Below, piece by piece: positions 1 through 64,000 of a DNA stretch of 64,000 nucleotides. The DNA comes from a virus. Position 1 is the first letter of the stretch, and the number at the start of each line of letters is the position of its first letter. The DNA is taken from IMG/VR virus record IMGVR_UViG_3300005264_000008, positions 18,229-82,228 of that record, one strand, 5' to 3'. Under the pieces are notes generated by a model. It was not told the origin of the DNA. It saw only the letters and a program-made list of their open reading frames with translations, and ran no database searches. Made by a program: the position numbers and the translations under genes.

Positions 1-93
1 AAATCGATAGGAAGGGTACATTTAGTAGTGATGATGAAAGTGGATTTATATTTACTCAAATGAAAAATATACAATTAATATTGCAATCACTAT

Positions 94-546
94 TTGATAA
101 CACTAATACTAACACTAACAATGATTAAACCAATTTTAAATATTACGGTTGATAATAAGTTATTTGTGCGAAAAGATACATTTTATTGTAATAATAACAC
201 AGAATTTACAATTAATATAACTAATACATATAATTATATTATAATGTGTAGTATTATAAGTGATGATAATTTAGAACCATTTATAACAGCACCGTTAAAA
301 CCAATGCAAGATTATAGCATAACATCAGTATTCAAATCTGATGAATATAATAGTATTGATTATAAAGTTAGTGTACTATTATCATTATCAAATGAAAAAC
401 CGATTTTTTATAAGGATTTTTTCTTTTTTAATAAACATATGAAAAAGTATATTAATTTAATAAACAAAACATCAATATGTACATCATGTAATAGTCAATT
501 AGAATTTGGTTGGGACTACTGCCCAACTTGCGGATTAAAAAAATAA
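94..546 (+). CDS. hypothetical protein with C-terminal zinc ribbon
   Basis: C-terminal CTSC-x10-CPTCG; start codon uncertain. Confidence 0.6.
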   Translation: MITLILTLTMIKPILNITVDNKLFVRKDTFYCNNNTEFTINITNTYNYIIMCSIISDDNLEPFITAPLKPMQDYSITSVFKSDEYNSIDYKVSVLLSLSNEKPIFYKDFFFFNKHMKKYINLINKTSICTSCNSQLEFGWDYCPTCGLKK

Positions 547-556
547 ATAATAGAGT

Positions 557-1315
557 ATGTCACGAAAGAAAACAAAAAAAGTACCATATTTTAATGATGG
601 AACTGAAAAAGCAATTCAGATATATAATAATGAATCTGATGTAGATAAACGAAATTTATTATTTGAACAAGAAATATTATATCCGATATTGAAATTATCC
701 GAGTACCTGATAAATTCAATGCATATGTATAATATTATGGATGATGGTAATATAAAAAACTTACAATTTGAAATTGTAAACGATGTATTAACTAAGTTAG
801 ATAAAATCAATACTGATAAAGGGAAAGCATTTTCATATTTACATATTGTTATACGGAATTTTTTAATCGGTAAATCAAAAAAAGTACATAATAAAAAGAT
901 TAATAAAATTGAATTGGAATACTTTGATACGTTTTCTTTTTTCGATGAGAATCATTATTATATAGATGGCGATAGTAAAAATGATATTAGTAAATTTGTC
1001 ACACAATTTACTACAATTATTAAAGATAATATTAATTTAATATATGATAGTGAACAAGAGCGTAATATTATAATTGACATTTTAGATTTATTTTATGACA
1101 GTTCCCATCTCAATAAAATAAATAAACGTGAACTGTATGCATATATTAAAAATAAATATAATATTGAAAGTAAATTTTTGACGAGTGTTTTAAAAGATTT
1201 AAAGATTATATATATTAAAGCATATGCCGAATTTAATGATATTGGTATGATAAATGTCGATTCACTATTGCGAAAATATAAAGAATCGAATATAAATAAA
1301 CTTTTTAAATTTTAA
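557..1315 (+). CDS. putative late-transcription sigma factor (T4 gp55-like)
   Basis: N-terminal YFND..E.AI..YN and KAFSYL..VIRNFL, resembling the gp55 region-2 motif (NPFAYFTQ); hydrophobic C-terminal tail NKLFKF. Confidence 0.55.
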   Translation: MSRKKTKKVPYFNDGTEKAIQIYNNESDVDKRNLLFEQEILYPILKLSEYLINSMHMYNIMDDGNIKNLQFEIVNDVLTKLDKINTDKGKAFSYLHIVIRNFLIGKSKKVHNKKINKIELEYFDTFSFFDENHYYIDGDSKNDISKFVTQFTTIIKDNINLIYDSEQERNIIIDILDLFYDSSHLNKINKRELYAYIKNKYNIESKFLTSVLKDLKIIYIKAYAEFNDIGMINVDSLLRKYKESNINKLFKF

Positions 1316-1320
1316 CATAT

Positions 1321-1722
1321 ATGATAAACACAAACGAAATAAAAGTATTTGATGGTGTTAACTTATCAGACATATTCAAAAATGTTTTTGTAAACAATAG
1401 CTTTACAAAAACAAATATAGATAGTGTTATTACTAATTTAATGGAAAAAATTAAATCAGTTAATGACTCTATCATAATAGCACCAGTTGTAAAAGATTAT
1501 TTAAATACTGCAATTGCTAATGATAAAGTATTATTGGAAATGGCTAAAATAGTCGAAAGATTGAATAATTCGGGTGATGGGCAATTAGGTGTAAATGGTA
1601 TGAGTGATTTGATGATGACAGCGGAAGATTTGCAGAGTTTAGATGAACACGTTACTAAACATTTTGATGATATTACCGAAAAAACATCGAAAAAATTGGT
1701 GAAAATGAAAAAAAACACATGA
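1321..1722 (+). CDS. hypothetical phage protein
   Basis: 133-aa ORF tightly packed between neighbours. Confidence 0.6.
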   Translation: MINTNEIKVFDGVNLSDIFKNVFVNNSFTKTNIDSVITNLMEKIKSVNDSIIIAPVVKDYLNTAIANDKVLLEMAKIVERLNNSGDGQLGVNGMSDLMMTAEDLQSLDEHVTKHFDDITEKTSKKLVKMKKNT

Positions 1723-2903
1723 AATTAGAATATAACAATACAATATCATATGATAAAAAGGATATAAAAGTACAAACACAGCTGAAGGAATATGAACCTG
1801 CTGAAATTGTTGATGTTATATACGATGATTCACATCCTCGTTATAGTACTGATATGGATATTGGTTCTGTTATTATTAGACGTTTATTCACTGATTATAA
1901 TAAAAAATACACAGCACTACCAATAGCAAAACCAGCAAACGGAAATAATCAATTATATCCATTGCGATATGAAATTGTTATGGTATATAAATCGATTGGT
2001 CCACATACAGGAACAACTAATCAATCTACTACTTATTACTATGACAATCCAATTAGTGTATGGAATTTAGCAAATCATAATGCGTTACCATTTTCAACTA
2101 TTAGTACAAATCGAGAAAAACAGAATGATTATACTAATTTTACTGGTGTGAACAGTAAAAAGAATCAAAATATAATATTAGGGGAATATTTTACTGAACA
2201 ACCATCTGTTAATAAATTAAAGCCATTTGAAGGTGACTATATATTACAGGGTCGTTATAATAATAGTATTCGATTCACCAATACAACATTACCAAATAAA
2301 GATAATCAATGGTCTAAACAAGGTAAAGCAGGTGACCCACTAATTATAATAAATAATACACGTAATACTGAAAAATCATTTGGTTTTAGATTAGAGGATA
2401 TAAACCGTGATGATAGTAATATTTGGCTAACATCTACACAGACAATTCCAATCGAACTCGTTGCTAAGGAACAAAAAGGATTCGTAGCAAATTATAAACC
2501 TGAATTAGTAAATAAATATAATCAACCACAACTTATTTTTAATAGTGGAAGACTGATATTCAATGCTAAAACTGATAGTGTTGTTGTAAGTGCAAATAAA
2601 AGTATAAATTTAATATCTAATGACAATATAGTTATTAATAGCGATAAATATATAAATCTAAATAGTAATAAAATATATATAGGAGGAGTAAGTGCGAGTA
2701 AAGAAAAAGAACCAATTGTACTTGGTCAGCAAATATTAAATACGCTTGATGAAATTATTAATATCATAACAACATTAACAGTTGGTACTGCGGTCGGACC
2801 ATCAACACCACCATTACCAACTACATTGACAAAATTATTAAATCTACAAATTAAATTAAAAACATCTAAATATATTTTAAGTAAAAAAATATTCACAGAA
2901 TAA
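1719..2903 (+). CDS. baseplate hub/spike protein (gp5/VgrG-like)
   Basis: OB-fold-like N-terminus (YPLRYEIV), EGD..LQGRY.NSIRF, beta-helix-like repeats, C-terminal PIVLG...TAVGPSTPP. Confidence 0.65.
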   Translation: MKLEYNNTISYDKKDIKVQTQLKEYEPAEIVDVIYDDSHPRYSTDMDIGSVIIRRLFTDYNKKYTALPIAKPANGNNQLYPLRYEIVMVYKSIGPHTGTTNQSTTYYYDNPISVWNLANHNALPFSTISTNREKQNDYTNFTGVNSKKNQNIILGEYFTEQPSVNKLKPFEGDYILQGRYNNSIRFTNTTLPNKDNQWSKQGKAGDPLIIINNTRNTEKSFGFRLEDINRDDSNIWLTSTQTIPIELVAKEQKGFVANYKPELVNKYNQPQLIFNSGRLIFNAKTDSVVVSANKSINLISNDNIVINSDKYINLNSNKIYIGGVSASKEKEPIVLGQQILNTLDEIINIITTLTVGTAVGPSTPPLPTTLTKLLNLQIKLKTSKYILSKKIFTE

Positions 2904-2914
2904 ACACAAAAATT

Positions 2915-3277
2915 ATGACAAAGAAAGAATTAAATCAAATTGTAACTCAAATTGTAAATGTAAAAGTTCAACAACTGGTTAGTCCATTAATAACTGAATT
3001 GAAAAAACAACGTGAGCAAATTAGAAAATTAACAGAACATGTTCAACGTGGTAACAATAACCAACAACCACAGCAATTAAACGCTTCATATCAACAACCA
3101 GCAGTGAATCAAGTTCCACAAAGTGGGATTATGGCACAAAGTAATGATATGATGGGCAATGGAGAATATGAAAATAGTCCACTATTACAAGAAATGTTAA
3201 ATAAAAATTACAAACCATTACTTGATAAAACTAAAAAAGCAGTAGATAGAATTAGAACTAATACACCTATTAAATAA
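2915..3277 (+). CDS. hypothetical protein with MTKKEL..I leader variant
   Basis: 120-aa Q/N-rich ORF followed by a terminator. Confidence 0.6.
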   Translation: MTKKELNQIVTQIVNVKVQQLVSPLITELKKQREQIRKLTEHVQRGNNNQQPQQLNASYQQPAVNQVPQSGIMAQSNDMMGNGEYENSPLLQEMLNKNYKPLLDKTKKAVDRIRTNTPIK

Positions 3278-3307
3278 AAAAAAAGCAAGTATAACTTGCT
3301 TTTTTTT
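3276..3307. terminator. bidirectional intrinsic terminator
   Basis: A-run GCAAGT-ata-ACTTGC T-run between convergent genes. Confidence 0.75.
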
Positions 3308-3324
3308 ATTTACCATTGTACAAT

Positions 3325-3432
3325 TTATGATTTTATTACCCATTCACCATTTGGTTCGAGATTTTCAATTGCATCAGCAATTTCTTCAGCACACGTTGCA
3401 ACTGTTCCTAAATCATCTAATAATTCACTCAT
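3325..3432 (-). CDS. 35-aa acidic peptide (MSELLDDLGTVATCAEEIADAIENLEPNGEWVIKS)
   Basis: Open ATG..TAA not in the ORF track; TATTTATA motif upstream and terminator downstream. Confidence 0.5.
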   Translation of the reverse strand: MSELLDDLGTVATCAEEIADAIENLEPNGEWVIKS

Positions 3433-3469
3433 ATTTTTTTGTTTGTTTGTTTGTTTATAAATATAGTTT

Positions 3470-4076
3470 CTTTTTTGTATTTTTTAATTTTTTCTAAATT
3501 CATACTACAGATATACATTAATTATTGTTAATAAATGCTAATTCTTTAGTTTGTATATATTAAGGATGATTTACAACTCTCATATTATGAAAGTTTGTAC
3601 CATCTTCATATTTTTCCATATTTTTGAAAATTTCGTCAGTTAACACAAAATCAATGGTTTTACCATTCTTAATATATTTATAATTGATATCGTATCAAAT
3701 AATACCACCAATTTTAAAATTATTATACCACATAAATAAGTTTTTTATAACCCCCCCCTTTCCAAGAGTGATTTTCAATTTATTTTTTATTACAACAACA
3801 CATCCGATATTTTAGATTGTTCCAATTCGATAAATATATTGAAGTATTCTAATAATGCAGGTTCGTAACCATTTATTTTTAAAGGGTGTCCTTGTTTTTT
3901 TTTATAACTTCGGTAGGATTATTATTCGAAATCTCATTCAGTAGTTTTTGGTTATGACACAATTTTTTTTCAAGATACGACTTAAACACACAACCTATTT
4001 CAATTGCAACAGTGTCTTCAATTTTAGCGTTTGTATAATTTGTTCGTATGAAATGTGGAAAATACTGTATATCCAT
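3470..4076 (-). pseudogene. probable decayed gene
   Basis: 65-aa ORF followed by coding-like sequence broken at homopolymer runs. Confidence 0.3.
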
Positions 4077-4189
4077 AATTGCTATTTTGTTGATTAAAAA
4101 TTTACTATGTATTATGTTTTTATAAATAAAATAACTTTTTTATTAATATTGGTGTAATTTTCGATTTTTTAATTGATTTTATTTTAAAT

Positions 4190-5170
4190 ATGAGTCATAA
4201 CATAAAACTATTGCAATATATAAAACCATTTCTTGGAGATTACAAAAAGACAAGTGATTCAAATGTAGCATTTATATGTCCATTTTGTAACCATCCTAAG
4301 AAGAAATTAGAAGTGAATATTAGTAAAAACGATACTAAAATGGGATATTGGCATTGTTGGGTTTGTGGTGAAGGTGGGCATCATTTGGCAAATTTGTTTA
4401 AAAAACTAGATTACAATCAAAACATAATATCAGATTTATATAAACTAGTATCAAATAACAAATCAAATGCAATATATGTAAAGTCAGATATAGATAGTAT
4501 TTTTACTAATAATCATAAAACATTAGTATTTAATCGAGATTTTAAACCATTGTATAATAATATAAATGATAGTATAGAATATAAACGTGCAATTAAATAT
4601 TTGGAAAATAGAAATGTAACTAAATATGAGATAGAGCGATATAAAATTCATTACTTTGAACATACAATTATAAATGATAAACAATTGTATAATAGAATTG
4701 TGATACCAACATATAATGATGAATTTAAATTTATATCGTATATTACACGAGACTACACAGACAATCAATATATTCCATATATTAAACCAAAAATATCTCA
4801 TACTGATATTATATTTTTTGAACATTTAATTAATTGGAATTTACCCATATTTTTAGTTGAAGGAGTATTTGATGCGATAGCGTTACGATACAATGCTATT
4901 CCATTATTAGGCAAAAATATCAATACTAAGCTATTAAATAAGCTACAGCAACATCAACCACCTGTATATGTAGTTTTCGACCCTGATGCGAAATTTGACT
5001 CGATTTTGAAAGCTAAATATTTGTATGAAAAAGGTATTAGTAATGTTAATGTAGTATTACTAGATTCAGATGGAGATATTGCTGATATGGGATATGAAAT
5101 GAGTATGGAATATATTTTACGAAATAATGTGAATATAAATTTAGAAACTATAATGAAATTATTATTATGA
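4190..5170 (+). CDS. DNA primase (gp61/DnaG-like)
   Basis: Zn finger CPFC...HCWVC; TOPRIM motifs VEGVFDA and FDPD. Confidence 0.9.
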
Positions 5171-5943
5171 TACAACTAATAAAAGGTGATTGTCTTATTG
5201 AAATGCAAAACATACCAGATAAAAGCATTGATGCTATTATTTGTGATTTACCTTATGGGGTATTAAATAAAGGCAATAAATCAGCAAAATGGGATTCCGT
5301 AATTCCTTTTGATATGTTGTGGAACGAATATAATAGAATAATTAAACTTAATGGTGCGATTGTATTATTTGGACAAGGTATGTTTTCAGCACAATTAATG
5401 ATAAGCAATAAAAAATATTGGCGATATAATTTAATTTGGGACAAAGTTGCTAAAACTGGGTTCTTAAATTCAAAGCGAATGCAACTCAGACAGCATGAGG
5501 ATATATGTGTATTCTATAAAAAATTACCAACATACAACCCTCAAATGACAAAATGTGAACCACACAAAAGAAACCATAGCAAGGGAAATATGGAAACGCC
5601 ACAAAAGAATAGTTGTTATGGTAATTTTGTTGAAACACCAACTATAATATCTGATGAGAAATTTCCAACATCAATAATTACTATATCAAAAGAGCATAAG
5701 AAAGGGAAGTTTTACCACCCTACACAAAAACCAGTTGCATTATTAGAATATTTAGTAAAAACTTACACAAACGAAAATGATACAATTTTAGATAATACAA
5801 TGGGAAGTGGAACAACTGGTATAGCCTGTCAAAATCTAAATAGAAATTTTATAGGTATCGAATTAGATAAAAAATATTTTGATATTGCTGTTAAACGAGT
5901 AGAAGAAAACAAATCTAAAGTAAATAATTTATTTAATTTCTAA
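5167..5943 (+). CDS. N6A/N4C DNA methyltransferase (beta class)
   Basis: [19 protein letters not shown]. Confidence 0.92.
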
Positions 5944-5945
5944 TA

Positions 5946-6953
5946 ATGAAAAAATACCCAACTGAAAATAAATATTTTGAAACTGAAAGTGGAATTTTAT
6001 ATGTTAATGATACATTGTCACAATTAAAAAATATTCCGAATGAAAGTATTGATAGTGTCATTACAAGTCCACCTTATTGGGCAATGCGTGATTACGGTGT
6101 AGATGGTCAATTAGGACAGGAAGAAACACCCGAATTGTACATTGCTAAATTGATTGATATATATGACGAAATATATAGAGTATTAAAATCAGATGGTACA
6201 TGTTTTATAAATTTAGGTGATACGTATGCAGGAAGTGGAGCAGGGACAACAACAAAAGTAGATACAGAAAAGTATATTAAAAATTCAAAGCAAGTTTATG
6301 TAATGCCAAATGGAAGTAATAAATCTGCACAATACCGAAAAACACGCATGAATAAAAGTCTTTTGATGATTCCATATAAATTTTCAATTGAAATGATTGA
6401 GCGTGGTTGGATTACGGTTGATTTTGAACCTATTTTCTTCTTTGTTAAAAACAAAAAATATCAATTTGAACAGCAATTTGAAATTGCAACTGGTTATGAT
6501 GGAAGAAAAGATATAAAATATAAAGGTGGTAATAAAGATGTAAGTATTGGTAAGCATAATAGATGGTCTTTTAAAAATTTACAAGATAAAGGGCAAAAAA
6601 CACATAGTATGCATGAAAATAGAGCAAAAGGAATACCAGACAAAATATATCCAATGCGAAATATGAGAACAACTTGGAATATCCCTACAAAACCATTCTC
6701 AGAAGCACATTTTGCAGTATATCCCGATACATTAGTTGAAAGAATGATTGAAGCAGGATGTCCAATTGACGGTGTTGTTTTGGACCCATTTATGGGTTCA
6801 GGTACAACTGGGATGGTTGCAGAACGTTTGAACCGCAAATGGATTGGAATTGATATAAATCCTGATTATTGTAAAATTGCAGAAAAACGTATAATGCAAA
6901 CTAATATTATAAAAAAACAAGAAAACAAAATGAATAATTTATTTAATTTTTAA
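5946..6953 (+). CDS. N4C/N6A DNA methyltransferase (beta class), possible internal deletion
   Basis: [20 protein letters not shown]. Confidence 0.9.
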
Positions 6954-6957
6954 TATT

Positions 6958-7608
6958 ATGAGACTAGAAAACATAACAATTCCAATTGAAGATATTGATA
7001 ATATCTTCCATATTTCGGATATACATATACGAAATACCAAACGTCATGATGAATATTTATCTGTATTTGACAAGTTGTATTCGGAGATTAAACACACTAA
7101 TTCAATAAATTGTGTATGTGGTGATATAGTACATACGAAGACACAAATGTCACCCGAACTAATACAAATAACGAGTGATTTTTTTATAAATTTATCTAGG
7201 ATAAATCCTACATTTGTAATAACTGGTAATCACGATACTAATTTAAGTAATAGAAATAGATTGGATGCATTAGAGCCAATTATAAATAATATACAATTAG
7301 ATTCCGAAGTTAAATCTAATTTATATTATCTTAAAGAAAGTGGAATATACACTATTAATAATTCTATTGATTTAGTGGTTTTTTCTGTATTAGATGGGAT
7401 TGAAAAATATAATGAAATGATTGATTATTATAAAGAATATTATTCAGATAATAATAGAAAATCATATGCAATGTATCATGGGACAGTAAAAGGTGCTGTT
7501 ACTGATTTAGGTTATAAATTAGCTGAAGAAAAAATAACAACTAATATGTTTATGCATTTCGACCATACATTATTAGGAGACATTCATTTACAACAAACTT
7601 TAAAATAG
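6958..7608 (+). CDS. SbcD/Mre11/gp47-like nuclease, N-terminal part, ending at an in-frame TAG
   Basis: HISDIH, CGD, GNHD, YHG and LGDIH metallophosphoesterase motifs. Confidence 0.85.
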   Translation: MRLENITIPIEDIDNIFHISDIHIRNTKRHDEYLSVFDKLYSEIKHTNSINCVCGDIVHTKTQMSPELIQITSDFFINLSRINPTFVITGNHDTNLSNRNRLDALEPIINNIQLDSEVKSNLYYLKESGIYTINNSIDLVVFSVLDGIEKYNEMIDYYKEYYSDNNRKSYAMYHGTVKGAVTDLGYKLAEEKITTNMFMHFDHTLLGDIHLQQTLK

Positions 7609-7614
7609 ATAATT

Positions 7615-10218
7615 ATGATTTCATATAGTGGAAGTTTAGTACAGCAAAATTTTGGTGAGAGTAATACACATGGTATTCTCAAATGGGATGTAAAAAACAA
7701 TACAAATAAATTCATACCAATTGAAAGTGATTATGGTTTTAGAACTGTTTATTATATTGATAATATACTAATAACAGTTTCAGATGATAAATTTATTGAA
7801 TTGTCATTTGATGATATGATTTCACAGTTTCCGAAAAACTTATCATTACGAATAAAAAATGATAATAGTGATAGATTAGTCATTGATGATTTTATTTCAA
7901 AGGTAGAATTACATTTTAATTTACAAAGTTTAATTATACTTGATATTGATAGTAAAGATAGTGAAATATCTAATTTAAAAGCTGAAAATGATATACTAGA
8001 TACACAATCTAATATAACACAAGTATCATATCAAAATGAGTTAATTAAAAATATGCATTCACAAATATTAGGATATGATTTAGAAGATGATATATTGCAA
8101 AAGATATTTAAGTTGAATGATAATTTAAATAAAACATTTCTACAACAACCAGATACAAATTACGGTAGTTTGATAAAACTAAAAGAAATGACATTCAATA
8201 ATATGTTTAGTTATGGAACAGGTAATTATATTAACTTCGATTCTATGAATGGTATAGTTGGATTGTTTGCTCCAAATAGACAGGGGAAAAGTAGTATTAT
8301 GCAGATACTATTATTTTTATTATATGATAAATCAAGTAAAACTAATAAAACACTAGATTATCTAAATATAAACACTCGGTTCTTTGATGCTAAATTAACA
8401 TTTGAAGTTGATAATGAGACATATATAATTGAAAAAAATGGTAAATTAGATTCTAAAGATAAGTTACATTTTACTGTTAATTTTTATAAATTAACTGATA
8501 AAAATGTACAAGTTAGTTTAAATGGTGAGCAAAGAAGAGAAACTGTTAAAAAAATTCGTGCAATAGTTGGTACATATGAGAATATTGTAATGACTAATAT
8601 AGTATTACAACAAGACGATTCGTTTAATTTTATACGCAAAACACAAACTGAAAGACGTGTATTATTAAATCATTTTATTGGTTTAGACATTTTCCAGCAA
8701 CTACATAAAAGTGTACAATCATTGGTAAAAGAAAGCAAAGTGAAATTTAATTTATTATTAAGTGAAAATATAATCACCACTATTAATAAATACGAACAAG
8801 AACTCAAAGAATATAAATCTCAATTAATTGCTCTTGATAAAGATGTGAAACAATATGATTTGGATATAAAATCATATGAAATATTAAAAACAGATATACA
8901 ATCTAAAATAAAAAATATTGATGTTAAAGATATAAATGTTACTGCTATTAAACAAAATATTCAACAATATGAAACATTTATATCCGACAAAACTTTAGAG
9001 TGTGAAGAAGTTAATATATTAATTAGCCAATTAAAAAGTGATATTGATGATAAAAATAAATCCATAATTGAATATGATGTCAATGAACTAACAAAGCAAT
9101 TTAATACATATAATGATAATGTAAATAATATAAGTAAATTACAAACTAAATTAAGAACACTATCATTGAGAAATGATACCATAACACAGTCACTCGGAAT
9201 CATTTCTAAATTTGAATATGATACTGATAATTGTGATGTATGTTTAGCTAACAACAAAATACAATCGGATGGATTATCACAATTTAATTCTGACTTTTCT
9301 GCCAATAAACAAACAATTATTCAATTGAACAATGATATTACTAAATTAGTAAATGAAAATGTTCAATTGGAAGAATCTGTGAAACGTCATAATAACTTAA
9401 CTATAATCAGTCAAGATATTAATGAATTGAATAGTAAAGTTGTGAAATTGGAGAACCATATTAAATTAACGACAAGTGAAATAAATACTAAAAATGAAAA
9501 ACTATTAACAGCTAATACACAAATAAATCAATATAATACATCTAAAAATATAATTGAACAAAACCAAATACATCAAACTAAACTGAATGATATTAATAGT
9601 GTATTATTTAACTTCAATAGTGAACGTAGAAATGTAGAACAACAGATAAATCAAATTGGTGTTAAAGCTGATGTCATAGAAGAAAAACTCAAAGATTTAT
9701 ATGTGAAGCGTGTTAATTTGGAAGTGTTAGAACAGGATTTGAAAATATTAGAATATTATAGTAAATTATACCATCATACAGGAATACCATTCCAATTATT
9801 GTCAAACGTAATATTGAAATTAAATACTGAAACTAATAAGATATTATCACAAATAACTAATTTTACATTGGATTTTGAGATGTCAGATACAAATATAAAT
9901 ATTTACATTTGTTATGGAAATAAACGATGGTTATTAGAATTAAATAGTGGTATGGAAAATTTTATTAGTAATATTGCTGTGAGAATGGCACTGAGTAAAA
10001 TTACAACCCTTCCTAAAACAGAGTTCATGTTTGTTGATGAAGGATGGGCATCACTTGATAAGGACAATATAACAAAAGTATCAAATTTATTTGATTATTT
10101 AAAACAAGTATATAAATATGTTATAATTGTTTCACATATTGATACAATGAAAGATGATATTGATATGCCAATTGACATAACAAAAGAAAATGAATTTAGT
10201 AAAATTATTGTCAAATAA
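7615..10218 (+). CDS. remainder of SbcD fused to an SbcC/Rad50/gp46-like ATPase
   Basis: YSGSLVQQNFGE (SbcD C-terminal motif), Walker A APNRQGKSS, coiled coil with CDVC hook, signature NSGME, Walker B FVDE. Confidence 0.88.
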   Translation: MISYSGSLVQQNFGESNTHGILKWDVKNNTNKFIPIESDYGFRTVYYIDNILITVSDDKFIELSFDDMISQFPKNLSLRIKNDNSDRLVIDDFISKVELHFNLQSLIILDIDSKDSEISNLKAENDILDTQSNITQVSYQNELIKNMHSQILGYDLEDDILQKIFKLNDNLNKTFLQQPDTNYGSLIKLKEMTFNNMFSYGTGNYINFDSMNGIVGLFAPNRQGKSSIMQILLFLLYDKSSKTNKTLDYLNINTRFFDAKLTFEVDNETYIIEKNGKLDSKDKLHFTVNFYKLTDKNVQVSLNGEQRRETVKKIRAIVGTYENIVMTNIVLQQDDSFNFIRKTQTERRVLLNHFIGLDIFQQLHKSVQSLVKESKVKFNLLLSENIITTINKYEQELKEYKSQLIALDKDVKQYDLDIKSYEILKTDIQSKIKNIDVKDINVTAIKQNIQQYETFISDKTLECEEVNILISQLKSDIDDKNKSIIEYDVNELTKQFNTYNDNVNNISKLQTKLRTLSLRNDTITQSLGIISKFEYDTDNCDVCLANNKIQSDGLSQFNSDFSANKQTIIQLNNDITKLVNENVQLEESVKRHNNLTIISQDINELNSKVVKLENHIKLTTSEINTKNEKLLTANTQINQYNTSKNIIEQNQIHQTKLNDINSVLFNFNSERRNVEQQINQIGVKADVIEEKLKDLYVKRVNLEVLEQDLKILEYYSKLYHHTGIPFQLLSNVILKLNTETNKILSQITNFTLDFEMSDTNINIYICYGNKRWLLELNSGMENFISNIAVRMALSKITTLPKTEFMFVDEGWASLDKDNITKVSNLFDYLKQVYKYVIIVSHIDTMKDDIDMPIDITKENEFSKIIVK

Positions 10219-10257
10219 AATTACTTAGTTTATAATAATAATAAAAAAAATAAAAAA

Positions 10258-10481
10258 TGAAACATTTTGAATACGTACATAATTTTTTACGAGAATTAAA
10301 CAAACTTGTTCCAAATGAAGGTGAAATTAGACATAATATTATATTATGTTAAGACACAGGTAAATTAATGATTTCTATATTTAATGATGGTAAGTGGAAT
10401 GGTGTTGATATGGATAAAATGTATGAAGATAAAGCAACATATCAAGAATTGGTAAATGGTATATGTGAATTATTGAAGTAA
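10258..10481 (+). pseudogene. small ORF interrupted by an in-frame TAA
   Basis: MKHFEY...NIILC*DTGKLMIS...ELLK* stays in one frame. Confidence 0.45.
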
Positions 10482-10507
10482 TCATGTTTAAATAAAAATA
10501 TATTAAA

Positions 10508-10714
10508 ATGGGAAAAGTAAATAGTACAAAAAGGGAGAAAATATCAGAATTGAAAAGGTGGATAAATGACGAAGAAGTTTTTGAATGGTGGTCGGGCGGA
10601 AATGATACATTTGAATTATATGCTGAAAAATTGGTTAATAAAGGTATTGATATTGAATTTATAAAAATGATGTTCAGTGGACTTTATCGGGCTGTTTTAG
10701 GTGAATATGAATAA
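10508..10714 (+). CDS. hypothetical protein
   Basis: 68-aa ORF. Confidence 0.55.
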   Translation: MGKVNSTKREKISELKRWINDEEVFEWWSGGNDTFELYAEKLVNKGIDIEFIKMMFSGLYRAVLGEYE

Positions 10715-10725
10715 ACATATTTTAA

Positions 10726-10775
10726 TTATAAGTAGCCAAATGTACATTAAATTGTATACATTTGGCTACTTATAA
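10726..10775. repeat. long inverted repeat, similar to 62292-62339
   Basis: TTATAAGTAGCCAAATGTA ... TACATTTGGCTACTTATAA. Confidence 0.8.
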
Positions 10776-10798
10776 AAACTCAATTATTATCTATACAT

Positions 10799-11074
10799 TT
10801 GCAACAAATTATTAATCTTATTAAATTTAGAATTATGGAAAGTATTGATGAAAAATCACAAAATTATGCTTATAAAAAGGTTAGAGAATCGTTTCCAACA
10901 TTGCGTGGAAATGCATTTCAATTAATTAAGTTAATCGTAAAATCAGCATATATACAAGGTGCTGAATTTACAAGTAGTGAGAATATTGGGAAATCTGCAA
11001 AAGAATATGCAAACAATAGAGTCTCAGAAAATTTACTAAATATCCAGAAGCTACGAAAAATTTATTATCTCTAA
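10799..11074 (+). CDS. hypothetical protein, possibly frameshifted at the 3' end
   Basis: ORF with internal repeat (AKEYA/SQNYA); likely start at MESID. Confidence 0.45.
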   Translation: MQQIINLIKFRIMESIDEKSQNYAYKKVRESFPTLRGNAFQLIKLIVKSAYIQGAEFTSSENIGKSAKEYANNRVSENLLNIQKLRKIYYL

Positions 11075-11253
11075 TGATGCAACAGGCATTTATTCAAGCA
11101 TGTGATGATAATGGGAAAAATGTCAATGTCGAAAGAATTGACATAGCGTTTCAATTATGTAGTGTCTAAATTAACCATGACGAATACGTGTTTGACACTG
11201 TTATCTACTTTATTTTTAACATTTAAATTATTAACAATATAAAAAGTAATAGT

Positions 11254-11511
11254 ATGGAATATAAAACCGTAGAAAATTGGACAAGTGGTAGTGGTAATAT
11301 ATTAGTCACAAAACAGGAAGTGAAATTAGAAGCTGGTGACCAATATATAGGAGAAGGGTTGTCTGGAAGAAATATATTTTCATGGTCTAAAAATCAAAAA
11401 AAAGAATATCCACAAAAAAAAGCTATTAAAGTAATTGCTCGTAGTTTTAATTTAGTTTGGTGTTTTTCTGGTAACAATAACATTTCAGATTTACCAGTAG
11501 TAGATATTTAG
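11254..11511 (+). CDS. hypothetical protein (cassette cargo)
   Basis: Flanked by GTTATC at 11200 and GATAAC at 11517. Confidence 0.6.
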   Translation: MEYKTVENWTSGSGNILVTKQEVKLEAGDQYIGEGLSGRNIFSWSKNQKKEYPQKKAIKVIARSFNLVWCFSGNNNISDLPVVDI

Positions 11512-11515
11512 TTGC

Positions 11516-11586
11516 TGATAACGAATACGTGTTTGTGATGTTTTGGGAGTTTTTAGAACCAAATAACATCAAAAACGCTGTTATAG
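11516..11586 (+). mobile_element. attC-like site
   Basis: TGATAAC ... GTTATAG enclosing an imperfect palindrome (TGATGTT/AACATCA, TTGG/CCAA). Confidence 0.75.
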
Positions 11587-11647
11587 TTACCTTATTGAAA
11601 CATTTCAGCATCGAATAAATGAAATATTAATCTTAAAATATTGAATT

Positions 11648-11845
11648 ATGAATGGAAGAAAGTTATATAGAGAATATACACAAAGTAAGGGCAAAGAAGC
11701 AAAAGAGTTTATCAAGATTGAAGAAGACTGGTATAATTTAGACATGTTAATAACAAAAGATAATAAGGGTCATGAAGAAAAAACAAGTATTAATTATAAG
11801 GATTTAGTTAATTGGATAATCCGAAATAGGCCTGATTACTCATAA
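11648..11845 (+). CDS. hypothetical protein (cassette cargo)
   Basis: Stop codon TAA lies inside the CATAAC inverse core. Confidence 0.6.
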   Translation: MNGRKLYREYTQSKGKEAKEFIKIEEDWYNLDMLITKDNKGHEEKTSINYKDLVNWIIRNRPDYS

Positions 11846-11911
11846 CAAAACGCTTGATGTATCTTTCATATAATAATTAAATTATAAGATGTTAAAAATG
11901 TATGTAATATT
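11844..11911. repeat. conserved cassette-array end element, copy 1
   Basis: AACAAAACGCTTGATGTATCTTTCATATAATAATTAAATTATAAGATGTTAAAAATGTATGTAATATTT; near-identical copy on the minus strand at ~52985-53053. Confidence 0.85.
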
Positions 11912-11934
11912 TAATTTTCATATTAGATTTATAT

Positions 11935-11966
11935 AAAAATCCATGTTTAATAAACATGGATTTTTT
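11935..11966. terminator. intrinsic terminator
   Basis: AAAAATCCATGTTT-aat-AAACATGGATTTTT. Confidence 0.7.
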
Positions 11967-12013
11967 AATTTATTTAATTTATATAATAATAACAAAAAAA
12001 TAATAACAAAGAA

Positions 12014-13714
12014 ATGAATACAAAAAAAATTGTATATGAAAGTGATGCATTATCACAAATGAAAAAAGGAATTGATAAGGTGTATGGAGCAGTTAGTTCA
12101 ACATTAGGACCGAATGGTCATAATGTACTAATTGAAACTGAAAATGGAAAAATAATTTCAACTAAAGATGGTGTAACAGTAGCAAAATCAATAAAGTTAG
12201 AAGATAGTGTTGAAAACATGGGTGCACAATTCATAATCAACAGTTCAATTCATACAAATAAAATTGCTGGTGATGGAACAACAACTGCAACTGTATTGAC
12301 ACATTCTATTATTACAGAAGGATTAAAACGACTTGACACTAATATCAATGTGTTTGATTTAAAACGTGGCTTAGAACAAACAAAAGACGTGATTATTGAT
12401 GAACTTGATAATATGAAGAAAGATATTGTTGATGAAAATGATTATGAAAATGTTGCAACTATATCTGCAAATGGTGATGATAAAATTGGAAGACTTATTT
12501 CAGAAGCATTTAAATCAGTTGGGACAGATGGTGTAATTACTGTTGAAAAAAGTAATACTGGATTAGATGAATTGGAAATTGTGGATGGATTGCAATTTAA
12601 TAGTGGGTATTTATCACCATTGTTTATTAATAATGAACAATCATTACAAGTTGAATTTGATAATCCTCGTTATATATTTTTCGATGGTAAATTACAAACA
12701 GTTACTCAAATATTAAAATTACTTGAATATTCAGCTACTCATAATATACCACTTGTCATTGTAGCAGATGATATTAGTAATGAAGCATTGTCAATATTGA
12801 TTGTTAATAAAGTTAGAGGTATTGCAAATGTATGTGCAGTTAAAGCACCTGGATATGGTGATTTACGAAAAGAAATGTTACAAGATATGGCAACATTGAC
12901 AAATGGTATTGTTGTAAGTGCTGACCGTGGCATGGAGATTGAAAATATTACTGATGATGTGTTTAATGATGATGGAGAACTAATTCAGACTATAAATAAT
13001 GTATTTGGGACTAGCCGTTCATTCACAAGTACTAACAAACAAAGTACTATAATTGATGGGAATGGTGAATTGGAGAAAATCGAGTTGAGAATAGACCAAT
13101 TACAATCACAAATAGAAAAATCAGTATCTGATTATGAAAAACAACGTTATAGAGAACGTTTAGGTAAAATGTCAGGTGGTGTAGCAATCATAAATGTAGG
13201 TGGTGAAAGTGATGTGGAAATTGAAGATAAAAAGTTTAGAATAGAAGATGCGTTAAATGCAACTAAATCAGCTATTGAAGACGGTGTGTTACCAGGTGGA
13301 GGAATTGCATTGATGAAAATCTGGGATAAACTTGAAAATGAAACAGAATATTCAAGTGATATTCTTGAAAATGTTATCTCACGAAATATTATGTTAAAAG
13401 CAATTAAACAACCATTTATGAAAATCATCGATAATGCTGGATTGAATGGTGATGTTATTTGGAGTGAACTACATACATCGAATGATTTATTAACAGCAAT
13501 TGAAAATAAAAATAATCCAATTGAATTAAACGATGGATTCAATGTTAAAACTAAAAAATATGTTAATATGATTACAGATGGTGTCATTGACCCAACCAAA
13601 GTTGTAAAAACAGCATTACAAAAAGCAACATCACTAGCATCAACATTTTTGATGACTAATGCAATAATTGTGGATATTCCTACTGAAACAAAACCCGAAG
13701 AAATGCAATATTAA
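12014..13714 (+). CDS. groEL: chaperonin GroEL
   Basis: TLGPNG, TKDGVTVAK, AGDGTTTATVL, KAPGYGD, GVLPGGG, GVIDPTKV. Confidence 0.96.
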   Translation: MNTKKIVYESDALSQMKKGIDKVYGAVSSTLGPNGHNVLIETENGKIISTKDGVTVAKSIKLEDSVENMGAQFIINSSIHTNKIAGDGTTTATVLTHSIITEGLKRLDTNINVFDLKRGLEQTKDVIIDELDNMKKDIVDENDYENVATISANGDDKIGRLISEAFKSVGTDGVITVEKSNTGLDELEIVDGLQFNSGYLSPLFINNEQSLQVEFDNPRYIFFDGKLQTVTQILKLLEYSATHNIPLVIVADDISNEALSILIVNKVRGIANVCAVKAPGYGDLRKEMLQDMATLTNGIVVSADRGMEIENITDDVFNDDGELIQTINNVFGTSRSFTSTNKQSTIIDGNGELEKIELRIDQLQSQIEKSVSDYEKQRYRERLGKMSGGVAIINVGGESDVEIEDKKFRIEDALNATKSAIEDGVLPGGGIALMKIWDKLENETEYSSDILENVISRNIMLKAIKQPFMKIIDNAGLNGDVIWSELHTSNDLLTAIENKNNPIELNDGFNVKTKKYVNMITDGVIDPTKVVKTALQKATSLASTFLMTNAIIVDIPTETKPEEMQY

Positions 13715-13731
13715 TAAAAATATAAAAAAAA

Positions 13732-13980
13732 ATGAATCAACAACAACAACAACAACAAATCGATTTAAGTCTTACTGGTGAAATTATATGTGAAAATTGC
13801 AGTAATACATTATTCAAACAAGTTTATTATCTAAGAACAGTACCCAAAACCATATCTAAAAGTGGTCGAGAAGAAGTATTTCCAATTGTAACATTTGCTT
13901 GTGAAGAATGTGGACACATCAATAAAAATTTTGAAGTTAATATTAAACCAAAAATTAAAGAAAACAAAATTATCAAATAA
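13732..13980 (+). CDS. small zinc-ribbon protein
   Basis: CENC ... CEECGH. Confidence 0.7.
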   Translation: MNQQQQQQQIDLSLTGEIICENCSNTLFKQVYYLRTVPKTISKSGREEVFPIVTFACEECGHINKNFEVNIKPKIKENKIIK

Positions 13981-13982
13981 TA

Positions 13983-14744
13983 ATGCGTAAACAAGTATCA
14001 TATTCACAATACATGCAATATGTCAATTGTAAAAAACAATATGAACTAACATACATAGAAGGGCTGTCGATTAGGCAACCCTCTATTTATACTTTAATTG
14101 GAACATCTATTCATGAAACTATTCAACAGTATTATGACGAACAATTTCCAATTAAATACAATTACAGTGATATATTATTTTCATATATTGAAAAAAACAT
14201 TAAAATTCAATCTGATAAATTTCAAGAAACATTTGTCAATTCAACAGAGTTGAATGATTTTTTCGTACAAAGTCAAGTGGTATTACAAAAATTCGTTAGC
14301 AACCGAACTGAACTTATTAGCCCCGAACTGCAATATATTAAATCAGAATACGAATTAAAATGTGATTTATCATTTCTTGGTGCAGATGCTCGGTTTAGGT
14401 ATATTAATATAATTGGATTCATCGACATGTTATTCAAAACAATTGATGGTAAATACATAATATTTGATATAAAATCTAGTAATAAAGGATGGACTATTAT
14501 TGATAAGAAAAACAAATATAAATTATTCCAACTAATATTATATAAAAAATTACTATCACTAATATCAAATATTGATGAAAATGATATTGAAATTAAATAT
14601 TTGTTTTTAGAATATGGGACTGGTGAAGTTAATGTATTCACACCAAATTTGTCCAAAATAAATGAAAACGAATTATTCAATGAATTCAGAGATTTCATAT
14701 TTGATGTGTTTGATGAAAACGGTATGTATATACAAAGATTTTAA
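13983..14744 (+). CDS. PD-(D/E)XK exonuclease (RecB/Cas4-like)
   Basis: SYSQ..Y..C, GTSIHE, E...GFID, DIKS, QL.LY; the C-terminal Cys cluster (C.FC.Y...C) seems to lie just past the stop in another frame. Confidence 0.8.
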   Translation: MRKQVSYSQYMQYVNCKKQYELTYIEGLSIRQPSIYTLIGTSIHETIQQYYDEQFPIKYNYSDILFSYIEKNIKIQSDKFQETFVNSTELNDFFVQSQVVLQKFVSNRTELISPELQYIKSEYELKCDLSFLGADARFRYINIIGFIDMLFKTIDGKYIIFDIKSSNKGWTIIDKKNKYKLFQLILYKKLLSLISNIDENDIEIKYLFLEYGTGEVNVFTPNLSKINENELFNEFRDFIFDVFDENGMYIQRF

Positions 14745-14822
14745 TAATACTGATAATAGTGACAATTGTTTTTTCTGCGAATATAAAGGGACACCATACT
14801 GTAATAAATTTAAATTGACTAT

Positions 14823-15257
14823 ATGATTAAAGTGTTAATAACTGGATATCGAGAAACAAATAACCCAATATATATAAAGGATTTCATATTTAATATAAAA
14901 CAATCATATAAAGATGATAATATCACGATATTTGGTAGAGGTGAATATAATAATGATAATTATAAATCAAATATAGATTTTCTTATTCGTAAATATTGTA
15001 GGGAATTTGATGTTTCATTTTGCGAATATACACCTTATTATAAACAGAGAAACCCATTTACAATTAATATTTATGATATATATACACAAACAGTTAAAAA
15101 ACGATTTATACGGTTAATACATATGTTTGAACATGTTAATTATATTGTATATTTCATTGATAAAACACTATATCCGACTGTGGACGATATCAAGGATACA
15201 TCATTTTTTAATGAATTGAAAAAACATAAAACGCAATTTAAAATTAAAATAATATAA
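14823..15257 (+). CDS. hypothetical protein, possibly SLOG/YspA-like
   Basis: N-terminal VLITGYR resembles the SLOG IxGSR motif. Confidence 0.4.
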   Translation: MIKVLITGYRETNNPIYIKDFIFNIKQSYKDDNITIFGRGEYNNDNYKSNIDFLIRKYCREFDVSFCEYTPYYKQRNPFTINIYDIYTQTVKKRFIRLIHMFEHVNYIVYFIDKTLYPTVDDIKDTSFFNELKKHKTQFKIKII

Positions 15258-15288
15258 TAGTTATAAAAAAAGTTGTAGTTTAAATTAG

Positions 15289-15442
15289 CTATAACGGATA
15301 ACTTCTTGATTTTCATTTACAAATACTAACAATTTAATAAATTAAAAAACATCATCCAAATTCAATTAAATATTGGTAAATGAGTCTTGTCTTCTTATTA
15401 AATAGCAGAAAAAAATAAATGACTTCAAACGCAATGTTAGCA
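15289..15442 (+). mobile_element. attC-like site
   Basis: CTATAAC ... GTTAGCA with inner TCATTTA/TAAATGA arms. Confidence 0.6.
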
Positions 15443-15476
15443 ACTTTATTTATTAATAACTTTAAAATTAAAAAAA

Positions 15477-15782
15477 ATGGATATTCAAATTTTTATCGAT
15501 GAACAAGTCGAAATGTTAAACAATGATTTTGGTACAGACCAAATTCAATGGAATATATACAGACTATTTTTCAAAGAATATATGCCAGACTTACCCCTTA
15601 ATACAATAATTTCGAGATGTATGGAAGTTTATGCACAAATTATTAAAATCCATTCGGCTCAACCTTTATTTAAAGCTCTTGAAAAAGTTCAATTGCAAGT
15701 TGGTCAAATCGAACATAACTGGGATTATCAACAGAAAGAATATATGCCGTTTGTTATAAAAGCACTTACAGCTAACTTTTAA
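15477..15782 (+). CDS. hypothetical protein (cassette cargo)
   Basis: Flanked by GTTAGCAAC (15436) and its exact reverse complement GTTGCTAAC (15785). Confidence 0.7.
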   Translation: MDIQIFIDEQVEMLNNDFGTDQIQWNIYRLFFKEYMPDLPLNTIISRCMEVYAQIIKIHSAQPLFKALEKVQLQVGQIEHNWDYQQKEYMPFVIKALTANF

Positions 15783-15786
15783 TTGT

Positions 15787-15918
15787 TGCTAACGGCTAAC
15801 TTAATTGAACTGTTGCGACTTAACGCACAACGTAAATTAAAAGTAGTAAGTCCAAAAATAACACAGATGTAAATTAACAGCATAATGTAAGCCTGTGAAA
15901 TTCAAGCAAATGTTATGT
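15787..15918 (+). mobile_element. attC-like site
   Basis: TGCTAAC ... GTTATGT with TTGAA/TTCAA inner arms. Confidence 0.7.
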
Positions 15919-15935
15919 GCTTAAATTTAAAAATT

Positions 15936-16493
15936 ATGATTAAAGTATTAAATTTATACGCAGGTATTGGAGGTAATCGAAAGTTTTGGAATAACTGTAA
16001 TATCACTGCAGTAGAAAATGATAACCAAATTGCAGATAAATATAAACAGCAATTTCCAAATGATAAAATAATTATTGATGACGCTCATCAATTTTTATTG
16101 GAAAATTATAAAGAGTTTGATTTTATTTGGTCAAGCCCCCCATGCCCAACTCATTCTCGAACTAATTATTTTCTAAATCCAAAAGGAATAATTCGATACC
16201 CGGATATGAAATTATGGCAAGAAATAATCTTTTTATCTGCATTTTTTAAAGGTTATTTCGTTGTTGAAAATGTAATAAGCTATTATAAACCTATTCTTAA
16301 TCCGCAACAAATAGGAAGACATTATTTTTGGTCAAACTTCAATATCCCAAAAATAAAACAACCAACAAATGACATTGGTAGAATGAATGGGAAAAATCAA
16401 CCAGCATGTAAAAAACATAAAACTGAAAGAAATGCTGTCAATTCTGAATTAGGTTTACACATTTTTAATCAATTTTTGGAAGTTAAAAAATAA
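15936..16493 (+). CDS. short C5-cytosine DNA methyltransferase (cassette cargo)
   Basis: LNLYAGIGG, WSSPPCP.HS, VVENV; flanked by GTTATGTGC and GCACATAAC. Confidence 0.85.
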   Translation: MIKVLNLYAGIGGNRKFWNNCNITAVENDNQIADKYKQQFPNDKIIIDDAHQFLLENYKEFDFIWSSPPCPTHSRTNYFLNPKGIIRYPDMKLWQEIIFLSAFFKGYFVVENVISYYKPILNPQQIGRHYFWSNFNIPKIKQPTNDIGRMNGKNQPACKKHKTERNAVNSELGLHIFNQFLEVKK

Positions 16494-16527
16494 AACAATC
16501 CAGCTATGCTGTCGCTATTTTAGTTGC

Positions 16528-16595
16528 ACATAACGAAAATGTATTTAAACTGAAAAATCTTTTTTGATTTTTTTGTTTTAAATACAATGTTAGGA
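16528..16595 (+). mobile_element. attC-like site
   Basis: ACATAAC-gaaaa-TGTATTTAAA ... TTTAAATACA-at-GTTAGGA. Confidence 0.8.
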
Positions 16596-16682
16596 GCTTT
16601 ATTTTTAGGCTTTTATCATTGTATCGGAAAATAAATAAAAGAAACTTGAAAAAAAAATTTTTTTATTCAAAATAAGTTTTGT

Positions 16683-16690
16683 ATCTTTGT
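16683..16690 (+). promoter_or_regulatory. Bacteroidota-type -7 promoter element
   Basis: TATCTTTG matches TAnnTTTG, upstream of ORF 16716/16731. Confidence 0.55.
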
Positions 16691-16715
16691 CATACTAAAA
16701 AGCAATAAAGCTGAG

Positions 16716-17312
16716 GTGAAAAAGGAAATTATGAGAAAGGAAATAAAATATAAAAATTATACAATCCTTTTAATTAAAAATAAATACGGAAGCGGTCAAG
16801 TTCATTTTGATTATAATGGAACTAATTCAGCTACAAATTTTGGATTAAAAACTGCTTTTGAATTGTTTTCTTTTATTCACAATGAAGTTTTGAAATTTGC
16901 AAAGGAAAATCAAATTAATAGATTTTATACACAAGGAGCTACAGATGATGAAATAATAATAGCTCAAATTAAGGATATAAAAGATAATAATTTATTTGAA
17001 TATCCTGAATATTTTTATTCAAATTATATTGATTTTGAATATTTAGGAAATGGGAAATATGAAGGATATGATAAAGATGAAGATGAATTAATTACTTTAG
17101 ATTGTGAAAGTAATATGTTTGATTTTGAGAATATGATAATGAATACGTTTAATGCTTATGAAAAAGTAGGATTTGAATTATCAAACATCAAAACGAAAGC
17201 TGACCAAAGATTAAAATTATATGCTCGAATGATTTTAAAATATGATGGAGAAATAGAAGAGTTAAACATTCAAAATAATTATTTAAGTTTTTACATTAAT
17301 AAAAAAAAATAA
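16716..17312 (+). CDS. hypothetical protein
   Basis: 198-aa ORF; ATG at 16731 is the likely start. Confidence 0.6.
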   Translation: MKKEIMRKEIKYKNYTILLIKNKYGSGQVHFDYNGTNSATNFGLKTAFELFSFIHNEVLKFAKENQINRFYTQGATDDEIIIAQIKDIKDNNLFEYPEYFYSNYIDFEYLGNGKYEGYDKDEDELITLDCESNMFDFENMIMNTFNAYEKVGFELSNIKTKADQRLKLYARMILKYDGEIEELNIQNNYLSFYINKKK

Positions 17313-17316
17313 TATT

Positions 17317-17526
17317 ATGAAAAAATTAACAATAAAAGAATGTAATAATTTTATCACTTATATTCATAAAAATGAAGAAAGTGTAATCTTAAGCATTGAA
17401 GAAAAAGATAATGCAATCGTAATAGTAATTAGTTGTGTTGATTTTTCAAATTTAACAACACACGAAAAAGAATTAACTTTTACAGAAAAAGAGTTTAAAA
17501 ATATTATTAAACAAATAAAACAATGA
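17317..17526 (+). CDS. hypothetical protein
   Basis: 69-aa ORF. Confidence 0.5.
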   Translation: MKKLTIKECNNFITYIHKNEESVILSIEEKDNAIVIVISCVDFSNLTTHEKELTFTEKEFKNIIKQIKQ

Positions 17527-17830
17527 AAACATTAATCGTATTACCAGATACATTAGCAGTAGTAGCTAAAAAAACAAGGATTTACACCAAAAGGCTATTA
17601 TTCTCAATCAGAAAAAGGTGCAAACGAAAATAAATACATTCTTTTGTTTTATGAAGGCGATGAATATTTACAGGAAATCCCAGACTTTTGTTATCTTTTA
17701 TATTAGTATTATATATTGTTATATTAGTATCACATAAAAATTTAATATTTTTTAACAATTATTATATTAACTTTAATTTTTAAATTATGTTATTTATAGA
17801 ATGGTAAAAAATAATACTACAATCGTTAAT

Positions 17831-17864
17831 GCGTGTCGTGAGTTCGAATCTCACGACACGCTCA
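17831..17864 (+). ncRNA. tRNA minihelix-like hairpin (acceptor + T arm only)
   Basis: GCGTGTCGTGAG-TTCGAAT-CTCACGACACGC-TCA: perfect 12-bp stem with a T loop. Confidence 0.6.
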
Positions 17865-17886
17865 GATTTTAAAATAAAACAAAAAC

Positions 17887-17957
17887 CCTACTGTAGTGTA
17901 ATGGTAGCATCCATGTTTGTGGAACATGTAGTCCCAGTTCGAACCTGGTCAGTAGGA
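17887..17957 (+). tRNA. tRNA-His(GTG)
   Basis: Acceptor CCTACTG/CAGTAGG; anticodon arm CATGT-TTGTGGA-ACATG; GTTCGAA. Confidence 0.85.
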
Positions 17958-17970
17958 CAAATATAATTAA

Positions 17971-18060
17971 GGAAGATTGACAGAGTTGGTAATGTGCCTG
18001 ATTGCTAATCAGAGTCTTCGGTTAATAGCTGATGCGTAGGTTCGAATCCTACATCTTCCG
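17971..18060 (+). tRNA. tRNA-Ser(GCT)
   Basis: GGAAGAT/ATCTTCC, loop TTGCTAA, long variable arm, G73. Confidence 0.9.
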
Positions 18061-18061
18061 C

Positions 18062-18092
18062 AAAAAAATCCCAAATAATTGGGATTTTTTTT
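18062..18092. terminator. intrinsic terminator
   Basis: AAAAAAATCCCAA-ataa-TTGGGATTTTTTT. Confidence 0.75.
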
Positions 18093-18170
18093 ATTATCTT
18101 GATGTTTAAAATGTTTTTTTAATTACGTTTATTATTATAAAAATCTAATTTATTAAACACTTTATAACAT

Positions 18171-21100
18171 ATGAAAAAATATTCGCACTCCACTGTACAT
18201 GATGAAACAATGAAATATTTTGATAATGATGTATTAGCAACCGATGTATGGATGAAGAAATACGCATTGAAAGATTCCGATGATAATTATTACGAATTAA
18301 CACCTGATGACATGCATCATCGAATAGCAAGTGAACTTGCACGTGTTGAAAAAAAATATCCTAACCCTATGGGCGAAGATGAAATATTTGAATTATTAAA
18401 AGACTTTAAATATGTCATACCTGCTGGTTCTAATTTATTTGGTATTGGCAATGATAAATATTTAACAAGTCTTAGTAATTGCTTTTATATACATCATGAT
18501 AACAATGATAGTTATGGAGGGATAATGAAATTAGATGAAGAATTAGTTCACCTTTTCAAAAGAAGATGTGTCGAAGAAAATTCACATGTGATGACTTTAA
18601 ATAATGGATTATTAAGAATAAAAAATATTACTAAAGGTGATATGGTGTTATCTTATAATACTAAAACCCAAAAATCCGAATATAAAAAGGTAATTGATAA
18701 ATTTGATACTTTTGTTGATAAAGATGATAGAATAATAATAAAACTATCAAATGGAAGCCAATTAAAAACATCAAAAAAACATCCAGTTTTGACATTTTCT
18801 GAAATTGGAGAATATGTTTATAAAAATGCAGGAGATATACAAAAAGGTGATATTTGTATATCATCTTTGACTAAAAATAATTATAATGTTTATAATTTTG
18901 ATAAAAAATTATCTGATATTGCATGGTTCACAGGACATCATCTGGGAGATGGTACATGTGGTAAAAATAAGTTACGTTTTAGAATATTAGGGGATAATGA
19001 AAAATGTATTGCAGAGTATGCATCTATTTTGAATGACATAACAGGCTCAACTGCAAAATATGGGTTATCTAAAAAGAAAGGTTATTTAGTTGATGTATGG
19101 GACTATACTAATAATAAAAAATCTTTAAACGATGTATTAGTTAGATATTTGGATAACCAGCGTGGAAAAAAAACATATTCAATGTTTACTCCAAATTTTA
19201 TAAAAAATAATAATTTATGGATACCTTTCATAGCAGGTTTAATAGATGCAGATGGAACAGTAACAGCAGATGGTAGATTATCGTTAACACTAACATCAAA
19301 AACAATGATAGATGAAATAAATTCTTATCTGTTATATAATGGTATCAGTTGTCATGTGAGTGTTAAGATTGACAAACGCAATTCAAAATGGAAACCGCTT
19401 TATACATTACGATTTCATAAAGATGTTGAATTTTATTCTAATATATTAAAATATCTTATTCATGATAAAAAAAGACAACGTCTTATTGAAAATAAAATAA
19501 CGGTTCATTCGTATAAAAGATTTATAACTGAAGAAGAACATAATGAAATGTTGAATAATTATAGTTCTAAAGGATTTTATAAATATAATAGAAACAACAA
19601 AGCACCAAAAGAATTTAATATTAAACGGAAACAATTGCAAAGTGCTATTGATACTGTGAAAGGTAATAATGGATTAGGTATAAGTGCTTTAAATATACTG
19701 TTAAAACATGATATTATAAATAATGATAAGTATAATGAGATTAATCAACGTGTTTTTGTTACGAATGTAAGTATAGATAATGATAGTTCTAAATATATTG
19801 ATATTGAAGTCGATGGTAATCATAATTTTTATGCAGGTAATTTTGGCGGAATCGTAACTCATAATTGTGGAGTCGGAATTGATGTGTCATTTTTAAGACC
19901 CAAAAATTCTAAAGTTAATAATGCGGCCTTAACAACAACTGGTGCAGTGAGTTTTATGAATAGATTTAGTCATACAACTGAAGAAGTTTCTCTTTTAGGT
20001 CGTAGGGCCGCACTAATGATTACAATGGATGTTAGTCATCCTGAAATTGAAGATTTTATTTCAATAAAACAAGATTTAACAAAAGTAACAGGGGCAAATG
20101 TATCAATTAAAATAACAGATGATTTTATGTTAGCTGTTAAAGAAAATAATGAATTTGAATTGAAATTTCAAATGGCAGATAAGTCTTGGATAAGAAAAAA
20201 GGTAAACGCTAAACAGATATGGGACAAATTTATAAATGCAAGCTGGAATTCAGCCGAACCTGGATTGTTATATTGGGATAAAATAAAAAGAGAATCACCT
20301 TCCGATGGTTACGAAGGGTTTGATTTACAGGGGGTTAATCCATGTTCTGAATTAACGCTATCAGATTCAGAGAGTTGTAGATTAACATCTATTAATTTAA
20401 CTGCTTTTGTTAAAAATAGTTTCACTGAAAAAAGTATGTTTGATTTTGAACAATTCAAAAATGTAGCGATTAAAGCTCAGAGATTGATGGACGATATAAC
20501 TGATTTAGAAATAGAAAAAATAAATTCGATTTTACAAAAAATTGAACAAGACCCTGAGAATGCCGATGTGAAATTTAGAGAAATTTCCTTATGGAAAAAA
20601 ATATTAGATAAAGCAACTGATGGTAGACGTTCAGGATTAGGTATAACTGGATTGGCTGACATGTTAGCAATGCTCGGATATACATATGGAACACACGAAG
20701 CAACTTCATTTTCAGAAAAAATATTTATAGATTTAGCAAAATCGTCATATGAATCTTCAATAAACATGGCTAAAGAAAGAGGAGCTTTTAAAAATTGGTC
20801 AATTGATAAAGATAAAAAAAGTGATTTTATAAATAGATTATTATATGAAACCATAGACTCAGACGTTTTTGAATTATATAAAAAATATGGTCGTAGAAAT
20901 ATCGCAAATTTAACAATTGCACCAAATGGGTCATTGAGTTTATTGAGTAAAACATCATCAGGTGTTGAACCTGTTTTCATGGTTAAACATAAAAGACGAA
21001 GAAGAGCAACAGAAACAGATTCAGTTGATTTCATTGATGATGTTGGTAATAAATGGAAAGAATATCTTGTATTTCATCCTAAGTTCGAAGAATGGTTTAA

Positions 21101-21911
21101 TAAAAATAATACTAATAAAAAACTAAAAGATTTAACAGAAAGTGAAATAGATGATATTATAACAAAATCTCCATACTATAATGCAACAGCACAAACGATA
21201 GATTACATAGAAAAAATTAGGATGCAAGGAATCATTAATAAATGGATAGACCATAGCATTTCAATGACTGTTAATTTACCAAATAATATAACCAAAAAAC
21301 AAGTGTCAGATTTATATATGAAAGGTTGGGAATATGGTTTAAAAGGAATGACTATTTATAGAGATGGTTCACGTTCGGGTGTATTAGTTGCAACTGATTC
21401 TAAAAAAGAAGTAACACCAGATAGACCAAAAGAAATACCATGTGATATACATTATATTCAAGCAAATAAGATAAAATATTATGTTATAGTTGGTTTAGTT
21501 AATGACAAACCATATGAAATATTTGCATTTGAAAAGAAACATATTTCAATACCGCAAATTAGAAAAGATGGTAAATTAATAAAAGTTAAATCAGGTATGT
21601 ATAATTTAAAATATAATGGTACTGAAATTGAAAATATTGCTCAACATTTTCAATCACCACAAGAAGATGGTTTTACTCGAATGGTATCATTATTATTAAG
21701 ACGTGGAAATTCAGTAGCAGATATAACAGAACAAATTGATAAATCATATAGTGCTATATCAGGATTTTATAAAGCAATTTCACGAGTATTACGTAAAAAT
21801 TATACTTCAGATGGTAAAATAGACGAAAAATGTCCGCAATGTAATGCTAATTTAGTAATGAAAGAAGGATGTAAATCATGTCCTGCATGTGGATTTGAAT
21901 TTTGTGGTTAA
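18171..21911 (+). CDS. nrdJ: class II (B12-dependent) ribonucleotide reductase with intein
   Basis: SLSNCF, GRRAALM, NPCSE, SCRL, TIAPNG, SSGVEP, YRDGSR; C-terminal Zn ribbon CPQC...CPACG. Confidence 0.92.
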   Translation: MKKYSHSTVHDETMKYFDNDVLATDVWMKKYALKDSDDNYYELTPDDMHHRIASELARVEKKYPNPMGEDEIFELLKDFKYVIPAGSNLFGIGNDKYLTSLSNCFYIHHDNNDSYGGIMKLDEELVHLFKRRCVEENSHVMTLNNGLLRIKNITKGDMVLSYNTKTQKSEYKKVIDKFDTFVDKDDRIIIKLSNGSQLKTSKKHPVLTFSEIGEYVYKNAGDIQKGDICISSLTKNNYNVYNFDKKLSDIAWFTGHHLGDGTCGKNKLRFRILGDNEKCIAEYASILNDITGSTAKYGLSKKKGYLVDVWDYTNNKKSLNDVLVRYLDNQRGKKTYSMFTPNFIKNNNLWIPFIAGLIDADGTVTADGRLSLTLTSKTMIDEINSYLLYNGISCHVSVKIDKRNSKWKPLYTLRFHKDVEFYSNILKYLIHDKKRQRLIENKITVHSYKRFITEEEHNEMLNNYSSKGFYKYNRNNKAPKEFNIKRKQLQSAIDTVKGNNGLGISALNILLKHDIINNDKYNEINQRVFVTNVSIDNDSSKYIDIEVDGNHNFYAGNFGGIVTHNCGVGIDVSFLRPKNSKVNNAALTTTGAVSFMNRFSHTTEEVSLLGRRAALMITMDVSHPEIEDFISIKQDLTKVTGANVSIKITDDFMLAVKENNEFELKFQMADKSWIRKKVNAKQIWDKFINASWNSAEPGLLYWDKIKRESPSDGYEGFDLQGVNPCSELTLSDSESCRLTSINLTAFVKNSFTEKSMFDFEQFKNVAIKAQRLMDDITDLEIEKINSILQKIEQDPENADVKFREISLWKKILDKATDGRRSGLGITGLADMLAMLGYTYGTHEATSFSEKIFIDLAKSSYESSINMAKERGAFKNWSIDKDKKSDFINRLLYETIDSDVFELYKKYGRRNIANLTIAPNGSLSLLSKTSSGVEPVFMVKHKRRRRATETDSVDFIDDVGNKWKEYLVFHPKFEEWFNKNNTNKKLKDLTESEIDDIITKSPYYNATAQTIDYIEKIRMQGIINKWIDHSISMTVNLPNNITKKQVSDLYMKGWEYGLKGMTIYRDGSRSGVLVATDSKKEVTPDRPKEIPCDIHYIQANKIKYYVIVGLVNDKPYEIFAFEKKHISIPQIRKDGKLIKVKSGMYNLKYNGTEIENIAQHFQSPQEDGFTRMVSLLLRRGNSVADITEQIDKSYSAISGFYKAISRVLRKNYTSDGKIDEKCPQCNANLVMKEGCKSCPACGFEFCG
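18567..19865 (+). mobile_element. intein with LAGLIDADG homing endonuclease (433 aa)
   Basis: Starts CVEENSHV, block B TSKKHP, GHHLGDG and FIAGLIDADG, ends VTHN followed by Cys. Confidence 0.93.
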
Positions 21912-22053
21912 TACACACACAACACAGACAAATCTCAATTGTAAGAGTTTTTAATTTAATGTGGACTGAAACATTTACTTTCATAAACAAACACATTACA
22001 ATTGGAATTTGGGTGTTATAACACTAATATTTTTAATTTATATAATTATAATA

Positions 22054-22989
22054 ATGGAAAAGATAATAAATAACATTTGGGTTGAAAAATATCGCCCACA
22101 CGATTTAACTGAATTAGTTGGTAATGAACATTTAAAAAATAAGTTATCATCGTTTATTACTAAACAAGAAATACCTAATATCTTATTATATGGTGTATTT
22201 GGAACAGGTAAAACATCGATTGGTAATATTCTTATAAATAATATTGCATGTGACCCATTATACATAAATGCAGTTGATGAAAATGATGTTGATGTAGTTA
22301 GAACCAAAATTAAAAGTTTCGTACAAACAGTTTCTATGCACAAATGGAAAATTGTTTTCTTGGACGAATTCCATAGATTTTCAATGCCAGCTCAACAAAT
22401 ATTACGAAATATAGTTGAAACATATAGTTTAAAAACTAGATTTGTAATTACTACTAATTATATTGAAAAAATCGATGGTGCTATGAGAAGTAGATTTCAA
22501 GAATTTGAAGTTGTTCCTCCATCTAAATTAGAAGTTTTGAAACGGCTGTTACATATATTAGCAGTAGAAAAAGTTAAATATGTAGATGAAGATGTTGCCA
22601 ACATATTAAATCAATATTATCCAGATATTCGGAAAATAACAAATACACTGCAAATGTGTGTAATTGATAATGAACTTATACTTGATAATTCAGCATTAGC
22701 AGTTACAGATTTTATGGATGATATTATGAAAATATTAGTAGATGGTACAAATCAAACTACTATGTTTCGACAAATAAGACAAATAATTGCCGATAATAAG
22801 GTAAGAGATTTTCAACCAATGTATAAATACATCTATGATAAGATGGATAAAATAACAACTGATATAAATAAACAATCATTACTTATATTAGCATTAGCAG
22901 ACGCACAATATCAAGAAACATTTGTGGTGAATAAAGAAATAACATTTATGAGCAGTATAGTTCAACTAATTAATACAAAACTAAATTAA
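22054..22989 (+). CDS. clamp loader AAA+ subunit (gp44/RFC-S-like)
   Basis: WVEKYRP, GVFGTGKTS, FLDEFH, SRF. Confidence 0.92.
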   Translation: MEKIINNIWVEKYRPHDLTELVGNEHLKNKLSSFITKQEIPNILLYGVFGTGKTSIGNILINNIACDPLYINAVDENDVDVVRTKIKSFVQTVSMHKWKIVFLDEFHRFSMPAQQILRNIVETYSLKTRFVITTNYIEKIDGAMRSRFQEFEVVPPSKLEVLKRLLHILAVEKVKYVDEDVANILNQYYPDIRKITNTLQMCVIDNELILDNSALAVTDFMDDIMKILVDGTNQTTMFRQIRQIIADNKVRDFQPMYKYIYDKMDKITTDINKQSLLILALADAQYQETFVVNKEITFMSSIVQLINTKLN

Positions 22990-22999
22990 AATAAATAAT

Positions 23000-23263
23000 A
23001 TGGACAATGTAATATCAATTAATTTTAACATATCTAAATTTAATATAACAAATATTGAATGTGATGATATAACACCAATATCTACCACAATTGGCATACC
23101 AATTGGACATGCAATTATTAGTAATACAAATGATGAGTATAATATTGTTATTGTGTTGACTGAAAGATATTTTTTCAATGATTTTAGATTCATTGGTGAA
23201 TTATTTTCAAAAAATGATAAACATATATTCAAAATAAATGAAATACGACTTATATGCAAATAA
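23000..23263 (+). CDS. hypothetical protein
   Basis: 87-aa ORF in operon. Confidence 0.5.
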   Translation: MDNVISINFNISKFNITNIECDDITPISTTIGIPIGHAIISNTNDEYNIVIVLTERYFFNDFRFIGELFSKNDKHIFKINEIRLICK

Positions 23264-24477
23264 ATACATTATATAATGAAAATTGTTTAGTTACAATGAA
23301 GAGAATGGATGATAACTCAATTGATTCTATTGTGACTGACCCACCATATGGGATACGATTTATGAATAAAAAATGGGATTATGACATACCATCTGTTGAT
23401 ATATGGAAAGAATGTTTACGAGTATTAAAACCATGTGGACATTTATTATCATTCGCAGGAACTCGTACACAGCATCGAATGGTAACTAATATTGAAGATG
23501 CTGGATTTGAAATTAGAGATATGATTGCATATGTCTACGCAAGTGGATTTCCAAAGTCACTTAATATTAGTAAGGCAATTGATAAACAACTCGGTGCGAA
23601 ACGAAAGGTAGTTGGGGTAGCAGGCAAATCAGGGTCAAAACGAAATTGTATGATGTCAGACTTTAAAGGTGGTACATATATGACTACATTACCATCTACA
23701 GATGAAGCAATTCAGTTTGAGAAGTTTGGTACAGCTCTTAAACCGTCATTAGAACCAATTACACTTGCACGAAAACCGTTATCGGAACAAACAATAGCAA
23801 GTAATGTTTTAAAATGGGGTACAGGTGGAATTAATATTGATGGGTGTCGTGTTCCATATACAAAAGACAATCCACCAATTCCACAGTTAGCACAAAATAA
23901 GATAAATGTAGATAGTAAAAAAACAATGTATGATGGTCAATCATTTAATAAATCAGTAACAAAGGCAATTATAGGTGGTTCTTTGGATGGTAGATTTCCA
24001 GCTAATTTAATTCATGATGGTAGTGATGAAGTAAAAAATATGTTTCCTGACACTAAAAGTGGTAAAGTAATAAATGATAAAACAGCATATAATAATAGTA
24101 AATCTAATACTAGTTTTATAAAGGGAGAAACAAATCAATTTAATCAATATGGTGATAACGGCAATGCTTCACGCTTTTTTTATTGTGCAAAACCATCTAA
24201 AAAAGAACGTGGTAAAAATAATACGCATCCAACTGTAAAACCAATTGCATTAATGAAATATTTGGTCACATTAGTAACACCTCCAAATGGTATTGTTTAT
24301 GACCCATTTATGGGAAGTGGTTCTACTTTAATTGCATGTAAATTATTAGATTTTGATTATATCGGGAGTGAATTGGATAAAAGTTCATGTGACATTGCAA
24401 ATGAACGGCTAATATCAAATGAAGATATAATAAAAAAAGAAAAAGAAGATAAAATAAATAATCTATTTAATTTTTAA
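23254..24477 (+). CDS. N6A/N4C DNA methyltransferase (beta class)
   Basis: TDPPY, GFPKS, GRFPAN, HPTVKP, DPFMGSGST. Confidence 0.92.
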   Translation: MQINTLYNENCLVTMKRMDDNSIDSIVTDPPYGIRFMNKKWDYDIPSVDIWKECLRVLKPCGHLLSFAGTRTQHRMVTNIEDAGFEIRDMIAYVYASGFPKSLNISKAIDKQLGAKRKVVGVAGKSGSKRNCMMSDFKGGTYMTTLPSTDEAIQFEKFGTALKPSLEPITLARKPLSEQTIASNVLKWGTGGINIDGCRVPYTKDNPPIPQLAQNKINVDSKKTMYDGQSFNKSVTKAIIGGSLDGRFPANLIHDGSDEVKNMFPDTKSGKVINDKTAYNNSKSNTSFIKGETNQFNQYGDNGNASRFFYCAKPSKKERGKNNTHPTVKPIALMKYLVTLVTPPNGIVYDPFMGSGSTLIACKLLDFDYIGSELDKSSCDIANERLISNEDIIKKEKEDKINNLFNF

Positions 24478-24488
24478 AATGAAAACAT

Positions 24489-24998
24489 ATGGATAAAATA
24501 TATTTAAATGATGATAAAGGGAATGTAATTATAGAAACAGATATTACTAATTTTCACATATACTGTCAGGATTTACAACCGAAAATGCTAGAATTTAAAA
24601 CTACATTTGATATGCCGAACTTAAATGTATATTCAGTTACAATTGTATCGACAAATTTATTAGAGACTATTATTTTAGGTAAAATCATTACACATGAAAA
24701 TGATAAGTTTGTTTACTGTATAAAGAATACAAACATAGAATTTAAAGTACTGAATATTAAAGCTGTGTATAATGATGAAATATCAATATTACCTAATCTA
24801 ATAAAACATATCAATATAACTAATATGAAAAGTAAATTTAGTATACTGTTCGAAAGATTTGATAACTTGAATGAACATCAGATAAAATCATTAACAATCG
24901 AAATGAAAAATGATGTGGTGTATAAAATAATATTACGAACTGCTGATATATCTGATAGTAGTATAGTATCAACCAATTTTAAAATAACTAAACAATGA
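24489..24998 (+). CDS. hypothetical protein
   Basis: 169-aa ORF. Confidence 0.55.
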   Translation: MDKIYLNDDKGNVIIETDITNFHIYCQDLQPKMLEFKTTFDMPNLNVYSVTIVSTNLLETIILGKIITHENDKFVYCIKNTNIEFKVLNIKAVYNDEISILPNLIKHINITNMKSKFSILFERFDNLNEHQIKSLTIEMKNDVVYKIILRTADISDSSIVSTNFKITKQ

Positions 24999-25585
24999 TT
25001 AATTGGTCACACGTTCAAACATCTTTATACGGTGCGTTTATAACAAATATGCCATCTTCAATTGAAGAAAGTGCAAATATACACGCAGGAATATTTGTAA
25101 ACGATGTATTATTAAAAGCAACACTATCAACAGGTAATAAATGTTCGTTTCGAAATACGAAAACAGTAATAGAAGATATATCAATAATGTTTCAAACATT
25201 ATTTAATACTAATATAAAATCAATAGTAGATTTACACAGTGTTCCATATATAGTATTAGCGACATCTTTAAGTGGTTATATTTATACGAATATGAATATC
25301 ACAACATTACCACCAATACCACCTACAACCACTCCACAGCCAATTGCAAAACCAATTATAATGACAACAGCAGGAAATCCACTTGTATTTGGTAAATTAT
25401 TGTATGAAGCATTTACATCAGGTAAAAAAGCTAATACAACTGAAGAAGGTGGGAATATAGTATCAAAAAGTTTAAGTCTCGCATATAAAACATATTTATC
25501 AACTATAACAGGACAATATTTTGGTTTAGTACCAAATCCAAATGGAGCAATACCAACTACTATTACGTGGGTTGGATTGGTGTAG
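24995..25585 (+). CDS. hypothetical protein, possibly structural
   Basis: 196-aa ORF with Pro/Thr-rich segment and C-terminal P...W.G. Confidence 0.5.
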   Translation: MINWSHVQTSLYGAFITNMPSSIEESANIHAGIFVNDVLLKATLSTGNKCSFRNTKTVIEDISIMFQTLFNTNIKSIVDLHSVPYIVLATSLSGYIYTNMNITTLPPIPPTTTPQPIAKPIIMTTAGNPLVFGKLLYEAFTSGKKANTTEEGGNIVSKSLSLAYKTYLSTITGQYFGLVPNPNGAIPTTITWVGLV

Positions 25586-25759
25586 GGATAAATAGAATTA
25601 TTAAAATAGAATATTATTAAATGGCAAAAAACTTTATGCAATGATAATAATCAAAAACAAACAATTATGAATATAGAATTTAAAGAAATTACTGTTCGAA
25701 TTAACCAACGGATATGAAGATAACGAAGAAGGTGGTGTTTTATTATCTTGTATGATATG

Positions 25760-26020
25760 TTAAAATTCATAATCACTTACACCTGATGCTAAGTGTCTCA
25801 AATCAATATATGCTGATTTTATAGAACAAGCTGAAAATCCAATTAAAGATAATGTTTCGTTGACAAACACATATTTACCAGCATCATTACCGCATGCAAT
25901 ACCGTCTCGGTTATCATATAATACGATAATATGTCCTTTGTATTTACCTTTTAATACTTTGCGACTAGTTATATATCCGTGATTACTATTATATTTTTCT
26001 CTATATGTTTTTCTTGGCAT
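25760..26020 (-). CDS. hypothetical protein
   Basis: 86-aa ORF directly downstream of the nucleotidyltransferase. Confidence 0.55.
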   Translation of the reverse strand: MPRKTYREKYNSNHGYITSRKVLKGKYKGHIIVLYDNRDGIACGNDAGKYVFVNETLSLIGFSACSIKSAYIDLRHLASGVSDYEF

Positions 26021-26022
26021 TT

Positions 26023-27063
26023 TTATTTTTTATTTATTAACGTTAATACATCATTAAATAAGACATCACTATCAGTTTCTAATAAATATTTAATTGTTTT
26101 GGTTTTTCTATATTCATTGATAATTTCACTGATAATTTTTCCATGTTTAACTGGATTTAACTCTAATTTTGATAGAAACAATCTGACATTTAATTTTTTC
26201 TTAATTGCTAAATTATTACTAATAGTATTACAACTGTCATTAATTCTAGTTGATAATGTATGTGGCGGAAAGAAATCATTTACATATGATTCTTTTTCTC
26301 TATATGAGTAAGAAGGAAACTCATTTTTTAAGTTATGTTTATTATCTGAAATCCATTTCTCAAATTCTTTAAAGGAACTTCGTTTGTCATTACGTTTCCT
26401 GTCTATATGTCGTCTATTTTCAGGAGAAAATAATTCAGTGAAAAATAATGAACTTTTGGAAATATACTCATATAATTCAACATAAGTATCGAATCCTTTA
26501 TTGAAAATATTTTTATCTAATCCAATATATTTAAATAGCATATTAGAATCATCTGTTATATGTAAATTTTCAATTTTACCATTTTCATGCTTATGAATAT
26601 AATATAACCCATTATATCCAAATTTAATATTGAATAGTCTAGTCATCTTACCAAGAAGATTTCCAAATGGGTCATTACTATAAAAAGTAGTAGCAATATC
26701 CCATTTACTTTTCTTAATAAAAATTAAATCAATTTCAATGATTTTATCATTATATTCGTATGCGAACGCCTTTACAGTACCGTTGTGAACGATTATAGGT
26801 TCATCGTTCTTATCACGTACTGCAATGTCATTATATAGGACATGTAAATCAATATCAAACATATAACTATCATCAACGTTTAATAATAAATCAATATCAC
26901 CAAAATCCCTTTTTTCACCAATAACAGACGGTTCAATTACCGTATTTACATTGATGTGTTTTTTTATTATTGGTGTGATTTCTGATAGGATGTCTGCCTT
27001 TTCAGATATGGAAATCCTATCAGCTTTGAAATTGTATTTTTTGTTAAAGATGTTACCACCCAT
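26023..27063 (-). CDS. pol-beta-superfamily nucleotidyltransferase
   Basis: MGGN start, DFGDIDLL, third acidic motif IEIDL. Confidence 0.7.
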   Translation of the reverse strand: MGGNIFNKKYNFKADRISISEKADILSEITPIIKKHINVNTVIEPSVIGEKRDFGDIDLLLNVDDSYMFDIDLHVLYNDIAVRDKNDEPIIVHNGTVKAFAYEYNDKIIEIDLIFIKKSKWDIATTFYSNDPFGNLLGKMTRLFNIKFGYNGLYYIHKHENGKIENLHITDDSNMLFKYIGLDKNIFNKGFDTYVELYEYISKSSLFFTELFSPENRRHIDRKRNDKRSSFKEFEKWISDNKHNLKNEFPSYSYREKESYVNDFFPPHTLSTRINDSCNTISNNLAIKKKLNVRLFLSKLELNPVKHGKIISEIINEYRKTKTIKYLLETDSDVLFNDVLTLINKK

Positions 27064-27082
27064 TTTTGTTTATTTTTAATAG

Positions 27083-27145
27083 TTATAGTGCAAATATAAT
27101 CTATATAATTTAATATAAAAATAATAATTGTTAAAAAATGTTAAA
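27083..27145 (-). promoter_or_regulatory. early/host-sigma promoter, repeated at 56452-56515
   Basis: Minus strand TTTAACA x2 ... TATATTTGCACTATA (TAnnTTTG). Confidence 0.7.
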
Positions 27146-27198
27146 ATGTCACACAAAAACATCAAAGACACACACTATGTGTTTTATTATGGTTAATT

Positions 27199-27513
27199 TT
27201 AACGATGGCGAATATAGTTATCAAAAGCCCTTTTATCATTTTCGGAATTATCTTCTTTGCATTTTGAACATACATGAACACCTTGCGAATATGACATTCC
27301 GTAAATGTCGAAATTTAAACATTGCTTACATAAAATATTACTATTTTCTTTTATTTTCTCAAATAGATAACTTGCAACTTCGTAACCTAATTCAAATTTT
27401 ATTTGAATTTGACTAACTGATAATTTCCATTTCATACTTGTAAATTTCTTTTCTATTTTTGGAATAAGGTGATTATGCTTTTCGTTCCTTTCTTTAATTA
27501 GTTGTGTTATCAT
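27199..27513 (-). CDS. hypothetical Zn-finger protein
   Basis: CKQC ... CSKC; GTTATAG core-like site upstream at ~27621-27627. Confidence 0.55.
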   Translation of the reverse strand: MITQLIKERNEKHNHLIPKIEKKFTSMKWKLSVSQIQIKFELGYEVASYLFEKIKENSNILCKQCLNFDIYGMSYSQGVHVCSKCKEDNSENDKRAFDNYIRHR

Positions 27514-27657
27514 AATTTAATATTTATTTGAGATTAGTATTTTGATAATCGGTTGGTAATGTTAAGAGTTTGGGAGTTTAAATTTAAACTTTTTGGATAA
27601 CTCTTTTAATTTTAAAATGCTATAACACACTTTACATCAAATTCATGTTTATTATGA

Positions 27658-28434
27658 CTAATGAGAATCAGTAACCCGACATTCAGACAACTTACAATAT
27701 TCTTCTGAAATGTCCATTCCGATAAATCTTCTTTTATTTAATTTTGCCGATTTTAAAACTGTTCCACTTCCACACATTGGGTCTAAAATTATATCATTTT
27801 CATTTGACCAACTTAATATGTGGTCGGTTGCTAAATCGAATGGAAAAGGAGCAGGATGTTTTTTCGACTCATGGTCAATTTTTTTCTTACCAACAACATA
27901 AGACCATATATTCCCTTTTATCTTTTGTTTCTTTACTTGAGTTGCTTTCTTTTTTCTTGTTTGCTTTCCTTTTGAAAAGTTTTTATATGTAGTTCCTTTT
28001 AGTTCTAACCCGGCATGAATACAATCTATTTTAATAGGATTATGAGTTTTAATTTTACCTTTTGAAAAAACAAACATATATTCAAATACATTATTGTATC
28101 TTTGTCTGTAAATTTGTGGAATTGGATTAGTTTTCTGAAATATCATTGTATCATGTAGATTAAATCCTATTTCTTTGAAATATAACGCTTGTTTAAAACT
28201 TGTACCTGTTTCACTTCTGTTTATCGTAGCATCAGCAACAACCCAAACCACAACACCACCAGTTTTTGTAACTCTATACAATTCACGTGCAATCAATTCA
28301 AACGGAAAGGAAAATCCATTATAATTTCGTAAATTATCATAAGGCGGTGAAGTAACTGTTAAATCAATACTATTGTCAGATAATAATTTTAAACCGTCCT
28401 GAGCAGGTTTATTGTAAATTATATTAGTTTTCAT
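27658..28434 (-). CDS. N4C/N6A DNA methyltransferase (beta class)
   Basis: TSPPY, HPAPFP, DPMCGSGT. Confidence 0.92.
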   Translation of the reverse strand: MKTNIIYNKPAQDGLKLLSDNSIDLTVTSPPYDNLRNYNGFSFPFELIARELYRVTKTGGVVVWVVADATINRSETGTSFKQALYFKEIGFNLHDTMIFQKTNPIPQIYRQRYNNVFEYMFVFSKGKIKTHNPIKIDCIHAGLELKGTTYKNFSKGKQTRKKKATQVKKQKIKGNIWSYVVGKKKIDHESKKHPAPFPFDLATDHILSWSNENDIILDPMCGSGTVLKSAKLNKRRFIGMDISEEYCKLSECRVTDSH

Positions 28435-28463
28435 ATATTTTGTTTAAAAATTTGATATGATAA

Positions 28464-28910
28464 TCAAATAAGATTCATATATTGTTTAATAATTGATTTC
28501 ATCTTGTTATTATCAACCCCGATTTTTGTTAATGTATATATAATATCATTTTTTGAGAAAAATAATTGTATATATTCGGACATTTCAATTATAGAAACAG
28601 ATAAATCAGTCTTCAAATTTATCAATGTTGCTATTTCATCATATACATTATTATTTGATTTACATTTAACATATTTCAAAAACAGCTTTTTTTGTGGTAA
28701 AATTCCTAAATATAATTTATAAGCATCACGTTTATTTAATAACCCAACTGTATATTTTTGAAACATGTCAATATATTCAATTAAACTTTTGTCCATGCTT
28801 AACCATATATTAATCATATATGGATTGAAACTTTTCATGTCTTCATCTGAATAAGTGTTCACTGGTTTTTTATCAACAGTTAGATTTCTAATGTGGTCAA
28901 ATATTGTCAT
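28464..28910 (-). CDS. clamp loader small subunit (gp62-like)
   Basis: F..I..L...K, FNPYMIN.WLSM, LP.KK.F.KY pattern. Confidence 0.6.
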   Translation of the reverse strand: MTIFDHIRNLTVDKKPVNTYSDEDMKSFNPYMINIWLSMDKSLIEYIDMFQKYTVGLLNKRDAYKLYLGILPQKKLFLKYVKCKSNNNVYDEIATLINLKTDLSVSIIEMSEYIQLFFSKNDIIYTLTKIGVDNNKMKSIIKQYMNLI

Positions 28911-29131
28911 TTTGATATTATTTTTATGATTAAATACATAAATATTATGATTATTGTATTTATTATTGGTGTGAATATTAATATATATAATAATACTTTA
29001 GTATGTATTTTGTAATTATAATATGGTGTTTTTATAATACCATTATACAAGAATTGTACAGTTGGAATGTATGATGTGATAGTTATTAATAATATAAATA
29101 GTACCATTATAAAAAATATCATTTTTATCAT
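28907..29131 (-). CDS. small membrane protein
   Basis: Two hydrophobic stretches. Confidence 0.55.
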   Translation of the reverse strand: MIKMIFFIMVLFILLITITSYIPTVQFLYNGIIKTPYYNYKIHTKVLLYILIFTPIINTIIIIFMYLIIKIISK

Positions 29132-29190
29132 AAGATTAATATATTTTAATTGAATTAATTTATTATATTATAAATAAAGTAATAATAATT

Positions 29191-29442
29191 TTAATCAAAT
29201 GGAATCCTAATACTAGAACCAGGTTCAATGAAAAATGTAATTGGTGTTATATTATTTGCCAATGCTATAATATACCACATAGTAGCATCATTATAATATT
29301 TATTGGCAAGTAAATCTAATCTATCGTTTTTTTTAGTAATAATATATTCATCATTTGGTGATTCGGGTATATTAGCTAATGTATTAGATGTGTAATGTTT
29401 CTTATTTCCTGTTAAAATTATATTTGATGTGATTCTTTCCAT
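29191..29442 (-). CDS. LysM-like baseplate protein (gp53/tail X-like)
   Basis: DRLDLLANKYY....WYIIALAN....G..IRIP. Confidence 0.8.
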   Translation of the reverse strand: MERITSNIILTGNKKHYTSNTLANIPESPNDEYIITKKNDRLDLLANKYYNDATMWYIIALANNITPITFFIEPGSSIRIPFD

Positions 29443-29487
29443 TTTTAATTTATTTTATTTTATATAAATATAAAAAAATAATTTAAT

Positions 29488-30828
29488 ATGGTTGATAAAT
29501 TCAGGTATGGAACAACATTTCAGACTAAAATAATATCATCAATGATGTCGGATAGTATATTTATGAAACGAATAATCGATATTATTGATGTTAAGTATTT
29601 CGAGAATGATATTATACAAAATATAATACATGAAATTATAGAGTATTTTCATAAATATAAAATGAAACCCACATTTGATAGTTTGAAAACAATTTTTATT
29701 CAGCCAAAATATTCACAAATAAGTAATTCAAGTATTCAAATTATAATTGATGCACAAAGTTATTTAGATAGTTCGGACTTAGATTATGTAAAGGATAGTG
29801 TCATACAATTCTGTAGACACCAAGAAATAAAACGAGCAATTTTACAAAGTGTCGATTTATTAAACAATGATAAATTTGACATTATCGAAAAAATGATGAA
29901 TGACAGTTTTAAAATTGGATTAGATATAAACACAGGTATCAATATTAAAAGAGATGTCGATTTAGTATTCACTGATGACAAACGCAATCCAGTTGCAACA
30001 CCGTGGGAACAAATAAATAATATAACTGAAGGTGGTCTTGGATTAGGTGAGTTAGGTGTGATTGCGGCCCCACCTGGAATTGGTAAAAGTTGGGCGTTAG
30101 TTTCGTTGGCTTCACATGCAATTAAACAAGGAAAAAAAGTTGTATTTTTTACTCTTGAATTATATGAAAATTATGTTGCAAAACGATTCTATTCTAATCT
30201 CACACATACAAAATTAAATAATCTAAAATATGAAGTTGATGCAATTAAAACATATCTAAACCATTTGAAGGGAGAATTGATAATACAATACTACCCAACT
30301 AAATCAGTTTCAGTTAATTCATTGAAAGGATTTGTTGAACGAAGTATAACAGAAGAATTCAAACCTGATTTAATTATAGTTGATTATGCTGATTTATTGA
30401 AAGCACCATATGTAAATAGTACAAAAAGGGATGACCAAATACTAGGTGATATTTATGCTGAATTACGTGGTATGGCTGGTGAATTTGAAATACCTGTGTG
30501 GACAGCTTCTCAAATTAATAGAAGTGGAGCAAAATCACAAGTTATTGAAAGTGATAGTATTGCAGGGAGTTTTGAAAAAATTATGATTGCTGATATTGTT
30601 GTGTCTATTAGTCGTCAACTTGAAGATAAAATTGCCAATACAAGTAGGTGGCATATATTAAAAAATAGATTTGGTAGGGACGGTGTTACATTCCCAGCCC
30701 AAAATGATTTATCAATGGGTAAAATACAACTATTTGAACCGACTACTGAAAAGGGTAAGGAAGTATCGAATAGTACTGAAATGGCTTCTAAAAAATTTAT
30801 GAGAAACAAATATAAACAATTTTTATAA
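29488..30828 (+). CDS. replicative DNA helicase (gp41/DnaB-like)
   Basis: APPGIGKS, FTLE, IVDYADL, WTASQINR, KNRFG. Confidence 0.93.
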   Translation: MVDKFRYGTTFQTKIISSMMSDSIFMKRIIDIIDVKYFENDIIQNIIHEIIEYFHKYKMKPTFDSLKTIFIQPKYSQISNSSIQIIIDAQSYLDSSDLDYVKDSVIQFCRHQEIKRAILQSVDLLNNDKFDIIEKMMNDSFKIGLDINTGINIKRDVDLVFTDDKRNPVATPWEQINNITEGGLGLGELGVIAAPPGIGKSWALVSLASHAIKQGKKVVFFTLELYENYVAKRFYSNLTHTKLNNLKYEVDAIKTYLNHLKGELIIQYYPTKSVSVNSLKGFVERSITEEFKPDLIIVDYADLLKAPYVNSTKRDDQILGDIYAELRGMAGEFEIPVWTASQINRSGAKSQVIESDSIAGSFEKIMIADIVVSISRQLEDKIANTSRWHILKNRFGRDGVTFPAQNDLSMGKIQLFEPTTEKGKEVSNSTEMASKKFMRNKYKQFL

Positions 30829-31052
30829 TGGTAATACTAACTATACTACTGAGTTTATTTATTTTAGTAACAATATACCAACAGTATATATTATATAAAA
30901 TAGGCAAAATAATTAAAACACATGGTCTGTTAATTGACAATCTTAAAGAACTTATAATACAAAATATTAAGATAACAAAAAATAATACATCACTAATTAA
31001 TAATATGCAAAATATAATAAAATCACTGTTGAAAAAACATAAAAATAAATAA
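30828..31052 (+). CDS. small membrane-anchored protein
   Basis: N-terminal hydrophobic helix followed by coiled coil. Confidence 0.5.
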   Translation: MVILTILLSLFILVTIYQQYILYKIGKIIKTHGLLIDNLKELIIQNIKITKNNTSLINNMQNIIKSLLKKHKNK

Positions 31053-31062
31053 TGTATTCAAA

Positions 31063-31094
31063 TAAAAATCCAAATATATAATTTGGATTTTTTT
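31063..31094. terminator. intrinsic terminator
   Basis: AAAAATCCAAAT...ATTTGGATTTTT. Confidence 0.7.
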
Positions 31095-31127
31095 GTTATT
31101 ATAACACTATTTATATAAAAATTGATT

Positions 31128-31448
31128 ATGACAAAAAAAGAATTGGAAAATATCATTAGAGAAGTGATATATGAAAATATTAATAATATCATATTATCAC
31201 CTAAAGACAAATTTACATTTAAAGAAACGTTTAATGCATTTGATGAACCTGATTATTTATTTATTTATAAAGATGGAAAAAAACTCACTGAATTTTATTA
31301 TAATATGAGAGGATTCATTCCAAATTTCACATTAACAAATGGTAATGGTGTGCAAGCATCATTTGGCGAACTATCAAAATCAAAAAGTCTTAGGTTATTT
31401 AAAAATAATATAAAGCAAGGTTTTGTAAACTTACATAAATTTAATTAA
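31128..31448 (+). CDS. leader-family protein (putative internal head protein)
   Basis: MTKKELENIIREVIYE leader. Confidence 0.65.
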   Translation: MTKKELENIIREVIYENINNIILSPKDKFTFKETFNAFDEPDYLFIYKDGKKLTEFYYNMRGFIPNFTLTNGNGVQASFGELSKSKSLRLFKNNIKQGFVNLHKFN

Positions 31449-31476
31449 AAGGATAATTAAAATAAAAATAATACAT

Positions 31477-32583
31477 ATGTCAAAAGAATACACAAATATT
31501 AAAAAGATTATTACAAGTGGATTGGAAGTTGAAAAACAGTTTGCTGATAAAACTCCTACATTGAATTTATTATCTGAAATTATGTTTAATAACACAGGAT
31601 TAAATACAAATGAAATGGACACAATTAAACAAATCCAATTTATCAATACAGTAATAACGGAATTATATAATGGAGATATAATAAAACCATATCAATCACT
31701 CACATTAAAATCAACTATAAATTCAATATTACCCGAAAATATTCCTGTTGATTCTTTAAATGAATTACAAATTGAAAATTTATATAATAATTTAGTTGGT
31801 AAGGTTAAAACAATGGGGCTATTTGAGCTGTTTAAGGTATGGAATGATAAATATAAATATGTTACTACTGAAAGCAAAAACAATTCAAAATTATATAATA
31901 TTATAAGTGAAACAATTGATAAATATATAAACGAAGAAATAGAATCCGATGAATCAAAATTAAAAAAAACATATTACTTACAATATGGAATTGGTAGGTC
32001 GAAATATGTTGTGAATTATTATTCTGGTAAAAAAACACATCCAGATGGTAGTAAATTTTATGATATTTCTATTTTTAAAAATAAATCTAAATTAAAAGCA
32101 TTTATAGATAGTTTAAAAAAAGATGGATATATAACAGAATCGCATAATATAAACGAAGAATCGAAATTAAAAAAGGCATATAATGCATTTTTTGAAAAGG
32201 CAATGAAAATAGCTAAAATTAAATCACCTGATGATTTAGACGAAAAAGAACAAAAGAAATTCTTTAATGCTATATCGAAAAATTGGAAAAATGGAGTTGG
32301 TGCTGTTGACGGTTGGGAAGATACCTTTGAAAAGGCGTTGAATGAAAATTCACAATCAACGTCATCTAATATTGATAGTTTGTTAAAATATTATTATTTC
32401 AGACCAACTAATATTCCAAATGAATATGAAAATATAAATAGAAGCACTAAAATTATTCATATAAAAAATAAACTATTAATTACAGATTACACACCTAAAT
32501 ATAACAGATTTTTAAATAGCACTACAATAAAAGTAACAGATTTAGATAAATATGCGAAACGTAATAATTGGCAACATGAATAA
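31477..32583 (+). CDS. multi-segment putative internal head protein
   Basis: Internal LYNIISETIDKYINE leader copy and repeated (I/L)xE sites. Confidence 0.6.
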   Translation: MSKEYTNIKKIITSGLEVEKQFADKTPTLNLLSEIMFNNTGLNTNEMDTIKQIQFINTVITELYNGDIIKPYQSLTLKSTINSILPENIPVDSLNELQIENLYNNLVGKVKTMGLFELFKVWNDKYKYVTTESKNNSKLYNIISETIDKYINEEIESDESKLKKTYYLQYGIGRSKYVVNYYSGKKTHPDGSKFYDISIFKNKSKLKAFIDSLKKDGYITESHNINEESKLKKAYNAFFEKAMKIAKIKSPDDLDEKEQKKFFNAISKNWKNGVGAVDGWEDTFEKALNENSQSTSSNIDSLLKYYYFRPTNIPNEYENINRSTKIIHIKNKLLITDYTPKYNRFLNSTTIKVTDLDKYAKRNNWQHE

Positions 32584-32776
32584 AACAAAAATTCAGACGA
32601 TACTTTTTATGCTTTTCACTATGAAAAGAAAGACACAGTTTCAGTAGGTGATATTCAGCAAAAAGACGATGGTTCAGTTAGACGAATTGAACATATTATT
32701 AATAACGATTAATATCTTTTTGATGTTGAGTTATAACAGGTTAAAAAATAAAATAAAATAAAAAAAAATAAACAAA

Positions 32777-33649
32777 ATGGATAATAATTACTTAGTAGAA
32801 AGAAATGGTCACATCATACATTTGAATGATGAAGTGATTATCGAAAATAAAAATAAACGTTTTCTAGCAACATTCATACAAATGGATGATTCTGATAATG
32901 CAATATTAAAAATGAATGAAAGCGGAAAGCATATTAAAATAAACAGAGTACAAGCACAACAATATTTAAAACTAAATGAATCAAATCAAACTAAAAATGA
33001 TTTGACATTAGTTGATAGTAAAATGTTCTTCGGTGAAATAGCTAATGATATTATTAGTGAAGAAACATCATCATTAAAACCGATTGTTGATATAGATGAC
33101 ATATCAAAATATGGTATTAATATAACAGAAAATTTTAATAATTCTGGAAGACGTATTGCGGATATTAAAAAATTAGAATCTATATTGTATAATGCTAAAA
33201 TAATAGCAGAGAAATATAATTTGGACTTACATAGATTAATTACAGAAGGTAAAGATGTATTAGGTGTAGTCGGGTATGGTATCGAAACATCTTCGGAGTA
33301 TGAAATTGAAGAATATGCGAATGAAGATGGAATTGAAACCGATAGTGAATTTTGGTCAAAAATTAATAATGATATAAGTATAATTGAAAGAAATGTTCTT
33401 AAATATCTAAATAAAACTGATTCTGCACGTGATGAAGGTCACAATTCAAATGATGAATTAGTTGGAACATTATATATATCAAATAATAAGACATTAGAAA
33501 TGGTTGAAGATTCTATTGATGATGAACCACGAATGACATCAAAAGGTGATTTTCCACTGGATGATAGTGAGCTATACAAAGGTGTATCAGATGTTGGTGG
33601 CTTGATTGAAGTTTCACTTAACTTTTATAATTTAGAATTAGAAAAATAA
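32777..33649 (+). CDS. acidic putative internal head protein
   Basis: Many LNE/ISE/ITE sites; acidic C-terminal half. Confidence 0.55.
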   Translation: MDNNYLVERNGHIIHLNDEVIIENKNKRFLATFIQMDDSDNAILKMNESGKHIKINRVQAQQYLKLNESNQTKNDLTLVDSKMFFGEIANDIISEETSSLKPIVDIDDISKYGINITENFNNSGRRIADIKKLESILYNAKIIAEKYNLDLHRLITEGKDVLGVVGYGIETSSEYEIEEYANEDGIETDSEFWSKINNDISIIERNVLKYLNKTDSARDEGHNSNDELVGTLYISNNKTLEMVEDSIDDEPRMTSKGDFPLDDSELYKGVSDVGGLIEVSLNFYNLELEK

Positions 33650-33668
33650 TAAAATAAAATAAAATAAA

Positions 33669-33980
33669 ATGAAAATAACAAAGAAACAATTAACAGAAAT
33701 CATAACTGAGTCAGTACAAAAATATTTGAATGAAAATAAATATAAATCAAACAGTAAAGAATCAAATATTGTAGATATGTTTTATGATACATGGGCAAAA
33801 AATAAACAATTTCCACAACTAAAACAAAAATCAATTGACCCAATTGAAGTGGATTCTACAAATGGAATTATTAAATTGAAATTTACTATTGATGAGATTT
33901 TTAATAACAAAGGTAAAATAGAAAAAATAAAGCCAGAAAAGTACAATATTGATTTGAAATTTGAAATTACGAAAATATAA
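33669..33980 (+). CDS. leader-family protein
   Basis: MKITKKQLTEIITESVQKYLNE. Confidence 0.7.
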   Translation: MKITKKQLTEIITESVQKYLNENKYKSNSKESNIVDMFYDTWAKNKQFPQLKQKSIDPIEVDSTNGIIKLKFTIDEIFNNKGKIEKIKPEKYNIDLKFEITKI

Positions 33981-33988
33981 ATAATAAA

Positions 33989-34324
33989 ATGAAAATAACA
34001 AAGAAACAATTAACAGAAATCATAACTGAGTCAGTACAAAAGTATTTGAATGAAGTTATGGGTTATAATATGAAAGCAAGTGATAAAAAATTCATATCAA
34101 GTTGGATTAATGGTAATCTAAAAGAAGGAGATAATAACCAGCGTTTATCAATAGAAAAAGGTAATATACTATCTGGTGTAATGTCTAATTTGGCAAGGAT
34201 TAAAGATATGGTACTATATTATGGTTATGCATATGGTAATGTATCACAAACATATATTAATTATATTAAAAAAACAGCAAAACAAAACGGACTTACGTTA
34301 AAATACTCTGAAAAAATTTATTAA
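33989..34324 (+). CDS. leader-family protein
   Basis: Same 22-aa leader as 33669, unrelated C-terminus. Confidence 0.7.
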   Translation: MKITKKQLTEIITESVQKYLNEVMGYNMKASDKKFISSWINGNLKEGDNNQRLSIEKGNILSGVMSNLARIKDMVLYYGYAYGNVSQTYINYIKKTAKQNGLTLKYSEKIY

Positions 34325-34325
34325 A

Positions 34326-34712
34326 ATGAATATAGTACCATTTCCACATAATAAAACCAATGTATTAAATATACTTGAAGATATAGATGGTAATAAGTTA
34401 AATTTGGCAGATAAATTATCTAAGATAAAAACATTACCAACTTATGCAAAAGATTTAAATGATATTGAAATAAATAAATCATTAGATGAAATAGTTAATA
34501 TAATCAATCTTGCTGAAAAAGTAATTACTGATAATCGTAAAGAAGATTGGGATAATATGATTGTAAATAAAGATGTTAAGCAAATTGAAGAGACAAAGAA
34601 AGCATTCCAAAAAAATGTAATCGAATTTAAATTATTACAACAACGTTTATTTGGATTGTACGATGACTTGATGTTTAAACTTAATAGATATTTTAACTTT
34701 AATGATGAATAA
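34326..34712 (+). CDS. hypothetical helical protein
   Basis: 128-aa ORF in operon. Confidence 0.6.
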   Translation: MNIVPFPHNKTNVLNILEDIDGNKLNLADKLSKIKTLPTYAKDLNDIEINKSLDEIVNIINLAEKVITDNRKEDWDNMIVNKDVKQIEETKKAFQKNVIEFKLLQQRLFGLYDDLMFKLNRYFNFNDE

Positions 34713-34732
34713 AACGAAAATAATAAAATAAC

Positions 34733-35581
34733 ATGAAACTATCTAAGAAAAAACTAACAACTTTAATTTTAAACGAAATTAAAAAGCAAACTGGAAAAAG
34801 TTCGGTTAATGAAAATATTGAACAATTGCAAATGCGTAAAGAAATTTCTGAAAATTATGATAAACTAAATAACGAAGCATTAGAAGTGAAACCGACTAAA
34901 AGAATAGGACGTGGTACATTTAATGTTGTAAGTTTAAGTGGCGGTGAAAGTGGTGAATACACAAAAGTAGCACAAAGATTTATTGATATGAATAACCATC
35001 TATCTAAAACAGAAACACAATTAAAAGATGTTAATAAAATTTTAGATAAAAAAATAATCGAATTTAAAAACGAACTAAAAAAATCGAGTGGATTGGATAT
35101 TGATAGTATTGAAGATAAAGTCAAAACTCTAAAATCACAAGTGAAAATAAAACAAAAAGAACTATTCGACTATTCAATAAATAATATATTTGGAAAACTT
35201 CGTGATGAAATAGACAGTACAATTGGAATAATAGTTGAAACAAAAAGCTTAACATCACAATTTAATGCACCTGCTAAAAAAATTGATTATATTAAAATAT
35301 TAAATGAATTAGTTAAAATAAACGCAGTTAGTCAAGATGTAATAGACAATATTACACAGCAATTTACAACTTTTGATGATACGAAGCGAAAATTGAAAGA
35401 AATCGTCCCTAATATCAATGAAAATAATTTACGAGAAGGGTTATTTAATAAAGTTAAAATGTTATTCGTAAACATATGGATTAAAATGAAAAATTCATTT
35501 ACTTCATTACTTGCATCTACACATTTAAAAAATAAGCAATTGAATAAATCTTTAAAACATATTAACAGACAAATAAACTAA
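34733..35581 (+). CDS. leader-family coiled-coil protein
   Basis: MKLSKKKLTTLILNEIKKQ. Confidence 0.65.
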   Translation: MKLSKKKLTTLILNEIKKQTGKSSVNENIEQLQMRKEISENYDKLNNEALEVKPTKRIGRGTFNVVSLSGGESGEYTKVAQRFIDMNNHLSKTETQLKDVNKILDKKIIEFKNELKKSSGLDIDSIEDKVKTLKSQVKIKQKELFDYSINNIFGKLRDEIDSTIGIIVETKSLTSQFNAPAKKIDYIKILNELVKINAVSQDVIDNITQQFTTFDDTKRKLKEIVPNINENNLREGLFNKVKMLFVNIWIKMKNSFTSLLASTHLKNKQLNKSLKHINRQIN

Positions 35582-35586
35582 ATAAC

Positions 35587-36483
35587 ATGAAATTAACAAA
35601 GAAAACTTTAACAACTTTAATTTTAAAAGAAATTAAAAAGCAAACTAAAAAAAGTTTAGTAGTAACTGAATCAATTCGTGATAAAGTATTAATTGAAAAT
35701 ACAATTAGTAAAATTAAAAATAGTAAATTAACATATTTAAAAAAGAAAAAATATATTAATGCTATTACTGAGAACATTGGCAATGCAAAGAAAGTAAGTA
35801 AATATTTAACAGAAGGCATTGATAAAAAGTTGTTAACATTACAAAAATATCTTACAAAAGAATATGGTAAACAATATGAAGATGTGATTGAACATGAATA
35901 TGATAATACTTATTCATATAATGATGAAGAATATATTGTATTAACCGATAAAGAAGCTGATGAACTTGCAGTTGAGTACATGAAAGATTTATTAGATGAT
36001 ATTGGAATTGAAGGTACAAATCTAAATCAAGAAGACTATATCAATAATACAGACTGGTTTGATACTGCTATGCAAGAATCATATGAAAGTTATGTAAAAG
36101 AAATTGAAAATGAAAGTGATAATACATACGATAATAGATTAATTGCAGAATTAGTTGAAACTGGTTTGTTAGATGATGATGATTTTGAAACTGATGAAGA
36201 TGGTGATATTGATTATTATAATTTAAACGATGATGTTAATTTAGATGATAAAAGGGAAAAATATATTGAAGTGTTAATGGATAATTATTCAGATAGTGTC
36301 GAATGGTTTAAAAGTAATTTTGGTGATGACGAATTTAATGATATATTAAAAGATAAAGATTTAATAGATATTGATAGAGTTGTTGACGATATAATCCGCA
36401 TTGACGGTAGAGGTAGTGTAATATCATCATATGATGGAGCAGAAAACAAATTAAATAACTTTTATATATATCGAACGAGTTAA
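35587..36483 (+). CDS. leader-family protein with highly acidic C-terminal domain
   Basis: MKLTKKTLTTLILKEIKKQ; D/E-rich after YLTE. Confidence 0.65.
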   Translation: MKLTKKTLTTLILKEIKKQTKKSLVVTESIRDKVLIENTISKIKNSKLTYLKKKKYINAITENIGNAKKVSKYLTEGIDKKLLTLQKYLTKEYGKQYEDVIEHEYDNTYSYNDEEYIVLTDKEADELAVEYMKDLLDDIGIEGTNLNQEDYINNTDWFDTAMQESYESYVKEIENESDNTYDNRLIAELVETGLLDDDDFETDEDGDIDYYNLNDDVNLDDKREKYIEVLMDNYSDSVEWFKSNFGDDEFNDILKDKDLIDIDRVVDDIIRIDGRGSVISSYDGAENKLNNFYIYRTS

Positions 36484-36504
36484 CAAACAAATAAACTAAA
36501 TAAC

Positions 36505-36750
36505 ATGAAATTAACAAAAAAAGAATTAACAAAAATCATTTCAGAAGTAATAGACAATCATATCAATGAAGATTATGGATGGGATATTAAACGTGGTAAA
36601 GAACAGGATGCACTTGAAGATGCAATTGAAATGTTTGGTGAAAAATCAATATTACAACAATTAGTACAAGCAATGGGTACAAGTGCATTATCTGATAATC
36701 TTTCTTATATTTTTAGAATGAATGATTATGAATCACCATATTTAAAATAA
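36505..36750 (+). CDS. leader-family protein
   Basis: MKLTKKELTKIISEVIDNHINE. Confidence 0.7.
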   Translation: MKLTKKELTKIISEVIDNHINEDYGWDIKRGKEQDALEDAIEMFGEKSILQQLVQAMGTSALSDNLSYIFRMNDYESPYLK

Positions 36751-36755
36751 CATAA

Positions 36756-37490
36756 TTGAAATCTTCATTGACTAAAATACAAAAACATGTCAATATAATA
36801 TTTGATATTATATTGACACATCATGCACAGGGTCAACAATTACGACACGTTGATAAAGATAATATAATAATTACTAAACAAATTATATTGGATACATTGA
36901 AATGTTGTTTGGATGATATTATTTCTGATTTATTATTAGATAGAATTGATATTTCTGATTTTATTCGTGTCTTTAATAAAACGAATGATTTAAATATCAT
37001 AATAAAGATTGAAAATAATAATGATGATATAATGTTACGTATAATAACGGTAATAATCAAGCGAAATTTCAAAGATAAGGACATTAAACATGTTTATAAT
37101 GTCATGTGTAAGACTAATGATTACTCTCGTCTAAGAGAAGATTTAATGCTATTACAGCCGACCTTTAAACGTATAGATGAAACTTTTAAAAGAATACGAA
37201 ACCAAAAATTGCAAAGAATAAAAGGTAAACCGTGTGAAAAAGGCAAGCGTAAAGATTCTGAGACTGGTAAATGTATTAAGATGAGTTCGCAGGATAAAAG
37301 ACGTTATTCAATACAGAATAAGAAAAGTGCTTTGAAATCACGTGGTAAACGAGCATTAACATCAAAGAAAAGAAAGAAGAGTATGAGTTTACATAAAAAA
37401 CACATTGGAAACCCATATGAAACTGATGTAGATAAAAGTGAATTAGAATCAGATTATAAGTTTAAAAATTTTAAACCTTATTCTGATTAA
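36756..37490 (+). CDS. protein with basic C-terminal domain, possibly prohead core gp68-like
   Basis: K/R-rich KMSSQDKRR...KKRKKSMS; start uncertain. Confidence 0.4.
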   Translation: MKSSLTKIQKHVNIIFDIILTHHAQGQQLRHVDKDNIIITKQIILDTLKCCLDDIISDLLLDRIDISDFIRVFNKTNDLNIIIKIENNNDDIMLRIITVIIKRNFKDKDIKHVYNVMCKTNDYSRLREDLMLLQPTFKRIDETFKRIRNQKLQRIKGKPCEKGKRKDSETGKCIKMSSQDKRRYSIQNKKSALKSRGKRALTSKKRKKSMSLHKKHIGNPYETDVDKSELESDYKFKNFKPYSD

Positions 37491-37492
37491 AT

Positions 37493-37522
37493 AAAAAAAT
37501 CCCACATAATGTGGGATTTTTT
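37493..37522. terminator. bidirectional terminator
   Basis: AAAAAATCCCACAT-a-ATGTGGGATTTTT. Confidence 0.7.
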
Positions 37523-37870
37523 GTTTCGAATAATTATTTTTATATGTAAATTATTAGTAATTTATATATATATATATATTCATTTTTTTATTCTTTATGT
37601 ACATATACAATAGTTTCATTTCGAATTGAGTCAGTTATTTCGAATTGTTCATCTTCTGATAAATCTTCCCAACAAGTTGATTCATCATACCCCAAATCAA
37701 CTAAATCTATTGTAGCTTCATTTGTTGAGAGTGTTATACTAAATTGTATTTCCATGTTATTTTATTTATGTGTTTATTTTTATTTTTACTTTTTAATATT
37801 GGTGTTCCATTCTTTTTTACAAATAACTGAATATTTTCCACATATTACAGATAATATATCTTAAAAAAAG

Positions 37871-39835
37871 TTAAATTCCAAACATTTTTTCAAAGAATGA
37901 GTCTTTCATGTTTATTTTAGTTACTTTCATTTTCGATATTTCTCCTTGATTAACTGCACTTGTAATCATTTGTTTATAATTAATAGTTTTATAAATATAA
38001 TAATCAATTGTATCACGAGCTAACATATTATATATATTAACACTATCATTTGTTTGACCAATTCTATGTATTCTATCAGATGCTTGGTCACGTTTACCAG
38101 GTGTCCACGGTTGTTCAATCATTAATAAATCACTTGAACTTGTTAGTGTTAATCCAGTTCCACCAGCTTCTATATTAAGAAATATTAAATTTACACTATC
38201 ATCATTTTGAAATGATTCTACATATTTATGTCGCTGTTCAATATCAATATCACCTACAACAATAGGAACATCATAATTAAATTTAGTTGAATAATATTTT
38301 TGTAACTTAACTAACGAATCCTTACGAATACCGAATACAACTAATTTTTTAGTTGGATTGTTTATGAAAAAATCATTTATCCAATTTCTAATACTATTAT
38401 ACTTTTGTTCTATTGTTATTGTTTGGTATTTTGTCATAAGCATTATACCAATTGCATTTGCAAGATTACTGTCAATAATATGATTTTCAATTAAAGTATG
38501 TATAATATTTTGTAATTTAGAAACACTGTTTTCTTTTGTTTTTTCTTCAGTGGCGGTTTCAATTATTTGTTGTAATAATATTTTTTCTGCATTATTATAT
38601 TCTTTATAATTATCTAATTCAGTTTCTATAATTATATGATTTTTAAGTGGTAATTCAGGTAATACATCTTTTTTTAATCGTCTCATATAACATATTTTCC
38701 GTAATTCAGTATTCAATTTTAATAATTTATTAGGATTTTCTTCAATTACATAATTATTCCAAAAATACCAAAACCCACCAAATTCATCTAATCGACCAAG
38801 CACTGTAAGTTGAGAAATTATTTCAGATGGTGTGCTAAGAATTGGTGTCCCACTTAATAGTAATCTCACATCAATATTTTTAACTAATTTTTTAATAATT
38901 TTAGTTCGTTTTGCTTTGTAATTTTTAATATAATGACTCTCATCAATTATTACTGATTGTATATTAAGTGCTTTTAGTTTATCAAACATTTTCTCAACTA
39001 TATCATAATTAATTATATACACATCGGCATCATAATTATTTTCATCTACTTTATACTTGACTTTATTTTTGGTACGTATTTTTATATTATTGCTATCTAA
39101 AATAGAAATTATTTTTTCTTCTTTACTCCATATGTCCCACTCTGTTTTCCAATTATATTTCAATCCATTTGGGCATATTACTAACACAGGATATGAATCC
39201 ATTTGAATGATACTTGCAATAGATTCGACTGTTTTACCAAGTCCCTGTTCATCACCGATTAAAATTCGTTTTTTATTACATATGTATTCAACACCAGCAA
39301 TTTGAAATGGTCGTAGTGTTCCGTTTAAACCATTTATTTTATATTCTGATTCTTGAGAACTTGATTTTTTGAATGACTCATCATATTCAAGAAGTAACAT
39401 ATCAATATATGTTGTGACGGATTCATCAACATCAAATATATCAAATAATTTAGATTTTATAATTGGAATTGTGATGTTATTAATATTGATTGTCCAATGT
39501 TTGTGAGTTGGATTAAATTTTCTAGTTGGAACTTCTTTTATCAGATTGACTAATGCTTGGTCATATGGAAATGATGCTACTAATTCATTTTTAGCATTCA
39601 TATATAATTTATTATTTGTAATATTTTTTTCTTTCGTAGAAACTAAATTCAATGATTTGAATTTAATGTTGATTAAATCTTGTTTATGTCGTCTTAATAT
39701 ATGATATAATTGAATTCTATGTGTTAATAATAACAGATTATATTTATTATAATATGATAATATATCATTAATAATAGGCTGTTCATATTTAGAATTGAAG
39801 TCTATATATTTTATTTCATTGATTATAGTTTGCAT
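37871..39835 (-). CDS. SNF2/HARP-like (SMARCAL1-type) helicase
   Basis: LRPFQ, DEQGLGKT, DESH, LSGTP, GTGLTL, QASDRIHRIGQ; N-terminal FPYD...W HARP-like domain. Confidence 0.9.
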   Translation of the reverse strand: MQTIINEIKYIDFNSKYEQPIINDILSYYNKYNLLLLTHRIQLYHILRRHKQDLINIKFKSLNLVSTKEKNITNNKLYMNAKNELVASFPYDQALVNLIKEVPTRKFNPTHKHWTININNITIPIIKSKLFDIFDVDESVTTYIDMLLLEYDESFKKSSSQESEYKINGLNGTLRPFQIAGVEYICNKKRILIGDEQGLGKTVESIASIIQMDSYPVLVICPNGLKYNWKTEWDIWSKEEKIISILDSNNIKIRTKNKVKYKVDENNYDADVYIINYDIVEKMFDKLKALNIQSVIIDESHYIKNYKAKRTKIIKKLVKNIDVRLLLSGTPILSTPSEIISQLTVLGRLDEFGGFWYFWNNYVIEENPNKLLKLNTELRKICYMRRLKKDVLPELPLKNHIIIETELDNYKEYNNAEKILLQQIIETATEEKTKENSVSKLQNIIHTLIENHIIDSNLANAIGIMLMTKYQTITIEQKYNSIRNWINDFFINNPTKKLVVFGIRKDSLVKLQKYYSTKFNYDVPIVVGDIDIEQRHKYVESFQNDDSVNLIFLNIEAGGTGLTLTSSSDLLMIEQPWTPGKRDQASDRIHRIGQTNDSVNIYNMLARDTIDYYIYKTINYKQMITSAVNQGEISKMKVTKINMKDSFFEKMFGI

Positions 39836-39881
39836 TTTTTTTTAAATTATGTTATTTACAATATTAAATTAAATAAATTAA

Positions 39882-41732
39882 ATGCATATGAAATATAAAT
39901 GGATTGATAATGATGTCGATTATATACTATTACGACCAGATAATTATATTGGGTCTTTAGTTCGTAAGGATATAGAAGATGTTATATTCGATAAAGAAAC
40001 TCATAAATTTAAACCATACACATACAACATATCAGATGGATTAATACATTTGTTTAACGAAATAGTATCAAATTCGATTGATGAATTCAATAATAATAAA
40101 AAGGTAAAAAATATAAAGATAAATATAAATACAGATGTTGGTAGTATTACTATATCAGATGATGGGAGTGGTATAGATGTAAAGAAGTATGAAAATACTG
40201 ATATTTATATTCCTGAAATATTAACTACTAAATTACATTCTGGTAGTAATTTTGATGATACACAGAAACGCTCTACAATTGGTAGGAATGGCGTTGGATT
40301 GACAATTGTTAATATATTTTCCAAATTATTTGAAATAGAAACTTCAGATGGGAAAAATAAATTCCATATGAGATTTGAACAAAATAGTCGATTAAAAGGT
40401 GCGTGTAAAATTACTAAAAATAAAAAGCATTATACATCTATAACATATATACCCGACTATAAACGGTTTAACTACAAATCAATAACTGATGATATAATTA
40501 ATTATATGAGAAAAAAAATAATTGATTTGGCTGGGTTATTTTCAGGTATACGATTCACATTTAAAGTAGATGACATTGTAAATATTTACCAATTTAATAA
40601 TATAAAAGATTACTTTAAAATGTTTATAAGTGATACAAGTGATTTTATTTATTATTCCGATGAAAATTGGAATATTGGTGTTAGTTACAGCAAAAACACA
40701 TTTAAACAAATCAGTTTTGCAAATGGAATACGAACTGCAATGGGTGGTTCGCATGTTGAAAAAGTTTTAGATAATATATTACCAGTTATTAAACAAAATA
40801 TAGAAAAGAAACACAAAATACAATTAAGTAATTACTTATTAAAACAAAATCTAAAATTACATGTCAATGTTAATGTTATAAATCCAACATATGATACTCA
40901 AACTAAAATTAGATTAGATATAAAAGAACTACCCGAACTAAACATTCCAACTACGACATTTAACCAAATTATTAATAGCGATTTATTTGAAAATCTTTCT
41001 AAATACGCAATTCAAAAACAAAATGAAAAGGAACAACAAGAGTTAAAACGAATTAATAAAAAGTTAAATAAAGTTAGAATAGATAATTTTATTGATGCAA
41101 CTAATCGTAAGCGTTTAAATAATACATTATACTTATTTGAAGGTAACTCTGCACAATCAGGATTTTACAAATATCGAAATAATAAACAGGGAGCATTATC
41201 ATTAAAAGGTAAACCAAATAATATATACAAAATGACTGATTTGGCAATTGCTAAAAAAGAAAAAATTCAAAATATATTATCTGCAATTGGATTACAACTT
41301 GGTGTTCCTTATAATAATAAAAAATTAAGGTATGGTAAAATTATAATTGGCACTGATGCTGATGTTGATGGGTATCATATCACAGGGTTATTATTGTCGA
41401 TGTTTTATCGGAATTGGAAGGAGCTGTTCAATGATGGGCGTATATATAGACTACTAACACCAATTATGGTTGTTACACATAAAAAAACAAAAAAAATATT
41501 TTATACTGAACAGGATTATAAAAAATGGACAAATACAATTAACGATATATCTAAATATAAAGTATCATATAAAAAGGGATTAGCAAGTCTATCAGATGCA
41601 GAATATCAAGATATTATACAGAATCCCAAACTCATACAATACAAAATAGACGATAAATCAGATAATATTATTGAAACTTGGTTTGGGTTAGATGCTGAAT
41701 TACGAAAAAAACAAATTATATTACATCATTAA
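39882..41732 (+). CDS. type IIA DNA topoisomerase, ATPase/TOPRIM subunit (gp39+60/GyrB-like)
   Basis: EIVSNSIDE, DDGSGI, GRNGVG, EGNSA, LKGK, DADVDG, KGLAS. Confidence 0.92.
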   Translation: MHMKYKWIDNDVDYILLRPDNYIGSLVRKDIEDVIFDKETHKFKPYTYNISDGLIHLFNEIVSNSIDEFNNNKKVKNIKININTDVGSITISDDGSGIDVKKYENTDIYIPEILTTKLHSGSNFDDTQKRSTIGRNGVGLTIVNIFSKLFEIETSDGKNKFHMRFEQNSRLKGACKITKNKKHYTSITYIPDYKRFNYKSITDDIINYMRKKIIDLAGLFSGIRFTFKVDDIVNIYQFNNIKDYFKMFISDTSDFIYYSDENWNIGVSYSKNTFKQISFANGIRTAMGGSHVEKVLDNILPVIKQNIEKKHKIQLSNYLLKQNLKLHVNVNVINPTYDTQTKIRLDIKELPELNIPTTTFNQIINSDLFENLSKYAIQKQNEKEQQELKRINKKLNKVRIDNFIDATNRKRLNNTLYLFEGNSAQSGFYKYRNNKQGALSLKGKPNNIYKMTDLAIAKKEKIQNILSAIGLQLGVPYNNKKLRYGKIIIGTDADVDGYHITGLLLSMFYRNWKELFNDGRIYRLLTPIMVVTHKKTKKIFYTEQDYKKWTNTINDISKYKVSYKKGLASLSDAEYQDIIQNPKLIQYKIDDKSDNIIETWFGLDAELRKKQIILHH

Positions 41733-41740
41733 AATAAAAA

Positions 41741-42163
41741 TTGAATATGGAATCTCTAGTACAGACAAAAAATGACTTTTTTGAACAAGTTAAATTAAAT
41801 GTAATAACAGAAATATCATCACAAGTCTATAACAATACAGTAATTTTATCATCACCATCTAAAATTAAAAAAGTAATTGAACAATATTTGTTAGACAAAA
41901 ATTTAGTAACATTACAAAATAAATTCATTGGTGCACGTGTTGTATTAGATGCAATTCTCGATGATGTTAATTTAGTAATTGACAGTGAAATTCGTGTTAT
42001 TCGTGTACGTAAAATATTTGCATCAGCATTGATGGAATTGAAAGGTTATGTCAATGAATACACTAATACAATGAAAAGATTTTCAAGTGGGAATCCAATT
42101 ATAATATCAGATATAACATTGTTAACTTTTTTATTAAAAGACTTAATTCAACTATATTTATAA
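41741..42163 (+). CDS. hypothetical protein
   Basis: 140-aa ORF. Confidence 0.55.
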   Translation: MNMESLVQTKNDFFEQVKLNVITEISSQVYNNTVILSSPSKIKKVIEQYLLDKNLVTLQNKFIGARVVLDAILDDVNLVIDSEIRVIRVRKIFASALMELKGYVNEYTNTMKRFSSGNPIIISDITLLTFLLKDLIQLYL

Positions 42164-42176
42164 ATAAAAACAACAA

Positions 42177-43289
42177 ATGAGAAAAACTAAATACATCATA
42201 CTAATATCAGCAATATTATTAGCTATGACAGCAGGATATATGTCAATATTTGGATTGACAACTTTACTTAAAGGTAATATATATGTAATTGGAATTATGG
42301 CTATATTATTAGAAATCGCAAAAATATTAAATATTACTTATTTGCACAATGAATGGAAGAGAATTAAAATATTACATAAAATTTTTATTTTCTTAACAAC
42401 AATTATATTATTAGTTATTACCAGTAGTGGTGTATTTGGATTCTTAAAAAATTCTAGTATAGAAACAATTGGTAAAGTTAAACAAATTGAGCTATTGGTT
42501 TCACAGGTTGATAGAAAGATTAATTTTCTAACAGAAGATGAAATCAAACTAGAAAATAAAATCAAAGAACACCAATTACAATTAGCTGATGACCAAAAAT
42601 TATTGAACGATATTACTTCTAACCAAACTAATATGTCGGTGTTAAATGATACAACTTCAAAATTTTGGGCTAAATATAGTTTTGTAAACAAAGCATCAGA
42701 ATTAAAAGATAAAGTAACAGAACAAATTGATATACATCGAGAAAATATTGCTAAAGAAGAACAAAAACATAATGTATTGCGAAATGATATTGACTCACTT
42801 GAATCATATATGCTAGACTTACAAAATAATAATATAGGTGTTAAACAAGAACTTGGTCCTTTTTATTCATTTTCACAGTTGATATTTAATAAAGAAGTAT
42901 TATCGACTAAGGAACTTGAAACAACAGTCAATTGGTATATATTCATATTGATATTTGTTTTTGACCCTACTGCTGTTAGTTTAATATTAATATATCTAAA
43001 TATAAATAAACGTCAAAATATCGATTCTAACGGTGATTCTTCAACAAGTGATAACAACACACCAATTAAAAAAGATAATACATTAGAAGCAGAATTACAC
43101 CATGACAAAGACATAAATAAACAATCAATTAAAGAAGGTGTTGAACATGTGCCAAAAAAAGATGTGATTACCGATGACTTCACTTTCAAAGATGCTCCAA
43201 TTAAAAAAACAGATAATGCAAAAATAAAACCCAAAAAAATGACTACTTGGTATGATGTTGATTCGGCTGGTGGAATGAAAAAACGGTAA
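42177..43289 (+). CDS. membrane protein with central coiled coil
   Basis: Three N-terminal TM helices, coiled coil, C-terminal TM with IFVFDP.A. Confidence 0.7.
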   Translation: MRKTKYIILISAILLAMTAGYMSIFGLTTLLKGNIYVIGIMAILLEIAKILNITYLHNEWKRIKILHKIFIFLTTIILLVITSSGVFGFLKNSSIETIGKVKQIELLVSQVDRKINFLTEDEIKLENKIKEHQLQLADDQKLLNDITSNQTNMSVLNDTTSKFWAKYSFVNKASELKDKVTEQIDIHRENIAKEEQKHNVLRNDIDSLESYMLDLQNNNIGVKQELGPFYSFSQLIFNKEVLSTKELETTVNWYIFILIFVFDPTAVSLILIYLNINKRQNIDSNGDSSTSDNNTPIKKDNTLEAELHHDKDINKQSIKEGVEHVPKKDVITDDFTFKDAPIKKTDNAKIKPKKMTTWYDVDSAGGMKKR

Positions 43290-43312
43290 TTTAAAATAAA
43301 TATGTTACAAAT

Positions 43313-43348
43313 ATAAAAAATAGTGGAATTTAATTCCACTATTTTTTA
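43313..43348. terminator. bidirectional terminator
   Basis: ATAAAAAATAGTGGAAT...ATTCCACTATTTTTTAT between convergent genes. Confidence 0.75.
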
Positions 43349-43351
43349 TAT

Positions 43352-43924
43352 TTAGGATTGAGTATTATCATAAAATCCATTGCGATTAAGATATTGTTTC
43401 ATCTTACTAAATGAATACTTATTATAATCTGTATAATGTACAAAAACTGGATTACGACCTTTAACCCATTTGGTGAATTTCGGTAATGATTCAACTATAC
43501 CATCAACATCTTCTTTATAAGTGTACATACCTATAATTTTATCCCTTTGATTATGAATCATAATTTCTTCATATCCATTTGAAAACGTGTGTTCTGCAAA
43601 TCCTTCATTTAATTTCTTATTATTCATATATTTTTTAAAAAATGATTTTAATTCACCGATACTACCAGTGTTATTTTTTATATCATCTATATAATTAAAC
43701 TCATAATCAAAATCTAGCTGGTCACATAATTTCTTATATTCACCGAGCACATACTGATATGCTTTAGATGTATTTGATACGTTTGTTTTTGTGTTTGTTT
43801 TTGTTTGTATATATTTAGCTAAATCCACTATATTTAATTCAATGGATTCGTCCAAATGTACATTTATTTTTTTTCTAACAACTGTTTCAATTATGTTAGT
43901 TAATTCTTGTTTTGTTATTTTCAT
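43352..43924 (-). CDS. leader-family protein
   Basis: MKITKQELTNIIETVV...LDE; internal KLNE. Confidence 0.65.
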   Translation of the reverse strand: MKITKQELTNIIETVVRKKINVHLDESIELNIVDLAKYIQTKTNTKTNVSNTSKAYQYVLGEYKKLCDQLDFDYEFNYIDDIKNNTGSIGELKSFFKKYMNNKKLNEGFAEHTFSNGYEEIMIHNQRDKIIGMYTYKEDVDGIVESLPKFTKWVKGRNPVFVHYTDYNKYSFSKMKQYLNRNGFYDNTQS

Positions 43925-43952
43925 ATTTTTGTTTTTAATATTTTTAGTTTTA

Positions 43953-44768
43953 TTATTCCATAATTTTTATAAATTCATCTAATATTTTTTTATATTTTGA
44001 TTTATATTTATTATACCAATGTGATATAGCAAATAATTCTGCAAATTGTTCTCCTTTCCACGAATTAGGTGTTTTTGAATATGGAGTTGTATACCATTCA
44101 TCTGTATAAAAATCAGTTGGTAATTTATTATATTTTTCAAACCGATGTCCAAGTTCATGTAAAATTATATATGATATTGAAGCATATTCATCATTAAATG
44201 CTTTTATTTTATCAGGGCGAATCAATATAATATCTTGTTCTGATTTATATGTTGCGGTTGCTTTTGTTTTAGCTTTTTTTACAAAATATATTTTCAATGA
44301 TGGTTTTAAAATTTTTTTATGAAATCCTTTTAATGATGAAAGAAATTTATCAATTTCATTACTTAATAATCTAAATCGTTTTTCACTTATAATAGATTCA
44401 TTTATATATGTACCATTATTTAATTTTAATATTCTAAATTTATTTACATTTGAAAATTTTTTATTTATTGTATCTATATCTGATATTTTATACCAACTGA
44501 ACATTGCATCAATATATCTCATTGCATCTGGATTTGCTTCTACATCATTATTATAATATTTGGTAATATCTTTAAGTCTACTATCCAATGCATTTAAGTC
44601 TGTATGAAATTTTTTCATTCCCTTTGGTGCACGTCCTTTATAATCTAATGTTTTAAGCCAATTGCGTAATAAAGTAATATATTCATTAGTATTTTGTACA
44701 TTTAATATATTATTTGATGTATATTTATCAATAGTTTCAGATATTATTTGATATAAATTTCCTTTCAT
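43953..44768 (-). CDS. leader-family protein with zincin-like metallopeptidase domain
   Basis: NLYQIISETIDKY leader; ILHELGH and downstream EQFAELF. Confidence 0.65.
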   Translation of the reverse strand: MKGNLYQIISETIDKYTSNNILNVQNTNEYITLLRNWLKTLDYKGRAPKGMKKFHTDLNALDSRLKDITKYYNNDVEANPDAMRYIDAMFSWYKISDIDTINKKFSNVNKFRILKLNNGTYINESIISEKRFRLLSNEIDKFLSSLKGFHKKILKPSLKIYFVKKAKTKATATYKSEQDIILIRPDKIKAFNDEYASISYIILHELGHRFEKYNKLPTDFYTDEWYTTPYSKTPNSWKGEQFAELFAISHWYNKYKSKYKKILDEFIKIME

Positions 44769-44769
44769 A

Positions 44770-45633
44770 TTATTTCTTTAATTTTCGCTTGATACTATAT
44801 CTATTATCACTTATTTTTATCCATGTACCTTTAATTGGGCTATCTCCACTTGGTTTCCATTTGAAATGTAGTATTCTATCAACAATACTATCTTGTTTTT
44901 CAGCATTTTGTTTATATGTCGAAATCGCATTATCTAACCTTTCGGTATATGCGAAAATAACTTCTTCACCAACACCTCTGCCTTCCGTTTCTTCACGATA
45001 CCTATCTCTTACAATACACAATTCAGGGTCAATTTCTAAATAAATTATAGTGTTATTATAATCATTATCATGTAATTTTTGTAAACGTGCCAGTAAAGTA
45101 TCAGGACTAGCACCAACTGTATCAATTACTAGTATATTACCTGCTTTTTTAATTTTGGTATTAAACAATTGTTTATCAATTTCTTTTGCCAAAGAACGAA
45201 TATCAAAATATGTTGCATAATATGGTTTATAAAAATCCATCCAAAATTTTTTAAATCCATTATTTTTATTTTCATTCCACCAATCAAGTGTGATTGGATG
45301 TATTATTTGGGTTTTTCTATTACTAACATAAGATGATTTAGATTTAAATACTGATATTACTTTTTGTAAATTTTTTTTCGTATTATGTAAATTTGATGAT
45401 AGTGTTTTGTAATGATTTTGTGCAGTAATATACTGTAATGCTTTTACTTGACTATCACTGTTAGATACTTTATAACCTTTAAATCCGTGAATGTATTTGT
45501 TTATTTCTTTATTTATAAATGTACTTTTTCCAGAAGCAGGTAATCCAGTTATAACAACTGTACGTTTCCCTAAGTCTTCTAAGAATTCAGTAACTAGTTG
45601 TTCTATTAATATTTTTAAATTTGTTTGTTTCAT
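44770..45633 (-). CDS. P-loop kinase (zeta-toxin/AAA_33-like) with leader
   Basis: ITGLPASGKS, SNSD, LVIDTVG, lid R..R....R. Confidence 0.7.
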   Translation of the reverse strand: MKQTNLKILIEQLVTEFLEDLGKRTVVITGLPASGKSTFINKEINKYIHGFKGYKVSNSDSQVKALQYITAQNHYKTLSSNLHNTKKNLQKVISVFKSKSSYVSNRKTQIIHPITLDWWNENKNNGFKKFWMDFYKPYYATYFDIRSLAKEIDKQLFNTKIKKAGNILVIDTVGASPDTLLARLQKLHDNDYNNTIIYLEIDPELCIVRDRYREETEGRGVGEEVIFAYTERLDNAISTYKQNAEKQDSIVDRILHFKWKPSGDSPIKGTWIKISDNRYSIKRKLKK

Positions 45634-45657
45634 GTTATTATTATTGTTATTATTATT

Positions 45658-46308
45658 TTAATCTAAACTATATTCACGCTTTTTGGTAGTATCAAATGGT
45701 TTAGCCAAAAAAACATTCAGTTTTAAATTGCTGTTTGTTATGGTCTCATAACGTCTACCTATACACAATTCATTATCATCTATAATATATGATTGATTAG
45801 ATGCTAATTCAAATACATGATAATTTAGAGTAGACTTATTATATATAATAATTTTACTTATTTTTGACACTGGGTGTGTTAAGTTTTTCTCATGTACATT
45901 AAATGTTTTATTTTTTTTATCATATGTTAATCTTTTATTAGTTATACTAATAAATTCCGATGTATACATTTTAAATTGTCGTTTAATAAAATCCAAATCA
46001 AACTCATTAGTTGTAGTTCTATGAATAACCCTATCAATATCCAATACTTTGGATGTGAATATTTTTGATATGTTTTTATTTGATAATAAGTCTTCCATGA
46101 CATAGTTATATAATATATTATTAAATTCGTTATCATGTAATATTAGTAATGCCTTATTTTTACCGACCATATTTTGCAATGCGATGAAAACTCTATCAAT
46201 TATTTTTGTAATTGTCTTATCAATTGACATTTTCTTATAAATTGGTAATGTCTTATATTTAATATTTTCATCCAAACGTAGTTGTATTATTGTAGTATTA
46301 GTTTGCAT
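45658..46308 (-). CDS. hypothetical protein
   Basis: 216-aa ORF downstream of a TATTTATA motif. Confidence 0.55.
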   Translation of the reverse strand: MQTNTTIIQLRLDENIKYKTLPIYKKMSIDKTITKIIDRVFIALQNMVGKNKALLILHDNEFNNILYNYVMEDLLSNKNISKIFTSKVLDIDRVIHRTTTNEFDLDFIKRQFKMYTSEFISITNKRLTYDKKNKTFNVHEKNLTHPVSKISKIIIYNKSTLNYHVFELASNQSYIIDDNELCIGRRYETITNSNLKLNVFLAKPFDTTKKREYSLD

Positions 46309-46338
46309 TTGATTATTTTTATATAAATAGTAAAAAGA

Positions 46339-47955
46339 TTATATCCAATCACGTAAATCTGTTTCTTCGCCACCCATATCATGTATATATGGGTTTTTTT
46401 GTCCATCTGCTTGATATACCGTATCTAATGTATATTTGTTTTGTAAATTAGTTCGATTCATTGCATTCAATGTTTGTCGTGTAATATCCATGCCTTTGTT
46501 TCTTAATAATAATGCTGTATCTCTGACAAATAAACCTGTTGCTATACTCATGACTAAATCATCATTATAGCCACTTTGTGCTTGTGGTTTACCATTTAAC
46601 CATAAGAACATAAACAATTCATTTACAAGACGTTTTGAGTGAATTATTAATTCATCATCTTTAAAATATATATCTAATTTACTTAATACTAATGGTCTTG
46701 TTTTCACTGACATTGTGAATCCTGGTTTCATTTTACTTTTATCAACTAAATCATAATTTTGTTCAAAATAAGTATCTGGGTCAATTGCACCAAACTCTTT
46801 ATATGAATAATATAATTTTTTATATCCCAAATCAATAACTTGCTGTATAACAGCCCAACCGATACTATTATTTTCAATTACTAATACTGCATTATTATAT
46901 TCAGTTGCAATTGCAACTAAAATATTAGCATACTCCTTCGTGCCAATTTTCCCCTTAAACTCCGCAACTTGTTCATTTGATACCATATCTATAACATGGA
47001 ATGCACTATAATCAGACCCATCTCCACGAGCAACATCGGCAGTTAATATATAATCTACTGTATAATCGGGGTGTTTCCATATCCATAATTCTTTACCATA
47101 ACCACGCTTTTCAATTGGGTCAATTGTTTTAAGTTTTGAAAGAATCTCAGTATCAATAAATGTATTACCTGATGCAACAAAATCACATCCATATTCTTGC
47201 CCGAATTGTCTATAACCCAATTTTTGTATAAACTCTTTTGCAAAATCTTCTCCACGGTCAGGATGTAATGACCAATGTAATTTAATATGATTAAATCCAT
47301 TCTCTCCGTTTTCAGCACCGAGCCATATTTTATGAAATAGATTTCCCATTCCATTTGGAGTTGATAGCATGATTGCACTACCTCCTGTCGATAATGTTGG
47401 TGATATTGCTGTCCATAATTTATCGATTTTCGGAATGAATGCCATTTCATCAATTATAAGTAAACTTAAACTTTCAGAACGACCTGCTTCATCGGTCATT
47501 GGTGATGATTTTACTTTTGAACCTGTCGTGAAAGACATTTCAGTTGTATTCGCTCTTACTAATGGATATATATCTTTTAACCATTGAGGTAAATTATCAT
47601 ACATTGTTCGTATCTTTGATAATAGATTTTGTGCAACATCTAATTTTATAGCTACAATTAAAACATTTTTGTCTCGGTGAAACATAATAAGCCATAATAC
47701 ATACCCAGCTATTAATGTAGATATTCCCATCTGACGTGCTTTTAATATTATATTAAATTTATTTTCTGGTTGTGATATATCAGTTAATACATCTTCTTGA
47801 AAGTCATATAAATTGAATTTTATTCGTCCTTGTTTGGGGTGTTGTATATAACAATATTCTTTCATAAAATACACTGGACTGTTTATCATTTTGATTAGTC
47901 TTATTTTAATTATATCATGTGTATTTAATTGAGAAACCTTTTGAATATTAGACAT
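46339..47955 (-). CDS. terL: terminase large subunit (gp17-like)
   Basis: LYDFQ, KARQMGIST, LLIIDE, LSTPNG, nuclease ADVARGDGSDYS, DDLVM. Confidence 0.95.
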   Translation of the reverse strand: MSNIQKVSQLNTHDIIKIRLIKMINSPVYFMKEYCYIQHPKQGRIKFNLYDFQEDVLTDISQPENKFNIILKARQMGISTLIAGYVLWLIMFHRDKNVLIVAIKLDVAQNLLSKIRTMYDNLPQWLKDIYPLVRANTTEMSFTTGSKVKSSPMTDEAGRSESLSLLIIDEMAFIPKIDKLWTAISPTLSTGGSAIMLSTPNGMGNLFHKIWLGAENGENGFNHIKLHWSLHPDRGEDFAKEFIQKLGYRQFGQEYGCDFVASGNTFIDTEILSKLKTIDPIEKRGYGKELWIWKHPDYTVDYILTADVARGDGSDYSAFHVIDMVSNEQVAEFKGKIGTKEYANILVAIATEYNNAVLVIENNSIGWAVIQQVIDLGYKKLYYSYKEFGAIDPDTYFEQNYDLVDKSKMKPGFTMSVKTRPLVLSKLDIYFKDDELIIHSKRLVNELFMFLWLNGKPQAQSGYNDDLVMSIATGLFVRDTALLLRNKGMDITRQTLNAMNRTNLQNKYTLDTVYQADGQKNPYIHDMGGEETDLRDWI

Positions 47956-48062
47956 TATTATTTATTTATAAATATGTCATATTAAAAAAAAAATTCGTTT
48001 ATTTATAAAAACACATAAATTAAATGGGAAGTTAATTTTCAGAACATTAAAAAGATACAATT

Positions 48063-48302
48063 ATGGAATTTCTAAAATATTTACTCGAATCACATAAGTT
48101 TTTTTGTAGACAATCACAGCATTATGTAATGGGAAATTGGGCAGAATCTGAAAAAAAATATTTTTGGTATAATACCAAAGAAAAACAAAAAAGATATATT
48201 TTTTATAAAACTTTTTTCATAGTTGCATATATTAGATTCATGAGAATGTCAATTATCGATGCAATGCGTATAATTAACACAACCAAAAATATGTCAGATT
48301 GA
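48063..48302 (+). CDS. hypothetical protein
   Basis: 79-aa ORF in a cassette-rich region. Confidence 0.45.
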   Translation: MEFLKYLLESHKFFCRQSQHYVMGNWAESEKKYFWYNTKEKQKRYIFYKTFFIVAYIRFMRMSIIDAMRIINTTKNMSD

Positions 48303-48519
48303 GAATTATGTATTAATTCATCTAAACTTTCACATTTAAAAGAAGATTATAATTTCAATTCAGACAAGAAATACGTTGTGATTATCGATTGCACATGACA
48401 TGTATATATTGGAATTGGATTTGTGTGGCATGAAAAATATAATTATCAATACAATATTATACACTCTTTTATTTTTAGTGTCGTAAATTATTTTATATTA
48501 ACCTTAAATTCATCGAATT

Positions 48520-49014
48520 ATGACAAACAAAGAACAAAATACGATTGATGATTTATATGCATTAGTTTTAAAATTAAGAAATGAGAATAATGATTTTAAA
48601 ACTAAAATGAATCAAAGAATAGAAAAAACTGAAACGATTGTCAATAAAAAACATATTCCGTTATCATTGGAAGAAAGTATTATGAATACGGCTAAAAACT
48701 CAATGGCAGATGCTATAAAATCTACTTTCACAGGGTATTCAAATCCGCTTATAGAATATGCAAAAGAAATTACCGAAAAGCATCACCATAGTATAAAAGC
48801 AACGTTTGAAAAAATTGTTTCAGAAGGTATTGTTTCTGTTGATTTTGAAAATGCGTGTAAAGAACAGTTTTTAAGAAAAATTGCAAAAACGGTAATTTCT
48901 GGAATTGATGGGTCGGTGGATAAAGTTGTTAATCAAATGAAACAAGACAGTGTTTTCCGTTCAAAATTAACTCTTATGGTTAATAATTTAATAGAAGAGT
49001 ATTTGTCGATGTAG
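48520..49014 (+). CDS. hypothetical protein (cassette cargo)
   Basis: Followed by GTACAAC-GAATACGTGTTTG, the same attC start as at 11521. Confidence 0.65.
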   Translation: MTNKEQNTIDDLYALVLKLRNENNDFKTKMNQRIEKTETIVNKKHIPLSLEESIMNTAKNSMADAIKSTFTGYSNPLIEYAKEITEKHHHSIKATFEKIVSEGIVSVDFENACKEQFLRKIAKTVISGIDGSVDKVVNQMKQDSVFRSKLTLMVNNLIEEYLSM

Positions 49015-49180
49015 CATTGTACAACGAATACGTGTTTGAATACATTTTTTTAACCGATATCAGTTGATAATTAGTAAAAAAGTCAATTAAAATTATTATA
49101 AACCATCTGTGAATTGTTACGCATGGTATGTATGGGAAAAAAGATATACTGGCGACACTATTGTTCGCTGGTTTAATTAA

Positions 49181-49266
49181 CCATAACGTTGAGTAGTGGC
49201 GACTAAACGCAAAGATAGATAATGGTACTAACGATGCCGAGCCATTATTTATATACAGTGTTAGGC
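49181..49266 (+). mobile_element. attC-like site
   Basis: CCATAAC...AGTAGTGGC/GCCATTATT...GTTAGGC. Confidence 0.65.
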
Positions 49267-49285
49267 ATCTTTAAATTTTTACAGA

Positions 49286-49495
49286 ATGGAAGCACTAAAT
49301 GAGTTAAACAAAGAAACAAGCACAGAAGTCTGGAATAAAGCACCTTTAATTATACACCAAAGATTCTGTTACGAACTTGTTTCTATTGCGAAAAAGCATG
49401 AGAAACAGAAAATGGACGAAGTGCATGAGTTTATGGATATGTTGAAAGCTATTGAAATACTTGAGAAATTGTACCCTGAACTTAGTAAAAAATAA
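49286..49495 (+). CDS. hypothetical protein (cassette cargo)
   Basis: Flanked by GTTAGGCA (49260) and TGCCTAAC (49499). Confidence 0.65.
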   Translation: MEALNELNKETSTEVWNKAPLIIHQRFCYELVSIAKKHEKQKMDEVHEFMDMLKAIEILEKLYPELSKK

Positions 49496-49499
49496 TTGT

Positions 49500-49567
49500 G
49501 CCTAACAAAAATGTATTAAATTATGTTTTCGTTTTCCACAAAAATTAATATTAATACAATGTTATGA
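49500..49567 (+). mobile_element. attC-like site
   Basis: GCCTAAC-aaaaa-TGTATTAA ... TTAATACA-at-GTTATGA. Confidence 0.8.
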
Positions 49568-49612
49568 ATTTCCATTTCATTGCATTAATTGTAAATCTTA
49601 AAATATATTATT

Positions 49613-49822
49613 ATGAAACTACATGAAAAAAAACACTATATCGAAAAAGGTATAATATTTACACACCTTTGGGTCGATGGATTTGGATGGGAAAATACAA
49701 TCTATGGAGTCGAAGATTTTATTAAATGTAATTGTATTGGCACTAATGGTAACGACAAAATATATCATTGTGTAAATGATAGAAATATACCAGTAATAAT
49801 AAAAGGCTATTTTGTAGATTAA
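49613..49822 (+). CDS. hypothetical protein (cassette cargo)
   Basis: Stop codon inside TTAAC, followed by a partial end element. Confidence 0.6.
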   Translation: MKLHEKKHYIEKGIIFTHLWVDGFGWENTIYGVEDFIKCNCIGTNGNDKIYHCVNDRNIPVIIKGYFVD

Positions 49823-49899
49823 CATTTTATAAGATGTTGAAAATGTATGTAATATTTAATTTATTTAATTTATATAATAATAACAAAAAATAATAAAAA

Positions 49900-50223
49900 A
49901 TGGAATACAAACCAATCGACAACAAAGTTGTATTAAAACAACTAAAAAAACAAAAAAAGGCATCAGGAATAATTGTACCAGACTTAGGTCAAAATAAAAC
50001 AATTGAAGTAGAAGTTCTATCAATCGGACCAGGTTTGCCGATGTTTAATAATACATCTGAGCTACTGACTTCAAATAAAGTACAAAAACGATATCCAATG
50101 CAAATAAAAGTAGGTGATATTGTTGTAATACCTAAATATGGATTACATGAGTATGATGAAAATGGTAAAAAGTATTTTATCGGTAAAGAAAGTGATATAT
50201 TATTTATAAAAACAGAAGTATAA
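49900..50223 (+). CDS. groES: co-chaperonin GroES
   Basis: KPIDNKVV, ASGIIVPD, VLSIGPG, KVGD.V...KY, ESDIL. Confidence 0.9.
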   Translation: MEYKPIDNKVVLKQLKKQKKASGIIVPDLGQNKTIEVEVLSIGPGLPMFNNTSELLTSNKVQKRYPMQIKVGDIVVIPKYGLHEYDENGKKYFIGKESDILFIKTEV

Positions 50224-50615
50224 ATAATTTATTGTCTATAACGGAGCGATAACTAAAATGTTAATGTCTTGATTGTTTTAAATAATATGTTATACACTTT
50301 ATTTTCAATCATATAGTAATAACAAATAAATTAAATTAACACGCTCATTTTAACGGATATGCAGAGTTGCACATAAAACGAATATGTATATGAGTCTGTT
50401 TTAATGGCTTATATACATTATTGTAAGTAATTAGATTAACAAAACATCATGGAAATATTATTGATTTATCGGTTACTTCTGGGATGTTTTGGTATTTTCA
50501 TCAAAATTGATTACAATAAATATTAGGTGTATTTTTTTTCATTCTCACAATCAAGTACTTAGTATTTTTTTTTCATTTTATTGTAAATTTATTTGTTTAT
50601 GTGAATTATATATTT

Positions 50616-50631
50616 TATATTTGCACTATAA
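50616..50631 (+). promoter_or_regulatory. Bacteroidota-type promoter element
   Basis: TATATTTGCACTATAA, same core as the 27083 and 56452 copies. Confidence 0.65.
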
Positions 50632-50648
50632 CTAATAAAAAAAATATC

Positions 50649-51248
50649 ATGAAAAAAATAAGCTATAATGATGGACAAGGAAGTAGAGACCGTAAAGTAA
50701 TGCTAGTATTATTTATACCAAGTATAAATAAATTAGTAAAATTTAATTCAGAAGATATAGATGGTTTATGTATAATCACGAATGAAGATTATACTAAAAA
50801 TGGGAAATGGTCTAATTCAACATACGAATTGGCAATTCCCAATGAGGTTCTTCATTGTGAAATCCGACAAGACTGGGAAAATGGGTATTATATCCCCGAA
50901 GGCAATTGGGAAGATGCTTTTAATAATTTTGTCTTAAAGACAGAATTTAAAACACTGTCATTTGAAGAATTTGTTTCATTTGTCACAGTACAATATCCAA
51001 TTACATCTGAACGTTTGAATGAAACGCAAAAAAAGCTATCAAGATTAGATAATTCGGATTATTCGTTTTTAACAATTCAAAACGAATATGATAATGTAGT
51101 AAATGAACTGAAAAATGCTATTCAAGATGCAGAAATTAAACTTGAAATGGAGCGTCTTCAAGTAAAAACAGAAAAATTGAAAACTAAACTAAAAGAAAAA
51201 GGAAAAATGAGCTTAGAAGAACTAAGTGAATTATATAAAAAATTATAA
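50649..51248 (+). CDS. hypothetical protein
   Basis: ATG downstream of the promoter motif; C-terminal coiled coil. Confidence 0.6.
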   Translation: MKKISYNDGQGSRDRKVMLVLFIPSINKLVKFNSEDIDGLCIITNEDYTKNGKWSNSTYELAIPNEVLHCEIRQDWENGYYIPEGNWEDAFNNFVLKTEFKTLSFEEFVSFVTVQYPITSERLNETQKKLSRLDNSDYSFLTIQNEYDNVVNELKNAIQDAEIKLEMERLQVKTEKLKTKLKEKGKMSLEELSELYKKL

Positions 51249-51258
51249 ATAATAATAT

Positions 51259-51290
51259 TAAAAAAGACATCAAATTGGTGTCTTTTTTTT
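51259..51290. terminator. bidirectional terminator
   Basis: AAAAAGACATCAA..TTGGTGTCTTTTT. Confidence 0.65.
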
Positions 51291-52920
51291 ATTCACTAGT
51301 ACCCCTGAAATGTTTTTTTGTACTAGATGGGCTATAATTATCAATTACATCAAACCCTAAACTTATATTAACAACCATTGGAATTTCCTTTATAATATCC
51401 CACGGATACTCATCATCAATTGTATATGATAGTGATGTCATTATAACTGGTAGACCTTCACTTACATTATTTGCAAACCACATACCAATTTTTAATGATA
51501 TAATCTGACCTGACATTTGACCTGAATCACTTATCTTTGGACTTTGAAGTTGTACTAGTTTATCTAATTTAGTATACACTGTTTCTATTTCATGGACACT
51601 AAATAATGGCACTAATAAATTAAATGATAATGCTCGTTTTGTTCCTTCATACGTATAAACATCATCAGGCCGACCAATGTACTTAGTAGGTGACCAAGAT
51701 GGGCTAAATGTATCAGAAAGTCCACTTATAAATGCTCTAAACTGAATACCTGCTATTTTGAGATGTATTAAATCATTACTATTATTACTTCCCATGTTTA
51801 TTTCATCTGTTCCACTTACATGTGTCCCTTCATTTGGGTATGAATTATCTGCAGTTCCTAAACGTTTTGACATATTCCAATTCTGATAATAACTATTATT
51901 ATCATTGAAATTAAATTTGTCTTTATATCCAGTAATATCTTTAAAATAATCTTTTGTTTTACTGTTTAATTCAGTATCAAAATTATTATATTTTTTTGAA
52001 TATGGGCTGTTATCAGTTTGAAATTCTTTGTATGATTGATATGTATTGTAATTATCTAATAAGTCAATTGACATTCCATTATAACCAGTTGCAAATCCTG
52101 GTTGTAATCTTTTTCCATATAGTTCATTTTGTAATTTTGTCAATCCACTTGAATTATTTGTTTTATCAATTGTATTATTATATGGATTATTTGGATTGTA
52201 ACTACTATTTAATGTAATTGGTATTCCACTTACAGATTTTCGTATAACAGTACTACCGATTCCATAAAATGAATTAGGACCACCCACACCTGTTAATTCG
52301 GTGTTAATAGTTTCTTCGAATCGTTCATTTATATTTTTCAATGTTTTTATTAACTTACTATTTTGCATATCATCTGTTAATAAACTAAGAATCCTTTCAA
52401 ATGATGATGATTGTAGTGTGTTTTCGTCATTTGTTAAACCAAAATTATTTAACATTTTAATAAGTCGGTTTCCTGTCTTATATGTCTCAGTTGTATTTAG
52501 TTTGTTATAGAATTTTTCATATTCTACTTCATGGTGCATTGACCCATAATTATCGATATGAAATCCTCCTTGTGGTATATTCATTGAAAATTTAATTGGG
52601 TTGAATATGTTAATTGGGTCTATTCCATCATAACCTCGTTTTGGGTTCATTAAATGTAACCCTTCTTGTTTTAATATCCATAGATTACCTTTTGGGCTGG
52701 ATAAAAAATCAGTAATTCGTTTCGTGTCATCTAATGCATGCTTCATATAATCTCTACCACCATATATAAAATCAATATTATTATAATGTGAATAATTACT
52801 AGAATCAATCTCAGTTGGAATGTTTTGTTTTAATATATTATTAGTAATTATATTAGGGCTTTGTGTATTTTTATCTGATACTGTGAAAAATGCTTCTAAA
52901 TTTGTATTGATATTTAACAT
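51289..52920 (-). CDS. baseplate/tail-tube initiator-like structural protein
   Basis: C-terminal QFRAFI.GLSD.F...W....YIGR...Y.Y....R..SF tube-like domain. Confidence 0.6.
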   Translation of the reverse strand: MLNINTNLEAFFTVSDKNTQSPNIITNNILKQNIPTEIDSSNYSHYNNIDFIYGGRDYMKHALDDTKRITDFLSSPKGNLWILKQEGLHLMNPKRGYDGIDPINIFNPIKFSMNIPQGGFHIDNYGSMHHEVEYEKFYNKLNTTETYKTGNRLIKMLNNFGLTNDENTLQSSSFERILSLLTDDMQNSKLIKTLKNINERFEETINTELTGVGGPNSFYGIGSTVIRKSVSGIPITLNSSYNPNNPYNNTIDKTNNSSGLTKLQNELYGKRLQPGFATGYNGMSIDLLDNYNTYQSYKEFQTDNSPYSKKYNNFDTELNSKTKDYFKDITGYKDKFNFNDNNSYYQNWNMSKRLGTADNSYPNEGTHVSGTDEINMGSNNSNDLIHLKIAGIQFRAFISGLSDTFSPSWSPTKYIGRPDDVYTYEGTKRALSFNLLVPLFSVHEIETVYTKLDKLVQLQSPKISDSGQMSGQIISLKIGMWFANNVSEGLPVIMTSLSYTIDDEYPWDIIKEIPMVVNISLGFDVIDNYSPSSTKKHFRGTSE

Positions 52921-52984
52921 ATACTATTGTTTTAAATAAATAGTTTATAATAACAATAAGACAACAAATTAATACTTCCATTAT

Positions 52985-53053
52985 AAATATTACATACATT
53001 TTTAACATCTTATAATTTAATTATTATATAAAAGATACACCAAGCGTTTTGTT
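52985..53053 (-). repeat. conserved cassette-array end element, copy 2
   Basis: Reverse complement of 11844-11911 with about 2 substitutions. Confidence 0.85.
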
Positions 53054-53074
53054 AAGGTTAATAAAAACCAGCGA

Positions 53075-53653
53075 CTAACTTTCGGATATAAATTCTAATA
53101 CTAATCCATTTATAGTTGGTATTATTTCTTTTGAGATTTGCTTTAAAAACATCTCTCTTTTTTTATGCGAAATATCTGTAATTTGGATATAATCATCAAT
53201 AATAACACAACTAAAATTCTGACTTAAAACTTTAATAGCATCTTTTAATATTTTAGTTTTACCAAAATCACCAATTTTATTAGGATTGTAACCTTTAATT
53301 AGACGTGCTATTCTTGCAGTTGTTATTTGAATTTCGTCATCAGGATAGTCATCTTTATAATCATCATCAATGTTAATCCCAATTGTTCTACCTTGTGTTT
53401 TTCGCAAAACTAAACGACTTTCACAATGTAATGATTGTCCATTTTCTTTGCCCCAATTAATAAAATAGAAAATTTCCGTTAATTCTTTTTCAGAATACGG
53501 TTTCTCTATTATTTTCAAATAATCTTTACTCTTCTTATACATGCCAATATCAGTAGAGCAATATTCTTCGTGGTCTTTGAAAATTGCAGTTACCTTTCCT
53601 TTTATTTTTGGAAAATTAATATCGGATACTAAATCATTTATTTTAAATTTCAT
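53075..53653 (-). CDS. hypothetical protein (cassette cargo)
   Basis: Minus strand: GTTAAAGTT upstream and AACCTTAAC downstream. Confidence 0.65.
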   Translation of the reverse strand: MKFKINDLVSDINFPKIKGKVTAIFKDHEEYCSTDIGMYKKSKDYLKIIEKPYSEKELTEIFYFINWGKENGQSLHCESRLVLRKTQGRTIGINIDDDYKDDYPDDEIQITTARIARLIKGYNPNKIGDFGKTKILKDAIKVLSQNFSCVIIDDYIQITDISHKKREMFLKQISKEIIPTINGLVLEFISES

Positions 53654-53703
53654 AATTAATATATTTATTAGATTATTTACTTGTAAATGAAAATATTAAA
53701 AAA

Positions 53704-53839
53704 CTTTAACATTTTATTGGTTTTCATTTACTTTTTTTCGTTGTGTAAATAGCAACTTTTATCTTGACTTTTAACGGTTTACCATTGATTTACATTGTGC
53801 TGAAAAAAGCAAATGAAAACCAATAAGTTAGACGTTATG
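53704..53839 (-). mobile_element. attC-like site
   Basis: Minus strand ACATAAC...TTATTGGTTTTCATTT / AAATGAAAACCAATAA...GTTAAAG; 16-bp perfect arms. Confidence 0.8.
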
Positions 53840-54019
53840 TTTCACCATTTGAACTATACAATTTTCTTAATCGTAAAGTTTTAAAATAATAATAACAAGA
53901 AATTTTAAATAGACGAGAACTATACCTACCAGATAAATGACTTGATATAGTCCCCTATTCAATTTCAAACGCACTTGCAAGCATTGTTATATTAATATTA
54001 TACAAGTGCATTGATTCTT

Positions 54020-54319
54020 TTATTTATTGTTATCATAAATTTTTTTTAAGCGTAAAACATCAGACTCATTCAACAGAAATAAATCACATAATTCTGTTGA
54101 TGGAAAATGGTTTTTATATGATTGGAAAACCACTATATCCTTAATAGCTTGCATTTTATTTACATCCAAAAGATTAAACCATTTTCTTTTTTCTAATTCT
54201 GAAAATGTTTTTTTAACTAAATCGTCAGGCATTGCATCTTCGCCTAAGCGAACGCAATATTTAGAAACTGAGCTTATTATTGTTCGTAAGCTTTTAATTT
54301 CAATATCTGATAAAGTCAT
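54020..54319 (-). CDS. hypothetical protein (cassette-like)
   Basis: Followed on the minus strand by ATATAAC-AATGCTTGC at ~53975-53992. Confidence 0.55.
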   Translation of the reverse strand: MTLSDIEIKSLRTIISSVSKYCVRLGEDAMPDDLVKKTFSELEKRKWFNLLDVNKMQAIKDIVVFQSYKNHFPSTELCDLFLLNESDVLRLKKIYDNNK

Positions 54320-54673
54320 AATTTTTAGATTAAATGATTGTTAATTACTTGCAATATACGAACTTTATTTTAAATATGCAAACTTTATGCTATTTATTTT
54401 GAAATTTTTAGTGTAAGTAGAAAATTCAAAACTCACATTTCCGTTTCCAAATAAATATATTTTATTCATGTCTCTAATTGTATTTTGATATATTTTAGGA
54501 ACTAGTTTGCGAAATAACTTTATTATCATCACCGATAAAATCATCAATCTCAGATGGAATATCTTCTTTGAATATTTCCATCAATAATTTCATTTCAGGA
54601 AACACATCATCAGGTAATACTTCCAAATCCATCATTTCCCATTTATTTTTGTCTATATGTTTCATATGCTTGA

Positions 54674-55006
54674 TTATTTTACCGCTATTGAAAAGCGTTG
54701 TAATTGGATACCATTACTTCCGCCATTTTTCAACTCAAATTTACATTTCAGAGAACACCATATCTTATCAGCGGTAATTCTAAACTCAATTTCAAGCCAA
54801 AAAGCAGAATACATCATCTGCTGGAGTTTTGTAAGGTTGTGCTCCAAATCCACATTATTAATGAAATCATCGGTTCTCAATATTTGATATGTGTCGTTTG
54901 CAAAATCCGTTCGCTCCAATATCCAAAACTTTATATTATTTATAGCAGTTAAAACTGAAACTTCCATATTAATATTTTCTAGTTGGTTTGTTTTTAGGTT
55001 TCCCAT
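54674..55006 (-). CDS. hypothetical protein
   Basis: 110-aa ORF directly downstream of the CCA enzyme. Confidence 0.45.
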   Translation of the reverse strand: MGNLKTNQLENINMEVSVLTAINNIKFWILERTDFANDTYQILRTDDFINNVDLEHNLTKLQQMMYSAFWLEIEFRITADKIWCSLKCKFELKNGGSNGIQLQRFSIAVK

Positions 55007-55020
55007 AATTTATTTATTAA

Positions 55021-56433
55021 TTATTTTTCAAAAATTGAAAGTTGTTTTGATGACATATTTTTTAAATAATCTACACTTTCATCATAAGTCAGATTTGGAT
55101 TTTCAAAATAAGCATCTTCCAATGCTCGCAAATATGTTCCGATTTTCGCACCTTTTACATTAAATAATGACATTACATCATTACCATTTAAAGGTAATTT
55201 AATATGTTGTTCGTTTGATGTAACATCGCTTAAATTCTCCAAACGAAGTTTAACTGCTTTAACTTGATTTGGCATACATGAATCATCACTATGTGACATG
55301 TTGTCTGCATGAATTAAATTTAACATTTTATCCATATCAATAATCTTGTTACGGAACTTTCTAAGTGATTTATCCGTAATACCATTTCCATCATCACCAG
55401 CAATTTTTAAGCCCATGTGATTTTTGATTAAATTAGTTATATTATTGATTTCCACAGTTGAATATTTCAATCGTTTTAAAATAGTTGTTGCAATATTCAC
55501 TCCTACGTTCTCATGATTGATAAAATGAATAACACCATTATCATTAGTAGCAGTATCATATTTACCAATATCATGTAATAAACTAGATAATCTAGTAATT
55601 AAGTCATTTGATGTTAATGATACTACTGACAGTGTGTGTCGATACGCATCATCTTTATGATGTTTATTTTGTTCTAATCCAACTAAGTTTAACAGTTCAG
55701 GAATGAAATGTTTCAATAATCCTGTTACACGTAATAATTCAATTGCTTTAACTGGATTAGGACTTATCATCATCTTATTGAATTCCGATTGGATTCGTTC
55801 CATCGAAATAATTGATAGTCTGTAACTATTTTCAGTAATAGCATCTACCATATAATCAGGAAGTTCCCAATTGTACTTAACAGTGAAACGAATTGCACGT
55901 AGCATTCGTAAAGGGTCATCATTGAAAATAGTATCTGGTTCTAGTGATGTACGAATAATCCCCTTTTTTATGTCATCTACACCATGCCCTGTTAAATCTA
56001 ATACGTTACCATTAGATACGTTTTTTAACAGCGAATTTACCGTAAAATCACGTCTAAGAACGTCATCTTTAAGTGACCCATATGATGTGATTGGGTTTCT
56101 GCTGTTTGATTCATATTCTTCCTTGCGTGTCATGACACATTCAATGTCAATTTCACTTAAATCGAATCCATCTACAATGACCCCTTTTAATTTGAACATT
56201 GCTGTGCCGAATGTTTCAAAAACAACAGGTGTAAAATCTACATGATTTTTACACATGAAGTTAGTAAATTCTATGCCTCCATTTGGCATATTAATTACCA
56301 AATCGATGTCTTTGGGTGTTAAACCCATGATTTCATCACGGACAAACCCACCTGCAATAAACACTTTGTTTTCAAACTTGGTGTTTTCAATACACCTTTT
56401 TAAAAAATTTATTGCTCTCTTTTCGTTTGTCAT
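55021..56433 (-). CDS. cca: CCA-adding tRNA nucleotidyltransferase with HD domain
   Basis: AGGFVRD, KDIDL, RRDFTVN, DDPLRMLRA.RF, ERI..E, LLHDIGK. Confidence 0.92.
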   Translation of the reverse strand: MTNEKRAINFLKRCIENTKFENKVFIAGGFVRDEIMGLTPKDIDLVINMPNGGIEFTNFMCKNHVDFTPVVFETFGTAMFKLKGVIVDGFDLSEIDIECVMTRKEEYESNSRNPITSYGSLKDDVLRRDFTVNSLLKNVSNGNVLDLTGHGVDDIKKGIIRTSLEPDTIFNDDPLRMLRAIRFTVKYNWELPDYMVDAITENSYRLSIISMERIQSEFNKMMISPNPVKAIELLRVTGLLKHFIPELLNLVGLEQNKHHKDDAYRHTLSVVSLTSNDLITRLSSLLHDIGKYDTATNDNGVIHFINHENVGVNIATTILKRLKYSTVEINNITNLIKNHMGLKIAGDDGNGITDKSLRKFRNKIIDMDKMLNLIHADNMSHSDDSCMPNQVKAVKLRLENLSDVTSNEQHIKLPLNGNDVMSLFNVKGAKIGTYLRALEDAYFENPNLTYDESVDYLKNMSSKQLSIFEK

Positions 56434-56451
56434 GGTAATTATTTTAAAGAT

Positions 56452-56515
56452 TTATAGTGCAAATATAATTTATATAACTTTAATATAAAAATAAAAAATG
56501 TTAAAAAATGTTAAA
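56452..56515 (-). promoter_or_regulatory. early/host-sigma promoter, copy of 27083-27145
   Basis: About 62-bp near-identical repeat containing TATATTTG. Confidence 0.7.
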
Positions 56516-56541
56516 TAACTTTAAAATTAATATTTTGACAA

Positions 56542-56972
56542 CTACTCCGCAATCGATTTTAATAATTCGTGAATGATTTCGATATTGGAATTTCTCCACG
56601 TACACGAGCCATAAGACACTGATTTTTCTGTATAATGATGTGAATTAGCTTTTAAATGTCGCTCACATTCTTTTGCAGTCAAAAACGTGTTTTTATAAAC
56701 TTTTTTTTCTTTATAAGGTAGTCTCACAAAATCGAATTCGGTTTCTAAATAATCACAAAAATCAATATGACTAAAATCATTAAAGTCAATTGTATTGATG
56801 CTATCTTGTTTGTTTTCATAACAAAAACATCTTCAGTTAAAAATCGCCCATCACCACATGACGGTTCTAATATCTTCTTTTGTAGGATGTTGTCATTATT
56901 AAACACAACATCATCAAGTATTTTAATAACAATGTAGTTTGGAGTGAAAATTTGACCCAATTTATTTTTCAT
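56542..56972 (-). pseudogene. deletion scar: N-terminus of an N6-adenine methyltransferase joined out of frame to the 3' part of another gene
   Basis: LGQIFTP...ILEPSCGDGRFL then abrupt loss of similarity; a second frame runs on into ORF 56542-56727. Confidence 0.65.
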
Positions 56973-57409
56973 TACGATAATAAAGTGTTACATAATTTAC
57001 CAACTATTTTTTTATCATACTGTCCATTATATTTTTGTGTTAGATATACCATTATATCTTTTATATTTCGTTTATTATTATAACCATTTTTTTGAATTAT
57101 TGTTTTCACAATATCTTCCAACTCAACATCTGACATTTTAGTTGGTAAAAATTGTTTAATTATTTTAATTTCATACATCTCACTATTATATAACTCTGGT
57201 CGGTTTTGTTGTTTATATAACAACGATTGGTCAATTCTCTTTTGACAGTATCTATCCAATATATCAATTATTTCATTGTCACTTAACACATTTAATTTTT
57301 CTTTTTGTGTTGTTTCTACTAAGTTGATTAAATTTTTCAAAACCAATCGTTTTGCAACATTTTTTGATTTCAATGCCTTGACAGATTCAGACTTCAATTT
57401 TGTTAACAT
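56972..57409 (-). CDS. GatB/YqeY domain protein
   Basis: ALKSK...LK.L, R.....Y....R.EL...E..E...I..FLP..MS. Confidence 0.8.
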   Translation of the reverse strand: MLTKLKSESVKALKSKNVAKRLVLKNLINLVETTQKEKLNVLSDNEIIDILDRYCQKRIDQSLLYKQQNRPELYNSEMYEIKIIKQFLPTKMSDVELEDIVKTIIQKNGYNNKRNIKDIMVYLTQKYNGQYDKKIVGKLCNTLLS

Positions 57410-57470
57410 AATTTTATATTTTATATAAATAAAGTAATTTTATTTCACTATTTATATAAAATACAATAAT

Positions 57471-58337
57471 ATGATAGTAAATAAATATAAATCACGTATA
57501 TTAAACATGATTATAATTACCATGATTATAATCATTAATAACATAATATACATCAAATATTTTTATGATTTCAATATAGTTTTATGTAAAACAGATGTAT
57601 TTGTAGTTATTTTTTTAATATTATCATTTATAACAATTATATTATTATTTCATAACATAATACACCGTTCAAAAGTAGAATATAAAGATAAAATGAATAA
57701 AATGATATTATACAATATAAAAAGTATAGTACACGATTTCAAATCACCGATTAAAACACTAAATGGATTGATATTTTTACTCTCGAATAAATTAAAAAAT
57801 AATAATGACAACTCCATACAAGAATATTCAAAAAAAATAACAACGTTACTAGAATATTTCAACGAAATTATTAATAGTAATTTACGAGTATTTTTAAATC
57901 ATTCACGAATGGAAAATACTAAAATAGAATTATATGATGTCATTAATATGACAACAAATTTAATTCATTACAATTTAAAAGATATTGATATAATATTGGA
58001 TGATTCCTTAAAAGATAAATTCATATATACCGATACATATATATTAATACGTATTATACAAAATATATTAACTAATATACAACATCATAACAAAACACTT
58101 GAATATATCAAAATATATTATAAAAATAGCAATGGACATAATATTATATTTGAAAATAATTGTCCTGAAGCACGAAATATCAAAAGACACATTAGACGTA
58201 ATTACAAAAAATCAATATATGGACTTGGATTAACAATTATACGTGAATTATTATATAAAATAAATGGAAAAATAACATTTTCCACAATAAAAAACATTAA
58301 AAATCAAACAATAATAAATTTTAAAAATTTGAAATAA
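57471..58337 (+). CDS. membrane histidine-kinase-like protein, degenerate
   Basis: Two TM helices, H box IVHDFKSPI, N box IIQNILTN, G2 box GLGLTII. Confidence 0.7.
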   Translation: MIVNKYKSRILNMIIITMIIIINNIIYIKYFYDFNIVLCKTDVFVVIFLILSFITIILLFHNIIHRSKVEYKDKMNKMILYNIKSIVHDFKSPIKTLNGLIFLLSNKLKNNNDNSIQEYSKKITTLLEYFNEIINSNLRVFLNHSRMENTKIELYDVINMTTNLIHYNLKDIDIILDDSLKDKFIYTDTYILIRIIQNILTNIQHHNKTLEYIKIYYKNSNGHNIIFENNCPEARNIKRHIRRNYKKSIYGLGLTIIRELLYKINGKITFSTIKNIKNQTIINFKNLK

Positions 58338-58380
58338 TTTTTTTATATTTATATAAAAGAAACAATAAAAAATATAAACA

Positions 58381-60753
58381 ATGATAACAGAAATGATAAG
58401 TCCAAATGTATACCAAACAGAACAAGATATTTCATATCTACCACAAACATCACAAGCAGGTGAATTAGTTATTATCGGAACAACTGAAATGGGTGAGGCA
58501 TTCATTCCAACTGATATTACTAGTGTAACAGAATTTAATACAAAATACGGATATAGTAATAAATATAATTATGTACCACAAACGGTATATAATTTCCTAA
58601 AATATGGAAATATTACAACTGTAGTTCGTTTAATGAGTGAAAATGGTTATACACATGATAGTACTATTGCAATAGCATTTGAAGTTGTAGAAGATGCTAC
58701 ACAAAGTATAATTGCATTATTACACAGAGCAGAAGGTTCAACTAAAATAATTGGAGACGATGCTCAGATAAATATTACAATAACACATATATCAGGACAC
58801 GAATATACTGCAAATATTGAAGTTACTGATGGTGCATATGCAAGTTTAACTGAATCATATACTTTCTCATTAGTTTCAACTGCATCAAATTACATATCAA
58901 AAGTATTTTCAACATCACCACAAACAAGTAAATTGGTATATTTATATAATATATTTGATGAGAAAATTAGTGAATTAATAACGTATATTACATCTGAAGG
59001 ATATACATATACATTAGAAGATACATCATTTGATTTAGATTTTGATAGTGTTCCTTACACACGTGCTTCTACACCGTGGATTATATCACAATTTACCGAT
59101 TCAAATGATTCATATAATAAGTTATTCAAATTTAATACATTTTCACAAGGAAATAACATGAATAAAAAAGTGAAAATTTCACTTGAAAATATTAAATACG
59201 CATCAGAAGTACCAAATAGTGATTATGGAACATTTACAGTATTAGTACGAGAATTTGATGATACTGATGTACGTCCTGTTGTACTTGAACGCTTTAATAA
59301 TGTAACATTAAATCCAACTGATACTAATTATATTGCACGTGTTATTGGTGATAGTTATAAAACTATAGTTGGAAATAAAATCATCAAACATGGTAATTAT
59401 GCTAATTTAAGTAATTATATTTATGTTGAAATCAATGCCGATGTTAATAATGGAACAACATCACCCGAATTAGTTCCATTTGGATTTGAGAAATTACAAG
59501 TGCCAGTAATTGACAGTACAATCGAGAATTCATTTCCAATTACTAAATTAATAACATTACAAGATATTTCAGGAGTATATAATACTAAAGTATATCATGG
59601 TTATAATTTCGATTCAGCGGATAATATCCAATATTTAATGCAAATAGCCACATCAAATGGAACAAGTTTAGTTAATAATATCAATACATTATTTAATTTA
59701 GATAATTGTATTATACATAATGATGCATCACAAGATGCAGGTGCAAATGTTGGTGATAGTTCTTTATTGTCAGCACGTAAATTTTCAATACCATTCCAAA
59801 ATGGATTTGATGGTGATGACCCTGCTAAATATAAAGCAATTGATGGTGAAATTACAAGTTCAAATGTATTTGGATTCGATTGTGGTGACGCAAATGCAAC
59901 TGGAACAGCATTATACAAAAAAGCATTTTTAATACTATCAAATGTCGATGTATATGATTTTAATATTTTAACAACACCAGGTATAAATTATAGATTACAT
60001 CCAGCTGTAATTACAAGTGGTATTAACTTATGTGAACTTAGAGGAGACGTTATATATTTAACTGACATTTCTGCGAAAGACGATTCAGTTGCAACAGCAA
60101 CAAATGCAACTTCAACATTAGATACCAATTTTGCTTCTACTTATTTTCCGTGGGGAAAACTATTTGACAGTGATACTAATTCATATCGATGGATGCCAAC
60201 TTCAGTATTTGTTCCACAAGCAATTGCATTTAATGATAAAATAGGTTATCAATGGAATGCACCAGCAGGACTAAATCGTGGTGTACTTGATAATGTTTTA
60301 GATGTAGCAATCGAATTAGATATTAATGAACGTGATGAATTATACGAAGCAAACATTAATCCAATTGCAACATTTAAAGAAGGAATCACAGTGTGGGGAC
60401 AAAAAACATTACAACAAAAATCAAGTGCACTTGATAGAGTTAATGTTAGAAGATTATTAATTAACTTAAAGAAATACACTAATTCAAAAGTTAAATATAG
60501 TGTATTTGAAGGAAATACACAAGTTACCCGAAATAAAATAATCAATATATTAAGTCCTTATTTGGATAGAGTTCAACAAAAAGGTGGATTATATGCGTAT
60601 AAAATTATAATGGATGAAACAAATAATACGGCAGATGTAATTGATAGGAATATGCTTAAAGGAAAAATTGCAATTAAACCTACTAAAACCGCTGAAATAA
60701 TTGACATTACATGGTCAATAGTTGGGTCTGATTTTGATTTAGAAACTATATAA
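58381..60753 (+). CDS. contractile tail sheath protein (gp18-like)
   Basis: SPNVY..E.D, W.APAGLNRG, LYEANINPI, WGQKTLQ, LDRVNVRRLL. Confidence 0.95.
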   Translation: MITEMISPNVYQTEQDISYLPQTSQAGELVIIGTTEMGEAFIPTDITSVTEFNTKYGYSNKYNYVPQTVYNFLKYGNITTVVRLMSENGYTHDSTIAIAFEVVEDATQSIIALLHRAEGSTKIIGDDAQINITITHISGHEYTANIEVTDGAYASLTESYTFSLVSTASNYISKVFSTSPQTSKLVYLYNIFDEKISELITYITSEGYTYTLEDTSFDLDFDSVPYTRASTPWIISQFTDSNDSYNKLFKFNTFSQGNNMNKKVKISLENIKYASEVPNSDYGTFTVLVREFDDTDVRPVVLERFNNVTLNPTDTNYIARVIGDSYKTIVGNKIIKHGNYANLSNYIYVEINADVNNGTTSPELVPFGFEKLQVPVIDSTIENSFPITKLITLQDISGVYNTKVYHGYNFDSADNIQYLMQIATSNGTSLVNNINTLFNLDNCIIHNDASQDAGANVGDSSLLSARKFSIPFQNGFDGDDPAKYKAIDGEITSSNVFGFDCGDANATGTALYKKAFLILSNVDVYDFNILTTPGINYRLHPAVITSGINLCELRGDVIYLTDISAKDDSVATATNATSTLDTNFASTYFPWGKLFDSDTNSYRWMPTSVFVPQAIAFNDKIGYQWNAPAGLNRGVLDNVLDVAIELDINERDELYEANINPIATFKEGITVWGQKTLQQKSSALDRVNVRRLLINLKKYTNSKVKYSVFEGNTQVTRNKIINILSPYLDRVQQKGGLYAYKIIMDETNNTADVIDRNMLKGKIAIKPTKTAEIIDITWSIVGSDFDLETI

Positions 60754-60822
60754 TATAATAAAAAGACTATGATATTTATATTGTGGTCTTTTCTTTCAAA
60801 TTGAAAAGCAAACAAAATAACA

Positions 60823-61121
60823 TGACACTCATTGAACAAATCTCATCTAATATAATACACGAAATTAAACAATTATCATTTCTAAATAAAAAAACATATG
60901 AACTTGTTAAATCGAAATTAACAACAAGCGAATGGAATACAAATATATTAGATGGTAAACATATAACAGATAGTACTGCTAAATATTTAAAAAATCGAGT
61001 TGATGAAATATTATCTGAAATTGGTATGTCAGTTGTGTTAGGTAAAAATTATAATACTAAATTGACAGAATTATTTGAAACAATTTCAATTTATTATGGA
61101 TATATAACAAAATACAAATAA
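60823..61121 (+). CDS. hypothetical protein
   Basis: MTLIEQISSNIIHEIK; weakly leader-like. Confidence 0.5.
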
Positions 61122-61176
61122 AATAATTAAATGTGATTATTTTATTAAAATAATCAATAATCAATAATCAATAATT

Positions 61177-61731
61177 ATGAAACTAACAAAAAAACAATTA
61201 ACAGAAATAATCAATGAATCAATTCAAAAATATTTGAATGAATCTAGTGCAGGTATCACAATCAAAGAATATATCAATAAATTAGAAAAAGAAATACAAA
61301 AAATATTTCCTAAATCGCTTGCATCTGTTCGTTTACACAAGGGATTAATGCCATCTATAGTTATTGTATTTGGGATTGGTAAGGATAAATCCGAATGGCA
61401 AAATGGTATTCTTCGTAATGACCCTGTTGTACATAAATTAAGTATATTTTTTGAAGATATATCTGAAAATGGTTCTTTGACAGAAACTGATTTACTTCCA
61501 CAAGTATTATCATTTGACGTATCAATTGGTGGACGTATTACAATTAAAGCGACAGATGGATTTTCAGCATATTCATCAATGAAAACAGGTATTAGAAAGA
61601 AAAAAGGAAATCCAGACCAAATATTTAAACATATAGTTAATTATTTTAAAAAATTAAAGACTATTTGGGTAAACAATCTTGATAAATTAGATGATGAGCA
61701 TTATAAATTATATGGTAAAAAATATAAATAA
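61177..61731 (+). CDS. leader-family protein
   Basis: MKLTKKQLTEIINESIQKYLNE. Confidence 0.7.
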   Translation: MKLTKKQLTEIINESIQKYLNESSAGITIKEYINKLEKEIQKIFPKSLASVRLHKGLMPSIVIVFGIGKDKSEWQNGILRNDPVVHKLSIFFEDISENGSLTETDLLPQVLSFDVSIGGRITIKATDGFSAYSSMKTGIRKKKGNPDQIFKHIVNYFKKLKTIWVNNLDKLDDEHYKLYGKKYK

Positions 61732-61739
61732 TCAATAAC

Positions 61740-61931
61740 ATGAAGACAGAAAAAATATGTATTAATCATGATTGCCCATTAAGGAAAATATGTAAAACAT
61801 ACAACAAAGAAAAATATACAAATATATTAAATATTCCGAGAGAAAAATTTCAATATAGTATCGAAAAATCACCAAATACAAATAAAATAATTAAATGTGA
61901 TTATTTTATTAAAATAATCAATAATCAATAA
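61740..61931 (+). CDS. small Cys-rich protein
   Basis: C....CP....C ... CDYF. Confidence 0.55.
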   Translation: MKTEKICINHDCPLRKICKTYNKEKYTNILNIPREKFQYSIEKSPNTNKIIKCDYFIKIINNQ

Positions 61932-61940
61932 TCAATAATT

Positions 61941-62207
61941 ATGAAACTAACAAAAAAACAATTAACTGGGATAATTAGTGAAACAATTACTAAATATCTA
62001 AATGAATCACAAATAACAAACTATGGATTTGTATTTAGTCGCAAGAATGGATTTAAAGTAATAGCAATATGGGATAAAAAACACAATGAATCAATTTCTT
62101 TATTTGCACAAAATATACAAAATACAACTAAATTCACAGATGCTGATTATATGACATTTACATCATTAACCAAAATGAATGAATACTTATTGAAATATGC
62201 ATATTAA
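61941..62207 (+). CDS. leader-family protein
   Basis: MKLTKKQLTGIISETITKYLNE. Confidence 0.7.
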   Translation: MKLTKKQLTGIISETITKYLNESQITNYGFVFSRKNGFKVIAIWDKKHNESISLFAQNIQNTTKFTDADYMTFTSLTKMNEYLLKYAY

Positions 62208-62291
62208 TTATTCAATAAGAGTACTAAATATCAATTCTAAACAACTATAATTTTAAATGGTAGTTTGTAATCAGTTCATTATGTACGAAGC

Positions 62292-62339
62292 TATAACTAG
62301 CCAAAACAACATCTAAATATATTGTTTTGGCTAGTTATA
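62292..62339. repeat. long inverted repeat, similar to 10726-10775
   Basis: TATAACTAGCCAAAACAA ... TTGTTTTGGCTAGTTATA. Confidence 0.8.
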
Positions 62340-62347
62340 ATATAACA

Positions 62348-62393
62348 AAACAAAAAAAATCTTATTATTTATTTAATAAGATTTTTTTTGTTT
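62348..62393. terminator. bidirectional terminator
   Basis: AAACAAAAAAAATCTTATTA...TAATAAGATTTTTTTTGTTT. Confidence 0.65.
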
Positions 62394-62395
62394 AA

Positions 62396-62467
62396 AGACT
62401 CTGACGAGATTCGAACCCATATCTGAACGTTCGTAGCGTACTGTTCTGACCATTGAACTACAGTGTC
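62396..62467 (-). tRNA. tRNA-Arg(ACG), several stem mismatches
   Basis: Loop CTACGAA, D arm GTTC/GAAC, GGTTCGAATC. Confidence 0.75.
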
Positions 62468-62498
62468 AATTATCAATTAAAATAAGATACCGCCTATA

Positions 62499-62870
62499 TT
62501 AAAACATACCATTGAATCGTTTCCATATCTCAGTACGTGTTTGTTTATCCAATGAACTAGATTTCATTGCTTTTGTCAATGCAAGCGTCATTCCGACTCT
62601 ATCGCTGTGTTTATCAATCGGATTTAATATTGCAATTCCAATTGAACTTTCTTTTTGTGTAGACTGTTCAAGTGGCATACTATAATTATCAAAGCTAATC
62701 AATATATAATTATTATCACATTGTGTGTCAGCATCTGTATTCTTAGTCACATTAAGATAACATTTTATAATATCTCTTTGTTTAAATTCACCTTCTACAA
62801 ATATATTAGTAGATTTTTTTTCAAATATTATTTCTGTAACTGTTTTTTTGTTTTTGTTTATTAATACCAT
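62499..62870 (-). CDS. hypothetical protein
   Basis: G.A..NP.D.....G..LAL..A pattern. Confidence 0.6.
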   Translation of the reverse strand: MVLINKNKKTVTEIIFEKKSTNIFVEGEFKQRDIIKCYLNVTKNTDADTQCDNNYILISFDNYSMPLEQSTQKESSIGIAILNPIDKHSDRVGMTLALTKAMKSSSLDKQTRTEIWKRFNGMF

Positions 62871-62898
62871 ATTATTATGTTTTTAGAACGTTTTAATG

Positions 62899-62971
62899 TG
62901 GGAAATAATGGAATCGAACCATTGTCATATGGATGTAAACCATATATTCTGAACCGCTGAACTAATTTCCC
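62899..62971 (-). tRNA. tRNA-Val(TAC)
   Basis: GGGAAAT/ATTTCCC; TATGG-TTTACAT-CCATA. Confidence 0.88.
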
Positions 62972-62986
62972 ATAATTTTTTTATTG

Positions 62987-63067
62987 TAGCGGATACAGGA
63001 CTCGAACTCGTGAGACTTTCGCAATAGCTTATGATGCAATCTAGTTACCAACTACTGACAATCCGCA
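62987..63067 (-). tRNA. tRNA-Met(CAT), initiator-like 1:72 mismatch, atypical
   Basis: GCGGAT/ATCCGC, loop ATCATAA, enlarged variable region. Confidence 0.6.
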
Positions 63068-63081
63068 ATATTATTGATTTA

Positions 63082-63161
63082 AGATAGTCGTGGGAATCGA
63101 ACCCACATTTTCAGTTCCAATTACACGTACCAATTTAGAAGATTGGTGTGACTACACTACC
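63082..63161 (-). ncRNA. tRNA-like RNA without a D arm (anticodon TCT)
   Basis: GGTAGT/ACTATC acceptor; ACCAAT-CTTCTAA-ATTGGT; 22-nt variable region; GTGGG-TTCGATT-CCCAC. Confidence 0.65.
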
Positions 63162-63173
63162 AAATTATAAATG

Positions 63174-63247
63174 TGAACCAAGTGGGATTCGAACCCACGA
63201 CCTCCGCATTAAAAGTGCGATGCTCTAACCAGCTGAGCTACTGGTTC
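63174..63247 (-). tRNA. tRNA-Lys(TTT)
   Basis: Canonical cloverleaf, loop CTTTTAA. Confidence 0.93.
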
Positions 63248-63277
63248 AATATGTTTTAATTCATAAAACAAATTTTG

Positions 63278-63349
63278 CTCACTCAGATGGGTTCGAACCA
63301 TCGACCTACTGGTTAACAGCCAGTTGCTCTACCACTGAGCTACGAGTGA
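63278..63349 (-). tRNA. tRNA-Asn(GTT)
   Basis: Canonical cloverleaf, loop CTGTTAA. Confidence 0.93.
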
Positions 63350-63492
63350 ATTTTTTATGGATACTTTATCAATGCATTGCAAAAATCACTAAGCATGTAT
63401 ACGTCAATTTCTCCATTTGGTTATTTACTACTATCAAGTTGATTAAACAATAAGATTCCATAACCAATATTTTTATATGAACGGATTTATTG

Positions 63493-63566
63493 TACTCCCA
63501 ATGAGGCTCGAACTCATAATCTCCACCGTGAAAGGGTGACGACTTAGCCAATTTGTCCATAGGAGC
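63493..63566 (-). tRNA. tRNA-Glu(TTC)
   Basis: Canonical cloverleaf, loop CTTTCAC. Confidence 0.9.
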
Positions 63567-63572
63567 ATATAA

Positions 63573-63886
63573 CAGATGACAAGCGTTTTCAATTTACAAA
63601 TTTGATGCTTTTAATTGCTGTACGTCATCTTATTCAGTTCTTTTTTTTTGTTGTTGGAATAACATCCTTCCTTGCGTTTGTGTGTTTTTTACAAATAAAT
63701 TACTTTATTTTCATCTATTTTTTATCCACACATCATTTTGTATTTTCTCCCTTTTATTATAACAGATGATTATTTTTTTGCTACCATTGCGTTTTTTTGA
63801 GTTGCTGTTAATCATCTTATTCATGTTACTATTTATTGTTTTTTTTTTGAAAAAAATTTTGTTTTATATTTGCTGTTAGTAACATT
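63573..63886 (-). ncRNA. three small ACAGCAA stem RNAs (63573-63631, 63763-63818, 63822-63886)
   Basis: Each has a 7-8 bp terminal stem with covariation and ACAGCAA just after the 5' strand. Confidence 0.6.
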
Positions 63887-64000
63887 ATTTCAGTTCTTTT
63901 TTTTGTTGTTGGAATAACATCCTTCCTTGCGTTTGTGTGTTTTTTACAAATAAATTACTTTATTTTCATCTATTTTTTATCCACACATCATTTTGTATTT
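63633..64000. repeat. ~112-bp direct repeat (63633-63745 and 63889-64000; second copy cut by the window end)
   Basis: Identical except for one T in a homopolymer run. Confidence 0.9.

Follow-up and report, generated by a model that had tools for sequence, protein, structure and literature searches.

Putative integron-type gene-cassette arrays without a visible integrase in a large phage from marine sediment

Islands of small genes on the phage contig

The window, a stretch of 64,000 nucleotides, lies on an 82-kb contig (39% complete) of a marine-sediment phage with a large genome, in which small accessory genes are found at several places. The original prediction described four to five islands of small ORFs, each with a GTT-type core upstream and the reverse-complement AAC core at or just after its stop, and this layout was indeed found, the cores being GTTA plus five nucleotides upstream and the reverse complement ending in TAAC at the stop (Table 1). 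A unit consists of one small ORF between complementary half-sites, the pairs of which vary between units, and the units are parted by imperfect hairpins built of core, unpaired spacer, stem, loop, stem, spacer and core. All core strings listed in the prediction were recovered in place: GTTAGCAAC (15436) with GTTGCTAAC (15785), GTTATGTGC (15912) with GCACATAAC (16526), GTTAGGCA (49260) with TGCCTAAC (49499), GTTATC (11200) with GATAAC (11517) and, on the minus strand and with one mismatch, GTTAAAGTT (53702-53710) with AACCTTAAC (53051-53059).

Table 1. Features of the islands in the window (R1, covariance model of the short phage hairpins)
Island	Feature	Position	Strand	Remarks
1	Far-end remnant	11176..11208	+	CATGAC, 15-nt repeat, mini-palindrome, then core GTTATCTAC (11200-11208)
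1	Cassette ORF, 85 aa	11254..11511	+	Cores GTTATCTAC/GCTGATAAC agree 7/9
1	attC-like hairpin	11514..11588	+	TAAC/GTTA paired at base; R1 training member
1	Cassette ORF, 65 aa	11648..11845	+	Stop inside ACTCATAAC (11838-11846); cores GTTATAGTT/ACTCATAAC agree 6/9
1	Conserved ~70-nt element, copy 1	11847..11915	+	Abuts TAAC; upstream of GroEL (12014-13714)
2	Junction	15287..15444	+	Bounded by AGCTATAAC and TGTTAGCAAC
2	Cassette ORF, 101 aa	15477..15782	+	Cores GTTAGCAAC/GTTGCTAAC match 9/9
2	Junction	15785..15920	+	Bounded by GTTGCTAAC and TGTTATGTGC
2	C5 cytosine DNA methyltransferase cassette ORF, 185 aa	15936..16493	+	Cores GTTATGTGC/GCACATAAC match 9/9
2	attC-like hairpin	16526..16597	+	z -3.15 vs shuffles
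3	Weak degenerate hairpin, far end	48391..48464	+	Begins CATGAC; R1 20.1 bits, E 0.08
3	ORF, 164 aa	48520..49014	+	No family (Pfam, PHROG)
3	Long junction	49019..49268	+	Starts ACAAC + 15-nt repeat; ends TGTTAGGCA
3	Cassette ORF, 69 aa	49286..49495	+	Cores GTTAGGCAT/GTGCCTAAC match 8/9
3	attC-like hairpin	49498..49569	+	R1 training member
3	Cassette ORF, 69 aa	49613..49822	+	Cores unmatched (at most 1/5 variable bases)
3	Conserved element, partial copy 3	49824..49860	+	Abuts TAAC; upstream of GroES (49900-50223)
4	Gene-less core/hairpin remnants	50230..50440	+	Second copy of AGTTGCACATAA end
5	ORF, 99 aa, far end	54020..54319	-	No family (Pfam, PHROG)
5	141-nt attC-like hairpin	53702..53842	-	Bounded by AAACATAAC and TGTTAAAGTT; spacers 7/3
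5	Cassette ORF, 192 aa	53075..53653	-	Cores GTTAAAGTT/AACCTTAAC match 8/9
5	Conserved ~70-nt element, copy 2	52985..53050	-	Abuts TAAC; upstream of 543-aa ORF (51289-52920, minus strand)

The cassettes carry mostly ORFans and one C5 DNA methyltransferase (PF00145, E 1.1e-10), a cargo compatible with counter-defence accessory genes. The second 69-aa ORF of island 3 belongs to phrog_29434 (function unknown, E 1.9e-9), the 85-aa ORF has no family in Pfam or PHROG, and for the 192-aa ORF neither a Pfam/PHROG family nor a viral relative was found. The sole viral relative of the 164-aa ORF (46% identity, L279) and the closest homologues of the methyltransferase (10 loci), taken as negative controls, are located in operons without cores or hairpins. 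The 101-aa protein has an identical copy on a contig of 235,805 bp, and a 92% relative has kept the upstream core, the sequence ahead of the core being different. Exact copies of the 15-nt repeat are found at 11180, 11521 and 49024.

Hairpins and the conserved 70-nt element

The imperfect palindromes predicted between cassettes were found in part. The hairpins at 11514-11588 (-11.5 kcal/mol, z -3.26), 16526-16597 and 53702-53842 on the minus strand (-22.5 kcal/mol, z -4.68, unequalled by any of 200 shuffles) folded better than shuffled sequences, but the long junctions of island 2, the best of the islands, at 15785-15920 (z -0.05) and 15300-15440 (z -0.16) did not, and the hairpin at 49498-49569 was weak (z -1.14 on the top and -1.98 on the bottom strand). 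The fold of the degenerate hairpin at 48391-48464 was not significant either (z 0.43). At 11514-11588, TAAC is followed by 5-6 unpaired nt and GTTA is preceded by one (spacers 6/1).

R1 was built on three training sites and, apart from these and two antisense matches to them, gave 12 further matches in the window at E<=1, seven of them inside the islands as originally predicted, which span about 8% of the window. R1 matches include the far-end remnant of island 1 (15.3 bits, E 1) and two places in the gene-less stretch (50245-50297 and 50371-50428). A second model, R2, built on host integron attC sites, matched the gene-less stretch at 50234-50297 (minus strand, 15 bits) and the hairpin at 16526-16597 (minus strand, 19.4 bits, E 0.028 over the window). 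The latter was the sole site with an R2 E-value below 0.05 over the whole window, and its alignment shows one additional base at the place of the extrahelical base of the host site.

The shared element of about 70 nt, the copies of which were compared by eye, is non-palindromic and unfolded (z 0.55 for copy 1 and 0.16 for copy 2), and it adjoins GroEL, GroES (PF00166) or the 543-aa ORF at the array ends. For the 543-aa ORF there was no match in Pfam, PHROG or PDB, and an exact 23-nt core of the element was not found in IMG/VR.

Core pairs in the window and in other phages

GTTA upstream together with TAAC at or after the stop was found for 25 of the 104 crude genes of the contig. All five variable bases matched in two of the 104 (0.19 expected, P 0.016) and at least four in five genes (1.9 expected, P 0.044), the expected counts being derived from mismatched gene pairs. 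Core complementarity is therefore rare around the other genes of the contig, a point on which the original prediction had staked itself. One of the five genes (61740-61931) falls outside the islands, two of the seven window cassettes have a poor core match (2/5 and at most 1/5), and the 6-mers GTTATC and GATAAC are frequent in the window (15 and 17 occurrences).

The core-pair signal on the contig alone was modest and became decisive once replicates in other phage contigs were added. Exact 9-nt core pairs were replicated at L168 (two cassettes), L171, L177 and gp35 of Polaribacter phage P12002L, and further ones were found at L197, L199, L201, L203, L204, L205 and L207. In an automated count of phage cassettes, 8 of 26 matched at 5/5 and 3 of 26 at 4/5, against a mismatched-pair background (n=650) of 1.1% and 4.0%, respectively; in true integron arrays, taken as positive control, 22 of 40 matched at 5/5.

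A methyltransferase module of about 730 bp was found in eight contigs, with a mean pairwise identity of 0.9-0.97 inside and 0.2-0.45 outside, which drops exactly at TGTTATAAGC and GCTTATAAC. Homology breakpoints in other phage contigs thus fall exactly on the GTTA/TAAC cores, as anticipated. Both hairpins flanking the module vary between the contigs, which is not predicted by one crossover point per site. Logan contigs of the source run break at 15408-15437 and at 15819-15889, and a clean excision joint did not turn up among the metagenome contigs of the source.

It is extremely improbable that all this arose by chance in an A+T-rich genome with its many short GTT/AAC words and weak palindromes. 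The commonness of the 6-mer pair at 11200/11517, the two junctions that fail to beat shuffles and in-contig P values of only 0.016 and 0.044 would suit such an origin, but replication in at least 10 other contigs, the enrichment of R1 matches in the islands, the 5/5 matches in phage cassettes and the sharp homology breakpoints contradict it.

Relation to integrons of Bacteroidota

Of 301 Bacteroidota genomes, 90 had a score above cut-off for the integron integrase TIGR02249, against none of 14 control genomes. The arrays beside it, which are bona fide integrons, have TAAC...GTTA attC sites with the same 9-nt chain, and the layout predicted for the phage is that of integron cassettes. The architecture of the phage hairpins is that of these attC sites adjoining integron integrases in Bacteroidota chromosomes. 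The prediction that no integrase is visible also held: PF00589 had no match on the 82-kb contig, in P12002L or in three complete phage genomes with arrays (G006, G007 and G011); among about 50 window ORFs scanned, none belonged to a recombinase family. We consider it probable (roughly 0.78) that the islands are integron-type gene-cassette arrays without a visible integrase (CALIN-type) in a large myovirus-like phage.

Relative to the genes, the attC-like sites of the phages are mirror images. Read in ORF sense, 31 of 32 phage sites have spacers of 5-7 and 1-3 nt. The spacers measure 1-2 and 5-6 nt at 21 of 21 sites of host integrons, whose ORFs all (37 of 37 cassettes) take the canonical strand; all five R2 matches in phages are on the strand opposite to the ORFs. 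Since this polarity is the reverse of that of classical cassettes, the folding site precedes its gene, and each phage hairpin belongs with the gene that follows in the sense of transcription. In canonical attC sense, the phage genes run backwards and an array starts at the 70-nt element.

This mirrored polarity would also suit a system of the phage lineage with its own short Xer-like tyrosine recombinase, distinct from the bacterial integron integrase, the gene of which was lost or is in the unsequenced part. Breakpoints at both cores, unlike in classical integrons, and the R1 hairpin family, which did not turn up in a sample of 150 other Bacteroidota genomes, point the same way. Of two pattern scans of all species genomes, the first gave no match and the second four, one of them real. 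We regard such a system as rather unlikely, as the site architecture equals that of host attC sites, no tyrosine recombinase was found beside any array (no PF00589 match in G000-G004, G005-G013 and P12002L) and no hairpins lie near the sole short recombinase of a phage record (267 aa, in G022). Moreover, attC sites in the CALIN of P12002L are reported substrates of IntI1, which recombined five of six phage attC sites overall (Qi et al. 2023, PMC9892861).

For integron-type arrays, a cassette would be excised as a circle, where pairing of the two half-sites would complete the base of the hairpin. A tyrosine recombinase might then carry it back in, by strand exchange at G|TT beside the long spacer on DNA that is single-stranded and folded, with the 70-nt element as a putative attI-like docking site. 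The recombinase would be supplied in trans, most likely as a host integron integrase, or otherwise come from the unsequenced 60% of the phage genome or from a co-infecting phage.

Comparison with known systems

Arrays of this kind are already known, because clusters of attC sites without integrase (CALINs) in phage genomes were published (Qi, Rajabal, Ghaly, Tetu and Gillings 2023, Front Microbiol 14:1091391, PMC9892861). As described there, these are rows of single-ORF cassettes parted by attC-type hairpins in phages of virulent type, with DNA methyltransferases in the cargo and no integrase, as observed here. The gp35 cassette of P12002L, a phage of Bacteroidota (Polaribacter), is a close likeness in having a core pair of the same 9-nt type, and the best R1 match in this phage falls between two methyltransferases (the gp35/gp36 site) of its published CALIN. 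What is new is the reversed polarity, the several arrays that each end at one common element and a hairpin family unseen in the sampled bacteria. Four to five separate arrays in one large genome, three of them ending at the common element, set this phage apart from the CALINs in the published account. So does the polarity, as far as published arrays can be compared by description: those of Tetrasphaera phage TJE1 and Pseudoalteromonas phage PH101 are described as having the typical bacterial orientation, and for P12002L only divergent attC directions are remarked in that account (PMC9892861).

With the sedentary chromosomal integrons of Bacteroidota (IntI TIGR02249, loci L275-L278) the phage arrays share the TAAC/GTTA cores, the cassette-specific 9-nt chain, a stem flanked by one short and one long spacer, and one small ORF per cassette. 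The attC sites of the hosts vary little in sequence and are located behind the ORF and beside intI, whereas the phage hairpins are diverse and located ahead of the ORF, with no integrase.

The arrays also resemble the promoter/stem-loop (PeSL) cassettes of T4-type phages, in that a large myovirus has hyperplastic islands with small accessory ORFs, flanked by stem-loops that are linked to the exchange of modules; for the PeSL cassettes, shuffling was published (Arbiol et al. 2010, PMC2839356; Comeau et al. 2014, PMC4122927). Accordingly, the hairpins might be terminator-promoter regulatory cassettes, the genes being shuffled by homologous recombination between them and the core complementarity incidental. 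In line with this, the hairpins lie between genes of the same orientation, most GTTA cores are followed by a T-rich motif (C TTTATTT), and TGTTANNNNCTTTATTT occurs 32 times at up to two mismatches, against 18.8 expected. This is nevertheless very unlikely, because PeSL exchange depends on conserved direct repeats, whereas the flanks of the phage units are inverted, unit-specific and 9 nt long. In addition, the hairpin sequences vary by site, the breakpoints lie on cores of 4-9 nt, too short for homologous exchange, and the same architecture occurs beside integron integrases in bacteria.

The integron-type arrays also invite comparison with the pdif modules of Acinetobacter plasmids. These modules have inversely oriented recombinase sites at both ends, and neighbouring modules reassort. 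The methyltransferase module is like a pdif module in that it reassorts at both ends. The pdif sites differ from the phage sites in being XerC/XerD sites on double-stranded DNA, with neither hairpins nor complementarity specific to a unit.

Cassette cores and hairpins

All core strings quoted in the original prediction were located in the window, and the units that they delimit follow one plan: the stop of a small ORF, five variable bases with TAAC, 5-7 unpaired bases, an imperfect stem-loop, 1-3 bases, TGTTA with five variable bases, usually C TTTATTT, and the next ORF. The five variable bases 3' of GTTA are unpaired with the TAAC side of their own hairpin and complementary to the five bases that precede TAAC beyond the next ORF. 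Half-cores that are complementary across a cassette, and not across a hairpin, are what a crossover within the conserved GTT leaves behind. Among the contig's 104 crude genes, core matches at 5/5 variable bases numbered two versus 0.19 expected (P 0.016), and those of at least 4/5 numbered five versus 1.9 expected (P 0.044). The sites are clustered, two or three within 1.5 kb in each island, in an 82-kb record in which PF00589 has no match; this is reportedly how the IntegronFinder papers define a CALIN (at least two attC sites close together, with the integron integrase absent nearby).

The palindromes described between the cassettes proved uneven: three sites fold well, one is weak (see the table), and neither of the long junctions in island 2 folds better than shuffled sequence (z about 0). 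Because the core statistics are modest and the folds uneven, the case from the window contig alone is suggestive and falls short of proof. A direct-repeat search gave no conserved repeat family (promoter and stem-loop) flanking the cassette ORFs; in contrast to PeSL regulatory cassettes, which have conserved direct repeats, the cassette flanks in the window are inverted and unit-specific.

Features of the window and of the loci used for comparison (positions refer to the window unless a locus is named; z, fold energy relative to shuffled sequence)
Feature	Position	Strand	Remarks
Core pair	15436/15785		5/5 variable bases
Core pair	15912/16526		5/5 variable bases
Core pair	49260/49498		4/5 variable bases
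Core pair	53710/53059	-	4/5 variable bases
Core pair	11200/11514		3/5 variable bases
Core pair	11580/11838		2/5 variable bases
Core pair	49560/49815		at most 1/5 variable bases
Core pairs, phage locus L168			GTTAGGGGC/GCCCCTAAC; GTTATGCCT/AGGCATAAC
Core pair, phage locus L171			GTTATAGGC/GCCTATAAC
Core pair, phage locus L177			GTTAGTTGC/GCAACTAAC; spans 1.8 kb
Folded site	11514-11588		z -3.26
Folded site	16526-16597		z -3.15
Folded site	53702-53842	-	z -4.68
Folded site, weak	49498-49569		z -1.14 (top), -1.98 (bottom)
Host-attC model (R2) match	16526-16597	-	19.4 bits, E 0.028
Host-attC model (R2) match	50234-50297	-	15 bits, E 0.34
~70-nt element	11847-11915
~70-nt element	52985-53050	-
~70-nt element	49824-49860		partial
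Breaks of source contigs	15408-15437; 15819-15889
182-nt contig of run X3	15824-15915		matches, then diverges
Hairpin with loop GGTCGTTTTAATGCC	L196 118-164
Hairpin with loop GGTCGTTTTAATGCC	L205 1425-1471
Hairpin with loop GGTCGTTTTAATGCC	P12002L (L174) 30009-30055	-
Self-complementary hairpin	L203 138-258		cores 9/9
Self-complementary hairpin	L065 7119-7183	-	cores 9/9
Extra attC-like hairpins	P12002L (L174) 38036-38089; 38880-38935; 32224-32280	-	cores GTTACCTAT/GTAGGTAAC (8/9)
Motif TTATATTTGCACTATAAC	27070-27147	-
Motif TTATATTTGCACTATAAC	50600-50640	+
Motif TTATATTTGCACTATAAC	56439-56516	-
Identical 30-nt stretch	11966-11995; 49857-49886		repeat family D10
Starts of leader-bearing ORFs	33644-33734; 33964-34054; 36480-36570; 61152-61242; 61916-62006		repeat families D1-D3
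DNA methyltransferase genes (five)	5167-6953; 23254-24477; 27658-28434 (-); 15936-16493		C5 gene alone within a cassette
Ribonucleotide reductase ORF	18171-21911		1246 aa
Zeta-toxin/AAA kinase-like ORF	44770-45633	-	Pfam E 4.8e-7

Recurrence in other phage contigs

Other IMG/VR contigs, together with a 4.8-kb contig from the bin of a Bacteroidales MAG, were reached by pattern scans and by R1, a covariance model built from eight short hairpins, and the same chain of cores was present in all of them. R1 is narrow, since it matched only 2 of 80 methyltransferase loci. With a crude automatic caller 8 of 26 phage cassettes agreed at 5/5 and 3 of 26 at 4/5, versus 1.1% and 4.0% of mismatched pairs; these counts are conservative and drawn from other loci, since the caller missed the window's own cassettes (pairing there only two false sites of the tRNA region) and misplaced some borders elsewhere. 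The claim that half-cores are complementary cassette by cassette was borne out: such complementarity is commoner than in mismatched pairs and recurs in other phage contigs and in true integron arrays.

An exact scan of IMG/VR for a 15-nt repeat gave 79 single matches, mostly chance, two of which (L055 and L065) were useful. Gains and losses of cassettes could not be followed among close relatives, because GroEL, used as bait in IMG/VR and JGI metagenomes, gave only relatives of ~40% identity. Among the cassette ORFs used as baits, that of 192 aa had no viral relative, that of 164 aa had one, in an ordinary operon, and that of 101 aa matched two proteins, one identical and encoded on a 235,805-bp contig, the other a 92% relative encoded on a contig of 1,170 bp; the N-terminal read-through of the longer protein gave an indirect view of the upstream core. 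As the 235,805-bp contig encodes a protein identical to that of the window cassette, the phage genome is probably jumbo-sized.

We also found the loop GGTCGTTTTAATGCC in hairpins of three unrelated contigs whose flanking genes are unlike; judged by this loop, they appear to form a conserved hairpin subfamily. In two other loci (L203 and L065) both cores of a single hairpin are fully complementary, as expected for a site without a cassette exchanged across it.

Probable exchange at the cores of a methyltransferase module

The C5 methyltransferase of the window, used as bait, gave 80 loci. The ten closest relatives inspected lie in tight operons in which cores are absent. In a second group the methyltransferase lies in a module of ~730 bp between GTTATAAGC and GCTTATAAC (contigs L196, L199, L203, L204, L205 and L207 and the variants L197 and L201). 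Mean pairwise identity across these eight contigs is 0.9-0.97 inside the module and 0.2-0.45 within 20 nt outside either core. The breakpoint comparison called for in the original prediction thus has the homology ending at the cores on both sides, and this drop in aligned identity supports exchange at the cores. Further cassettes with exact 9-nt pairs are present in the same loci. A scan of the flanks of 36 of the 80 methyltransferase loci gave the GTTATAAGC 9-mer pair in 6, a 10-mer pair in 1, only 6-mer pairs in 2 and none in 27. A bacterial integron cassette (in locus L276) has the same cores, GTTATAAGC/GCTTATAAC; its identity with the phage module was rejected in the absence of a BLAST match, and the shared cores are therefore a coincidence.

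Classical cassettes retain their own attC. Both hairpins beside the methyltransferase module vary among the contigs, the upstream one being visibly common only to L203 and L205. Exchange at both cores, as would occur were folding and cutting possible on either strand, would account for the varying neighbour hairpins and also for the lasting complementarity of the two half-cores of a gene, whichever hairpin departs with it. Logan contigs of the source runs, compared with the window at 80% likeness, were noisy; the joints found have sides of 21-35 nt, lie off the cassette borders and give no excision evidence. The breaks of the source contigs and the diverging contig of run X3 are no more than hints.

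Polarity of the phage cassettes compared with bacterial integrons

Of the 301 Bacteroidota genomes sampled (G024-G323), 90 scored above the curated cut-off of the NCBIfam integron-integrase model, against none of 14 control genomes; the share in Bacteroidota was above our expectation. The attI-side 8 kb was fetched for eight integron-integrase genes, and four low-G+C loci (L275-L278) contain long arrays of near-uniform attC sites (5 nt-TAAC, 1-2 nt, a stem with one extra base, loop, stem, 5-6 nt, GTTA-5 nt) with the same cassette-specific 9-nt chain (22 of 40 at 5/5 by the crude caller). The extended complementary core is therefore a property of true integron cassettes of Bacteroidota, and the phage units have the same.

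Strand choice at attC sites is set by unpaired spacers and extrahelical bases. In the host arrays all 21 scorable sites have the short spacer after TAAC and the long one ahead of GTTA, and the ORF is on the same strand as the canonical attC in 37 of 37 cassettes (the gene precedes attC, read from attI). The phage contigs mirror this: along the strand of the ORFs, the long spacer comes after TAAC in 31 of 32 scorable sites; the sole exception is a site of Polaribacter phage P12002L, where the lowest-energy fold pairs differently. R2, a covariance model made from 16 Bacteroidota attC sites adjoining IntI and used as a stand-in for the IntegronFinder attC model or HattCI, pointed the same way. 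Its better match in the window, at 16526-16597, reproduced both spacers, the short one and the long one with its terminal TC, as well as the extra base in the 5' arm, and at this one phage site only was the extra base aligned with the host extrahelical base; apart from the second match, at 50234-50297, the remaining window sites had no score with R2. All phage matches of R2 (both in the window and those in L201, L171 and L203) are on the strand opposite the ORFs. The canonical order of gene and then attC thus fails in the phage. Since spacer asymmetry and model matches are both opposite to the ORF strand, the phage cassettes appear to be mirror images, in which the gene is antisense in canonical terms and the hairpin precedes it in the sense of transcription.

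The window observation is confirmed, and the polarity of the cassettes is reversed relative to classical ones. With the polarity so corrected, the integron-cassette interpretation is supported.

Published phage arrays and the source of the enzyme

Qi et al. 2023 (PMC9892861) report three complete integrons, one In0 and 17 CALINs from a screen of 10,705 phage genomes. Virulent phage P12002L is among the CALINs, with methyltransferase cassettes, and IntI1 was found to recombine phage attC sites, one from the P12002L array and others from two other phages (PMC9892861). The best R1 match in P12002L falls between the phage's two neighbouring methyltransferases and may be one of the published sites; the gp35 cassette has the core pair GTTAGGCAC/GTGCCTAAC. 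Extra attC-like hairpins are present in P12002L around the gp54 methyltransferase and a Mom-like gene, away from the region of the neighbouring methyltransferase pair.

No tyrosine recombinase (PF00589) was found on the 82-kb contig (0 matches in a record rated 39% complete), nor in four other hairpin-bearing records, in P12002L or in eight records with the methyltransferase module, three of them rated 100% complete (68, 37.7 and 34.8 kb). Pfam scans found no recombinase of any kind among the ~50 window ORFs scanned, and a complete integron, with intI and attI adjoining the array, is absent from the 82-kb contig. Because complete array-bearing genomes lack a tyrosine recombinase, the enzyme must act in trans, at least for complete genomes. 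A host integron integrase would be the simplest candidate, given the matching site architecture, the frequency of IntI in the phylum and the reported activity of IntI1 on phage attC. Nevertheless, the phage hairpin family was found in none of 150 other sampled Bacteroidota genomes (32 candidates scored per genome), which argues against a simple host link; it was also nearly absent from two pattern scans of all species genomes. The short recombinase of genome G022 has no hairpins nearby. An IS200/IS605-type or other HUH mechanism was provisionally set aside, as no such gene was noticed.

Array ends and a possible docking element

In three islands the TAAC of the last ORF is joined to an element of ~70 nt, not to a hairpin; a fold was rejected for this element (z 0.16-0.55). 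It lies ahead of GroEL, of a 543-aa ORF without a known family and of GroES, and an exact-word scan for its 23-nt core gave no match in any other IMG/VR record. At their far ends islands 1 and 3 each have CATGAC. The element is a candidate attI, as it stands where, in the canonical sense, an attI would be expected and the newest cassette would adjoin it, but it could equally be a regulatory region common to those genes that later became a site of cassette insertion.

Integrons are regarded as bacterial gene-capture devices. It is possible, though at a probability of roughly 0.3 rather unlikely, that these phages run their own mirror-image integron, in which cassettes with the folding site before the gene pass among integrase-less phages, both cores serve as crossover points so that genes and hairpins reassort apart, and a jumbo phage carries three copies of a docking element before its chaperonin genes and one unknown gene, the captured genes being read through into GroEL and GroES. 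If reversed polarity and a common end element are true features, the setting of strand choice and orientation in integron recombination becomes testable, as does the question which enzyme phages borrow.

Integrase-less attC arrays in phages are already published, a handful of such clusters being known from one paper (PMC9892861); the variant found here consists of reversed cassettes, several arrays with a common end element and a hairpin family apparently restricted to phages. Full-text searches that covered few subscription journals gave no publication describing reversed or multi-locus arrays for Bacteroidota phages or jumbo phages. The window, together with the contigs found through it, suggests that attC-type exchange is a regular route by which some phages of Bacteroidota-type hosts swap small genes, without an integrase of their own and with the cassette back to front. 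Among the cargo are DNA methyltransferases, which may weaken restriction by the host. Sites of this type may be undercounted in standard integron surveys, since the host-attC model reached one of about nine in the window.

Other features of the phage

The parent IMG/VR record is linear (82,228 bp, 39% complete according to CheckV), the window has a G+C content of 25%, and its DNA was found only in marine sediment metagenome runs, all from one study. The window encodes a tail sheath protein and a T4-type large terminase, several replication and repair proteins (DnaB, a type II topoisomerase subunit, an SNF2 helicase and an SbcCD-like pair), GroEL and GroES, a ribonucleotide reductase, four N6/N4 and one C5 DNA methyltransferases, and a CCA-adding enzyme with seven tRNAs. 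The motif TTATATTTGCACTATAAC recurs ahead of genes, also twice in the 18 kb before the window, and resembles TAnnTTTG, which we take to be the -7 promoter element of Bacteroidota; its occurrence in several intergenic regions hints at Bacteroidota as the host phylum. An identical A+T-rich stretch of 30 nt just before the GroEL and GroES starts, 38 kb apart, is probably a shared promoter or leader. At least five otherwise unlike ORFs have a near-identical N-terminal leader (MK.TKKQLTEII...), and one further ORF has weak zeta-toxin/AAA kinase-like Pfam matches. Phage relatives of the ribonucleotide reductase cover ~64-67% of it in 2-3 pieces, which suggests that the ORF may hold an intein or other insert.

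Follow-up and report, generated by a model that had tools for sequence, protein, structure and literature searches.

Genes, cassette rows and repeat copies

The analyzed window is a stretch of 64,000 nt (positions 18,229 to 82,228 of IMG/VR record IMGVR_UViG_3300005264_000008) and is a T4-like phage fragment with 25% GC; the host of the phage is probably a member of the Bacteroidota. The whole contig comprises 82,228 nt and is only 39% complete. A groEL-like gene at 12014-13714 (+) encodes a 566-aa chaperonin (Pfam Cpn60_TCP1, E 3e-64), and a groES-like gene at 49900-50223 (+) encodes a 107-aa co-chaperonin (Pfam Cpn10, E 4.3e-14). The two genes are 38 kb apart here and adjacent, as groES-groEL, in a related contig. 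A third gene, at 51289-52920 (-), encodes a 543-aa protein without Pfam, PHROG or PDB sequence match. Its AlphaFold model has a pLDDT of 75-89 in the C-terminal domain (about residues 376-543) and of 49 overall, and in VIA-align comparisons it resembles 9ki1 (Z 10.3), 9ay5_G (Z 10.2) and 8kea_P (Z 9.1). As modeled, the C-terminal domain has the tail-tube fold known from tube-initiator and hub proteins of baseplates, and the gene is accordingly termed baseplate tube-initiator-like. A 235,805-nt contig encodes proteins identical to TerL and to the 543-aa protein.

Rows of small co-oriented ORFs, one of which matches DNA methyltransferases of other phages, are split by imperfect hairpins of the form TAAC...GTTA, which we call attC-like. 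One such site, at 11519-11583 (+), ends in ACATCA-AAAACGCT-GTTA and lies one cassette, or 270 nt, upstream of the first repeat copy described below; its DNA fold has a z of -2.98, equaled by only 1 of 200 shuffled sequences. Another, at 53707-53837 (-), stands upstream of a 192-aa ORF and folds into a 24-bp stem with inverted arms at 53714-53737 and 53803-53826 (95.8%). A shortened site is present at 11171-11205, and cassette remnants at 50224-50648 include a AGTTGCACATAA tail that resembles the one at 16522. The best-formed row occupies 15258-16600. The 5' arm is the longer one in the hairpin at 16522-16600, and the hairpin at 11509-11600 is ambiguous; this arm-length asymmetry weakly favors the classical polarity.

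Two of the rows run into a 67-base element, the full copies of which lie at 11847-11913 (+, copy A) and 53050-52984 (-, copy C) and are identical at 65 of 67 bases. The element is divided here into part x (35 nt; 11847-11881 in copy A and 53050-53016 in copy C), in which a direct count gives 33/35 identities, and part y (32 nt; 11882-11913 and 53015-52984), with 32/32. A third copy at 49827-49858 (+, copy B) consists of the last 32 bases only, i.e., part y, with 31/32 identities, so that part y is the sole part common to all three copies. Self-BLAST aligns 11843-11913 with 53054-52984 (71 nt, 97.2%, E 1e-28), and a repeat search returns the inverted pair 11835-11913/52984-53062 (79 nt, 94%). 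The 31-nt core of the element has 3 matches at ≤3 mismatches and 0 in 100 shuffles. The two full copies on opposite strands and the truncated one near 49827, which had been proposed from a sequence-only reading of the window, are thus borne out. That reading had also called for a search beyond the window; the whole 82,228-nt contig contains these three copies only, and no homologue or look-alike outside this genome was found in the viral, metagenome and genome collections scanned.

The three copies have groEL, groES and the baseplate gene with the tail-tube fold as neighbors, and a recombinase gene lies beside none of them. In the 82-kb contig, PF00589 (tyrosine recombinase) gave 0 matches at E≤1, with a control that matched 14/14 genomes, and PF01797 (Y1 transposase) was not found; nor did three sets of related or look-alike phage records (5 + 1 + 13) contain PF00589.

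Cassette junctions and internal structure of the element

In both full copies, the similarity begins at the TAAC that marks the close of the final small ORF in a co-oriented row. The last ORF of the row at 10508-11845 (+, row A) encodes 65 aa and occupies 11648-11846 together with the C that follows its stop TAA; the TAAC core thus formed, 11843-11846, abuts the element. The last ORF of the row at 55006-53075 (-, row C) encodes 192 aa (53653-53075), and the unit with its tail extends over 53653-53051 (-) and ends in the TAAC core 53054-53051. TAAC has a per-position frequency of 0.0052 on each strand. The 65-aa and 192-aa ORFs have no Pfam or PHROG match and are unrelated to each other (BLASTP E 22), so that both the junction at the core and the unrelated cargo agree with what had been claimed. 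The junction TAACs resemble genuine cassette ends in that each unit begins and finishes with complementary sequence: the unit of the 192-aa ORF starts with GTTAAAGTT and ends with AACCTTAAC (8/9), the 65-aa unit starts with GTTATAG (from 11580) and is partly complementary to its end, CTCATAAC, and two units of the 15.3-16.6 kb row are complementary at 9/9 positions. Variable joins are seen elsewhere as well: one left module, ATTAACCWTRAC, has three different right modules after its AAC|, and one right module, GAATACGTGTTTG, follows three different left modules.

Cassettes upstream, with genes directed toward the element and joined to it at the AAC core, are found at two of the three copies. 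The expectation that each copy ends at GTT beside a different cassette thus holds for copies A and C and fails for copy B, the boundary of which is different. Part y of copy B is preceded by ATT and by a TAAC at 49820-49823 (the stop and following C of a 69-aa ORF); complementarity at the ends of this ORF is limited to GTTA/TAAC. Copy B is also not at the end of a row, since it is followed by groES and then by the cassette remnants at 50224-50648. The left boundary of the full copies is sharp, at the core, and the right boundary is arbitrary, as expected if cassettes were added later on one side of a duplicated site.

The element opens with 18 nt that read TAAC-AAAACGCT-TGATGT, and these motifs are shared with the adjacent attC-like hairpin. 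Part x begins with the 8-mer AAAACGCT, which occurs 4 times on both strands of the 82 kb, 3 of them in these sites, followed by TGATGT and one ATGTAT; part y contains GATGTTA, which is R'-like, and the second ATGTAT (P about 0.002 for the pair). A Smith-Waterman comparison of the element with the rest of the contig gave a best score of 38, within the range of the best scores of 30 shuffles (32-49), and therefore the resemblance rests on short words. A mini-ORF starting MLKMYVIF begins in part y of all three copies and is very short. As the sequence-only reading had stated, the element is not palindromic: the DNA fold of the full copies is no better than that of shuffled sequences (z +0.86 and +0.32; 160/200 and 116/200 shuffles as good), and yet TAAC and a GTTA stand 43 nt apart in it. 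A hairpin (z -2.98 and -3.14) comes after TAAC within the rows, whereas the TAAC of the last cassette leads into this non-folding sequence.

These features could also be left by decay. Part x would then be the left arm of a degenerated hairpin site and part y adjacent spacer DNA, recently copied by the recombination that shuffles hyperplastic regions and having no present function. Part x is laid out as R''-spacer-L'', like a left arm, and lacks a right arm, and remnants such as those at 11171-11205 and 50224-50648 abound around the copies. The copies are 97-100% identical within wholly unrelated flanks, as after recent copying, and no recombinase was found in the contig or in the related or look-alike records. 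Such a relic, however, requires a breakpoint at the exact AAC| in both full copies, next to different cassettes and after loss of the hairpin partner, which therefore points to a site-specific event at the duplex; moreover, part y is kept in all three partial copies. We regard neutral decay as possible, though on the unlikely side.

Downstream genes and transcription signals

Each of the three copies points toward a gene that starts 41-101 nt downstream of it. In copy A, part y is followed by an insert at 11914-11963 (+), present in this copy only and flanked by the 8-nt direct repeat TTTAATTT, and then by part z (11964-12024, +), a block shared with the groES region up to the ATG plus 10 nt. 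In copy B, part z (49859-49899, +) follows part y directly. Self-BLAST of part z aligns 11964-12010 with 49855-49900 at 95.7%, and ATTTATATAA is found in both, at 11977-11986 and 49868-49877. Matches to the late-type promoter-like motif TATTTATATAAAA number 15 at ≤1 mismatch, and 12 of these precede an ORF in the same orientation. The groEL gene, the groES gene and the 543-aa gene each have their own such motif downstream of the element or part y; it is located in the insert (11926-11938) at copy A and at 52930-52942 (-), 10 nt before the ATG, for the 543-aa gene. Most of a terminator-like hairpin (11935-11965) is also contributed by the insert and stands between copy A and groEL. Because of this hairpin and of the late motifs downstream, the element is better assigned to the row side than to the downstream gene.

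A promoter within the element, suggested earlier, finds no support. The Bacteroidota-type -7 motif TAnnTTTG is absent from both strands of 11820-12013, 49800-49899 and 52921-53080, i.e., around every copy; a host-type motif, TATATTTGCAC, does occur in other places, and 4 of its 10 matches precede genes. Sigma-70-like matches occur in total at shuffle level (36 vs 32.9; 63 vs 66.7), and the one on the opposite strand would read the cassettes antisense.

These data bear on a second alternative, in which part y, together with x or z, acts as a promoter, an operator or a 5' leader and was copied in front of groEL, groES and the baseplate gene for their joint expression, and in which the TAAC junction is incidental. 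The position and orientation of the three copies suit such a leader, two of the three genes form a chaperonin pair that is adjacent in a related contig, and copies A and B have part z in common as well. Exchange at short regulatory modules is also described, in the sections of the source cited here, for the PeSL systems of T4-type phages (PMC4122927). On the other hand, part z alone explains the link between groEL and groES, the element does not recur, even in part, at any other gene, and the terminator-like hairpin, the separate late-type motifs, the missing TAnnTTTG and the shuffle-level number of sigma-70-like matches all speak against it. A shared regulatory leader is therefore improbable.

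A candidate docking site and its relation to known systems

Our preferred reading, to which we give a probability of roughly 0.4, is that the element is a duplex site without its enzyme, an orphan at which cassettes dock or rows end, or a recent relic of such a site, in a hairpin-cassette system that lacks an integrase and in which the genes point toward the site. Two rows of hairpin-bounded cassettes end downstream in this non-hairpin sequence of ordinary duplex, and the last cassette is joined to it at the exact AAC core where hairpin sites otherwise begin. A tyrosine-type recombinase, not encoded in the available 82 kb, would pair the folded hairpin of a cassette with the duplex, in which the TAAC, the 8-nt spacer and the TGATGT/ATGTAT motifs of the hairpin sites recur. 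Strand exchange at AA|C would stack cassettes upstream, pointing toward the element. Copy B, with part y only, is on this reading a partial duplicate that moved along with the promoter-leader block common to groES and groEL. The copies and their junctions, the shared motifs, and the missing fold and promoter motifs are observed; the recombination, its polarity and the enzyme are inferred.

The sequence-only reading had taken the element for a fixed recombination partner toward which cassettes point. The orientation is as claimed, since the ORFs of rows A and C read toward their copies. As to the partner, a non-hairpin sequence does stand at the AAC core beside two different last cassettes, but a recombinase gene lies beside no copy, there is no inverted L/R core, and the row at 15258-16600 ends without the element.

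A more specific form of the docking-site reading is doubtful. In this form, the site is working or was recently orphaned and serves a reversed-polarity, integron-like gene capture in a T4-like phage. Cassettes would be added upstream at AA|C, where an early transcription unit ends and shortly before a late gene; the recombinase would come from the 60% of the genome that is missing, from the host or from another phage, and duplication of the site would seed new rows. Several observations count against a docking site: neither PF00589 nor PF01797 in the 39%-complete contig, chaperonin and baseplate genes beside the copies, and a clearest row that ends without it. Copy B lacks part x and has a different left boundary, three copies that are 97-100% alike are also what recent neutral duplication would leave, the collections searched hold no homologue by which conservation might be gauged, and the y + z block common to groEL and groES fits regulatory duplication equally well.

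If the docking-site reading is correct, the element is the missing partner site of phage cassette rows, and these rows are built in the orientation opposite to that of bacterial integrons. With it one could also ask, on a concrete substrate, which recombinase is responsible for shuffling the accessory genes of phages, the methyltransferase gene of the rows among them. Even as a relic or a leader, the element marks points of module exchange in the hyperplastic regions of the phage.

An integron consists of an integrase, an attI site and cassettes bounded by attC sites; attI1 contains DR1 and DR2 in addition to the L and R boxes. Like attI, the element is duplex and non-palindromic, holds several short motifs resembling those of the hairpin sites, and has a fixed sequence on one side of the GTT/AAC crossover core and variable cassettes on the other. 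On the strand complementary to the cassette ORFs, two of the three copies run from conserved sequence to G|TT and then into a variable cassette. Unlike attI, it occurs in three dispersed copies beside late genes with no adjacent integrase gene, and it stands at the downstream end of the rows with the genes toward it, whereas attI lies at the promoter-proximal 5' end with the ORFs directed away. On the element side, no AAC-containing inverted partner was found within about 12 nt of GTT, and inverted repeats worth noting are absent from the element as a whole. A classical attI on which an IntI integrase from the phage or its host would act is therefore highly improbable and was rejected: no intI gene lies beside any copy or in the contig, no inverted L box is near GTT, the element sits at the wrong end of the rows, and the sole promoter-like match would read the cassettes antisense, even though virulent phages carry attC clusters without an integrase, of which 5 of 6 tested sites recombined with attI1 through IntI1 in the experiments cited from PMC9892861.

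The PeSL of T4-type phages, as presented in the cited part of PMC4122927, combines an early promoter with a stem-loop, is present in many copies and acts via homologous recombination. The element is like it in being a short conserved intergenic module in T4-like hyperplastic regions that marks where otherwise unrelated sequences meet. It differs in having no stem-loop (no fold above shuffles) and no host-type promoter motif (no TAnnTTTG on either strand), in its copy number of only three, and in its sharp boundary at a 4-nt core.

To our knowledge, CALINs, which by definition have no attI, have been published from phages without either an enzyme or an attI. The rows described here resemble the phage CALINs in the sections cited from PMC9892861 in their co-oriented small ORFs, their attC-like TAAC...GTTA imperfect hairpins, the lytic type of the phage and an integrase that was not found; unlike those CALINs, two of the rows end in a repeated duplex end-piece.

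The repeated element and its phage

The 67-base element occurs in two full copies, A (11847-11913, plus strand) and C (53050-52984, minus strand), and in one partial copy, B (49827-49858, plus strand). A sequence-only reading had reported this repeat and proposed it as an attI-like partner; our analysis confirms the observation and supports the interpretation in part. The repeat search returned an inverted pair, 11835-11913 and 52984-53062, of 79 nt at 94% identity, self-BLAST aligned 11843-11913 with 53054-52984 (71 nt, 97.2%, E = 1e-28), and a 31-nt core matched three times in the window and in none of 100 shuffles. The entire 82,228-nt contig contains three copies only.

The element is composed of part x (11847-11881), which only the two full copies have (A/C, 33/35 positions identical), and part y (11882-11913), which all three copies have (A/C, 32/32; A/B, 31/32). 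A further block, z (11964-12024), is common to copies A and B only and ends at the start codon plus 10 nt. In copy A only, a 50-nt insert (11914-11963) lies between y and z; the insert, found upstream of groEL only, has the 8-nt direct repeat TTTAATTT on either side and contains a late-type motif and a terminator-like hairpin, and thus resembles a small promoter/terminator module that was inserted here. The homology between copies A and C has a sharp left edge at the core and an arbitrary right edge, which is the pattern expected if a duplicated site later took different cassettes on one side.

The 82-kb IMG/VR viral contig, most of which is the window, has a CheckV completeness of 39% and a GC content of ~25%. 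Its large terminase is of the T4 type and shares 48% identity with that of Flavobacterium phage immuto. The window also encodes a tail sheath, ribonucleotide reductase, clamp loader, topoisomerase II, DnaB-like helicase, primase, and an SbcC-like protein, together with eight tRNAs; the Rfam search matched seven tRNAs and no other family. The nearest relatives are distant (groEL, 41%; 543-aa protein downstream of copy C, 55%; TerL, about 54% identity), although TerL and the 543-aa protein also have identical counterparts on a recorded 235,805-nt contig. A motif family containing TATATTTGCAC lies ~25 nt 5' of four genes. It matches the -7 part, TAnnTTTG, of the Bacteroidota promoter consensus (TTTG/TAnnTTTG), which, together with the terminase match to immuto, suggests a Bacteroidota host. 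A family of five ~75-nt repeats (27070-27146, 50568-50645, 56438-56516, and others in the contig upstream of the window) holds TATATTTGCAC ~25 nt before the starts of the DNA polymerase, tRNA nucleotidyltransferase, and other genes, and these repeats are probably early promoters of the host (Bacteroidota) type. Many unrelated ORFs, including those at 33644-34054, 36480-36570, 61152-61242, and 61916-62006, open with a shared ~22-codon leader (MKLTKKQLTEII...) of up to 98% DNA identity.

blastn of 11700-12100 against 50,697 GenBank phage records gave no match, and both exact-pattern scans for y in IMG/VR returned 0 matches. The pattern scan of IMG/VR for x gave six, none extending past the 18-mer, at loci with a GC content of 33-50%. 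The metagenome contig scan returned one match, inside an ORF, and the GTDB scan returned two, one in the MAG of an insect symbiont and one in that of an archaeon, as judged from the listing alone. The class-I hairpin pattern matched four times in IMG/VR, three of which were the same sequence and none of which was in a hairpin context. BLAST of 11835-12013 against five related contigs produced weak A+T-rich matches only (best E = 9.6e-4, 76% over 45 nt), and the region upstream of the 55%-identical homologue of the 543-aa protein shows, by eye, no similarity. On these searches, the element appears to have no homologue in IMG/VR, the metagenome contigs, the GTDB genomes, or the GenBank phages.

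Cassette rows upstream of the element

The rows upstream of the copies consist of small co-oriented ORFs with imperfect hairpins (...TAAC to GTTA...) between them, and in rows A (10508-11845, plus strand) and C (55006-53075, minus strand) the orientation of the ORFs bears out the proposal that the cassettes point toward the element, opposite to classical integrons. The hairpins at 11509-11600 (fold z = -2.98; 1 of 200 shuffles as good) and 16522-16600 (fold z = -3.14; 0 of 200) are real, and that at 49499-49590 is weaker (fold z = -1.28). An automatic scan for AAC...GTT hairpins, run over the contig, proved too permissive for use, with 1,740 candidates.

The ORF units bear the hallmark of integron cassettes, namely complementarity of the bases that follow the starting GTTA to those before the closing TAAC. 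It is 9/9 in two units of the 15258-16600 row (the 101-aa and the methyltransferase unit), 8/9 in the 192-aa unit that adjoins copy C, and partial in the 65-aa unit that adjoins copy A; none was found in the 69-aa unit that adjoins copy B. Copies A and C begin directly after the TAAC that closes the last unit, the core at which the sequence-only reading had the similarity start, and the two last ORFs, on comparison, are unrelated. The expectation that every copy would end at the core beside a different cassette fails for copy B, in which TAAC lies 3 nt upstream and consists of a stop codon plus C, probably a coincidence. Double TAAC is not enriched (27 found versus 26.4 expected). Elsewhere in the window, AAC likewise behaves as a junction of modules, with three different right-hand sequences after ATTAACCWTRAC and three different left-hand sequences before GAATACGTGTTTG.

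In row A, the ORF at 10835-11074 apparently continues in another frame to 11169 and may be a frameshifted cassette gene. The 425-nt noncoding stretch after groES (50224-50648) is full of cassette-site remnants, i.e., a TAAC-GGAGCGATAAC...GTTA stub, a TAAC-AAAACATC...GATGTTTT hairpin, and a AGTTGCACATAA tail that resembles the one with which the methyltransferase cassette ends at 16522. Flavobacterium phage stinky9-1 (MN812238.1) has, at 947-7736, a run of ~18 small genes in one orientation together with three DNA methyltransferases, separated by 60-150 nt; one of these methyltransferases shares 43% identity with that of the cassette (15915-16493), and PF00589 has no match in this phage.

Motifs in common with the hairpins

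The first 18 nt of the element are TAAC-AAAACGCT-TGATGT, and the hairpin one cassette upstream of copy A ends in ACATCA-AAAACGCT-GTTA. AAAACGCT occurs four times in the 82 kb on both strands, and three of the four are in these sites. The fourth (63570-63589, minus strand) has the form AAAACGCTTG, like that in the element, and is located in a repeat region beside the tRNA cluster, close to 137-nt repeats at 63609-63745 and 63864-64000. ATGTAT is found twice in the element (P of about 0.002) and also comes after TAAC in two further hairpins, at 16531 and 49503. With these common motifs, which link it to the cassette system, the element offers in unfolded duplex form what the hairpins present when folded, and this is how an attI-type partner differs from attC. 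Smith-Waterman comparison of the element with the rest of the contig gave nothing above shuffles, so that the motif resemblances rest on short words. By eye, y resembles the left arm of AAAATGTAT-type hairpins; this resemblance was rejected because it falls below the Smith-Waterman null. The element itself was rejected as an attC, in agreement with the original description of it as nonpalindromic, since it does not fold despite having TAAC and GTTA 43 nt apart. An IS200/IS605-type insertion 3' of a tetranucleotide was also rejected, there being neither a Y1 transposase in the 82-kb contig nor a subterminal hairpin.

We consider the most likely reading, at a probability of about 0.4, to be that the element is an orphan duplex docking or end site, or a recent relic of one, of the hairpin-cassette system of this phage, which would be built in reverse orientation to integrons. 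Several observations count against docking: the best-formed row (15258-16600) has no element at its end, copy B lacks x, PF00589 had no match in 19 other phage records (0/5, 0/1, and 0/13, the last being 13 of 80 loci picked by length), and the scanned collections hold no element homologue. The asymmetry of the hairpin arms also hints at classical polarity, although this asymmetry is clear in only one of two scorable hairpins; in integrons, the extrahelical-base rule indicates the recombinogenic strand. A somewhat less probable explanation is that the element is a functionless relic of half a hairpin that was copied by recombination; there are three copies only, which are nearly identical and may therefore have arisen by recent neutral copying.

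Downstream genes and known systems

Copy A is followed by groEL (12014-13714; Pfam Cpn60, E = 3e-64), copy B by groES (49900-50223; Cpn10, E = 4.3e-14), and copy C by the gene for the 543-aa protein, which had no match in Pfam, PHROG, and PDB sequence searches. An AlphaFold model of this protein from 23 homologues is confident in the C-terminal domain only (pLDDT of 75-89, versus 49 overall), and this domain is predicted to have a tail-tube fold. The best fold matches are baseplate tube-initiator/hub chains of phage Mu (9ki1, Z-score = 10.3), P1 (9ay5_G, Z-score = 10.2), and cyanophage A-1(L) (8kea_P, Z-score = 9.1). A third chaperonin was rejected on the basis of this fold search and the lack of groEL similarity (E = 0.6).

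That the element serves as a regulatory leader of these genes is unlikely. The link between groEL and groES is striking: the two genes are 38 kb apart here and adjacent in a related contig (L006, 2700-3060), and they have ~60 nt of upstream sequence in common, which reaches as far as the ATG plus 10 nt and is offset by 1 nt in frame. This link, however, is carried by the promoter-proximal z, and y may simply have come along with z. A late-type motif, TATTTATATAAAA (compare the T4 late promoter), has 15 matches at ≤1 mismatch, and in 12 of these a co-oriented ORF begins no more than 120 nt downstream, among such ORFs the sheath gene and neighbours of the terminase gene. After the element, all three downstream genes have this motif or its 10-nt core, at 10 nt (543-aa gene), 28 nt (groEL), and 23 nt (groES) from the ATG. 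In copy A, a terminator-like hairpin (11935-11965) of the AAAAATCC...GGATTTTT form, as in the other terminator-like hairpins of this phage, stands between y and groEL. TAnnTTTG is absent from both strands of the upstream regions of the three genes, and sigma-70-like matches are no commoner than in shuffled sequence (36 versus 32.9; 63 versus 66.7), one of them being on the opposite strand inside y. The evidence is thus mostly against the suggestion that the element carries a promoter.

A classical attI is very improbable, since no recombinase gene lies beside any copy, PF00589 and PF01797 have no match in the 82-kb contig (39% complete), the cassettes point toward the element, and the core has no flanking inverted L/R pair. 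What stands of the attI-like partner is a duplex with hairpin motifs and an AAC junction with two cassettes.

A limited search of the literature brought up CALINs in phages and PeSLs but no description of a repeated duplex site that ends phage cassette rows. In T4-type phages, PeSL modules are the known short intergenic sites of exchange (PMC4122927); both of their defining parts, as described there, are absent from the element. Qi et al. (2023; PMC9892861) reported that virulent phages carry attC clusters that lack an integrase and have methyltransferases as cargo (CALINs), and five of six tested attC sites recombined with attI1 via IntI1. The rows around the element are of the same kind as these clusters.
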